From: Isurus oxyrinchus
Taxonomy: Eukaryota
Assembly: GCA_026770705.1 (NCBI GenBank)
Contig: JANJGN010000163.1
Location: forward strand, 744,001 to 808,000
Direction: 5' to 3'
Length of the DNA: 64,000 nt
Shown: positions 1 through 64,000 of the stretch, one piece after another
Numbering within the stretch: the first letter of the stretch is position 1
Layout of the letters: each line of letters starts with the position of its first letter
The notes under the pieces: model-generated
The model's input: only the letters and a program-made list of their open reading frames with translations
Told to the model about the DNA's origin: nothing
Databases searched by the model: none
Translations under genes and position numbers: made by a program

Positions 1-3000
1 TGTCACTACTAGACACTCCATGTTTCACTACTGGACACGCCATGTGTCACTACTGGACATTCCATGTGTCACTACTGGACACTCTATGTATAATTACTGA
101 ACTCTCCGTGTGTCACTACTGAACTCGCCAATGGTCACTACTGGACACTCCATGTGTCACTACTGAACTCTCCATGTGTCACTACTGAACTCTCCATGTG
201 TCACTACTGGACACTCCATGTGTCACTACTGGACACTCCATGTGTCACTACAGAAGTCTCCACGTGTCACTACTAAACTCTCCACGTGTCACTACTGGAC
301 ACTCCATGTGTCACTACTGGACACTCCATGTGTCACTACTGAACTCTCCATGTGTCACTACTGAACTCTCCATGTGTCACTACTGGACACTCCATGTGTC
401 ACTACTGGACACTCCATGTGTCACTACAGAAGTCTCCACGTGTCACTACTGAACTCTCCATGTGTCACTACTGGACATTCCATGTGTCACTTCTGGACAC
501 TCCATGTGTCACTACTGAACTCTCCATGTGTCACTACTGAACTCTCCACGTGTCACTACTGGACACTCAACGTTTCACTAGTGGACTCTCCTCTGTCACT
601 ACTGAACTCTCCATGTGTCACTACTGAACTCTCCCTGTGTAACTACTGAACACTCCATGTGTCACTGCTGAAATCTCCATGTGTCACTTCCGGACACTCC
701 ATGTTTCACTACTGGACACTCCATGTGTGACTGCTGAACTCTCCATGTGTCACTACTGAACTCTCCATGTGTCACTATTGGACACTATATGTGTCACTAC
801 TGGACACTCCATCTGTCACTACTGAACTCTCCATTTGTCACTACTGAACTCTCCATGTGTCACTACTGGACACTCCATGTGTCACTACTGAACTCTCCAT
901 GTGTCATTAGTGAACACTCCATGTGTCACTACTGGACACTCCATGTGTCACTACTAGACACTCCATGTGTCACAACTGAACTCTCCTTGTGTCACTACTA
1001 GACACTCCATGTGTCACAACTGAACTCTCCTTGTGTCACTACTGGACACTCCATGTGTCACTACTGGACAGTCCATGTGTCACTACTGAACTCTCCATGT
1101 GTCACTACTGAACTCTCCATGTGTCACTACTGGACACTCCATGTGTCACTACTGAACTCTCCATGTGTCACTACTGGACACTCCATGTGTCACTACTGAA
1201 CTCTCCTTGTGTCACTACTCGACACACCATGTATCACTACTGAACGCTCCATGTGTCACTACTGGATACTCCATGTGTCACTACTGAACTCTCCATGTGT
1301 CACTACAGGACATTCCATGTGCCACTACTGAACTCTCCATGTGTCACTACTGGACACTCCACGTTTCACTACTAGACACTCCATGTGTCTCTACTGGACA
1401 TTCCATGAGTCACTACTGAACTCTCCATGTGTCACTACTGGACACTCCACGTGTCACTACTAGACACTCCATGTGTCTCTACTGGACATTCCATGAGTCA
1501 CTACTGAACTCTCCATGTGTCACTACTGGACACGCCATGTGTCACTACTAGACACTCCATGTGTCACTACTGGACACGCCATGTGTCACGACTGGACATT
1601 CCATGTGTCACTACTGAACTCTCCATGTGTCACTACTGAACTCTCCATGTGTCACTACTCGACACTACATGTGTCACTACTGAACTCTCCATGTATTGCT
1701 ACTGAACTCTCCATGTGTCACTACTGAACTCCCCATGTGTCACTAATGAACTCTCCATGTGTTACTACTGGACACCCCATGTGTCACTACTGAACTCTCC
1801 ATGTGTCACTACTGAACTCTCCACGTGTCACTACTGGACACTCCACGTTTCACTACTGGACTCTCCTCTGTCACTACTGAACTCTCCATGTGTCACTACT
1901 GAACTCTCCCTGTGTAACTACTGAACACTCCATGTGTCACTGCTGAAATCTCCATGTGTCACTTCCGGACACTCCATGTGTCACTACTGGACACTCCATG
2001 TGTGACTGCTGAACTCTCCATGTGTCACTACTGAACTCTCCATGTGTCACTATTGGACACTATATGTGTCACTACTGGACACTCCATCTGTCACTACTGA
2101 ACTCTCCATTTGTCACTACTGAACTCTCCATGTGTCACTACTGGACACTCCATGTGTCACTACTGAACTCTCCATGTGTCATTACTGAACACTCCTTGTG
2201 TCACTACTAGACACTCCATGTGTCACAACTGAACTCTCCTTGTGTCACTACTAGACACTCCATGTGTGACAACTGAACTCTCCTTGTGTCACTACTGGAC
2301 ACTCCATGTGTCACTACTGGACAGTCCATGTGTCACTACTGAACTCTCCATGTGTCACTACTGAACTCTCCATGTGTCACTACTGGACACTCCATGTGTC
2401 ACTACTGAACTCTCCATGTGTCACTACTGGACACTCCATGTGTCACTACTGAACTCTCCTTGTGTCACTACTCGACACTCCATGTATCACTACTGAACGC
2501 TCCATGTGTCACTACTGGACACTCCATGTGTCACTACTGAACTCTCCATGTGTCACTACAGGACATTCCATGTGCCAATACTGAACTCTCCATGTGTCAC
2601 TACTGGACACTCCACGTGTCACTACTAGACACTCCATGTGTCTCTACTGGACATTCCATGAGTCACTACTGAACTCTCCATGTGTCACTACTGGACACTC
2701 CACGTGTCACTACTAGACACTCCATGTGTCTCTACTGGACATTCCATGAGTCACTACTGAACTCTCCATGTGTCACTACTGGACACTCCATGTGTCACTA
2801 CTAGACACTCCATGTGTCACTACTGGACACGCCATGTGTCACGACTGGACATTCCATGTGTCACTACTGAACTCTCCATGTGTCACTACTGAACTCTCCA
2901 TGTGTCACTACTCGACACTACATGTGTCACTACTGAACTCTCCATGTATTGCTACTGAACTCTCCATGTGTCACTACTGAACTCCCCATGTGTCACTACT

Positions 3001-6000
3001 GAACTCTCCATGTGTTACTACTGGACAGCCATGTGTCACTACTGAACTCTCCATGTGTCACTACTGTACTCTCCATGAGTCACTACTGGACACTCCATGT
3101 GTCACTACTGAACTCTCCATGTGTCACTACTGGACACTCCATGTGTTACTACTGGACACTCCATGTGTCCTACAGGACACTCCATGTGTCACTACTGAAC
3201 TCTCCATGTGTCACTACTGGACACTCCATGTGTCAGTGCTCGAAACTCCATGTGTCACTACTGAACTCTCCATGTGTCACTGCTGAACTCTCCATGTGTC
3301 ACTACTGAACTCTCCATGTGTCACTATTGGACACTATATGTGTCACTACTGGACACTCCATCTGTCACTACTGAACTCTCCATGTGTCACTACTGAACTC
3401 TACATGTGTCACTACTGGACACTCCATGTGTCACTACTGAACTCTCCATGTGTCATTACTGAACACTCCATGTGTCACTACTGGACACTCCATGTGTCAC
3501 AACTGAACTCTCCTTGTGTCACTACTAGACACACCTTGTGTCACAATTGAACCCTCCTTTTGTCACTACTGGACACTCCATGTGTCACTACTGAACTCTT
3601 CATGTGTCACTACTGGACACTCCATGTGTCACTACTGAACTCTCCATGTGTCACTACTGAACTCTCCATGTGTCACTACTGGACACTCTATGGGTCAGTA
3701 CTGGACATGACATGTGTCACTACTGGACATTCCATGTGTCACTACTGGACACTCTATGTATCATTACTGAACTCTCCGTGTGTCACTACTGAACTCGCCA
3801 TGTGTCACTGCTGGACACTCCATGTGTCACTACTGAACTCTCCATGTGTCACTACTGAACTCTCCATGTGTCACTACTGGACACTCCATGTGTCACTACT
3901 GGACACTCCATGTGTCACTACAGAAGTCTCCACGTGTCACTACTGAACTCTCCACGTGTCACTACTGGACACTCCATGTGTCACTACTGGACACTCCATG
4001 TGTCACTACTGAACTCTCCATGTGTCACTACTGAACTCTCCATGTGTCACTACTGGACACTCCATGTGTCACTACTGGACACTCCATGTGTCACTACAGA
4101 AGTCTCCACGTGTCACTACTGAACTCTCCATGTGTCACTACTGGACACTCCATGTGTCACTTCTGGACACTCCATGTGTCACTACTGAACTCTCCATGTG
4201 TCACTACTGAACTCTCCACGTGTCACTACTGGACACTCCACGTTTCACTACTGGACTCTCCTCTGTCACTACTGAACTCTCCATGTGTCACTACTGAACT
4301 CTCCCTGTGTAACTACTGAACACTCCATGTGTCACTGCTGAAATCTCCATGTGTCACTTCCGGACACTCCATGTGTCACTACTGAACTCTCCATGTGTCA
4401 CTACTAGACACTCCATGTTTCACTACTGGACACGACATGTGTCACTACTGGACATTCCATGTGTCACTACTGGACACTCTATCTATCATTACTGAACTCT
4501 CCGTGTGTCACTACTGAACTCGCCATGTGTCACTGCTGGACACTCCATGTGTCACTACTGAACTCTCCATGTGTCACTACTGGACACTCCATGTGTCACT
4601 ACTGGACACTCCATGTGTCACTACAGAAGTCTCCACGTGTCACTACTGAACTCTCCACGTGTCACTACTGGACACTCCATGTGTCACTACTGGACACTCC
4701 ATGTGTCACTACTGAACTCTCCATGTGTCACTACTGAACTCTCCATGTGTCACTACTGGACACTCCATGTGTCACTACTGGACACTCCATGTGTCACTAC
4801 AGAAGTCTCCAAGTGTCACTACTGAACTCTCCATGTGTCACTACTGGACACTCCATGTGTCACTTCTGGACACTCCATGTGTCACTACTGAACTCTCCAT
4901 GTGTCACTACTGAACTCTCCACGTGTCACTACTGGACACTCCACGTTTCACTACTGGACTCTCCTCTGTCACTACTGAACTCTCCATGTGTCACTACTGA
5001 ACTCTCCCTGTGTAACTACTGAACACTCCATGTGTCACTGCTGAAATCTCCAAGTGTCACTTCCGGACACTCCATGTGTCACTACTGGACACTCCATGTG
5101 TGACTGCTGAACTCTCCATGTGTCACTACTGAACTCTCCATGTGTCACTATTGGACACTGTATGTGTCACTACTGGACACTCCATCTGTCACTACTGAAC
5201 TCTCCATATGTCACTACTGAACTCTCCATGTGTCACTACTGGACACTCCATGTGTCACTACTGAACTCTCCATGTGTCATTACTGAACACTCCATGTGTC
5301 ACTTCTGGACACTCCATGTGTCACTACTAGACACTCCATGTGTCACAACTGAACTCTCCTTGTGTCACTACTAGACACTCCATGTGTCACAACTGAACTC
5401 TCCTTGTGTCACTACTGGACACTCCATGTGTCACTACTGGACAGTCCATGTGTAACTACTGAACTCTCCATGTGTCACTTCTGAACTCTCCATGTGTCAC
5501 TACTGGATACTCCATGTGTCACTACTGAACTCTCCATGTGTCACTACTGGACACTCCATGTGTAACTACTGTACTCTCCTTGTGTCACTACTCGACACTC
5601 CATGTATCACTACTGAACGCTCCATGTGTCACTACTGGACACTCCATGTGTCACTACTGAACTCTCCATGTGCCACTACTGGACATTCCATGTGCCACTA
5701 CTGAACTCTCCATGTGTCACTACTGGACACTCCACGTGTCACTACTAGACACTCCATGTGTCTCTACTGGACATTCCATGAGTCACTACTGAACTCTCCA
5801 TGTGTCACTACTGGACACTCCACGTGTCACTACTAGACACTCCATGTGTCTCTACTGGAAATTCCATGAGTCACTACTGAACTCTCCATGTGTCACTACT
5901 GAACTCTCCATGTGTCACTACTGGACACTCCATGTGTCACTACTAGACACTCCATGTGTCACTACTGGACACGCCATGTGTCACGATTGGACATTCCATG

Positions 6001-9000
6001 TGTCACTACTGAACTCTCCATGTGTCACTACTGAACTCTCCATGTGTCACTACTCGACACTACATGTGTCACTACTGAACTCTCCATGTATTGCTACTGA
6101 ACTCTCCATGTGTCACTACTGAACTCCCCATGTGTCACTACTGAACTCTCCATGTGTCACTACTGGACACTCCATGTGTCACTACTGAACTCTCCATGTG
6201 TCACTACTGAACTCTCCATGAGTCACTACTGGACACTCCATGTGTCACTACTGAACTCTCCATGTGTCACTACTGGACACTCCATGTGTTACTACTGGAC
6301 ACTCCATGTGTCCTACAGGACACTCCATGTGTCACTACTGAACTCTCCATGTGTCACTACTGGACACTCCATGTGTCACTGCTCGACACTCCATGTGTCA
6401 CTACTGAACTCTCCATGTGTCACTACTGGACACTCCATGTGTCACTAATGGACTCTCCATGTGTCACTACTGGACACTCCATCTGTCACTGCTGAACTCT
6501 CCATGTGTCACTACTAAACTCTCCATGTGTCACTACTGGACACTCCATGTGTCACTACTGGACACTCCATGTGTCACTACGGGGCACTCCATGTGTCACT
6601 ACTGAACTCTCCATGTGTCACTACTAGACACTCCATGCATCACTACTGAACTCTCCTTGTGTCACTGCTGGACACTCCATGTGTCACTAATGAACTCTCC
6701 ATGTGTCACTACTGGACACTCCATGTGTCACTACTAGACCCTCCATGTTTCACTACTGGACACGCCATGTGTCACTACTGGACATTCCATGTGTCACTAC
6801 TGGACACTCTATGTATCACTACTGAACTCTCCGTGTGTCACTACTGAACTCTACATGTGTCACTACTGGACACTCCATGTGTCACTACTGAACTCTCCAT
6901 GTGTCACTACTCGACAATCCATGTATCACTACTGAACGTTCCATGTGTCACTACCGGACATTCCATCTGTCACTACTGAACTCTCCATGTGTCACTACTC
7001 GACACTCCATGTGTCACTACTGGACACTCCATGTGTCACTACTGAAATCTCCATGTGTCACTACTGAACTCTTCATGAGTCACTACTGGACACTCTATGT
7101 ATCACTACTGAACTCTCCGTGTGTCACTACTGAACTCTACATGTGTCACTACTGGACACTCCATGTGTCACTACTGAACTCTCCATGTGTCACTACTCGA
7201 CAATCCATGTATCACTACTGAACGTTCCATGTGTCACTACCGGACATTCCATGTGTCACTACTGAAATCTCCATGTGTCACTACTGGACACTCCATGTGT
7301 TACTACTGGACACTCCATGTGTCCTACTGGACACTCCATGTGTCACTACTGAACTCTCCATGTGTCACTACTGGACACTCCATGTGTCACTGCTCGACAC
7401 TCCATGTGTCACTACTGAACTCTCCATGTGTCACTACTGGACACTCCATGTGTCACTATTGGACTCTCCATGTGTCACTTCTGGACACTCCATCTGCCAC
7501 TGCTGAACTCTCCATGTGTCACTACTAAACTCTCCATGTGTCACTACTAGACACTCCATGTGTCACTACTGGACACTCCATGTGTCACTACGGGGCACTC
7601 CATGCGTCACTACTGAACACTCCATGTGTCACTACTGGACACTCCATGTGTCACTTCTGAACTCTCCAGGTGTCACTGCTCGACAATCCATGCATCACTA
7701 CTGAACGTTCCATGTGTCACTACCGGACATTCCATGTGTCAATACTGAACTCTCCATATGTCACTACAGGACGTTCCATGTGTCACTACCGGACATTCCA
7801 TGTGTCAGTACCGGACAGTCCATGTGTCACTACTGAACTATCCATTTGTCACTACTGGACACTACACGTGTCACTACTAGACACTCCACGTGTCACTACT
7901 GAACTCTCCATGTGTCAATACTGGACACTCCATGTGTCACTACCTAAGGCTCCATGTGTCACTACTGGACACTCCATGTGTCACTACTGAACTCTCCATA
8001 TGTCACTACAGGACATTCCATGTGTCACTACCGGACACTCCATGTGTCACTACCGGACAAACCATGTGTCACTACTCGACACTCCATATGTCACTACTGA
8101 TCTCTCCATGTGCCACTACTGGACACTCCATGTGTCATTACTGGACACTCCATGTGTCACTACTGGACACTCCATGTGTCACTACTGAACTCTCCATGTG
8201 TCACTACTGAACTCTCCATGTGTCACTACTGGACACTCCATGTGTCACTACTGGACACTCCATGTGTCACTACAGAAGTCTCCACGTGTCACTACTGAAC
8301 CCTCCATGTGTCACTACTGGACACTCCATGTGTCACTTCTGGACACTCCATGTGTCACTACTGAACTCTCCATGTGTCACTACTGAACTCTCCACGTGTC
8401 ACTACTGGACACTCCACGTTTCACTACTGGACTCTCCTCTGTCACTACTGAACTCTCCATGTGTCACTACTGAACTCTCCCTGTGTAACTACTGAACACT
8501 CCATGTGTCACTGCTGAAATCTCCATGTGTCACTTCCGGACACTCCATGTGTCACTACTGGACACTCCATGTGTGACTGCTGAACTCTCCATGTGTCACT
8601 ACTGAACTCTCCATGTGTCACTATTGGACACTGTATGTGTCACTACTGGACACTCCATCTGTCACTACTGAACTCTCCATATGTCACTACTGAACTCTCC
8701 ATGTGTCACTACTGGACACTCCATGTGTCACTACTGAACTCTCCATGTGTCATTACTGAACACTCCATGTGTCACTTCTGGACACTCCATGTGTCACTAC
8801 TAGACACTCCATGTGTCACAACTGAACTCTCCTTGTGTCACTACTAGACACTCCATGTGTCACAACTGAACTCTCCTTGTGTCACTACTGGACACTCCAT
8901 GTGTCACTACTGGACAGTCCATGTGTCACTACTGAACTCTCCATGTGTCACTTCTGAACTCTCCATGTGTCACTACTGGACACTCCATGTGTCACTACTG

Positions 9001-12000
9001 AACTCTCCATGTGTCACTACTGGACACTCCATGTGTAACTACTGTACTCTCCTTGTGTCACTACTCGACACTCCATGTATCACTACTGAACGCTCCATGT
9101 GTCACTACTGGACACTCCATGTGTCACTACTGAACTCTCCATGTGTCACTACTGGACATTCCATGTGCCACTACTGAACTCTCCATGTGTCACTACTGGA
9201 CACTCCACGTGTCACTACTAGACACTCCATGTGTCTCTACTGGACATTCCATGAGTCACTACTGAACTCTCCATGTGTCACTACTGGACACTCCACGTGT
9301 CACTACTAGACACTCCATGTGTCTCTACTGGACATTCCATGAGTCACTACTGAACTCTCCATGTGTCACTACTGAACTCTCCATGTGTCACTACTGGACA
9401 CTCCATGTGTCACTACTAGACACTCCATGTGTCACTACTGGACACGCCATGTGTCACGACTGGACATTCCATGTGTCACTACTGAACTCTCCATGTGTCA
9501 CTACTGAACTCTCCATGTGTCACTACTCGACACTACATGTGTCACTACTGAACTCTCCATGTATTGCTACTGAACTCTCCATGTGTCACTACTGAACTCC
9601 CCATGTGTCACTACTGAACTCTCCATGTGTCACTACTGGACACTCCATGTGTCACGACTGAACTCTCCATGTGTCACTACTGAACTCTCCATGAGTCACT
9701 ACTGGACACTCCATGTGTCACTACTGAACTCTCCATGTGTCACTACTGGACACTCCATGTGTTACTACTGGACACTCCATGTGTCCTACAGGACACTCCA
9801 TGTGTCACTACTGAACTCTCCATGTGTCACTACTGGACACTCCATGTGTCACTGCTCGACACTCCATGTGTCACTACTGAACTCTCCATGTGTCACTACT
9901 GGACACTCCATGTGTCACTAATGGACTCTCCATGTGTCACTACTGGACACTCCATCTGTCACTGCTGAACTCTCCATGTGTCACTACTAAACTCTCCATG
10001 TGTCACTACTGGACACTCCATGTGTCACTACTGGACACTCCATGTGTCACTACGGGGCACTCCATGTGTCACTACTGAACTCTCCATGTGTCACTACTAG
10101 ACACTCCATGTATCACTACTGAACTCTCCTTGTGTCACTACTGGACACTCCATGTGTCACTAATGAACTCTCCATGTGTCACTACTGGACACTCCATGTG
10201 TCACTACTAGACCCTCCATGTTTCACTACTGGACACGCCATGTGTCACTACTGGACATTCCATGTGTCACTACTGGACACTCTATGTATCACTACTGAAC
10301 TCTCCGTGTGTCACTACTGAACTCTACATGTGTCACTACTGGACACTCCATGCGTCACTACTGAACTCTCCATGTGTCACTACTCGACAATCCATGTATC
10401 ACTACTGAACGTTCCATGTGTCACTACCGGACATTCCATCTGTCACTACTGAACTCTCCATGTGTCACTACTCGACACTCCATGTGTCACTACTGGACAC
10501 TCCATGTGTCACTACTGAAATCTCCATGTGTCACTACTGAACTCTTCATGAGTCACTACTGGACACTCTATGTATCACTACTGAACTCTCCGTGTGTCAC
10601 TACTGAACTCTACATGTGTCACTACTGGACACTCCATGTGTCACTACTGAACTCTCCATGTGTCACTACTCGACAATCCATGTATCACTACTGAACGTTC
10701 CATGTGTCACTACCGGACATTCCATGTGTCACTACTGAAATCTCCATGTGTCACTACTGGACACTCCATGTGTTACTACTGGACACTCCATGTGTCCTAC
10801 TGGACACTCCATGTGTCACTACTGAACTCTCCATGTGTCACTACTGGACACTCCATGTGTCACTGCTCGACACTCCATGTGTCACTACTGAACTCTCCAT
10901 GTGTCACTACTGGACACTCCATGTGTCACTATTGGACTCTCCATGTGTCACTTCTGGACACTCCATCTGCCACTGCTGAACTCTCCATGTGTCACTACTA
11001 AACTCTCCATGTGTCACTACTAGACACTCCATGTGTCACTACTGGACACTCCATGTGTCACTACGGGGCACTCCATGCGTCACTACTGAACACTCCATGT
11101 GTCACTACTGGACACTCCATGTGTCACTTCTGAACTCTCCAGGTGTCACTGCTCGACAATCCATGCATCACTACTGAACGTTCCATGTGTCACTACCGGA
11201 CATTCCATGTGTCACTACTGAACTCTCCATGTGTCACTACTCGACACTCCATGTGTCACTACTGGACTCTCCATGTGTCACTACTGAACTCTCCATGTGT
11301 CACTAGTGGACACTCCATATGTCACTACTGGACACTCCATGTGTCACTACTGGACACTCCATGTGTCACTACTTGACACTCCATGTGTCACTACTGAACT
11401 CTCCATGTGTCACTACTGGACACTCCATGTGTCACTACTGGACACTATATGTGTCAGTAATGGACACTCCATGTGTCAATACTGAACTCTCCATATGTCA
11501 CTACAGGACGTTCCATGTGTCACTACCGGACATTCCATGTGTCAGTACCGGACAGTCCATGTGTCACTACTGAACTATCCATTTGTCACTACTGGACACT
11601 ACACGTGTCACTACTAGACACTCCACGTGTCACTACTGAACTCTCCATGTGTCAATACTGGACACTCCATGTGTCACTACCTAAGGCTCCATGTGTCACT
11701 ACTGGACACTCCATGTGTCACTACTGAACTCTCCATATGTCACTACAGGACATTCCATGTGTCACTACCGGACACTCCATGTGTCACTACCGGACAAACC
11801 ATGTGTCACTACTCGACACTCCATATGTCACTACTGATCTCTCCATGTGCCACTACTGGACACTCCATGTGTCATTACTGGACACTCCATATGTCACTAC
11901 TGGACACTCCATGTGTCACTACTGATCTCTCCATGTGTCACTACTGAACTCTCCATGTGTCACTACTGGACATTCCATGTGCCACTACTGAACTCTCCAT

Positions 12001-15000
12001 GTGTCACTACTGGACACTCCATGTGTCTCTACTGGACATTCCATGTGTCACTACTAGACACTCCATGTGTCACTACTGGACACGCCATGTGTCACTACTG
12101 GACACTCCATGTGTCACTACTGAACTCTTCATGAGTCACTAATGGACACTCCATGTGTCACTACTGAACTCTCCATGTGTCACTACTGAACTCTCCATGT
12201 GTCACTAGTGGACACTCAATATGTCACTACTGGACTCTCCATGTGCCACTACTGGACACTCCATGTGTCAATACTCGACAGTCCATGTGTCACTACTGAA
12301 CTCTCCATGTGTCACTACTGGAGACTCCATGTGTCACTACTGGACACTATATGTGTCACTACTGGACACTCCATGTGTCAATACTGAACTCTACATATGT
12401 CACTACAGGACGTTCCATGTGTCACTACCGGACACTCCATGTGTCAGTACCGGACAGTCCATGTGTCACTACTGAACTCTCCATTTGTCACTACTGGACA
12501 CTACACGTGTCACTACTAGACACTCCACGTGTCACTACTGAACTCTCCATGTGTCAATACTGGACACTCCATGTGTCACTACCTAAGTCTCCATGTGTCA
12601 CTACTGGACACTCCATGTGTCACTACTGAACTCTACATATGTCACTACAGGACATTCCATGTGTCACTACCGGACACTCCATGTGTCACTACCGGACAAA
12701 CCATGTGTCACTACACGACACTCCATATGTCACTACTGATCTCTCCATGTGCCAGTACTGGACACTCCATGTGTCATTATTGGACACTCCATATGTCACT
12801 ACTGGACACTCCATGTGTCACTACTGATCTCTCCATGTGTCACTACTGAACTCTCCATGTGTCACTACTGGACATTCCATGTGCCACTACTGAACTCTCC
12901 ATGTGTCACTACTGGACACTCCATGTGTCTCTACTGGACATTACATGTGTCACTACTAGACACTCCATGTGTCACTACTGGACACGCCATGTGTCACTAC
13001 TGGACATTCCATGTGTCACTACTGGACTCTCCATGTGTCACTACTGAACTCTCCATGTGACACTACTGAACTCTCCACGTGTCACTACTGGACACTCCAC
13101 GTTTCACTACTGGACTCTCCTCTGTCACTACTGAACTCTCCATGTGTCACTACTGAACTCTCCATGTGTAACTACTGAACACTCCATGTGTCACTACTGA
13201 AATCTCCATGTGTCACTTCCGGACACTCCATGTGTCACTACTGGACAGTCCATGTGTCACTCCTGAACACTCCATGTGTCACTACTGAACTCTCAATGTG
13301 TCACTACTGAACTCGCCATGTGTCACTACTGGACACTCCATCTGTCACTACTGAACTCTCCATGTGTCACTACAGAACTCACCATGTGTCACTACTGGAC
13401 ACTCCATGTGTCACTACTGAACTCTACATGTGTCATTACTGAACACTCCATGTGTCACTACTGGACACTCCATGTGTCACAACTGAACTCTCCTTGTGTC
13501 ACTACTAGACACACCATGTGTCACAATTGAACTCTCCTTGTGTCACTACTGGACACTCCATGTGTCACTACTGAACTCTTAATGTGTCACTACTGGACAC
13601 TCCATGTGTCACTACTGAACTCTCCATGTGTCACTACTGAACTCTCCATGTGTCACTACTGGACACTCCATGGGTCACTACTGGACACTCCATGTGTCAC
13701 CACTAGACACTCCATGTTTCACTTCTGGACACGCCATGCGTCAATACTGGACATTCCATGTGTCACTACTGGACACTCTATGTATCATTACTGAACTCTC
13801 CGTGTGTCACTACTGAACTCGCCATGTGTCACTACTGGACACTCCATGTGTCACTACTGAACTCTCCATGTGTCACTAATGAACTCTCCATGTGTCACTA
13901 CTGGACACTCCATGTGTCACTACTGGACACTCCATGTGTCACTACAGAAGTCTCCACGTGTCACTACTGAACTCTCCACGTGTCACTACTGGACACTCCA
14001 TGTGTCACTACTGGACACTCCATGTGTCACTACTGAACTCTCCATGTGTCACTACTGAACTCTCCATGTGTCACTACTGGACACTCCATGTTTCACTACT
14101 GGACACTCCATGTGTCACTACAGAAGTCTCCACGTGTCACTACTGAACTCTCCATGTGTCACTACTGGACACTCCATGTGTCACTTCAAGACACTCCATG
14201 TGTCACTACTGAACTCTCCATGTGTCACTACTGAACTCTCCACGTGTCACTACTGGACACTCCACGTTTCACTACTGGACTCTCCTCTGCCACTACTGAA
14301 CTCTCCATATGTAACTACTGAACTCTCCATGTGTCACTACTGGACACTCCATGTGTCACTACTGAACTCTCCATGTGTCATTACTGAACACTCCATGTGT
14401 CACGACTGGACACTCCATGTGTCACTACTAGACACTCCATGTGTCACAACTGAACTCTCCTTGTGTCACTACTAGACACTCCATGTGTCACAACTGAACT
14501 CTCCATGTGTCACTACTGGACACTCCATGTCTCACTACTGGACACTCCATGTGTCACTACTAGACCCTCCATGTTTCACTACTGGACACGCCATGTGTCA
14601 CTACTGGACATTCCATGTGTCACTACTGGACACTCAATGTATCACTACTGAACTCTCCATGTGTCACTACTGAACTGGCCATGTGTCTCTACTGGACATT
14701 CCATGAGTCACTACTGAACTCTCCATGTGTCACTACTGGACACTCCACGTGTCACTACTAGACACTCCATGTGTCTCTACTGGACATTCCATGAGTCACT
14801 ACTGAACTCTCCATGTGTCACAACTGAACTCTCCATGTGTCACTACTGGAAACTCCATGTGTCACTACTAGACACTCCATGTGTCACTACTGGACACGCC
14901 ATGTGTCACGACTGGACATTCCATGTGTCACTACGGAACTCTCCATGTGTCACTACTGAACTCTCCATGTGTCACTACTCGACACTACATGTGTCACTAC

Positions 15001-18000
15001 TGAACTCTCCATGTATTGCTACTGAACTCTCCATGTGTCACTACTGAACTCCCCATGTGTCACTACTGAACTCTCCATGTGTCACTACTGGACACTCCAT
15101 GTGTCACTACTGAACTCTCCATGTGTCACTACTGAACTCTCCATGAGTCACTACTGGATACTCCATGTGTCACTACTGAACTCTCCATGTGTCACTACTG
15201 GGCACTCCATGTGTTACTACTGGACACTCCATGTGTCCTACAGGACACTCCATGTGTCACTACTGAACTCTCCATGTGTCACTACTGGACACTCCATGTG
15301 TCACCGCTCGACACTCCATGTGTCACTACTGAACTCTCCATGTGTCACTACTGGACACTCCATGTGTCACTACTGGACTCTCCATGTGTCACTACTGGAC
15401 ACTCCATCTGTCACTGCTGAACTCTCCATGTGTCACTACTAAACTCTCCATGTGTCACTACTGGACACTCCATGTGTCACTACTGGACACTCCATGTGTC
15501 ACTACGGGGCACTCGATGTGTCACTACTGAACTCTCCATGTGTCACTACTAAACACTCCATGTATCACTACTGAACTCTCCTTGTGTCACTACTGGACAC
15601 TCCATGTGTCACTAGTGAACTCTCCATGTGTCACTACTGGACACTCCATGTGTCACTACTGAACTCTCCATGTGTCACAACTGAACTCTCCATGTGTCAA
15701 AACTGGACACTCCATGGGTCAGAACTGGACACTCCATGTGTCACTACTAGACCCTCCATGTTTCACTACTGGACACGCCATGTGTCACTACTGGACATTC
15801 CATGTGTCACTACTGGACACTCAATGTATCACTACTGAACTCTCCATGTGTCACTACTGAACTGGCCATGTGTCACTACTGGACACTCCATGTGTCACTA
15901 CTGAAGTCTCCATGTGTCACTACTGAACTCTCCATGTGTCACTACTGGACACTCCATGTGTCACTACTGGACACTCCATGTGTCACTACAGAAGTCTCCA
16001 CGTGTCACTACTGAACTCTCCACGTGTCACTACTGGACACTCCATGTGTCACTACTGAACTCTCCATGTGACACTACTGAACTCTCCACGTGTCACTACT
16101 GGACACTCCACGTTTCACTACTGGACTCTCCTCTGTCACTACTGAACTCTCCATGTGTCACTACTGAACTCTCCATGTGTAACTACTGAACACTCCATGT
16201 GTCACTACTGAAATCTCCATGTGTCACTTCCGGACACTCCATGTGTCACTACTGGACAGTCCATGTGTCACTGCTGAACACTCCATGTGTCACTACTGAA
16301 CTCTCTATGTGTCACTATTAGACACTATATGTGTCACTACTGGACACTCCATCTGTCACTACTGAACTCTCCATGTGTCACTACTGAACTCTCCATGTGT
16401 CACTACTGGACACTCCATGTGTCACTACTGAACTCTACATGTGTCATTACTGAACACTCCATGTGTCACTACTGGACACTCCATGTGTCACAACTGAACT
16501 CTCCTTGTGTCACTACTAGACACACCATGTGTCACAATTGAACTCTCCTTGTGTCACTACTGGACACTCCGTGTGTCACTACTGAACTCTTCATGTGTCA
16601 CTACTGGACACTCCATGTGTCACTACTGAACTCTCCATGTGTCACTACTGAACTCTCCATGTGTCACTACTGGAAACTCCATGGGTCACTACTGGACACT
16701 CCATGTGTCACCACTAGACACTCCATGTTTCACTACTGGACACGCCATGTGTCAAAACTGGACATTCCATGTGTCACTACTGGACACTCTATGTATCATT
16801 ACTGAACTCTCCGTGTGTCACTACTGAACTCGCCATGTGTCACTACTGGACACTCCATGTGTCACTACTGAACTCTCCATGTGTCACTAATGAACTCTCC
16901 ATGTGCCACTACTGGACACTCCATGTGTCACTACTGGACACTCCATGTGTCACTACAGAAGTCTCCACGTGTCACTACTGAACTCTCCACGTGTCACTAC
17001 TGAACTCTCCACGTGTCACTACTGGACACTCCATGTGTCACTACTGGACACTCCATGTGTCACTACAGAAGTCTCCACGTGTCACTACTGAACTCTCCAC
17101 GTGTCACTACTGGACACTCCATGTGTCACTACTGGACACTCCATGTGTCACTACTGAACTCTCCATGAGTCACTACTGAACTCTCCATGTGTCACTACTG
17201 GACACTCCATGTGTCACTACTGGACACTCCATGTGTCACTACAGAAGTCTCCACGTGTCACTACTGAACTCTCCATGTGTCACTACTGGACACTCCATGT
17301 GTCACTTCTGGACACTCCATGTGTCACTACTGAACTCTCCATGTGTCACTACTGAACTCTCCACGTGTCACTACTGGACACTCCACGTTTCACTACTGGA
17401 CTCTCCTCTTTCACTACTGAACTCTCCATGTGTCACTACTGAACTCTCCCTGTGTAACTACTGAACACTCCATGTGTCACTGCTGAAATCTCCATGTGTC
17501 ACTTCCGGACACTCCATGTGTCACTACTGGACAGTCCATGTGTCACTGCTGATCTCTCCATGTGTCACTACTGAACTCTCCATGTGTCACTACTGAACTC
17601 TCCATGTGTCACTACTGGACACTCCATGTGTCACTACTGAACTCTCCATGTGTCATTACTGAACACTACATGTGTCACTACTGGACACTCCATGTGTCAC
17701 TACTAGACACTCCATGTGTCACAACTGAACTCTCCTTGTGTCACTACTAGACACTCCATGTGTCACAACTGAACTCTCCATGTGTCACTACTGGACACTC
17801 CATGTGTCACTACTGGACAGTCCATGTGTCACTACTGAACTCTCCATGTGTCACTATTGGACACTCCATGTGTCACTACTGAACTCTCCATGTGTCACTA
17901 CTGGACACTCCATGTGTCTCTACTGAACTCTCCTTGTGTCACTACTCGAAACTCCATGTATCACTACTGAACGCTCCATGTGTCACTACTGCACACTCCA

Positions 18001-21000
18001 TGTGTCACTACTGAACACTCCATGTGTCACTACTGGACATTCCATGTGCCACTACTGAACACTCCATGTGTCACTACTGGACACTCCACGTGTCACTACT
18101 AGACACTCCATGTGTCTCTACTGGACATTCCATGAGTCACTACTGAACTCTCCATGTGTCACTACTGGACACTCCATGTGTCTCTACTGGACATTCCATG
18201 AGTCACTACTGAACTCTCCACGTGTCACTACTGAACTCTCCATGTGTCACTACTGGACACTCCATGTGTCACTACTAGACACTCCATGTGTCACTACTGG
18301 ACACGCCATGTGTCACGACTGGACATTCCATGTGTCACTACTGAACTCTCCATGTGTCACTACTGAACTCTCCATGTGTCACTACTCGACACTACATGTG
18401 TCACTACTGAACTCTCCATGTATTGCTACTGGACTCTCCATGTGTCACTAGTGAACTCCCCATGTGTCACTACTGAACTCTCCATGTGTCACTACTGGAC
18501 ACTCCATGTGTCACGACTGAACTCTCTATGTGTCACTACTGAACTCTCCATGAGTCACTACTGGACACTCAATGTGTCACTACTGAACTCTCCATGTGTT
18601 ACTACTGGACACTCCATGTGTTACTACTGGACACTCCATGTGTCCTACAGGACACTCCATGTGTCACTACTGAACTCTCCATGTGTCACTACTGGACACT
18701 CCATGTGTCACTGCTCGACACTCCATGTGTCACTACTGAACTCTCCATGTGTCACTACTGGACACTCCATGTGTCACTACTGGACTCTCCATGTGTCACT
18801 ACTGGACACTCCATCTGTCACTGCTGAACTCTCCATGTGTCACTTCTGAACTCTCCATGTGTCACTACTGGACACTCCATGTGTCACTACTGGACACTCC
18901 ATGTGTCACTACGGGGCACTCGATGTGTCACTACTGAACTCTCCATGTGTCACTACTAGACACTCCATGTATCACTACTGAACTCTCCTTGTGTCACTAC
19001 TGGACACTCCATGTGTCACTTGTGAACTCTCCATGTGTCACTACTGGACACTCCATGTGTCTCTACTGAACTCTCCATGTGTCACTACTGGACACTCCAT
19101 GTGTCACTACTGGACAGTCCATGTGTCACTACTGAACTCTCCATGTGTCACTATTGGCCACTCCATGTGTCACTACTGAACTCTCCATGTGTCACTACTG
19201 GACACTCCATGTGTCTCTACTGAACTCTCCTTGTGTCACTACTCGAAACTCCATGTATCACTACTGAACGCTCCATGTGTCACTACTGGACACTCCATGT
19301 GTCACTACTGAACTCTCCATGTGTCACTACTGGACATTCCATGTGCCACAACTGAACTCTCCATGTGTCACTACTGGACACTCCACGTGTCACTAATAGA
19401 CACTCCATGTGTCTCTACTGGACATTCCATGAGTCACTACTGAACTCTCCATGTGTCACTACTGGACACTCCATGTGTCTCTACTGGACATTCCATGAGT
19501 CACTACTGAACTCTCCATGTGTCACTACTGAACTCTCCATGTGTCACTACTGGACACTCCATGTGTCACTACTAGACACTCCATGTGTCACTACTGGACA
19601 CGCCATGTGTCACGACTGGACATTCCATGTGTCACTACTGAACTCTCCATGTGTCACTACTGAACTCTCCATGTGTCACTACACGACACTACATGTGTCA
19701 CTACTGAACTCTCCATGTATTGCTACTGGACTCTCCATGTGTCACTAGTGAACTCCCCATGTGTCACTACTGAACTCTCCATGTGTCACTACTGGACACT
19801 CCATGTGTCACGACTGAACTCTCCATGTGTCACTACTGAACTCTCCATGAGTCACTACTGGACACTCCATGTGTCACTACTGAACTCTCCATGTGTCACT
19901 ACTGGACACTCCATGTGTTACTACTGGACACTCCATGTGTCCTACAGGACACTCCATGTGTCACTACTGGACACTCCATGTGTCACTGCTCGACACTCCA
20001 TGTGTCACTACTGAACTCTCCATGTGTCACTACTGGACACTCCATGTGTCACTACTGGACTCTCCATGTGTCACTACTGGACACTCCATCTGTCACTGCT
20101 GAACTCTCCATGTGTCACTTCTGAACTCTCCATGTGTCACTACTGGACACTCCATGTGTCACTACTGGACACTCCATGTGTCACTACGGGGCACTCGATG
20201 TGTCACTACTGAACTCTCCATGTGTCACTACTAGACACTCCATGTATCACTACTGAACTCTCCTTGTGTCACTACTGGACACTCCATGTGTCACTTGTGA
20301 ACTCTCCATGTGTCACTACTGGACACTCCATGTGTCACTACTGAACTCTCCATTTGTCACTACTGAACTCTCCATGTGTCAAAACTGGACACTCCATGGG
20401 TCAGAACTGGACACTCCATGTGTCACTACTAGACCCTCCATGTTTCACTACTGGACACGCCATGTGTCACTACTGGACATTCCATGTGTCACTACTGGAC
20501 ACTCTGTGTATCACTATTGAACTCTCCATGTGTCACTACTGAACTGGCCATGTGTCACTACTGGACACTCCATGTGTCACTACTGAACTCTCCATGTTTC
20601 ACTACTGAACTCTCCATGTGTCACTACTGGACACTCCATGTGTCACTACTGAAGTCTCCACGTGTCACTACTGAACTCTCCACGTGTCACTACTGGAAAC
20701 TCCATGTGTCACTACTGGACACTCCATGTGTCACTACTGAACTCTCCATGTGTCACTACTGAACTCTCCATGTGTCACTACTGGACACTCCATGTGTCAC
20801 TACTGAACTCTCCATGTGTCACTACTGAACTCTCCACGTGTCACTACTGGACACTCCACGTTTCACTACTGGACTCTCCTCTGTCACTACTGAATTCTCC
20901 GTGTGTCACTGCTGAACAAACCATGTGTAACTACTGAACACAGCATGTGTCACTACTGAAATCTCCATGTGTCACTTCCGGACACTCCATGTGTCACTAC

Positions 21001-24000
21001 TGGACACTCAATGTGTCACTGCTGATCTCTCCATGTGTCACTACTGAACTCTCCATGTGTCACCATTGGACACTATATGTGTCACTACTGGACACTCCAT
21101 CTGTCACTACTGAACTCTCCATATGTCACTACTGAACTCTCCATGTGTCACTACTGGACACTCCATGTGTCACAACTGAACTCTCCTTGTGTCACTACTA
21201 GACGCTCCATGTGTCACAACTGAACTCTCCATGTGTCACTACTGGACACTCCATGTCTCACTACTGGACAGTCCATGTGTCACTACTGAACTCTCCATGT
21301 GTCACTACTGGACACTCCATGTGTCACTACTGAACTCTCCATGTGTCACTACTGGACACTCCATGTGTCACTACTGAACGCTCCTTGTGTCACTACTCGA
21401 CACTCCATGTATCACTACTGAACGCTCCATGTGTCAAAACTGAACACTCCATGTGTCACTACTAGACAATCCATGTGTCTCTACTGGACATTCCATGAGT
21501 CACTACTGAACTCTCCATGTGTCACTACTGGACACTCCACGTGTCACTACTAGACACTCCATGTGTCTCTACTGGACATTCCATGAGTCACTACTGAACT
21601 CTCCATGTGTCACTACTTAACTCTCCATGTGTCACTACTGGACACTCCATGTGTCACTACTAGACACTCCATGTGTCACTACTGGACACGCCATGTGTCA
21701 CGACTGGACATTCCATGTGTCACTACTGAACTCTCCATGTGTCACTACTGAACTCTCCATGTGTCACTACTCGACACTACATGTGTCACTACTGAACTCA
21801 CCATGTATTGCTACTGAACTCTCCATGTGTCACTACTGAACTCCCCATGTGTCACTACTGAACTCTCCATGTGTCACTACTGGACACTCCATGTGTCACT
21901 ACTGAACTCTCCATATGTCACTACAGGACATTCCATGTGTCACTACCGGACACTCCATGTGTCACTACCAGACAAACCATGCGTCACTACTCGACACTCC
22001 ATATGTCACTACTGATCTCTCCATGTGCCACTACTGGACACTCCATGTGTCATTACTGGACACTCCATATGTCACTACTGGACACTCCATGTGTCACTAC
22101 TGATCTCTCCATGTGTCACTACTGAACTCTCCATGTGTCACTACTGGACATTCCATGTGCCACTACTGAACTCTCCATGTGTCACTACTGGACACTCCAT
22201 GTGTCTCTACTGGACATTCCATGTGTCACTACTAGACACTCCATGTGTCACTACTGGACACGCCATGTGTCACTACTGGACATTCCATGTGTCACTACTG
22301 GACTCTCCATGTGTCACTACTGAACTCTCCATGTGACATACTGAACTCTCCACGTGTCACTACTGGACACTCCACGTTTCACTACTGGACTCTCCTCTGT
22401 CACTACTGAACTCTCCATGTGTCACTACTGAACTCTCCATGTGTAACTACTGAACACTCCATGTGTCACTACTGAAATCTCCATGTGTCACTTCCGGACA
22501 CTCCATGTGTCACTACTGGACAGTCCATGTGTCACTGCTGAACACTCCATGTGTCACTACTGAACTCTCCATGTGTCACTATTAGACACTATATGTGTCA
22601 CTACTGGACACTCCATCTGTCACTACTGAACTCTCCATGTGTCACTACTGAACTCTCCATGTGTCACTACTGGACACTCCATGTGTCACTACTGAACTCT
22701 ACATGTGTCATTACTGAACACTCCATGTGTCACTACTGGACACTCCATGTGTCACAACTGAACTCTCCTTGTGTCACTACTAGACACACCATGTGTCACA
22801 ATTGAACTCTCCTTGTGTCACTACTGGACACTCCGTGTGTCACTACTGAACTCTTCATGTGTCACTACTGGACACTCCATGTGTCACTACTGAACTCTCC
22901 ATGTGTCACTACTGAACTCTCCATGTGTCACTACTGGACACTCCATGGGTCACTACTGGACACTCCATGTGTCACCACTAGACACTCCATGTTTCACTAC
23001 TGGACACGCCATGTGTCAATACTGGACATTCCATGTGTCACTACTGGACACTCTATGTATCATTACTGAACTCTCCGTGTGTCACTACTGAACTCGCCAT
23101 GTGTCACTACTGGACACTCCATGTGTCACTACTGAACTCTCCATGTGTCACTAATGAACTCTCCATGTGCCACTACTGGACACTCCATGTGTCACTACTG
23201 GACACTCCATGTGTCACTACAGAAGTCTCCACGTGTCACTACTGAACTCTCCACGTGTCACTACTGAACTCTCCACGTGTCACTACTGGACACTCCATGT
23301 GTCACTACTGGACACTCCATGTGTCACTACAGAAGTCTCCACGTGTCACTGCTGAACTCTCCATGTGTCACTACTAAACTCTCCATGTGTCACTACTGGA
23401 CACTCCATGTGTCACTACTGGACACTCCATGTGTCACTACGGGGCACTCGATGTGTCACTACTGAACTCTCCATGTGTCACTACTAGACACTCCATGTAT
23501 CACTACTGAACTCTCCTTGTGTCACTACTGGACACTCCATGTGTCACTAGTGAACTCTCCATGTGTCACTACTGGACACTCCATGTGTCACTACTGAACT
23601 CTCCATGTGTCACTACTGAACTCTCCATGTGTCAAAACTGGAGACTCCATGGGTCAGAACTGGACACTCCATGTGTCACTACTAGACCCTCCATGTTTCA
23701 CTACTGGACACGCCATGTGTCACTACTGGACATTCCATGTGTCACTACTGGACACTCCATGTATCACTACTGAACTCTCCATGTGTCACTACTGAACTGG
23801 CCATGTGTCACTACTGGAGACTCCATGTGTCTCTACTGAACTCTCCATGTGTCACTACTGAACTCTCCATGTGTCACTACTGGACACTCCATGTGTCACT
23901 ACTGGACACTCCATGTGTCACTACTGAAGTCTCCACGTGTCACTACTGAACTCTCCACGTGTCACTACTGGACACTCCATGTGTCACTACTGGACACTCC

Positions 24001-27000
24001 ATGTGTCACTACTGAACTCTCCATGTGTCACTACTGAACTCTCCATGTGTCACTACTGGACACTCCATGTGTCACTACTGAACTCTCCATGTGTCACTAC
24101 TGAACTCTCCACGTGTCACTACTGGACACTCCACGTTTCACTACTGGACTCTCCTCTGTCACTACTGAATTCTCCTTGTGTCACTGCTGAACAAACCATG
24201 TGTAACTACTGAACACAGCACGTGTCACTACTGAAATCTCCATGTGTCACTTCCGGACACTCCATGTGTCACTACCGGACACTCCATGTGTCACTGCTGA
24301 TCTCTCCATGTGTCACTACTGAACTCTCCATGTGTCACCATTGGACACTATATGTGTCACTACTGGACACTCCATCTGTCACTACTGAACTCTCCATATG
24401 TCACTACTGAACTCTCCATGTGTCACTACTGGACACTCCATGTGTCACTACTGAACTCTCCATGTGTCATTACTGAACACTCCATGTGTCACGACTGGAC
24501 ACTCCATGTGTCACTACTAGACACTCCATGTGTCACAACTGAACTCTCCTTGTGTCACTACTAGACACTCCATGTGTCACAACTGAACTCTCCATGTGTC
24601 ACTACTGGACACTCCATGTCTCACTACTGGACAGTCCATGTGTCACTACTGAACTCTCCATGTGTCACTACTGGACACTCCATGTGTCACTACTGAACTC
24701 TCCATGTGTCACTACTGGACACTCCATGTGTCACTACTGAACTCTCCTTGTGTCACTACTCGACACTCCATGTATCACTACTGAACGCTCCATGTGTCAA
24801 AACTGGACACTCCATGTGTCACTACTAGACAATCCATGTGTCTCTACTGGACATTCCATGAGTCACTACTGAACTCTCCATGTGTCACTACTGGACACTC
24901 CACGTGTCACTACTAGACACTCCATGTGTCTCTACTGGACATTCCATGAGTCACTACTGAACTCTCCATGTGTCACTACTGAACTCTCCATGTGTCACTA
25001 CTGGACACTCCATGTGTCACTACTAGACACTCCATGTGTCACTACTGGACACGCCATGTGTCACAACTGGACATTCCATGTGTCACTACTGAACACTCCA
25101 TGTGTCACTACTGAACTCTCCATGTGTCACTACTCGACACTACATGTGTCACTACTGAACTCTCCATGTATTGCTACTGAACTCTCCATGTGTCACTACT
25201 GAACTCCCCATGTGTCACTACTGAACTCTCCATGTGTCACTACTGGACACTCCATGTGTCACTACTGAACTCTCCATGTGTCACTACAGGACATTCCATG
25301 TGTCACTACCGGACACTCCATGTGTCACTACCGGACAAACCATGTGTCAATACTCGACAGTCCATATGTCACTACTGATCTCTCCATGTGCCACTACTGG
25401 ACACTCCATGTGTCATTACTGGACACTCCATATGTCACTACTGGACACTCCATGTTTCACTACTGATCTCTCCATGTGTCACTACTGAACTCTCCATGTG
25501 TCACTACTGGACATTCCATGTGCCACTACTGGACACGCCATGTGTCACTACTGGACATTCCATGTGTCACTACTGGACTCTCCATGTGTCACTACTGAAC
25601 TCTCCATGTGACACTACTGAACTCTCCACGTGTCACTACTGGACACTCCACGTTTCACTACTGGACTCTCCTCTGTCACTACTGAACTCTCCATGTGTCA
25701 CTACTGAACTCTCCATGTGTAACTACTGAACACTCCATGTGTCACTACTGAAATCTCCATGTGTCACTTCCGGACACTCCATGTGTCACTACTGGACAGT
25801 CCATGTGTCACTGCTGAACACTCCATGTGTCACTACTGAACTCTCCATGTGTCACTATTAGACACTATATGTGTCACTACTGGACACTCCATCTGTCACT
25901 ACTGAACTCTCCATGTGTCACTACTGAACTCTCCATGTGTCACTACTGGACACTCCATGTGTCACTACTGAACTCTACATGTGTCATTACTGAACACTCC
26001 ATGTGTCACTACTGGACACTCCATGTGTCACAACTGAACTCTCCTTGTGTCACCATTAGACACACCATGTGTCACAATTGAACTCTCCTTGTGTCACTAC
26101 TGGACACTCCGTGTGTCACGACTGAACTCTCCATATGTCACTACAGGACATTCCATGTGTCACTACCGGACACTCCATGTGTCACTACCGGACAAACCAT
26201 GTGTCACTACTCGACACTCCATATGTCACTACTGATCTCTCCATGTGCCACTACTGGACACTCCATGTGTCATTACTGGACACTCCATATGTCACTACTG
26301 GACACTCCATGTGTCACTACTGATCTCTCCATGTGTCACTACTGAACTCTCCATGTGTCACTACTGGACATTCCATGTGCCACTACTGAACTCTCCATGT
26401 GTCACTACTGGACACTCCATGTGTCTCTACAGGACATTCCATGTGTCACTACTAGACACTCCATGTGTCACTACTGGACACGCCATGTGTCACTACTGGA
26501 CATTCCATGTGTCACTACTGGACTCTCCATGTGTCACTACTGAACTCTCCATGTGACACTACTGAACTCTCCACGTGTCACTACTGGACACTCCACGTTT
26601 CACTACTGGACTCTCCTCTGTCACTACTGAACTCTCCATGTGTCACTACTGAACTCTCCATGTGTAACTACTGAACAGTCCATGTGTCACTGCTGAACAC
26701 TCCATGTGTCACTACTGAACTCTCCATGTGTCACTATTAGACACTATATGTGTCACTACTGGACACTCCATCTGTCACTACTGAACTCTCCATGTGTCAC
26801 TACTGAACTCTCCATGTGTCACTACTGGACACTCCATGTGTCACTACTGAACTCTCCATGTGTCATTACTGAACACTCCATGTGTCACGACTGGACACTC
26901 CATGTGTCACTACTAGACACTCCATGTGTCACAACTGAACTCTCCTTGTGTCACTACTAGACACTCCATGTGTCACAACTGAACTCTCCATGTGTCACTA

Positions 27001-30000
27001 CTGGACACTCCATGTCTCACTACTGGACAGTCCATGTGTCACTACTGAACTCTCCATGTGTCACTACTGGACACTCCATGTGTCACTACTGAACTCTCCA
27101 TGTGTCACTACTGGACACTCCATGTGTCACTACTGAACTCTCCTTGTGTCACTACTCGACACTCCATGTATCACTACTGAACGCTCCATGTGTCAAAACT
27201 GGACACTCCATGTGTCACTACTAGACAATCCATGTGTCTCTACTGGACATTCCATGAGTCACTACTGAACTCTCCATGTGTCACTACTGGACACTCCACG
27301 TGTCACTACTAGACACTCCATGTGTCTCTACTGGACATTCCATGAGTCACTACTGAACTCTCCATGTGTCACTACTGAACTCTCCATGTGTCACTACTGG
27401 ACACTCCATGTGTCACTACTAGACACTCCATGTGTCACTACTGGACACGCCATGTGTCACAACTGGACATTCCACGTGTCACTACTGAACACTCCATGTG
27501 TCACTACTGAACTCTCCATGTGTCACTACTCGACACTACATGTGTCACTACTGAACTCTCCATGTATTGCTACTGAACTCTCCATGTGTCACTACTGAAC
27601 TCCCCATGTGTCACTACTGAACTCTCCATGTGTCACTACTGGACACTCCATGTGTCACTACTGAACTCTCCATGTGTCACTAGAGGACATTCCATGTGTC
27701 ACTACCGGACACTCCATGTGTCACTACCGGACAAACCATGTGTCACTACTCGACACTCCATATGTCACTACTGATCTCTCCATGTGCCACTACTGGACAC
27801 TCCATGTGTCATTACTGGACACTCCATATGTCACTACTGGACACTCCATGTTTCACTACTGATCTCTCCATGTGTCACTACTGAACTCTCCATGTGTCAA
27901 TACTGGACATTCCATGTGCCACTACTGGACACGCCATGTGTCACTACTGGACATTCCATGTGTCACTACTGGACTCTCCATGTGTCACTACTGAACTCTC
28001 CATGTGACACTACTGAACTCTCCACGTGTCACTACTGGACACTCCACGTTTCACTACTGGACTCTCCTCTGTCACTACTGAACTCTCCATGTGTCACTAC
28101 TGAACTCTCCATGTGTAACTACTGAACACTCCATGTGTCACTACTGAAATCTCCATGTGTCACTTCCGGACACTCCATGTGTCACTACTGGACAGTCCAT
28201 GTGTCACTGCTGAACACTCCATGTGTCACTACTGAACTCTCCATGTGTCACTATTAGACACTATATGTGTCACTACTGGACACTCCATCTGTCACTATTG
28301 AACTCTCCATGTGTCACTACTGAACTCTCCATGTGTCACTACTGGACACTCCATGTGTCACTACTGAACTCTACATGTGTCATTACTGAACACTCCATGT
28401 GTCACTACTGGACACTCCATGTGTCACAACTGAACTCTCCTTGTGTCACCATTAGACACACCATGTGTCACAATTGAACTCTCCTTGTGTCACTACTGGA
28501 CACTCCGTGTGTCACTACTGAACTCTCCATATGTCACTACAGGACATTCCATGTGTCACTACCGGACACTCCATGTGTCACTACCGGACAAACCATGTGT
28601 CACTACTCGACACTCCATATGTCACTACTGATCTCTCCATGTGCCACTACTGGACACTCCTTTGTGTCATTACTGGACACTCCATATGTCACTACTGGGC
28701 ACTCCATGTGTCACTACTGATCTCTCCATGTGTCACTACTGAACACTCCATGTGTCACTACTGGACATTCCATGTGCCACTACTGAACTCTCCATGTGTC
28801 TCTACAGGACATTCCATGTGTCACTACTAGACACTCCATGTGTCACTACTGGACACGCCATGTGTCACTACTGGACATTCCATGTGTCACTACTGGACTC
28901 TCCATGTGTCACTACTGAACTCTCCATGTGACACTACTGAACTCTCCACGTGTCACTACTGGACACTCCACGTTTCACTACTGGACTCTCCTCTGTCACT
29001 ACTGAACTCTCCATGTGTCACTACTGAACTCTCCATGTGTAACTACTGAACACTCCATGTGTCACTGCTGAACACTCCATGTGTCACTACTGAACTCTCC
29101 ATGTGTCACTATTAGACACTATATGTGTCACTACTGGACACTCCATCTGTCACTACTGAACTCTCCATGTGTCACTACTGAACTCTCCATGTGTCACTAC
29201 TGGACACTCCATGTGTCACTACTGAACTCTACATGTGTCACTACTAGACACACCATGTGTCACAATTGAACTCTCCTTGTGTCACTACTGGACACTCCGT
29301 GTGTCACTACTGAACTCTTCATGTGTCACTACTGGACACTCCATGTGTCACTACTGAACTCTCCATGTGTCACTACTGAACTCTCCATGTGTCACTACTG
29401 GACACTCCATGGGTCACTACTGGACACTCCATGTGTCAACACTAGACACTCCATGTTTCACTACTGGACACGCCATGTGTCAATACTGGACATTCCATGT
29501 GTCACTACTGGACACTCTATGTATCATTACTGAACTCTCCGTGTGTCACTACTGAACTCGCCATGTGTCACTACTGGACACTCCATGTGTCACTACTGAA
29601 CTCTCCATGTGTCACTAATGAACTCTCCATGTGCCACTACTGGACACTCCATGTGTCACTACTGGACACTCCATGTGTCACTACAGAAGTCTCCACGTGT
29701 CACTACTGAACTCTCCACGTGTCACTACTGAACTCTCCACGTGTCACTACTGGACACTCCATGTGTCACTACTGGACACTCCATGTGTCACTACAGAAGT
29801 CTCCACGTGTCACTACTGAACTCTCCACGTGTCACTACTGGACACTCCATGTGTCACTACTTGAAACTCCATGTTTCACTATCGAACTCTCCATGTGTCA
29901 CTACTGAACTCTCCATGTGTCACTACTGGACACTCCATGTGTCACTACTGGACACTCCATGTGTCACTACAGAAGTCTCCACGTGTCACTACTGAACTCT

Positions 30001-33000
30001 CCATGTGTCACTACTGGACACTCCATGTGTCACTTCTGGACACTCCATGTGTCACTACTGAACTCTCCATGTGTCACTACTGAACTCTCCACGTGTCACT
30101 ACTGGACACTCCACGTTTCACTACTGGACTCTCCTCTGTCACTACTGAACTCTCCATGTGTCACTACTGAACTCTCCCTGTGTAACTACTGAACACTCCA
30201 TGTGTCACTGCTGAAATCTCCATGTGTCACTTCCGGACACTCCATGTGTCACTACTGGACACTCCATGTGTCACTGCTGATCTCTCCATGTGTCACTACT
30301 GAACTCTCCATGTGTCACTATTGGACACTATATGTGTCACTACTAGACATTCCATGTGTCACAACTGAACTCTCCTTGTGTCACTACTAGACACTCCATG
30401 TGTCACAACTGAACTCTCCATGTGTCACTACTGGACACTCCATGTGTCACTACTGGACAGTACAAGTGTCACTACTGAACTCTCCATGTGTCACTACTGG
30501 ACACTCCATGTGTCACTACTGAACTCTCCATGTGTCACTACTGGACACTCCATGTGTCACTACTGAACTCTCCTTGTGTCACTACTCGACACTCCATGTA
30601 TCACTACTGAACGCTCCATGTGTCACTACTGGACACTCCATGTGTCACTACTGAACTCTCCATGTGTCACTAATGGACATTCCATGTGCCACTACTGAAC
30701 TCTCCATGTGTCACTACTGGACACTCCACGTGTCACTACTAGACACTCCATGTGTCTCTACTGGACATTCCATGAGTCACTACTGAACTCTCCATGTGTC
30801 ACTACTGGACACTCCACGTGTCACTACTAGACACTCCATGTGTCTCTACTGGACATTCCATGAGTCACTACTGAACTCTCCATGTGTCACTACTGAACTC
30901 TCCATGTGTCACTACTGGACACTCCATGTGTCACTACTAGACACTCCATGTGTCACTACTGGACACGCCATGTGTCACGACTGGACATTCCATGTGTCAC
31001 TACTGAACTCTCCATGTGTCACTACTGAACTCTCCATGTGTCACTACTCGACACTACATGTGTCACTACTGAACTCTCCATGTATTGCTACTGTACTCTC
31101 CATGTGTCACTACTGAATTCCCCATGTGTCACTACTGAACTCTCCATGTGTCACTACTGGACACTCCATGTGTCACTACTGAACTCTCCATGTGTCACTA
31201 CTGAACTCTCCATGAGTCACTACTGGACACTCCATGTGTCACTACTGAACTCTCCATGTGTCACCACTGGACACTCCATGTGTTACTACTGGACACTCCT
31301 TGTGTCCTACTCGACACTCCATGTGTCACTACTGAACTCTCCATGTGTCACTACTGGACACTCCATGTGTCACTGCTCGACACTCCATGTGTCACTACTG
31401 AACTCTCCATGTGTCTCTACTGGACACTCCATGTGTCACTACTGGACTCTCCATGTGTCACTGCTGGACACTCCATCTGTCACTGCTGAACTCTCCATGT
31501 GTCACTACTAAACTCTCCATGTGTCACTACTGGACACTCCATGTGTCACTACTGGACACTCCATGTGTCACTATGGGGCACTCGATGTGTCACTACTGAA
31601 CTCTCCATGTGTCACTACTAGACACTCCATGTATCACTACTGAACGCTCCTTGTGACACTACTGGACACTCCATGTGTCACTAGTGAACTCTCCATGAGT
31701 CACTACTGGACACTCCATGTGTCACTACTGAACTCTCCATGTGTCACTACTGAACTCTCCATGTGTCAAAACTGGACACTCCATGGGTCAGAACTGGACA
31801 CTCCATGTGTCACTGCTAGACCCTCCATGTTTCACTACTGGACACGCCATGTGTCACTACTGGACATTCCATGTGTCACTACTGGACACTCTATGTATCA
31901 CTACTGAACTCTCCATGTGTCACTACTGAACTGGCCATGTGTCACTACTGGACACTCCATGTGTCACTACTGAACTCTCCATGTGTCACGACTGAACTCT
32001 CCATGTGTCACTAATGGACACTCCATGTGTCACTACTGGACACTCCATGTGTCACTACAGAAGTCTCCACGTGTCACTACTGAACTCTCCACGTGTCACT
32101 ACTGGACACTCCATGTGTCACTACTGGACACTCCATGTGTCACTACTGAACTCTCCATGTGTCACTACTGAACTCTCCATGTGTCACTAGTGGACACTCC
32201 ATGTGTCACTACTGGACACTCCATGTGTCACTACTGAACTCTCCATGTGTCACTACTGAACTCTCCACGTGTCACTACTGGACACTCCACGTTTCACTAC
32301 TGGACTCTCCTCTGTCACTACTGAATTCTCCGTGTGTCACTGCTGAACAAACCATGTGTAACTACTGAACACAGCATGTGCCACTACTGAAATCTCCATG
32401 TGTCACTTCCGGACACTCCATGTGTCACTACTGGACACTCCATGTGTCACTGCTGAACTCTCCATGTGTCACTACTGAACTCTCCATGTGTCACTATTGG
32501 ACACTATATGTGTCACTACTGGACACTCCATCTGTCACTACTGAACTCTCCATGTGTCACTACTGAACTCTCCTTGTGTCACTACTGGACATTCCATGTG
32601 TCACTACTGAACTCTCCATGTGTCATTACTGAACACTCCATGTGTCACTACTGGACAGTCCATGTGTCACTACTAGACACTCCATGTGTCACAACTGAAC
32701 TCTCCTTGTGTCACTACTAGACACTCCATGTGTCACAACTGAACTCTCCTTGTGTCACTACTGGACACTCCATGTGTCACTACTGGACAGTCCATGTGTC
32801 ACTACTGAACTCTCCATGTGTCACTACTGAAATCTCCATGTGTCACTACTCGACACTCCATGTGTCACTACTGAACTCCCCATGTGTCACTACTGGACAC
32901 TCCATGTGTCACTACTGAACTCTCCTTGTGTCACTACTCGACACTCCATGTATCACTACTGAACGCTCCATGTGTCACTACTGGACACTCCATGTGTCAC

Positions 33001-36000
33001 TACTGAACTCTCCATGTGTCACTACTGGACATTCCATGTGCCACTACTTAACTCTCCATGCGTCACTACTGGACACTCCACGTGTCACAACTAGACACTC
33101 CATATGTCTCTACTGGATATTCCATGAGTCACTACTGAACTCTCCATGTGTCACTACTGAACTCTCCATGTGTCACTACTGGACACTCCATGTGTCACTA
33201 GTAGACACTCCATGTTTCACTACTGGACAAGCCATGTGTCACTACTGGACATTCCATGTGTCACTACTGAACTCTCCATGTGTCACTACTGAACTCTCCA
33301 TGTGTCACTACTCGACACTACATGTGTCACTACTGAACTCTCCATGTATTGCTACTGAACTCTCCATGTGTCACGACTGAACTCCCCATGTGTCACTACT
33401 GAACTCTCCATGTGTCACTACTGGACACTCCATGTTTCACTACTGAACTCTCCATGTGTCACTACTGAACTCTCCATGAGTCACTACTGGTCACTCCATG
33501 TGTCACTACTGAACTCTCCATGTGTCACTACTGGACACTCCATGTGTTACTACTGGACACTCCATGTGTCCTACTGGACACTCCATGTGTCACTACTGAA
33601 CTCTCCATGTGTCACTACTGGACACTCCATGTGTCACTGCTCGACACTCCATGTGTCACTACTGAACTATCCATGTGTCACTACTGGACACTCCATGTGT
33701 CACTACTGGACTCTCCATGTGTCACTACTGGACACTCCATCTGTCACTGCTGAACTCTCCATGTTTCACTACTAAACTCTCCATGTGTCACTACTGGACA
33801 CTCCATGTGTCACTACTGGACACTCCATGTGTCACTACTGGACACTCCATGTGTCACTACGGGGCACTCCATGTGTCACTACTGAACTCTCCATGTGTCA
33901 CTACTGGACACTCCATGTGTCACTACTGAACTCTCCATGTGTCACTACTCGACAATCCATGTATCACTACTGAACGTTCCATGTGTCACTACCGGACATT
34001 CCATGTGTCACTACTGAACTCTCCATGTGTCACTACTGGACACTCCATGTGTCACTACCGGACACTCCATGTGTCACTACCGGACATTCCATGTGTCACT
34101 ACTGAACTCTCCATTTCTCACTACTGGACACTACACGTGTCACTACTGGGCACTGCATGTGTCACTACCTAAGTCTCCATGTGTCACTAGTGGACACTCC
34201 ATGTGTCACTACTGAAATCTGCATATGTCACTACAGGACATTCCATGTGTCACTACCGGACAATCCAAGTGTCACTACCGGACAGTCCATGTGTCACTAC
34301 TCGACACTCCATGTGTCACTACTGATCTCTCCATGTGTCACTACTGGACACTCCATGTGTTACTACTGGACACTCCATGTGTCCTACAGGACACTCCATG
34401 TGTCACTACTGAACTCTCCATGTGTCACTACTGGACACTCCATGTGTCACTGCTCGACACTCCATGTGTCACTACTGAACTCTCCATGTGTCACTACTGG
34501 ACACTCCATGTGTCACTACTGGACTCTCCATGTGTCACTACTGGACACTCCATCTGTCACTGCCGAACTCTCCATGTGTCACTACTAAACTCTCCATGTG
34601 TCACTACTGGACACTCCATGTGTCACTACTGGACACTCCATGTGTCACTACGGGGCACTCCATGTGTCACTACTGAACTCCCCATGTGTCACTACTGAAC
34701 TCTCCATGTGTCACTACTGGACACTCCATGTGTCACTACTGAACTCTCCATGTGTCACTACTGAACTCTCCATGAGTCACTACTGGACACTCCATGTCTC
34801 ACTACTGAACTCTCCATGTGTCACTACTGGACACTCCATGTGTTACTACTGGACACTCCATGTGTCCTACTGGACACTCCATGTGTCACTACTGAACACT
34901 CCATGTGTCAACACTGGACACTCCATGTGTCACTGCTCGACACTCCATGTGTCACTACTTAACTCTCCATGTGTCACTACTGGACACTCCATGTGTCACT
35001 ACTGGACTCTCCATGTGTCACTACTGGACACTCCATCTGTCACTGCTGAACTCTCCATGTGTCACTACTAAACTCTCCATGTGTCACTACTGGACACTCC
35101 ATGTGTCACTACTGGACACTCCATGTGTCACTACGGGGCACTCCATGTGTCACTACTGAACTCTCCATGTGTCACTACTGGACACTCCATGTGTCACTAC
35201 TGAACTCTCCATGTGTCACTACTCGACAATCCATGTATCACTACTGAACGTTCCATGTGTCACTACTGAACTCTCCATGTGTCACTACTGGACACTCCAT
35301 GTGTCACTACCGGACACTCCATGTGTCACTACCGGACATTCCATTGTCACTACTGAACTCTCCATTTGTCACTACTGGACACTACACGTGTCACTACTAG
35401 ATACTCCACGTGTCACTACTGAACTCTCCATGTGTCACTACTGGACAGTCCATGTGTCACTACCTAAGTCTCCATGTGTCACTACTGGACACTCCATGTG
35501 TCACAACTGAACTCTGCATATGTCACTACAGGACATTCCATGTGTCACTATCGGACACTCCAAGTGTCACTACCGGACAGTCCATGTGTCACTACTCGAC
35601 ACTCCATGTGTCACTACTGATCTCTCCATGTGCCACTACTGGACACTCCATGTGTCACTACTCGACACTCCATGTGTCACTACTGATCTCTCCATATGTC
35701 ACTACTGGACACTCCATGTGTTACTACTGGACACTCCATGTGTCCTACAGGACACTCCATGTGTCACTACTGAACTCTCCATGTGTCACTACTGGACACT
35801 CCATGTGTCACTGCTCGACACTCCATGTGTCACTACTGAACTCTCCATGTGTCACTACTGGACACTCCATGTGTCACTACTGGACACTCCATGTGTCACT
35901 ACTGGACAATCCACGTTTCACTACTGGACTCTCCTCTGTCACTACTGAAATCTCCATGTGTCACTACTGAACAAACCATGTGTAACTACTGAACACAGCA

Positions 36001-39000
36001 TGTGTCACTACTGAAATCTCCATGTGTCACTTCCGGACACTCCATGTGTCACTACTGGACACTCCATGTGTCACTGCTGAACTCTCCATGTGTCACTACT
36101 GAACTCTCCATGTGTCACTACTCGACACTCCATGTGTCACTACTGAACTCTCCATGTGTCACTACTGGACACTCCATGTGTCACTACTGAACTCTCCTTG
36201 TGTCACTACTCGACACTCCATGTATCACTACTGAACGCTCCATGTGTCACTACTGGACACTCCATGTGTCACTACTGAACTCTCCATGTGTCACTACTGG
36301 ACATTCCATGTGCCACTACTGAACTCTCCATGCGTCACTACTGGACACTCCACGTGTCACTACTAGACACTCCCTGTGTCTCTACTGGACATTCCATGAG
36401 TCACTACTGAACTCTCCATGTGTCACTACTGAACTCTCCATGTGTCACTACTGGACACTCCATGTGTCACTACTAGACACTCCATGTGTCACTACTGGAA
36501 ACGCCATGTGTCACTACTGGACATTCCATGTGTCACTACTGAACTCTCCATGTGTCACTACTGAACTCTCCATGTGTCACTACTCGACACTACATGTGTC
36601 ACTACTGAACTCTCCATGTATTGCTACTGAACTCTCCATGTGTCACTACTGAACTCCCCATGTGTCACTACTGAACTCTCCATGTGTCACTACTGGACAC
36701 TCCATGTGTCACTACTGAACTCTCCATGTGTCACTACTGAACTCTCCATGAGTCACTACTGGACACTCCATGTGTCACTACTGAACTCTCCATGTGTCAC
36801 TACTGGACACTCCATGTGTTACTACTGGACACTCCATGTGTCACTACTGAACACTCCATGTGTCAACACTGGACACTCCATGTGTCACTGCTCGACACTC
36901 CATGTGTCACTACTTAACTCTCCATGTGTCACTACTGGACACTCCATGTGTCACTACTGGACTCTCCATGTGTCACTACTGGACACTCCATCTGTCACTG
37001 CTGAACTCTCCATGTGTCACTACTAAACTCTCCATGTGTCACTACTGGACACTCCATGTGTCACTACTGGACACTCCATGTGTCACTACGGGGCACTCCA
37101 TGTGTCACTACTGAACTCTCCATGTGTCACTACTGGACACTCCATGTGTCACTACTGAACTCTCCATGTGTCACTACTCGACAATCCATGTATCACTACT
37201 GAACGTTCCATGTGTCACTACCGGACATTCCATGTGTCACTACTGAACTCTCCATGTGTCACTACTGGACACTCCATGTGTCACTACCGGACACTCCATG
37301 TGTCACTACCGGACATTCCATTGTCACTACTGAACTCTCCATTTGTCACTACTGGACACTACACGTGTCACTACTAGACACTCCACGTGTCACTACTGAA
37401 CTCTCCATGTGTCACTACTGGACACTCCATGTGTCACTACCTAATTCTCCATGTGTCACTACTGGACACTCCATGTGTCACTACTGAACTCTCCTTGTGT
37501 CACTACTCGACACTCCATGTATCACTACTGAACGCTCCATGTGTCACTACTGGACACTCCATGTGTCACTACTGAACTCTCCATGTGTCACTACTGGACA
37601 TTCCATGTGCCACTACTTAACTCTCCATGCGTCACTACTGGACACTCCACGTGTCACAACTAGACACTCCATATGTCTCTACTGGATATTCCATGAGTCA
37701 CTACTGAACTCTCCATGTGTCACTACTGAACTCTCCATGTGTCACTACTGGACACTCCATGTGTCACTAGTAGACACTCCATGTTTCACTACTGGACAAG
37801 CCATGTGTCACTACTGGACATTCCATGTGTCACTACTGAACTCTCCATGTGTCACTACTGAACTCTCCATGTGTCACTACTCGACACTACATGTGTCACT
37901 ACTGAACTCTCCATGTATTGCTACTGAACTCTCCATGTGTCACTACTGAACTCCCCATGTGTCACTACTGAACTCTCCATGTGTCACTACTGGACACTCC
38001 ATGTTTCACTACTGAACTCTCCATGTGTCACTACTGAACTCTCCATGAGTCACTACTGGTCACTCCATGTGTCACTACTGAACTCTCCATGTGTCACTAC
38101 TGGACACTCCATGTGTTACTACTGGACACTCCATGTGTCCTACTGGACACTCCATGTGTCACTACTGAACTCTCCATGTGTCACTACTGGACACTCCATG
38201 TGTCACTGCTCGACACTCCATGTGTCACTACTGAACTATCCATGTGTCACTACTGGACACTCCATGTGTCACTACTGGACTCTCCATGTGTCACTACTGG
38301 ACACTCCATGTGTCACTACTGAACTCTCCATGTGTCACTACTGGACACTCCATGTGTCACTACTGGACTCTCCATGTGTCACTACTGGACACTCCATCTG
38401 TCACTGCCGAACTCTCCATGTGTCACTACTAAACTCTCCATGTGTCACTACTGGACACTCCATGTGTCACTACTGGACACTCCATGTGTCACTACGGGGC
38501 ACTCCATGTGTCACTACTGAACTCCCCATGTGTCACTACTGAACTCTCCATGTGTCACTACTGGACACTCCATGTGTCACTACTGAACTCTCCATGTGTC
38601 ACTACTTAACTCTCCATGAGTCACTACTGGACACTCCATGTCTCACTACTGAACTCTCCATGTGTCACTACTGGACACTCCATGTGTTACTACTGGACAC
38701 TCCATGTGTCCTACTGGACACTCCATGTGTCACTACTGAACACTCCATGTGTCAACACTGGACACTCCATGTGTCACTGCTCGACACTCCATGTGTCACT
38801 ACTTAACTCTCCATGTGTCACTACTGGACACTCCATGTGTCACTACTGGACTCTCCATGTGTCACTACTGGACACTCCATCTGTCACTGCTGAACTCTCC
38901 ATGTGTCACTACTAAACTCTCCATGTGTCACTACTGGACACTCCATGTGTCACTACTGGACACTCCATGTGTCACTACGGGGCACTCCATGTGTCACTAC

Positions 39001-42000
39001 TGAACTCTCCATGTGTCACTACTGGACACTCCATGTGTCACTACTGAACTCTCCATGTGTCACTACTCGACAATCCATGTATCACTACTGAACGTTCCAT
39101 GTGTCACTACCGGACATTCCATGTGTCACTACTGAACTCTCCATGTGTCACTACTGGACACTCCATGTGTCACTACCGGACACTCCATGTGTCACTACCG
39201 GACATTCCATTGTCACTACTGAACTCTCCATTTGTCATTACTGGACACTACACGTGTCACTACTAGACACTCCACGTGTCACTACTGAACTCTCCATGTG
39301 TCACTACTGGACAGTCCATGTGTCACTACCTAAGTCTCCATGTGTCACTACTGGACACTCCATGTGTCACAACTGAACTCTGCATATGTCACTACAGGAC
39401 ATTCCATGTGTCACTATCGGACACTCCAAGTGTCACTACCGGACAGTCCATGTGTCACTACTCGACACTCCATGTGTCACTACTGATCTCTCCATGTGCC
39501 ACTACTGGACACTCCATGTGTCACTACTCGACACTCCATGTGTCACTACTGATCTCTCCATATGTCACTACTGGACACTCCATGTGTTACTACTGGACAC
39601 TCCATGTGTCCTACAGGACACTCCATGTGTCACTACTGAACTCTCCATGTGTCACTACTGGACACTCCATGTGTCACTGCTCGACACTCCATGTGTCACT
39701 AATGAACTCTCCATGTGTCACTACTGGACACTCCATGTGTCACTACTGGACACTCCATGTGTCACTACTGGACAATCCACGTTTCACTACTGGACTCTCC
39801 TCTGTCACTACTGAAATCTCCATGTGTCACTACTGAACAAACCATGTGTAACTACTGAACACAGCATGTGTCACTACTGAAATCTCCATGTGTCACTTCC
39901 GGACACTCCATGTGTCACTACTGGACACTCCATGTGTCACTGCTGAACTCTCCATGTGTCACTACTCTACTCTCCATGTGTCACTATTGGACACTATATG
40001 TGTCACTACTGGACACTCCAACTATCACTACTGAACTCTCCATGTGTCACTACTGAACTCTCCATGTGTCACTACTGGACACTCCATGTGTCACTACTGA
40101 AATCTCCATGTGTCATTACTGAACACTCCATGTGTCACTACTGGACACTCCATGTGTCACTACTAGACACTCCATGTGTCACAACTGAACTCTCCTTGTG
40201 TCACTACTAGACACTCTATGTGTCACAACAGAACTCTCGTTGTGTCACTACTGGACACTCCATGTGTCACTACTGGACAGTCCATGTGTCACTACTGAAC
40301 TCTCCATGTGTCACTACTGAACTCTCCATGTGTCACTACTCGACACTCCATGTGTCACTACTGAACTCTCCATGTGTCACTACTGGACACTCCATGTGTC
40401 ACTACTGAACTCTCCTTGTGTCACTACTCGACACTCCATGTATCACTACTGAACGCTCCATGTGTCACTACTGGACACTCCATGTGTCACTACTGAACTC
40501 TCCATGTGTCACTACTGGACATTCCATGTGCCACTACTGAACTCTCCATGCGTCACTACTGGACACTCCACGTGTCACTACTAGACACTCCCTGTGTCTC
40601 TACTGGACATTCCATGAGTCACTACTGAACTCTCCATGTGTCACTACTGAACTCTCCATGTGTCACTACTGGACACTCCATGTGTCACTACTAGACACTC
40701 CATGTGTCACTACTGGAAACGCCATGTGTCACTACTGGACATTCCATGTGTCACTACTGAACTCTCCATGTGTCACTACTGAACTCTCCATGTGTCACTA
40801 CTCGACACTACATGTGTCACTACTGAACTCTCCATGTATTGCTACTGAACTCTCCATGTGTCACTACTGAACTCCCCATGTGTCACTACTGAACTCTCCA
40901 TGTGTCACTACTGGACACTCCATGTGTCACTACTGAACTCTCCATGTGTCACTACTGAACTCTCCATGAGTCACTACTGGACACTCCATGTGTCACTACT
41001 GAACTCTCCATGTGTCACTACTGGACACTCCATGTGTTACTACTGGACACTCCATGTGTCACTACTGAACACTCCATGTGTCAACACTGGACACTCCATG
41101 TGTCACTGCTCGACACTCCATGTGTCACTACTTAACTCTCCATGTGTCACTACTGGACACTCCATGTGTCACTACTGGACTCTCCATGTGTCACTACTGG
41201 ACACTCCATCTGTCACTGCTGAACTCTCCATGTGTCACTACTAAACTCTCCATGTGTCACTACTGGACACTCCATGTGTCACTACTGGACACTCCATGTG
41301 TCACTACGGGGCACTCCATGTGTCACTACTGAACTCTCCATGTGTCACTACTGGACACTCCATGTGTCACTACTGAACTCTCCATGTGTCACTACTCGAC
41401 AATCCATGTATCACTACTGAATGTTCCATGTGTCACTACCGGACATTCCATGTGTCACTACTGAACTCTCCATGTGTCACTACTGGACACTCCATGTGTC
41501 ACTACCGGACACTCCATGTGTCACTACCGGACATTCCATTGTCACTACTGAACTCTCCATTTGTCACTACTGGACACTACACGTGTCACTACTAGACACT
41601 CCACGTGTCACTACTGAACTCTCCATGTGTCACTACTGGACACTCCATGTGTCACTACCTAATTCTCCATGTGTCACTACTGGACACTCCATGTGTCAGA
41701 ACTGAACTCTGCATATGTCACTACAGGACATTCCATGTGTCACTATCGGACACTTCAAGTGTCACTACCGGACAGTCCATGTGTCACTACTCGACACTCC
41801 ATGTGTCACTACTGATCTCTCCATGTGCCACTACTGGACACTCCATATGTCACTACTCGACACTCCATGTGTCACTACTGATCTCTCCTTGTGTCACTAC
41901 TGGACACTCCATGTGTTACTAATGGACACTCCATGTGTCCTACAGGACACTCCATGTGTCACTACTGAACTCTCCATGTGTCACTACTGGACACTCCATG

Positions 42001-45000
42001 TATCACTGCTCGACACTCCATGTGTCACTACTGAACTCTCCATGTGTCACTACTGGGCACTCCATGTGTCACTACTGAACTCTCCATGTGTCACTACTGG
42101 ACATTCCATCTGTCACTGCTAAACTCTCCATGTGTCACTACTAAACTCTCCATGTGTCACCACTGGACACTCCATGTGTCACTACTGGACACTCCATGTG
42201 TCACTACGGGGCACTCCATGTGTCACTACTGAACTCTCCATGTGTCACTACTGGACACTCCATGTATCACTACTGAACTCTCCTTGTGTCACGACTGGAC
42301 ACTCCATGTGTCACTACTGAACTCTCCATGTGTCACTACTGGACACTCCATGTGTCACTACTGAACTCTCCATGTGTCACTACTGAACTCTCCATGTGTC
42401 AAAATTGGACACTCCATGGGTAACTACTGGACACTCCATGTGTCACTACTAGTCCCTCCATGTTTCACTACTGGACACGCGATGTGTCACTACTGGACAT
42501 TCCATGTGTCACTACTGGACACTCTATGTATCACTACTGAACTCACCGTGTGTCACTACTGAACTGGCCATGTGTCACTACTGGACACTCCATGTGTCAC
42601 TACTGAACTCTCCATGTGTCACTACTGAACTCTCCATGTGTCACTACTGGACACTCCATGTGTCACTACTGGACACTCCATGTGTCACTACTGAACTCTC
42701 CATGTGTCACTACTGAACTCTCCATGTGTCACTACTGGACACGCCATGTGTCATTACTGGACACTCCATGTGTCACTACTGAACTCTCCATGTGTCACTA
42801 CTGAACTCTCCACGTGTCACTACTGGACAATCCACGTTTCACTACTGGACTCTCCTCTGTCACTACTGAACTCTCCATGTGTCACTACTGAACAAACCAT
42901 GTGTAACTACTGAACACAGCATGTGTCACTACTGAAATCCCCATGTGTCACTTCCGGACACTCCATGTGTCACTACTGGACACTCCATGTGTCACTGCTG
43001 AACTCTCCATGTGTCACTACTCTACTCTCCATGTGTCACTATTGGACACTATATGTGTCACTACTGGACACTCCATCTGTCACTACTGAACTCTCCATGT
43101 GTCACTACTGAACTCTCCATGTGTCACTACTGGACACTCCATGTGTCACTACTGAACTCTCCATGTGTCATTACTGAACACTCCATGTGTCACTACTGGA
43201 CACTCCATGTGTCACTACTAGACACTCCATGTGTCACAACTGAACTCTCCTTGTGTCACTACTAGACACTCCATGTGTCACAACTGAACTCTCGTTGTGT
43301 CACTACTGGACACTCCATGTGTCACTACTGGACAGTCCATGTGTCAGTACTGAACTCTCCATGTGTCACTACTGAACTCTCCATGTGTCACTACTCGACA
43401 CTCCATGTGTCACTACTGAACTCTCCATGTGTTACTACTGGACACTCCATGTGTCACTACTGAACTCTCCTTGTGTCACTACTCGACACTCCATGTATCA
43501 CTTCTGAACGCTCCATGTGTCACTACTGGACACTCCATGTGTCACTACTGAACTCTCCATGTGTCACTACTGGACATTCCATGTGCCACTACTGAACTCT
43601 CCATGCGTCACTACTGGACACTCCACGTGTCACTGCTAGACACTCCCTGTGTCTCTACTGGACATTCCATGAGTCACTACTGAACTCTCCATGTGTCACT
43701 ACTGAACTCTCCATGTGTCACTACTGGACACTCCATGTGTCACTACTAGACACTCCATGTGTCACTACTGGACACGCCATGTGTCACTACTGGACATTCC
43801 ATGTGTTACTACTGAACTCTCCATGTGTCACTACTGAACTCTCCATGTGTCACTACTCGACACTACATGTGTCACTACTGAACTCTCCATGTATTGCTAC
43901 TGAACTCTCCATGTCTCACTACTGAACTCCCCATGTGTCACTACTGAACTCTCCATGTGTCACTACTGGACACTCCATGTGTCACTACTGAACTCTCCAT
44001 GTGTCACTACTGAACTCTCCATGAGTCACTACTGGACACTCCATGTGTCACTACTGAACTCTCCATGTGTCACTACTGGACACTCCATGTGTTACTACTG
44101 GACACTCCATGTGTCCTACTGGACACTCCATGTGTCACTACTGAACACTCCATGTGTCAACACTGGACACTCCATGTGTCACTGCTCGACACTCCATGTG
44201 TCACTACTTAACTCTCCATGTGTCACTACTGGACACTCCATGTGTCACTACTGGACTCTCCATGTGTCACTACTGGACACTCCATCTGTCACTGCTGAAC
44301 TCTCCATGTGTCACTACTAAACTCTCCATGTGTCACTACTGGACACTCCATGTGTCACTACTGGACACTCCATGTGTCACTACGGGGCACTCCATGTGTC
44401 ACTACTGAACTCTCCATGTGTCACTACTGGACACTCCATGTGTCACTACTGAACTCTCCATGTGTCACTACTCGACAATCCATGTATCACTACTGAACGT
44501 TCCATGTGTCACTACCGGACATTCCATGTGTCACTACTGAACTCTCCATGTGTCACTACTGGAAACTCCATGTGTCACTACCGGACACTCCATGTGTCAC
44601 TACCGGACATTCCATTGTCACTACTGAACTCTCCATTTGTCACTACTGGACACTGCACGTGTCACTACTAGACACTCCACGTGTCACTACTGAACTCTCC
44701 ATGTGTCACTACTGGACACTCCATGTGTCACTACCTAAGTCTCCATGTGTCACTACTGGACACTCCATGTGTCACAACTGAACTCTGCATATGTCACTAC
44801 AGGACATTCCATGTGTCACTATCGGACACTCCAAGTGTCACTACCGGACAGTCCATGTGTCACTACTCGACACTCCATGTGTCACTACTGATCTCTCCAT
44901 GTGCCACTACTGGACACTCCATGTGTCACTACTGGACACTCCATATGTCACTACTGGACACTCCATGTGTCACTACTGAACTCTCCATGTGTCACTACTC

Positions 45001-48000
45001 GACACTCCATGTGTCACTGCTCGACACTCCATGTGTCACTACTGAAATCTCCATGTGTCACTACTGAACTCTCCATGTGTCACTACTGAACTCTTCATGA
45101 GTCACTACTGGACACTCCATGTGTCACAACTGAACTCTCCATGTGTCACTACTGAACTCTCCATGTGTCACTACTGGACACTCCATATGTCACTATTGGA
45201 CACTCCATGTGTCACTACTGGACACTCCATGTGTCACTACTCGACACTCCATGAGTCACTACTGGACACTCCATGTGTCACTACTGAACTCTCCATGTGT
45301 CACTACTGAACTCTCCATGAGTCACTACTGGACACTCCATGTGTCACTACTGAACTCTCCATGTGTCACTACTTGACACTCCATGTGTTACTACTGGACA
45401 CTCCATGTGTCACTACTGGACACTCCATGTGTCACTACTGAACTCTCCATGTGTCACTACTGGACACTCCATGTGTCACTGCTCGACACTCCATGTGTCA
45501 CTACTGAACTCACCATGTGTCACTACTGGACACTCCATGTGTCACTACTGGACTCTCCATGTGTCACTACTGGACACTCCATCTGTCACTGCTGAACTCT
45601 CCATGTGTCACTACTAAACTCTCCATGTGTCACTACTGGACACTCCATGTGTCACTACTGGACATTCCATGTGTCACTACGGGGCACTCCATGTGTCACT
45701 ACTGTACTCTCCATGTGTCACCACTGGACACTCCATGTGTCACTACTCGACACTCCATGTATCACTACTGAACGTTCCATGTGTCACTACCGGACATTCC
45801 ATGTGTCACTACTCAACTCTCCATGTGTCACTACTGGACACTCCATGTGTCACTACCGGACACTCCATGTGTCACTATCGGACATTCCATGTGTCACTAC
45901 TGAACTCTCCATTTGTCACTACTGGACACTACACGTGTCACTACTAGACACTCCACGTGTCACTACTGAACTCTCCATGTGTCACTACTGGACACTCCAT
46001 GCGTCACTACCTAAGTCTCCATGTGTCACTACTGGACACTCCATGTGTCACTACTGAACTCTGCATATGTCACTCCAGGACATTCCATGTGTCACTACCG
46101 GACACTCCAAGTGTCACTACCGGACAGTCCATGTGTCACTACTCGACACTCCATGTGTCACTACTGATCTCTCCATGTGTCACTACTGGACACTCCATCT
46201 GTCACTGCTGAACTCTCCATGTGTCACTACTAAACTCTCCATGTGTCACTACTGGACACTCCATGTGTCACTACTGGACACTCCATGTGTCACTACGGGG
46301 CACTCCATGTGTCACTACTGAACTCTCCATGTGTCACTACTGGACACTCCATGTATCACTACTGAACTCTCCTTGTGTCACTACTGGACACTCCATGTGT
46401 CACTACTGAACTCTCCATGTGTCACTACTGGACACTCCATGTGTCACTACTGAACTCTCCATGTGTCACTACTGAACTCTCCATGTGTCAAAACTGGACA
46501 CTCCATGGGTCACTACTGCACACTCCATGTGTGACTACTGGTCCCTCCATGTTTCACTACTGGACACGCGATGTGTCACTACTGGACATTCCATGTGTCA
46601 CTACTGGACATTCTATGTATCACTACTGAACTCTCCGTGTGTCACTACTGAACTGGCCATGTGTCTCTACTGGACACTCCATGTGTCACTACTGAACTCT
46701 CCATGTGTCACTACTGAACTCTCCATGTGTCACTACTGGACACTCCATGTGTCACTACTGCACACTCCATGTGTTACTACAGAAGTCTCCACGTCTCACT
46801 ACTGAACTCTCCACGTGTCACTACTGGACACTCCATGTGTCACTACTGGACACTCCATGTGTCACTACTGAACTCTCCATGTGTCACTACTGAACTCTCC
46901 ATGTGTCACTACTGGACACTCCATGTGTCACTACTGGACACTCCATGTGTCACTACTGAACTCTCCATGTGTCACTACTGAACTCTCCACGTGTCACTAC
47001 TGGACAATCCACGTTTCACTACTGGACTCTCCTCTGTCACTACTGAACTCTCCATGTGTCACTACTGAACAAACCATGTGTAACTACTGAACACAGCATG
47101 TGTCACTACTGAAATCTCCATGTGTCACTTCCGGACACTCCATGTGTCACTACTGGACACTCCATGTGTCACTGCTGAACTCTCCATGTGTCACTACTCT
47201 ACTCTCCATGTGTCACTATTGGACACTATATGTGTCACTACTGGACACTCCATCTGTCACTACTGAACTCTCCATGTGTCACTACTGAACTCTCCATGTG
47301 TCACTACTGGACACTCCATGTGTCACTACTGAACTCTCCATGTGTCATTACTGAACACTCCATGTGTCACTACTGGACACTCCATGTGTCACTACTAGAC
47401 ACTCCATGTGTCACTACTAGACACTCCATGTGTCACAACTGAACTCTCCTTGTGTCACTACTGGACACTCCATGTGTCACTACTGGACAGTCCATGTGTC
47501 ACTACTGAACTCTCCATGTGTCACTACTGAACTCTCCATGTGTCACTACTCGACACTCCATGTGTCACTACTGAACTCTCCATGTGTCACTACTGGACAC
47601 TCCATGTGTCACTACTGAACTCTCCTTGTGTCACTAATCGACACTCCATGTATCACTACTGAACGCTCCATGTGTCACTACTGGACACTCCATGTGTCAC
47701 TACTGAGCTCTCCATGTGTCACTACTGGACATTCCATGTGCCACTACTGAACTCTCCATGCGTCACTACTGGACACTCCACGTGTCACTACTAGACACTC
47801 CCTTTGTCTCTACTGGACATTCCATGAGTCACTACTGAACTCTCCATGTGTCACTACTGAACTCTCCATGTGTCACTACTGGACACTCCATGTGTCACTA
47901 CTAGACACTCCATGTGTCACTACTGGACACGCCATGTGTCACTACTGGACATTCCATGTGTCACTACTGAACTCTCCATGTGTCACTACTGAACTCTCCA

Positions 48001-51000
48001 TGAGTCACTACTCGACACTACATGTGTCACTACTGAACTCTCCATGTATTGCTACTGAACTCTCCATGTGTCACTACTGAACTCCCCATGTGTCACTACT
48101 GAACTCTCCATGTGTCACTAGTGGACACTCCATGTGTCACTACTGAACTCTCCATGTGTCACTACTGAACTCTCCATGAGTCACTACTGGACACTCCATG
48201 TGTCACTACTGAACTCTCCATGTGTCACTACTGGACACTCCATGTGTTACTACTGGACACTCCATGTGACCTACTGGACACTCCATGTGTCACTACTGAA
48301 CACTCCATGTGTCACTACTGGACACTCCATGTGTCACTGCTCGACACTCCATGTGTCACTACTTAACTCTCCATGTGTCACTACTGGACACTCCATGTGT
48401 CACTACTGGACTCTCCATGTGTCACTACTGGACACTCCATCTGTCACTGCTGAACACTCCATGTGTCACTACTAAACTCTCCATGTGTCACTACTGGACA
48501 CTCCATGTGTCACTACTGGACACTCCATGTGTCACTACGGGGCACTCCATGTGTCACTACTGAACTCTCCATGTGTCACTACTAGACACTCCATGTGTCA
48601 CTACTGAACTCTCCTTGTGTCACTACTCGACAATCCATGTATCACTACTGAACGTTCCATGTGTCACTACCGGACATTCCATGTGTCACTACTGAACTCT
48701 CCATGTGTCACTACTGGACACTCCATGTGTCACTACCGGACACTCCATGTGTCACTACCGGACATTCCATGTGTCACTACTTAACTCTCCATTTGTCACT
48801 ACTGGACACTACACGTGTCACTACTAGACACTCCACGTGTCACTACTGAACTCTCCATGTGTCACTACTGGACACTCCATGTGTCACTACCTAAGTCTCC
48901 ATGTGTCACTACTGGACACTCCATGTGTCACTACTGAACTCTGCATATGTCACTACAGGACATTCCATGTGTCACTATCGGACACTCCAAGTGTCACTAC
49001 CGGACAGTCCATGTGTCACTACTCGACACTCCATGTGTCACTACTGATCTCTCCATGTGCCACTACTGGACACTCCATGTGTCACTACTGGACACTCCAT
49101 ATGTCACTACTGGACACTCCATGTATCACTACTGAACTCTCCATGTGTCACTACTCGACACTCCATGTGTCACTGCTCGACACTCCATGTGTCACTACTG
49201 AAATCTCCATGTGTCACTACTGAACTCTCCATGTGTCACTACTGAACTCTTCATGTGTCACTACTGGACACTCCATGTGTCACTACTGAACTCTCCATGT
49301 GTCACTACTGAACTCTCCATGTGTCACTACTGGACACTCCATATGTCACTACTGGACACTCCATGTGTCACTACTGGACACTCCATGTGTCACTACTCGA
49401 CACTCCATGAGTCACTACTGGACAGTCCATGTGTCACTACTGAACTCTCCATGTGTCAGTACTGAACTCTCCATGAGTCACTACTGGACACTCCATGTGT
49501 CACTACTGAACTCTCCATGTGTCACTGCTCGACACTCCATGTGCTACTACTGGACACTCCATGTGTCACTACTGGACACTCCATGTGTCACTACTGAACT
49601 CTCCATGTGTCACTACTGGACACTCCATGTGTCACTGCTCGACACTCCATGTGTCACTACTGAACTCACCATGTGTCACTACTGGACACTCCATGTGTCA
49701 CTACTGGACTCTCCATGTGTCACTACTGGACACTCCATCTGTCACTGCTGAACTCTCCATGTGTCACGACTAAACTCTCCATGTGTCACTACTGGACACT
49801 CCATGTGTCACTACTGGACACTCCATGTGTCACTTCGGGGCACTCCATGTGTCACTACTGTACTCTCCATGTGTCACTACTGGACACTCCATGTGTCACT
49901 ACTCGACACTCCATGTATCACTACTGAACGTTCCATGTGTCACTACCTGACATTCCATGTGTCACTACTGAACTCTCCATGTGTCACTACTGGACACTCC
50001 ATGTGTCACTACCGGACACTCCATGTGTCACTACCGGACATTCCATGTGTCACTGCTGAACTCTCCATTTGTCACTACTGGACACTACACGTGTCACTAC
50101 TAGACACTCCACGTGTCACAACTGAACTCTCCATGTGTCACTACTGGACACTCCATGTGTCACTACCTAAGTCTCCATGTGTCACTACTGGACACTCCAT
50201 GTGTCACTACTGAACTCTCCATATGTCACTACAGGACATTCCATGTGTCACTACCGGACCCTCCATGTGTCACTACTCGACACTCCATGAGTCACTACTG
50301 GACACTCCATGTGTCACTACTGAACTCTCCATGTGTCAGTACTGAACTCTCCATGAGTCACTACTGGACACTCCATGTGTCACTACTGAACTCTCCATGT
50401 GTCACTGCTCGACACTCCTTGTGTTACTACTGGACACTCCATGTGTCACTACTGGACACTCCATGTGTCACTACTGAACTCTCCATGTGTCACTACTGGA
50501 CACTCCATGTGTCACTGCTCGACACTCCATGTGTCACTACTGAACTCACCATGTGTCACTACTGGACACTCCATGTGTCACTACTGGACTCTCCATGTGT
50601 CACTACTGGACACTCCATCTGTCACTGCTGAACTCTCCATGTGTCACTACTAAACTCTCCATGTGTCACTACTGGACACTCCATGTGTCACTACTCGACA
50701 CTCCATGAGTCACTACTGGACACTCCATGTGTCACTACTGAACTCTCCATGTGTCAGTACTGAACTCTCCATGAGTCACTACTGGACACTCCATGTGTCA
50801 CTACTGAACTCTCCATGTGTCACTGCTCGACACTCCTTGTGTTACTACTGGACACTCCATGTGTCACTACTGGACACTCCATGTGTCACTACTGAACTCT
50901 CCATGTGTCACTACTGGACACTCCATGTGTCACTGCTCGACACTCCATGTGTCACTACTGAACTCACCATGTGTCACTACTGGACACTCCATGTGTCACT

Positions 51001-52189
51001 ACTGGACTCTCCATGTGTCACTACTGGACACTCCATCTGTCACTGCTGAACTCTCCATGTGTCACTACTAAACTCTCCATGTGTCACTACTGGACACTCC
51101 ATGTGTCACTACTGGACACTCCATGTGTCACTACGGGGCACTCCATGTGTCACTACTGTACTCTCCATGTGTCACTACTGGACACTCCATGTGTCACTAC
51201 TCGACACTCCATGTATCACTACTGAACGTTCCATGTGTCAGTACCGGACATTCCATGTGTCACTACTGAACTCTCCATGTGTCACTACTGGACACTCCAT
51301 GTGTCACTACCGGACACTCCATGTGTCACTACCCGGACATTCCATGTGTCACTACTGAACTCTCCATTTGTCACTACTGGACACTACACGTGTCACTACT
51401 AGACACTCCACGTGTCACTACTGAACTCTCCATGTGTCACTACTGGACACTCCATGTGTCACTACCTAAGTCTCCATGTGTCACTACTGGACACTCCATG
51501 TGTCACTACTGAACTCTCCATATGTCACTACAGGACATTCCATGTGTCACTACCGGACCCTCCATGTGTCACTACCGGACAGTCCATGTGTCACTACTCG
51601 ACACTCCATGTGTCACTAAAGATCTCTCCATGTGCCACTACTGGACACTCCATGTGTCACTACTGGACACTCCATATGTCACTACTGGACACTCCATGTG
51701 TCACTACTGAACTCTCCATGTGTCACTACTCGACACTCCATGTGTCACTACTGGACACTCCATGTGTCACTACTGAACTCTCCTTGTGTCACTACTGAAC
51801 TCTCCATGTGTCACTACTGAACTCTTCATGAGTCACTACTGGACACTCCTTGTGTCACTACTGAACTCTCCATGTGTCACTACTGAACTCTTTATGAGTC
51901 ACCACTGGACACTCCATGTGTCACTACTGAACTCTCCATGTGTCACTACTGAACTCTCCATGTGTCACTACTGGACACTCCATCTGTCACTACTGGACAC
52001 TCCATGTGTCACTACTGAACTCTCCATGTGTCACTACTGGACACTCCATGTGTCACTACTGGACACTCCATGCGTCACTACTGAACTCTCCATGTGTCAC
52101 TACTGGACACTCCATGTGTCACTACCGGACACTCCATGTGTCACTATGGACACTCCATGTTTTACTACTGGACACTCCATGTGTCACTA
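1..52189. repeat. 22-bp satellite array, ~2370 units, extends past the left window edge
   Basis: Continuous tandem units CCATGTGTCACTACTG(GACAC/AACTC)T with point variants and occasional 21-bp units. It ends at ...gtgtcacta|ttaccggg. Confidence 0.99.
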
Positions 52190-52619
52190 TTACCGGGAAC
52201 AACACCCTTCCCGAGTGACCATCTCTTTTGGGGGGTGGGGGGTGGGACATGAGACGGGTCCGTCCCCTCAGCTGTTGGAAAGTGACCCCATAGTCCCTGT
52301 TGTTGTTGATGGGGAGGGGGGAACAGCAGGGAGCTCCCCTGCGCCCTTTGCAAACTTCTGAAACCGACCAGCACCCTTTCAGCAAAGAAATAAATCCCCA
52401 AATCAATTGCCCCCTAATGGTATTTGCTGTCTGCAATCTTGCTGCCTGCAAATTAGCGCTGGCCTTATCCGCAGTGACTGCTCTTTGAGAATAGAAACAG
52501 CCTTTTGGTGGGAAGCGCTCTGGAAATGGCCAGAGGCTTTAATTTGTCTCTTTCCAGGCACCCCTCCTTCATAGCAGCAGGACTGGAAATGTGAACCTGC
52601 TCCATGTTCCACTCCACAG

Positions 52620-52914
52620 GAATTCTGGCCTCTTATGTGGAGCAGTTCCCTTCTACCGAGTCTCTGTCAGCAGGAGAATCCACAACCCTCGAGTGCACTC
52701 TGAGCAGTACTGCATCTCGCTCCATGTCCTGGTAGACACAACAGGCAGATCGGGCAATGGAAGCTCTGTTCTATTCTGCTGGGAAAGATATGGTGACAAA
52801 TGACACCGCCGACTCTCTGAGCACCAACAGGCCCAGCGATACCCTGTTTACCCTGGAATTGAGAGGCGCCTCTCTCTCTCACGCCGCTCTCTACGTCTGT
52901 GCTTGTAGTTATTG
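52620..52914 (+). pseudogene. TRBV: TCR beta-like V exon V1, pseudogene
   Basis: Acceptor ccactccacAG at 52618-19. Reads (G)ILASYVEQFPSTESLSAGESTTLEC...SMSW*TQQ...LYVCACSY, with both Ig-V cysteines and the Trp but an in-frame TAG at 52733-35. A 23-RSS follows. The beta assignment rests on family resemblance only. Confidence 0.88.
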
Positions 52915-52953
52915 CACAGCCAGTGAGAAAGCAGATCCGCAGGCACAAAAACC
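52915..52953 (+). other. 23-RSS of V1
   Basis: CACAGCC + exactly 23 nt + consensus nonamer ACAAAAACC. Confidence 0.95.
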
Positions 52954-52986
52954 CGCATGGCATCGGTGGCCGGTTAGGGCACATTT

Positions 52987-53476
52987 CCACCTCCCCTCCC
53001 ATCCCATTCCCCATCCCCCTCCTCCCCCCTCCCCCTCCTCCCCCTCCCCTCACCCCCTACCCCTCCCCCTATCCTCCCATCCCCCTCCCCTTGCCCTCCT
53101 AACCCTCCCCTCTCCTCCCTCCCCCTCCCCTCTCCTCCCCTCCCCACGCCCCCCCTCCCCCTCCCCTCTCCCCCCTCCCCCTGCCCACCCCCCTCCCACT
53201 CCCCCTCCACCGCCTCCCCCTCCCGCACCCCTCCCCTCCCCCCTCACCAAACCCCCTCTCCCCTTACCCCCTACCCCTCCTCCCCCTCCCCTCAGCCCCT
53301 ACCCCTCCCCTATCCTCCCTTCCCCATCGCCTTGCCCCCCTCCCCTCCCCTCTCCCCCCTCCCCCTCCCCACCCCCTCCCACTCCCCCTCCCCTCGCACC
53401 CCCTCCCCCTCCCGCACCCCTCCCCTCCCCCCTCACCACACCCCCTCTCCCCCTACCCCCTACCCCTCCTCCCTAC
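52987..53476. repeat. C-rich low-complexity tract (G-rich minus strand)
   Basis: Runs of CCCCT/CCCCA for ~490 bp. Confidence 0.95.
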
Positions 53477-54668
53477 CACTACTGAACTCTCCATTTGTCA
53501 CTACTGGACACTACACGTGTCACTACTAGACACTCCACGTGTCACTACTGAACTCTCCATGTGTCACCACTGGACACTCCATGTGTCACTACCTAAGTCT
53601 CCATGTGTCACTACTGGACACTCCATGTGTCACTACTGAACTCTCCATATGTCACTACAGGACATTCCATGTGTCACTACCGGACACACCATGTGTCACT
53701 ACCGGACAGTCCATGTGTCACTAGCGGACAGTCCATGTGTCACTACTGAACTCTCCATTTGTCACTACTGGACACTACACGTGTCACTACTAGACACTCC
53801 ACGTGTCACTACTGAACTCTCCATGTGTCACTACTGGACACTCCATGTGTCACTAACTAAGTCTCCATGTGTCACTACTGGACACTCCATGTGTCACTAC
53901 TGAACTCTCCATATGTCACTGCAGGACATTCCATGTGTCACTACCGGACACTCCATGTGTCACTACCGGACAAACCATGTGTCACTACTCGACACTCCAT
54001 GTGTCACTACTGATCTCTCCATGTGCCACTACTGGACACTCCATGTGTCATTACTGGACACTCCATATGTCACTAATGGACACTCCATGTGTCACTACTG
54101 ATCTCTCCATGTGTCACTACTGAACTCTCCATGTGTCACTACTGGACATTCCATGTGCCACTACTGAACTCTCCATGTGTCACTAATGGACACTCCATGT
54201 GTCTCTACTGGACATTCCATGAGTCACTACTGAACTCTCCATGTGTCACTACTGAACTCTCCATGTGTCACTACTGGACACTCCATGTGTCACTACTAGA
54301 CACTCCATGTGGCACTACTGGACACGCCATGTGTCACTACTGGACTTTCCATGTGTCACTACTGAACTCTCCATGTGTCACTACTGAACTCTCCATGTGT
54401 CACTACTCGACACTACATGTGTCACTACTGAACTCTCCATGTATTGCTACTGAACTCTCCATGTGTCACTACTGAACTCCCCATGTGTCACTACTGAACT
54501 CTCCATGTGTCACTACTGGACACTCCATGTGTCACAACTGAACTCTCCATGTGTCACTACTGAACTCTACATGTGTCACTACTGAACTCTCCATGTGTCA
54601 CTACTGAACTCTCCATGTGTCACTACTGAACTCTCCATGTGTCACTATGGACACTCCATGTGTCACTA
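53477..54668. repeat. Second block of the 22-bp satellite, ~54 units
   Basis: Same unit and variants as the main array. It ends with the same junction (gtcactatggacac...gtcactattaccggg) as 52140-52196. Confidence 0.99.
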
Positions 54669-55099
54669 TTACCGGGAACAACACCCTTCCCGAGTGACCA
54701 TCTCTTTTGGGGGGGGGGGGGGGTGGGACATGAGACGGGTCCGTCCCCTCAGCTGTTGGAAAGTGACCCCATAGTCCCTGTTGTTGTTGATGGGGAGGGG
54801 GAACAGCAGGGAGCTCCCCTGCGCCCTTTGCAAACTTCTGAAACCGACCAGCACCCTTTCAGCAAAGAAATAAATCCCCAAATCAATTGCCCCCTAATGG
54901 TATTTGCTGTCTGCAATCTTGCTGCCTGCAAATTGGCGCTGGCCTTATCCGCAATGACTGCTCTTTGAGAATAGAAACAGCCTTTGGGTGGGAAGCGCTC
55001 TGGAAAAGGCCAGAGGCTTTAATTTGTCTCTTTCCAGGCACCCCTCCTTCATAGCAGCAGGACTGGAAATGTGAACCTGCTCCATGTTCCACTCCACAG

Positions 55100-55394
55100 G
55101 AATTCTGGCCTCTTATGTGGAGCAGTTCCCTTCTACCGAGTCTCTGTCAGCAGGAGAATCCACAACCCTCGAGTGCACTCTGAGCAGTACTGCATCTCGC
55201 TCCATGTCCTGGTACACACAACAGGCAGATCGGGCAACGGAAGCTCTGTTCTATTCTGCTGGGAAAGATATGGTGACAAATGACACCGCCGACTCTCTGA
55301 GCACCAACAGGCCCAGCGATACCCTGTTTACCCTGGAATTGAGAGGGGCCTCTCTCTCTCACGCCACTCTCTACTTCTGTGCTTGTAGTTATTG
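55100..55394 (+). CDS. TRBV: TCR beta-like V exon V2: open frame, no identifiable leader, functionality doubtful
   Basis: (G)ILASYVEQFPSTESLSAGESTTLECTLSSTASRSMSWYTQQADRATEALFYSAGKDMVTNDTADSLSTNRPSDTLFTLELRGASLSHATLYFCACSY. It has Cys, WY, YFC, an AG acceptor and a 23-RSS. The DxAxYxC motif is eroded. Confidence 0.8.
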
Positions 55395-55433
55395 CACAGC
55401 CAGTGAGAAAGTGGATCCGCAGGCACAAAAACC
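55395..55433 (+). other. 23-RSS of V2
   Basis: CACAGCC + 23 nt + ACAAAAACC. Confidence 0.95.
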
Positions 55434-55466
55434 CGCATGGCATCGGTGGCCGGTTAGGGCACATTT

Positions 55467-55955
55467 CCACCTCCCCTCCCATCCCATTCACAATCCCCCT
55501 CCTCCACCCTCCCCCTCCTCCCCCTCCCCTCACCCCTACCCCTCCCCTATCCTCCCCTCCCCCTCCCCTTGCCCTCCTAACCCTCCCCTCTCCTCCCCTC
55601 CCCACGCACCCCCTCCCCCTCCCCTCTCCCCCCTCCCCCTCCCCACCCCCCTCCCACTCCCCCTCCCCTCGCACCGCCTCCCCCTCCCGCACCCCTCCCC
55701 TCCCCCCTCACCACACCCCCTCTCCCCTTACCCCCTACCCCTCCTCCCCCTCCCCCTCCCCTCAGCCCCTACCCCTCCCCTATCCTCCCTTCCCCCTCCC
55801 CTTGCCCCCCTCCCCTCCCCTCTCCCCCCTCCCCCTCCCCACCCCCTCCCACTCCCCCTCCCCTCGCACCCCCTCCCCCTCCCGCACCCCTCCCCTCCCC
55901 CCTCACCATACCCCCTCTCCCCCTACCCCCTACCCCTCCTCCCCCTCCCCTCCCC
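55467..55955. repeat. C-rich low-complexity tract
   Basis: Paralog of 52987-53476, with different internal organisation. Confidence 0.95.
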
Positions 55956-56099
55956 GGCGCCAGCAGCGGATCATCATTCAGGGCAAGTTTCCTTCCCAAC
56001 AGGAGCTTGGAAACCACAGAATGAGACAGGGAGTGAATAAGCCCATCGTGTCCAGGCTGCTCCACCCGGTGCCTGAGAGAACTGCTCAGTAAATCATAC

Positions 56100-56222
56100 A
56101 CCCCACCCCACCCCCCTCCCCCTCCGCCTCCCACCCTCCCCCCACACCTCCCCCTCCCCTCCCCCTACCCCCCACCCCACCTCCCCCACCTCCTCCCCTT
56201 CCCCCTCCCCCACACCCTCCCT
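56100..56222. repeat. Short C-rich tract
   Basis: CCCCA/CCCCT runs. Confidence 0.9.
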
Positions 56223-56390
56223 GAACCTTCCAATGGTTCCCTCCATAGATCCGCTCTTTTATCTTTCTGCAGCTATTCACCAATCTTGTTCCCAACAGCG
56301 GTGCGTTCAAGGTCACGGAAATCATGACAGCTCCTGGCTCAGAATAGACATTTCCCCTTCTCCCTACCACCCCACCCTCCACTGCTGCGG

Positions 56391-57266
56391 AGATATCAAA
56401 CTTGGGATGTCAACCTGGAATTGACAGTCTAATTAGATATCAAACTTGGGATGTCAACCTGGAATTGACAATCTAATTAGATATGAAACTTGGGATGTCA
56501 ACCTGGAATTGACAATCTAATTAGATATCAAACTTGGGATGTCAACCTGGAATTGACAATCTAATTAGATATCAGACTTGGGATGTCAACCTGGAATTGA
56601 CAATCTAATTAGATATCAGACTTGGGATGTCAACCTGGAATTGACAATCTAATTAGATATCACACTTGGGATGTCAACCTGGAATTGACAATCTAATCAG
56701 ATATCAGACTTGGGATGTCAACCTGGAATTGACAATCTAATTAGATATTAGACTTGGGATGTCAACCTGGAATTGACAATCTAATTAGATATCAAACTTG
56801 GGATGTCAACCTGGAATTGACAATCTAATTAGATATCAGATTTGGGATGTCAACCTGGAATTGACAATCTAATTAGATATCAGATTTGGGATGTCAACCT
56901 GGAATTGACAATCTAATTAGATATCAGACTTGGGATGTCAACCTGGAATTGACAATCTAATTATATATCAGACTTGGGATGTCAACCTGGAATTGACAAT
57001 CTAATTAGATATCAGATTTGGGATGTCAACCTGGAATTGACAATCTAATTAGATATCACACTTGGGATGTCAACCTGGAATTGACAATCTAATTAGATAT
57101 CAGACTTGGGATGTCAACCTGGAATTGACAATCTAATTAGATATCAGACTTGGGATGTCAACCTAGAATTGACAATCTAATTAGATATCAGACTTGGGAT
57201 GTCAACCTAGAATTGACAATCTAATTAGATATCAGACTTGGGATGTCAACCTGGAATTGACAATCT
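56391..57266. repeat. 44-bp minisatellite, 20 units (last one 40 bp)
   Basis: Unit AGATATCAGACTTGGGATGTCAACCTGGAATTGACAATCTAATT. The 20th unit starts at 57227 = 56391+19x44, so there are no indels. Confidence 0.98.
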
Positions 57267-57495
57267 GACGATGACTATGAATCCAATATCGATTGTCGTA
57301 AAACCCCATCTGCCTCACCAATGTCCCTTGAGGGAGGGAAATCTGCTGTCCTTATCCCGGTCTGGCCTACATGTGACTCCAGACCCACAGCAATGTTGTT
57401 AACTGTTAGAAACGCTCTCTGAACAAGGGCGGTTATGGATGGCTAAGAAATGCTGGCCTAGCCAGTGACGCCCACATCCCATGAATGAATAGCAA
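57250..57495 (+). mobile_element. 5'-truncated SINE of a type common in sharks
   Basis: Body ...GGAAATCTGCTGTCCTTATCCCGGTCTGGCCTACATGTGACTCCAGACCCACAGCAATG... and tail AAATGCTGGCCTAGCCAGTGACGCCCACATCCCATGAATGAAT. Recognised from memory of chondrichthyan SINEs; the family name is not established. Confidence 0.75.
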
Positions 57496-57504
57496 AAGAA
57501 ATAC

Positions 57505-58080
57505 TCACTGGCCACGCCAGCAGCTGCTGTTCATTCCTGGTCGCCACTGGGGAGGGCGGGCTCGGGTTCCGCTTCTAGGTGGTAGGGACCGTGCGATTCG
57601 CAAGTGTGACTGAAGGAGCCTTGGTGGATTGTTTCTATGCATCTTGTATATTGTAGTGACTGTGTCCGTGTGTTGAATGTTGAAGGCGGCGGGTGCACTC
57701 ACCATCCTGTTGGTCCGCTTTATCCTTCATTGCGCAGAGCTCCTGGAGAATAATTGGGATCTGCACTTATCGGTGCAAATGGAGTGTGAGCCATCACAGT
57801 GATGCCTTTTGTCTTGTAGTTGGAGGACAGGCTTTTTGAGTGCAGAATCCCCAGGCCCTGACCTGCTCCTGTAGCAGCAGCATTTACACGGATAGGCCAG
57901 TCCAGTTTCTGGTGAACGGTAACCCCTAGGGCGTTAGTGGCAGGGTTTAACTGATGTTCCTGTTGTTGAATATCTAGGTGCAATGGTTAGATTCTGTCTG
58001 TTGCAGACCATGGCCCATTGCCTGGGACATGTGTGTGCATGTGTCACCAGGCCAGGAAATGTCCATTGTCCTACCGGTGC
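57505..58080 (-). mobile_element. Decayed non-LTR retrotransposon (CR1/L2-group) ORF2 C-terminal fragment
   Basis: Minus-strand peptides LGVTVHQKLDWPIRVNAAATGAGQGLGIL..SLSSNYKTK and TIYKMHRNNPPRLLQSHL resemble the post-RT 'LGV.ID.KL.W..HIN' region. The fragment is frameshifted. Confidence 0.75.
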
Positions 58081-58434
58081 CGTGTTTGGGGGAAGGTTTG
58101 ATGCATCTTCCTGGATGAAGAGGCAGGTGTGGTTTTGCCTTGTGCTGTTGTAGGAAGCAATTCAGTCAGTTAAAAGCTAAATGCGGCGGATGCTGGAAAC
58201 CTGAAACATGCTTTTCCAGCTGGTCCACCGACCTCGGGTACTGAGGCCAATTGCATGGCTGTCGTGCTGCTACAATAGAATTGGAGGGACCCTGAGGGTC
58301 CAGGAATTACAGCGCTGTAGCTTCAGCCAGTTGAGAGCGCACCGTGAGGTTTGACAGGGGAGTTTCTCACTGTCCTTATTCTGGCTGTGCTTATATGATC
58401 CGTTCTCTCTCTCATCTTTTCCTTTCCTCCTCAG

Positions 58435-58735
58435 ACACTTGCAGGAGCGCCTCCTTACCCAGTGTGGGGTCCGGCTGTCTGTTGTACAGGGGCAGACGGC
58501 GGAGATGCACTGTTACCAGAACGACACTGATCATGTCAACATGTCCTGGTACCGTCAGCACCCCGGGGCAGGGCTGCAGCTCATGGTCACCTCGGTGGGT
58601 ACCTCAGAGCCCAGGCCTGAAGAGGGGTTCAAGGAGAGTTTTGAAGTGACGAGACACAACACCAAGTGGTGCAGCCTGAAAATACTGAGCGTGGAGCTGA
58701 CTGACCCTGCGGTTAGTTCCTGCGCTGCTGGTGAA
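58435..58735 (+). pseudogene. TRBV: TCR beta V exon V3, pseudogene (same family as V4)
   Basis: Acceptor tcctcAG at 58433-34. A 1-nt deletion near 58455 relative to V4 (AGCGCC-TCCTT vs AGCGCCCTGGTT) shifts the frame. The body reads ...AEMHCYQNDTDHVNMSWYRQHPGAGLQLMV...CSLKILSVELTDPAVSSCAAGE, with YYC mutated to SSC. Confidence 0.9.
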
Positions 58736-58775
58736 CACAGGGAATGAGAGCTGCTCCCGGGCTGGATCAGGAACA
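58736..58775 (+). other. Degenerate RSS of V3
   Basis: Heptamer CACAGGG. The best nonamer-like match is TCAGGAACA after 24 nt (V4 has TCAAAAACA after 23). Confidence 0.65.
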
Positions 58776-59309
58776 GACTCACCTCTGGTCCTGTCAGACT
58801 CAAGTACAGGAAACTCCAGTCAGCTGCACTGGTAAAAGTCACCAGATCATTGATGAAGGGTGTCCGAGTTCCCACAAGATTGTGACTGGCTAGAACAATG
58901 TCTCAGCTTCTCAACAGTTCGGAACCCCAAACTCAGCACCTCCCAGAGCGGAGGGAATTAGCTCGAGTGAAAGGTGAAGGTTAACACGGGGACAGTGTTC
59001 AGTTCAAACTGCTTCATATCCCTTCTCAGTAATTCCATTCCCTCAAAGCGACAGGGAAATAATGTTCCATTCAAATCTCTTCTCAAAGTTCCCGCTGTAT
59101 CTGCTTCCTGTAACCTCTTAATAACACAATCAGTTAGAATTAAAAATCACCTGAATCTCCCCTGTCGGCCGTTTATGAATCCACTTTAATCGGCGACCCC
59201 CGTTCCCTTAGATTATTGTCAAGGGGAAACGCTTCAGTCCCAAATCTAACCATGGCCCTAATGTGGAACATATCTATCAGATCGGCACTCAGCTTGATCT
59301 GGCTGAATA

Positions 59310-59349
59310 ATGGCTGTCCGTGTTTCCTCGCTGCTACTTATACTGTCGG
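59310..59349 (+). other. Candidate orphan or alternative leader exon
   Basis: ATG...MAVRVSSLLLILS plus 1 nt, then the donor G|GTAAGA in phase 1, as expected for Ig/TCR L exons. It has no V exon of its own. Confidence 0.5.
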
Positions 59350-59750
59350 GTAAGAGCAATAGCTTGTTATGGGACGTCAAAGTCAGTTCCCTGTGCAGAG
59401 AGCCTGAGCTGCCGAGTGGAGACATTAGACCAACTCGAGAGGATTGGACAGGGTTTCCACATGAACTATCTCTCCACAGGCCACATGCGGCCAACTGGTT
59501 CCAATCTTTGCAACCAATCATCTGTAACACAATGCACATTGCCAGGCAGCCTGACCACCTGTATTGTTAACCCCACCCAGTGACCAGGCAGGAAAGAGTC
59601 ATCTGCCTTGTTTGGAGGGACAATGGGGGAGGGGGTTTTCTCTGGACCTCCATGATATGCAGCCACTTCCACAGCCAAGCGAAAGGCGGGGCGACATTCA
59701 ACAACCGAGGCAGGACCTTCCTAGGGCGCTTTGACTGGAACATTCCTTCC

Positions 59751-59815
59751 CAGTTAGGAACGGGCTATAATTGCTGGGCTGGGCCAGTGAAGGCCACATC
59801 CCGGGAACAAATAAG
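59751..59815 (+). mobile_element. Degraded SINE/LINE 3' tail
   Basis: gttaggaacgggctataattgctgggctgggccagtgaaggccacatccc aligns by eye with the tail at ~57432-57490. Confidence 0.55.
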
Positions 59816-59964
59816 GAAACAAAAGCCCCTGAGTAAATTCCGGCCATGGATCCAATTTCCACATGGCAGTCAGAGCTGGATATTCATCCTTCTCACCTGG
59901 CCGGCTACGGAAGGGCCACCTGCTGTGCTTTGGTCAGCAAGGACCTGTCCTGTTGAGTGAGCTT

Positions 59965-60018
59965 CCAATGACATCACTTCCGCACGCAGCCATATCACGA
60001 GGCGCAGCGGCAGTATAA
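59965..60018 (+). promoter_or_regulatory. V4 promoter: CRE-like TRBV decamer overlapping an ETS site, plus CCAAT and a TATA-like element
   Basis: TGACATCACT at 59969-78 (= AGTGATGTCA on the minus strand), CACTTCCG at 59975-82, CCAAT at 59965-69 and TATAA at 60014-18. The decamer is ~100 bp upstream of the leader ATG. Confidence 0.75.
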
Positions 60019-60079
60019 CTCCAGTCTGTGAAAGCGGGCGAAGCTGCGAGTTTGAGAGAGCGTGTGAAAGTCCCGCATC

Positions 60080-60128
60080 ATGGGCTGGACAGTGAATCTC
60101 TCTGCACTGTTGCTGCTGCTGCTACCAG
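60080..60128 (+). CDS. TRBV: V4 leader exon
   Basis: MGWTVNLSALLLLLLP + G, then donor CAG|GTTACA. It is 49 nt, phase 1, and joins 60708 in frame. Confidence 0.85.
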
Positions 60129-60707
60129 GTTACAATGAATATTTGTAAGGGGGAATGGGCTTCCTGTTGCTGAAGCGACAATTCATTCAGTTGGATCATT
60201 TGTAGAATTGGATATTGTTGAGCTCGGTGTTGCCAGTCATAGTGCGGAAGTTGCATTCTGCCAAAGTAACTGGGAACAATAGACGGGCGGGGAATATCTG
60301 CTGGACAAAGGGTTGAGGGAAAGGGGATAGGACTACATACAAATGCAAAGCCCCTTGGCAGCCGAGCTGGGGAGGTGAGCAGCCTCACTGAGCAGGAAGA
60401 GTCCGTCTCACTGGAGAGTTAAAGTGTGTGGGGCGCGGCGAACGCGGCAGAGTTAGCGGTGTGGGGTATGGGAAGTTGCTGGGCAGGAGTATTGCACACA
60501 AATCTGCACCCAGGACAAGTATCTCCAGAGAGCGCCGCTACCACTGAGCTGGGGCGACACTGGGCACCCAGACATTATGGTTCTGTTTCTGGGTGAAGGG
60601 AGCTGAGCGACCGAGAGCTGCGCTGTGAGATTCGACAATAGCTTTCTCCACATCCTGATGGTGCCAGTTCATTTCTGATCCGCTCTGTCTCTCACCTCCC
60701 TCCTCAG

Positions 60708-61009
60708 CCTCCTGCAGGAGCGCCCTGGTTTCCCAGTGGCCGAGCCGTCTGTCCGTTAGAGAGGGGGACACGGTGGAGATGGGCTGTTACCAGAACGATA
60801 CCAGCGAGACCTACATGTACTGGTATCGGCAGCACCCCGGAGCAGGGCTGCAGCTCATGGTCACCTCGGTTACCGGTTCGAATCCCACCTATGAAGATGG
60901 TTTCAAGAAGAGGTTTAATGTGACCAGAACCGAGATTAAGTCGTGCAGCCTGAAAATACTGAGCGTGGAGCTGACTGACCCTGCGGTTTATTACTGCGCT
61001 GCGAGTGAA
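60708..61009 (+). CDS. TRBV: TCR beta V exon V4, apparently functional
   Basis: Polypyrimidine tract + AG. Reads (A)SCRSALVSQWPSRLSVREGDTVEMGCYQNDTSETYMYWYRQHPGAGLQLMVTSVTGSNPTYEDGFKKRFNVTRTEIKSCSLKILSVELTDPAVYYCAASE, with canonical C, WYRQ, RF and DxAVYYC and no stops. Confidence 0.93.
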
Positions 61010-61048
61010 CACAGAGACTCAAACAGGTGTAGATCTTGTTCAAAAACA
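61010..61048 (+). other. 23-RSS of V4
   Basis: CACAGAG + 23 nt + TCAAAAACA. Confidence 0.92.
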
Positions 61049-61393
61049 TCCCCACTCTGTTCTACTGGGAGCTAAAACCTCTGTAAACTCCAGTAAGTGG
61101 TGGTGCTGCAACCACCTGGATATTGGTGAAGATCTATGTGGTTTTTACTGCAACCTTCCCAGTGGATAAAATGTCCCAAATCCTCTCAGTCTGACCTGAA
61201 TGACAAGTCCAAACCTACCTCCCACAGCAAATCCTTTCCATAATGAAGACCAATAAAAACAAAGAGGCTGGAATAAGCGGCGGATTATACAGGGCAGCGC
61301 CCTCCCCCCGGCCTATCGCACCTATTTGAAACTGTTCTGAGGCTTCATCTCATTCCAGCAGTGCCTAATCTGTGCTTTTCCAATGTTCCCACA

Positions 61394-61433
61394 GACACTG
61401 CGGCTTGTCCCTGTGCTGCTGGTGTTCACAGGG
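61394..61433 (+). pseudogene. V-segment 3'-end relic with a lone heptamer
   Basis: gacactgcggcttgtccctgtgctgctggtgttCACAGGGa aligns without gaps to the V3 end gaccctgcggttagttcctgcgctgctggtgaaCACAGGGa. It translates as DTAACPCAAGV. There is no nonamer. Confidence 0.65.
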
Positions 61434-61730
61434 ACTCGGACATGAAACCAGGAGCCAGTCCTGATAGGGCTGCGAGCTGGTCAGCTCCAAATCTCCATGA
61501 AGAATCCATCATTAACCGCTCTCTCTCCTTTACCAAATTACCTCATTGTGAAATGGTAAAATCCAGCTGGCCAATCAAAAATAATATTAACAAATCAAAC
61601 CAGAATAATAATCACCTTCCAAATGAGATATAAGCTGGCGCGTTAACACTTCAAATAAGAAGCGCAAGTCCTTTCGGGGAGGTTTGTGTGAAGCAAATCT
61701 TCATACACAGGCTGGAGGGAAACTAGCAAC

Positions 61731-62655
61731 CTCTCTCTCTCTCTCTACACCCCCCACTCCCCCCACCATCTTCCCCCTCCCCCCTCCCCACTCCCCCCAC
61801 CCCCCACTCCCCCCTCCGCACTCACCCCACCCCCCCACCCCCCACTGCCCCCTCCCCCCACTGCCCCCAATACCCCCACCCCTTCCCCCACCCCCCAGTC
61901 CCCCCCACTGCCCCCAATAACCCCACCCACCAGTCCCCCCCACTGCCCCCAATACCCCCACCCCCTCCCCACTCCCCCCCACACCCCTCTCCCCCCCACC
62001 ATCTTCCCCCTCGCCCGAATCCCCCAATACTTCCACATCCCCCACTCCGCCCTACCCCCGCCACTCCCCCCACTCTCTCCCTCGTTCCCCCCACTGCCCC
62101 TTCCCCGCCACCCTCACTCCCCCCACCACACCCGCCACTCCGCCCACTCCTCCCCAATGCCCCCCCAACCCACCCCTCGCCCCTCCCCGCCACTCCCACT
62201 CCGCACACCCCCCACCTCTCCGCCGCTCCCCCTCCCCCAACTCCCCCCACTCCCTCCCAAACGCTGCCCCCCACTCCCCCCTACCCGCTCCCCCCCAGTC
62301 ACCCCAACCCCCCCACGGTCACTCCCCCCACTCCCTCCCCCACACCCCCCTACCCCCACTCCTCCCTCACCCCTCCCCCCACTCCCCCTCCCTGCCGCCC
62401 CCACTCACCCCACTCCCCACTGAACCCACTCCCCCCACACCCCTGCCACTCCCACTCCCCCTTCCGCCCTTCCCACTTCCCCCACCACTCCCCCACCCCA
62501 CCCACTCCCCCCACCCAGCCAGGCCACTCCCCCCACTCCCTCCCCCACTCCCCACACTAACCCCCCGGCTACTCCCCCCACTCCCTCCACCATTCCCCCC
62601 TCCCCCCACTCCCCCCTCCCCACACTCCTCCCTCCCCACACTCCTCCCTCCCACC
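61731..62655. repeat. (CT)n plus a long C-rich low-complexity tract
   Basis: ~900 bp of CCCCCA/CCCACT-type motifs. Confidence 0.95.
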
Positions 62656-62783
62656 AAACAAACCCCGTTCAGTCTTGGGGAACATTCAAACATCAATGAT
62701 GTGAGTGATTCAGTGTTTCAGGTGAGGATATGGGTGTGTGGGAAATGGTTTGTGGCCGTGTCGGGTCAACCCTCTGTCCAGCA

Positions 62784-64000
62784 TCACCCGGTGTGGCTCA
62801 AGAGCCCAGACCCTGGCTTCTCCACCTCCGCTGCCGTTTGCGGACAATGAAGGCAGTGAGTGCGGAATGTGAACCATTCACTGTGGCCTCCGTCTCTCCT
62901 CAGTCCCCTCCACAGATGGAGGAACTTTCTGTTTCTGCACACAATGTGGAACCGAGAGGGCAGAGAGAGAGAAAGGAGGGATCCATGGGCGAGGGACAAA
63001 TCCACTGGGGAGAGATGGACTAAGAGAACCCAAACAGTCCCACCTCCACAGGCCAGAGACAACCTGAGCTAAGAGAACCCAAACAGTCCCATCCCCACAG
63101 GCCAGAGACAACCTGAGCTAAGAGAACCCACACAGTCCCATCCCCACAGGCCAGAGACAACCTGAGCTAAGAGAACCCAAACAGTCCCATCCCCACAGGC
63201 CAGAGACAACCTGAGCTAAGAGAACCCAAACAGTCCCATCCCCACAGGCCAGAGACCATCGTCCTGTTTGCAACGTCCACTCCCTCCAGCTTCAGGTCTG
63301 CCTTTGCAAGTGTCTTCGTAACAGAGGTGTGAATGGCCAAGATGTGGTGACCCAGTGGCCAACTGACTGTGCAGGAGGGGCGTTGAGTGTACAACCACCT
63401 CCCCATCCAGTGAACGTGGAGGGGCTTGCCCAGGGTATCCATGGATTAGTAATGAGTGTGCGCTGATGGAAGTGGCTGACATGGTGACCTTGCCCCTGGT
63501 GAGAGATACTGAGGAGACGCCTGAGAGAGCCTGTCCTCCTGCCTAGCCCATGGTGCTCAGGTCTCACTGTGTAGATTGGAGCACGCCTGCCAATGCGGCT
63601 TTGACAAAGTTCTTGGTAAGGTTGATGTTACCTCACAATATCTTACACTGTTTCATCACAGTCAGAGCTTGTGCAGTGTGTGTGCTGGTTTGGACATGAA
63701 GTGACAGATTGCTGGTGATAGTGGAGCCTAGGTATGAGGAGCTATCAATGGTGGCATGTCAACTTCATAGGCCAGGACATGTTTCTTCCTGTTGCTGATA
63801 GACAAGCAGAATTATTTACAGGTGTGAGCTGCTCTGCCTGTATCGCGCTGCTGCTGTTCCTCAGTATGGATTGTAAGTGCGGGATGTCAGCCGTGAGTAA
63901 CTCACTGCTGAGGGCTTGGTGCCATGGATCTCAGAGCAACACATGTTTTCCCATCTGTTCTGATCGGTAAGTAGTTCCCCCATCTGTAGGTGACCTGTCA
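62784..64000 (-). mobile_element. Decayed RTE-clade LINE, 3' portion
   Basis: Minus-strand remnants in the expected order: ELLTAD (LLFADD-like), LSISNRK, LGSTITSNLSL, LRRLLSIS, LLHSQLATGSPHLGHSHLCYEDTCK (LLYGEL..G.R..GRP..R.KD-like) and a terminal GLLSHT. It has many frameshifts. Confidence 0.8.
63020..63256. repeat. 49-bp minisatellite, ~4.8 units, inside the RTE-like element
   Basis: Unit CTAAGAGAACCCAAACAGTCCCATCCCCACAGGCCAGAGACAACCTGAG at 63020, 63069, 63118, 63167 and 63216. Confidence 0.97.

Follow-up and report, generated by a model that had tools for sequence, protein, structure and literature searches.

The leader-V intron of a TCR-beta V gene of Isurus oxyrinchus, here called V1, spans 129,435 bp in the assembly and consists mostly of a 22-bp minisatellite array of 128.8 kb (5,862 copies). 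We analysed a window of 64,000 nucleotides (contig JANJGN010000163.1, hereafter C163, positions 744,001 to 808,000) that contains the right-hand end of this intron. We consider it quite probable that the intronic array began as a single 22-bp stretch of an old SINE, that repeated unequal exchange enlarged it to 129 kb, and that its size is neutral, the latter because the V1 exon of this copy carries a stop codon. The features of the window are as follows.

1-52189, + strand: right-hand 52 kb of the 22-bp minisatellite array in the V1 leader-V intron (TRF, contig extension, leader-V pairing).
52190-52619, + strand: 3′ part of the ancestral leader-V intron (SINE-like remainder and acceptor), without a leader (alignment to a C31 paralog).
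52620-52914, + strand: V1, a TCR-beta V exon, pseudogene (in-frame TAG at 52733-52735).
52915-52953, + strand: V1 recombination signal (RSS) with a 23-bp spacer and consensus nonamer (sequence inspection).
52986-53476, + strand: C-rich low-complexity tract, its end being the V1/V2 local duplication junction (TRF, block analysis).
53477-54668, + strand: second 22-mer array, 54 copies, before V2, without a leader (TRF).
54669-55099, + strand: second occurrence of the 430-bp 3′ intron flank, at 98% identity to that of V1 (alignment).
55100-55433, + strand: V2, an open-frame V exon with a perfect 23-RSS at 55395-55433 (Pfam V-set).
56391-57266, + strand: 44-bp array of the duplicated unit, 0.9 kb here (TRF); its counterparts in two paralogous units measure 87.6 and 104.5 kb.
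58436-58735, + strand: V3, a TRBV of the V4 family, likely a pseudogene (YYC changed to SSC, poor nonamer).
60080-61048, + strand: V4, an intact TRBV gene with leader (60080-60128), 579-bp intron, V exon and 23-RSS at 61010.

TRF reported window positions 1-52189 as one 22-bp array (2,374 copies, 86% matches, zero indels), and left of the window start the array runs on for 76.7 kb, the whole occupying C163:667348-796189. The V1 leader exon was found 160 bp before the array start, at C163:667136-667184 (ATG at 667136, phase-1 donor at 667185); since it sits left of the array, the leader-V intron has the length given above. Splicing predicted from sequence joins this leader in frame to V1 and also to V2. 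In V1, the leader, donor, acceptor (an AG directly before the exon) and RSS (heptamer CACAGCC, 23-bp spacer, nonamer ACAAAAACC) are all intact, and the TAG replaces the Tyr after the conserved Trp, a premature stop that leaves the frame not open.

An earlier note on this DNA had placed the array end 430 bp before the V1 exon start, which TRF confirmed, and had seen neither a phase-1 leader exon nor a decamer in between. Both absences were borne out: a scan for an ATG with a GT donor 30-90 bp on revealed no leader in the 430 bp, and the single decamer match, at 52281 with two mismatches, is at chance level, because 44 sites in 11.8 kb match as well. The match to the CRE-like decamer about 130 bp before the V1 leader has two mismatches, no better than chance, and the one before V4 has one. 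The note had proposed either that the array expanded within the intron, leaving the leader beyond position 1, or that it replaced leader and promoter. The leader found in frame beyond the array shows the former to be right and refutes the latter, as does the alignment of leader, promoter and both intron flanks with compact paralogs on the chromosome-scale contig C31, whose leaders are homologous. One C31 paralog has a 596-bp intron, and the segment 52190-52619 aligned to its 3′ portion with a score of 68 (best of 200 shuffles, 39). The sequence left of the array, where the note had suggested looking for further V segments as well as a leader, holds 29 of them.

On the two other contigs with the family, C1134 and C1481, leader-V pairing covered the first 80 kb and 40 kb, respectively, and every family match there falls within these stretches; C1134 was examined outside 170001-177927. 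All nine leader-V copies of the V1 family contain the 22-bp array, the other eight arrays measuring 2.2-16.8 kb, and their introns are 2788, 3612, 3807, 3967, 4362, 7804, 7808, 17391 and 129435 bp long. The compact paralogs (n = 2, on C31) have introns of 596 and 606 bp. A genome-wide or centromeric satellite was ruled out by a genome-wide exact 30-mer search, in which all 948 matches fell on three TRB V contigs (896 on C163, 36 on C1134 and 16 on C1481).

In the compact C31 introns, the site of the array is occupied by a SINE-like element that includes one unit-like stretch. The alignment of promoter, leader and 5′ intron from one C31 paralog continues without a break into the first unit of the array (score 69, against a maximum of 31 in 200 shuffles), and the consensus 22-bp unit matched the intron of the second at 18 of 22 bases, a level equalled in 2 of 1000 shuffles. 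The C31 intron piece has 55 matches spread over many contigs, and dispersed copies of the element show tRNA-like A and B boxes. Judging from these alignments, the unit-like stretch is likely the seed of the array. The element may belong to the HE1 (V-SINE) family. HE1 is listed as a shark and ray V-SINE (PMC4824008).

These observations suggest the following history. The ancestral-type intron of 596-606 bp holds a dispersed tRNA-type SINE-like element with the unit-like stretch in place, from which slippage would have made a tandem array before the surrounding unit multiplied; the array appears older than that multiplication because its junctions are shared by 9/9 leader-V copies. The duplicated unit, 30-170 kb long, multiplied to at least nine copies of ~98.5% identity, each comprising a 32-mer array, leader, 22-mer array, V, 44-mer array, several V4-family genes and a GPCR. 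In each unit copy a different array became giant, without pattern, and the growth would have proceeded through multi-kb block duplication.

Within the 128.8-kb array we counted 492 unit types, with two main variants and 210 singleton types, and found irregular block duplications of 3-14 kb whose periods shift along the array; the longest exact internal repeat is 3,458 bp. The array is thus not one repeated block, which argues against an assembly that inflated its length or misordered the units around a real intron of a few kb like those of the paralogs. Such an error is suggested by a region built of 98-99.9% identical units: two C163 units share 99.8% identity across 27.6 kb, and their 7,205-bp arrays differ at one base, a pair of the kind expected from two haplotypes in tandem or a very recent duplication. 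When C1134 and C1481, which may be alleles or paralogs, were compared with the window's unit, successive 1-kb tiles matched different C163 units in turn. On the other side, C163 contains no N. Assemblers collapse such arrays more often than they inflate them. The array junctions agree in 10/10 and 9/9 paralogs; because the array-to-flank junction is identical in 10/10 copies, a misassembled satellite-V junction, which the earlier note had named as a possible objection, is unlikely, and we regard assembly error as a very improbable source of the 129-kb length.

V2 is a local duplicate of V1 with an open frame and without a leader of its own. Its upstream layout repeats the 430-bp flank of V1 behind its own array, and the V-family tree places it as sister of V1 (12 differences in ~800 bp, support 0.80; the tree includes a deleted C1481 copy, which forms a long branch, and support is weak elsewhere). 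No leader lies between V1 and V2, including the interval 54669-55099, where one would have spoken against the earlier note; the family has nine leaders for ten V exons, and the closest to V2 is 131,915 bp upstream. The V-set exon has a Cys-Trp-Cys core and scores 47 bits against Pfam V-set, and its best PDB matches include TCR-beta chains. A V2 homologue search among near lengths at E 0.001 returned no matches.

With leader, donor, acceptor and RSS intact and the V2 frame open, V2 may be used: it would borrow the V1 leader and, after V2-D-J joining, its transcript would cross 132 kb of satellite and skip the V1 exon. The predicted leader-V2 join is in frame and stop-free, the RSS and acceptor are consensus, and V2 carries YFC, closer to the canonical motif than in its sisters. 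A motif scan of the whole 128.8-kb array found no AATAAA, ATTAAA, GTAAG or RSS heptamer, and its splice-like sites amount to two GTGAG and two acceptor-like sites; lacking poly(A) signals and strong splice sites, the array is, by its motif content, no obstacle to transcription or splicing. Between the V1 and V2 acceptors there is one weak donor-like site only. Drosophila Y genes are described as transcribing and splicing satellite-filled giant introns (PMC11207136, PMC6508613). Against this, the V1 acceptor is met first and would compete, and the V2 RSS is predicted to be poorly accessible at 132 kb from the promoter, because promoters in mouse Tcra and Tcrb, as reported for J and D segments, govern RAG1 binding locally (PMC3005232). 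The family also shows little sign of purifying selection: 3 of its 10 V exons are broken, and the eight indel-free copies carry 6 synonymous versus 13 non-synonymous variants on 86 versus 256 sites, a crude estimate from a small count. We regard a working V2 as improbable. Under neutral growth, with 129-132 kb between promoter and RSS, RAG would have poor access to V1 and V2, and both would rarely be used.

The earlier note had also asked whether the array marks the locus boundary, which the distribution of V segments contradicts: C163 carries 44, 29 to the left and 15 to the right of the array, all on the same strand. No C exon was found on C163 or in the examined parts of C1134 and C1481. 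Contig C2826 contains a D with 12- and 23-RSS, six J and C, and starts with the 36-mer that ends C163 (83% of 36-mers in common, same orientation; zero exact 300-bp overlap). From this shared repeat, D-J-C likely follows the C163 V cluster, with at least 114 kb of 36-mer array in between.

The arrays might instead have a function in chromatin, as spacers or silencers that influence how V segments are used or how the locus folds, without any boundary role. This follows the earlier note's ideas of silenced neighbouring V segments and altered locus contraction, and we consider it very unlikely. Tandem repeat makes up 71% of C163 (1.12 Mb), the presumed V-D interval is filled by the 36-mer array, which on C2826 stops 23 bp short of the D 12-RSS nonamer, and CpG is scarce in the 22-bp array (o/e 0.19), a depletion compatible with past methylation. 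Beside C31, which is much poorer in arrays (1/10 of 4-kb samples wholly and 2/10 partly repeat) and whose TRB clusters are compact, the C163 cluster is unusual, a point against neutral growth. Against a chromatin function, comparable contigs without known receptor genes are equally repeat-rich, with at least 90% tandem repeat in 13/20 10-kb samples from similar-sized contigs versus 63/111 C163 tiles. The identity of the giant array varies patternlessly from unit to unit, and intact V4-type genes lie less than 8 kb from the array. A special role is further disfavoured by the pseudogene state of V1 and by other arrays as large on C163: besides the 44-mer and 36-mer arrays, these are 32-mer arrays of 71.5, 48.3, 95.6 and 38.8 kb and a 56-mer array of 77.7 kb. 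An effect on neighbouring V genes may exist as an unselected by-product.

As in vertebrate TRBV genes and nurse shark P0001, the V genes here have a phase-1 leader, a V-set exon that retains both Cys and the Trp, and a 23-spacer RSS. The C domain on C2826 is 53% identical to that of P0001 and V4 is 64% identical to this TCR-beta chain, whereas the V1/V2 family is only 26% identical to its V. Unlike vertebrate TRBV genes, V1 has a stop, V2 lacks its own leader, and the V1 intron reaches 129 kb, compared with 579-606 bp for the other V genes that we measured; the 579 bp that the earlier note gave for V4 held, and recurs in 18/18 V4-type leaders on C163. Squamate SINE-derived satellites (sSats) are described as tandem repeats from part of a SINE with locus-specific subvariants, and the authors are uncertain whether they occur beyond squamates (PMC10702118). 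In contrast, the shark array has a 22-bp unit, occurs only in a single intron of a single gene family, reaches 5,862 units versus 320 in the longest Indian cobra locus quoted there, and has paralogs in which the pre-amplification state survives. Drosophila Y fertility genes likewise have small exons parted by >100 kb of simple tandem repeat (PMC11207136); their transcription and splicing are demonstrated there, whereas the shark array adjoins a pseudogene exon and belongs to a locus that must also rearrange. Elasmobranch genomes include small chromosomes and regions rich in tandem repeats; regions that are 50-100% simple tandem repeat are reported to be frequent in certain sharks and rays, and the passages on them make no mention of antigen-receptor loci (PMC10620051, bioRxiv 10.1101/2025.06.08.657570). 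In the open-licence literature we found no account of a shark TRB locus with satellites or of a satellite-filled leader-V intron.

For annotation, the consequence is that leaders will be overlooked and such V exons labelled leaderless. If this copy is simply dead, its 129 kb is a curiosity of a repeat-rich shark genome. If V2 were, as we doubt, rearranged and, with V1 skipped, expressed through a pure satellite intron from a leader at 132 kb distance, in a locus that is 70% giant satellite with a V-D repeat of >114 kb, the rule that promoters control V(D)J recombination locally would fail in this lineage. The family preserves a rare full satellite history, from a SINE-like seed in two paralogs through small arrays in eight copies to 129 kb in one. 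As a natural ruler, it further bears on the question of how far a V promoter may lie from its RSS and still allow use, with seven open-frame V exons (~97% identical, all sharing the consensus RSS and differing little in their leaders) lying 3.6, 3.8, 4.4, 7.8, 7.8, 17.4 and 132 kb from their leaders.

The 22-bp array at the left of the window and the V exons beside it have the following window positions.

1-52189: single 22-bp array, 2,374 copies, 86% matches (TRF)
52620: start of the TCR-beta V exon V1, 430 bp past the array end
52733-52735: TAG in V1
52915-52953: V1 RSS, consensus, 23-spacer
55100: V2, a 98% copy of V1 with an open frame
58436-58790: V3, of another TRBV family, with SSC instead of YYC and a poor nonamer

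The array end, V1 start, 430-bp gap and 579-bp intron of V4 (same family as V3) reproduced the values of the earlier note, and this intron length was shared by all 18 V4-type genes on the contig, C163. An ATG-to-donor scan found no leader in the 430 bp before V1, as the note had held. V2 is preceded by its own 54-copy 22-mer array and a copy of the 430-bp flank.

Of the note's two alternatives, the one in which the array grew inside the leader-V intron and left the leader beyond position 1 of the window was supported: about 160 bp to the left of the array lies a hydrophobic leader exon of 49 bp, with a GT donor in phase 1. The window corresponds to C163:744001-808000; the full array (C163:667348-796189) has an assembled length of 128,842 bp, comprising 5,862 copies without N. 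Predicted splicing of this leader is in frame to both V1 and V2, across introns of 129,435 bp and 131,915 bp, respectively. Left of the array, where the note had proposed to look for a decamer, a leader and further V segments, we found the leader and 29 V-like exons; the decamer-like site before this leader had two mismatches to the consensus, no better than chance. Further upstream, about 0.85 kb from the leader, is a 32-mer array of 71.5 kb.

In two more distant V1-family members, on contig C31, the intron measures 596 and 606 bp. In one, the alignment of the promoter, leader and 5′ intron to the leader region on C163 continues directly into the first unit of the array (score 69, against 31 for the best of 200 shuffles), and the 3′ intron aligns to the 430-bp flank (68 against 39, likewise the best of 200), so that the leader assignment is backed by homology as well as position. 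The consensus 22-bp unit matches the intron of the other paralog at 18 of 22 bases, a level reached by 2 of 1000 shuffles. This intron piece has 55 matches over many contigs, some of them dispersed singles and others tandem arrays of a 33-mer. The dispersed copies have visible tRNA-like A and B boxes, and their alignment passes through the seed. From these sequence features we read the piece at the seed site as a SINE, which we take to be probably shark HE1. HE1 is listed as a V-SINE of sharks and rays in the excerpt of PMC4824008. The 33-mer arrays at C163:133769-136096 and 993193-1001456 come from the stretch that follows in this SINE-like element, and such arrays are spread genome-wide; one SINE may have seeded two satellites, the 22-mer and the 33-mer.

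There are 10 copies of the V unit (94-100% identity) and 9 of the leader region, counted in the assembly on C163, C1134 and C1481, the latter two of which may be alleles or paralogs of C163. Every leader (9/9) is followed by a 22-mer array, and the array-to-flank junction is identical in 10/10 copies.

C163, 22-mer arrays: 7205, 7205, 3752, 128842, 16804 and 3011 bp
C1134, 22-mer arrays: 3203 and 2199 bp
C1481, 22-mer array: 3362 bp
Broken V exons: V1 (stop), one C1134 copy (frameshift), the C1481 copy (deletion)

The other V exons are open (7/10). V1 and V2 are sisters in the tree (12 differences in about 800 bp, support 0.80), which argues that V2 is a local duplicate made without its leader. 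Genome-wide mapping of the 22-mer, which the note had proposed, was done with an exact 30-mer and gave 948 matches, all on these three TRB V contigs; the satellite is therefore private to the leader-V intron of the V1 family. Eight indel-free V copies carry 6 synonymous (86 sites) and 13 non-synonymous (256 sites) variants, a small count in which little purifying selection is visible. A homologue search with V2 at near lengths (E 0.001) found no V1-family member in other species. The small contig C4065 holds a partial V1-family exon (22110-22350, 80% DNA identity) along with the 56- and 87-mer arrays known from the start of C163, here in short form.

The 128.8-kb array contains 492 unit types with two main variants, in irregular block duplications of 3-14 kb (longest exact repeat, 3,458 bp). 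Such blocks are expected if the array grew by repeated unequal exchange, and are unlike a single looped contig error. Elsewhere on C163, units at 175143-346000 and 349471-525000 are 99.8-99.9% identical (99.8% over 27.6 kb) and may be either two haplotypes assembled in tandem or a very recent duplication. Their 22-mer arrays differ at 1 of 7205 bases, and their 44-mer arrays measure 87.6 and 104.5 kb; giant arrays shift length fast, and small ones do not.

V4 shares 64% identity with a TCR-beta chain of the nurse shark (P0001), and TCR-beta chains are among the best matches of V2 to solved structures. C163 carries 44 V-like exons (46 with a looser cut-off) on a single strand, 29 of them left of the array and 15 to its right, in six unit copies about 98.5% identical in unique flanks. 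Several V4-family copies share CDR patches in mixed combinations, which suggests gene conversion. The units also carry other frames.

C163:590273-591103: rhodopsin-family GPCR open frame (Pfam 7tm_1) within the duplicated TRBV unit
C163 near 183848, 358177, 537250 and 949101: copies of this frame
C163 near 141331, 577356, 832035, 925757 and 935841, minus strand: GPCR relatives
C163:930476-932920: example of the many reverse-transcriptase retroelement frames (Pfam RVT_1) between V4-family genes of each unit

The last 114 kb or more of C163 (1003128-1117549) are a 36-mer array, and C2826 opens with 23 kb of 36-mer array (35516-58551) in the same orientation, sharing 83% of its 36-mers; no exact 300-bp overlap was found between them. 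On C2826 the array end is followed after 23 bp by the nonamer of a D 12-RSS, and besides this D, which carries both a 12- and a 23-RSS, the contig holds six J and an open C that shares 53% identity with P0001. We infer that C163 adjoins C2826, the 36-mer array (114 kb or more on C163, 23 kb on C2826) likely filling the V-D interval. On C31:850000-1570000 there are two more TRB D-J-C clusters, both compact and oppositely oriented. They contain about 10 and 9 J-like segments and V genes of their own, several V4-like ones being broken, and their C domains share 40-47% identity with P0001. By sequence, Isurus oxyrinchus has at least three TCR-beta constant genes.

Arrays longer than 1.5 kb cover 797,283 of 1,117,549 bp of C163 (71%), and the giant array differs from unit to unit.

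44-mer: 87.6 and 104.5 kb
32-mer: 71.5, 48.3, 95.6 and 38.8 kb
22-mer: 128.8 kb

Tandem repeat made up at least 90% of 13/20 10-kb samples drawn from 20 similar-sized contigs, 63/111 C163 tiles and 1/10 4-kb samples of C31 (25 Mb). Giant arrays are thus local background and no mark of the V1 gene; regions dominated by repeats have been reported in sharks and rays (PMC10620051; bioRxiv 10.1101/2025.06.08.657570).

No poly(A) signal or RSS heptamer was found in the 128.8-kb array, and splice-like sites are almost absent; with no poly(A) signal and few such sites, its sequence would not itself block a transcript. RAG1 binding at mouse Tcra/Tcrb J and D segments is governed locally by promoters (PMC3005232), and acetylation of V segments is believed to follow their promoter (PMC2212846). 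Extended to this locus, such local control would predict rare use of an RSS lying 129-132 kb from its promoter.

Genes of the TRBV type, SINE-derived satellites (PMC10702118) and satellite-filled giant introns (PMC11207136) are known separately; for their combination, a TCR leader-V intron filled by 129 kb of satellite whose seed is kept in paralogs, open-licence papers yielded no precedent. The array in the V1 intron is most likely neutral, in a pseudogene. Its main value lies in the series of promoter distances and in a TRB locus laden with satellites.
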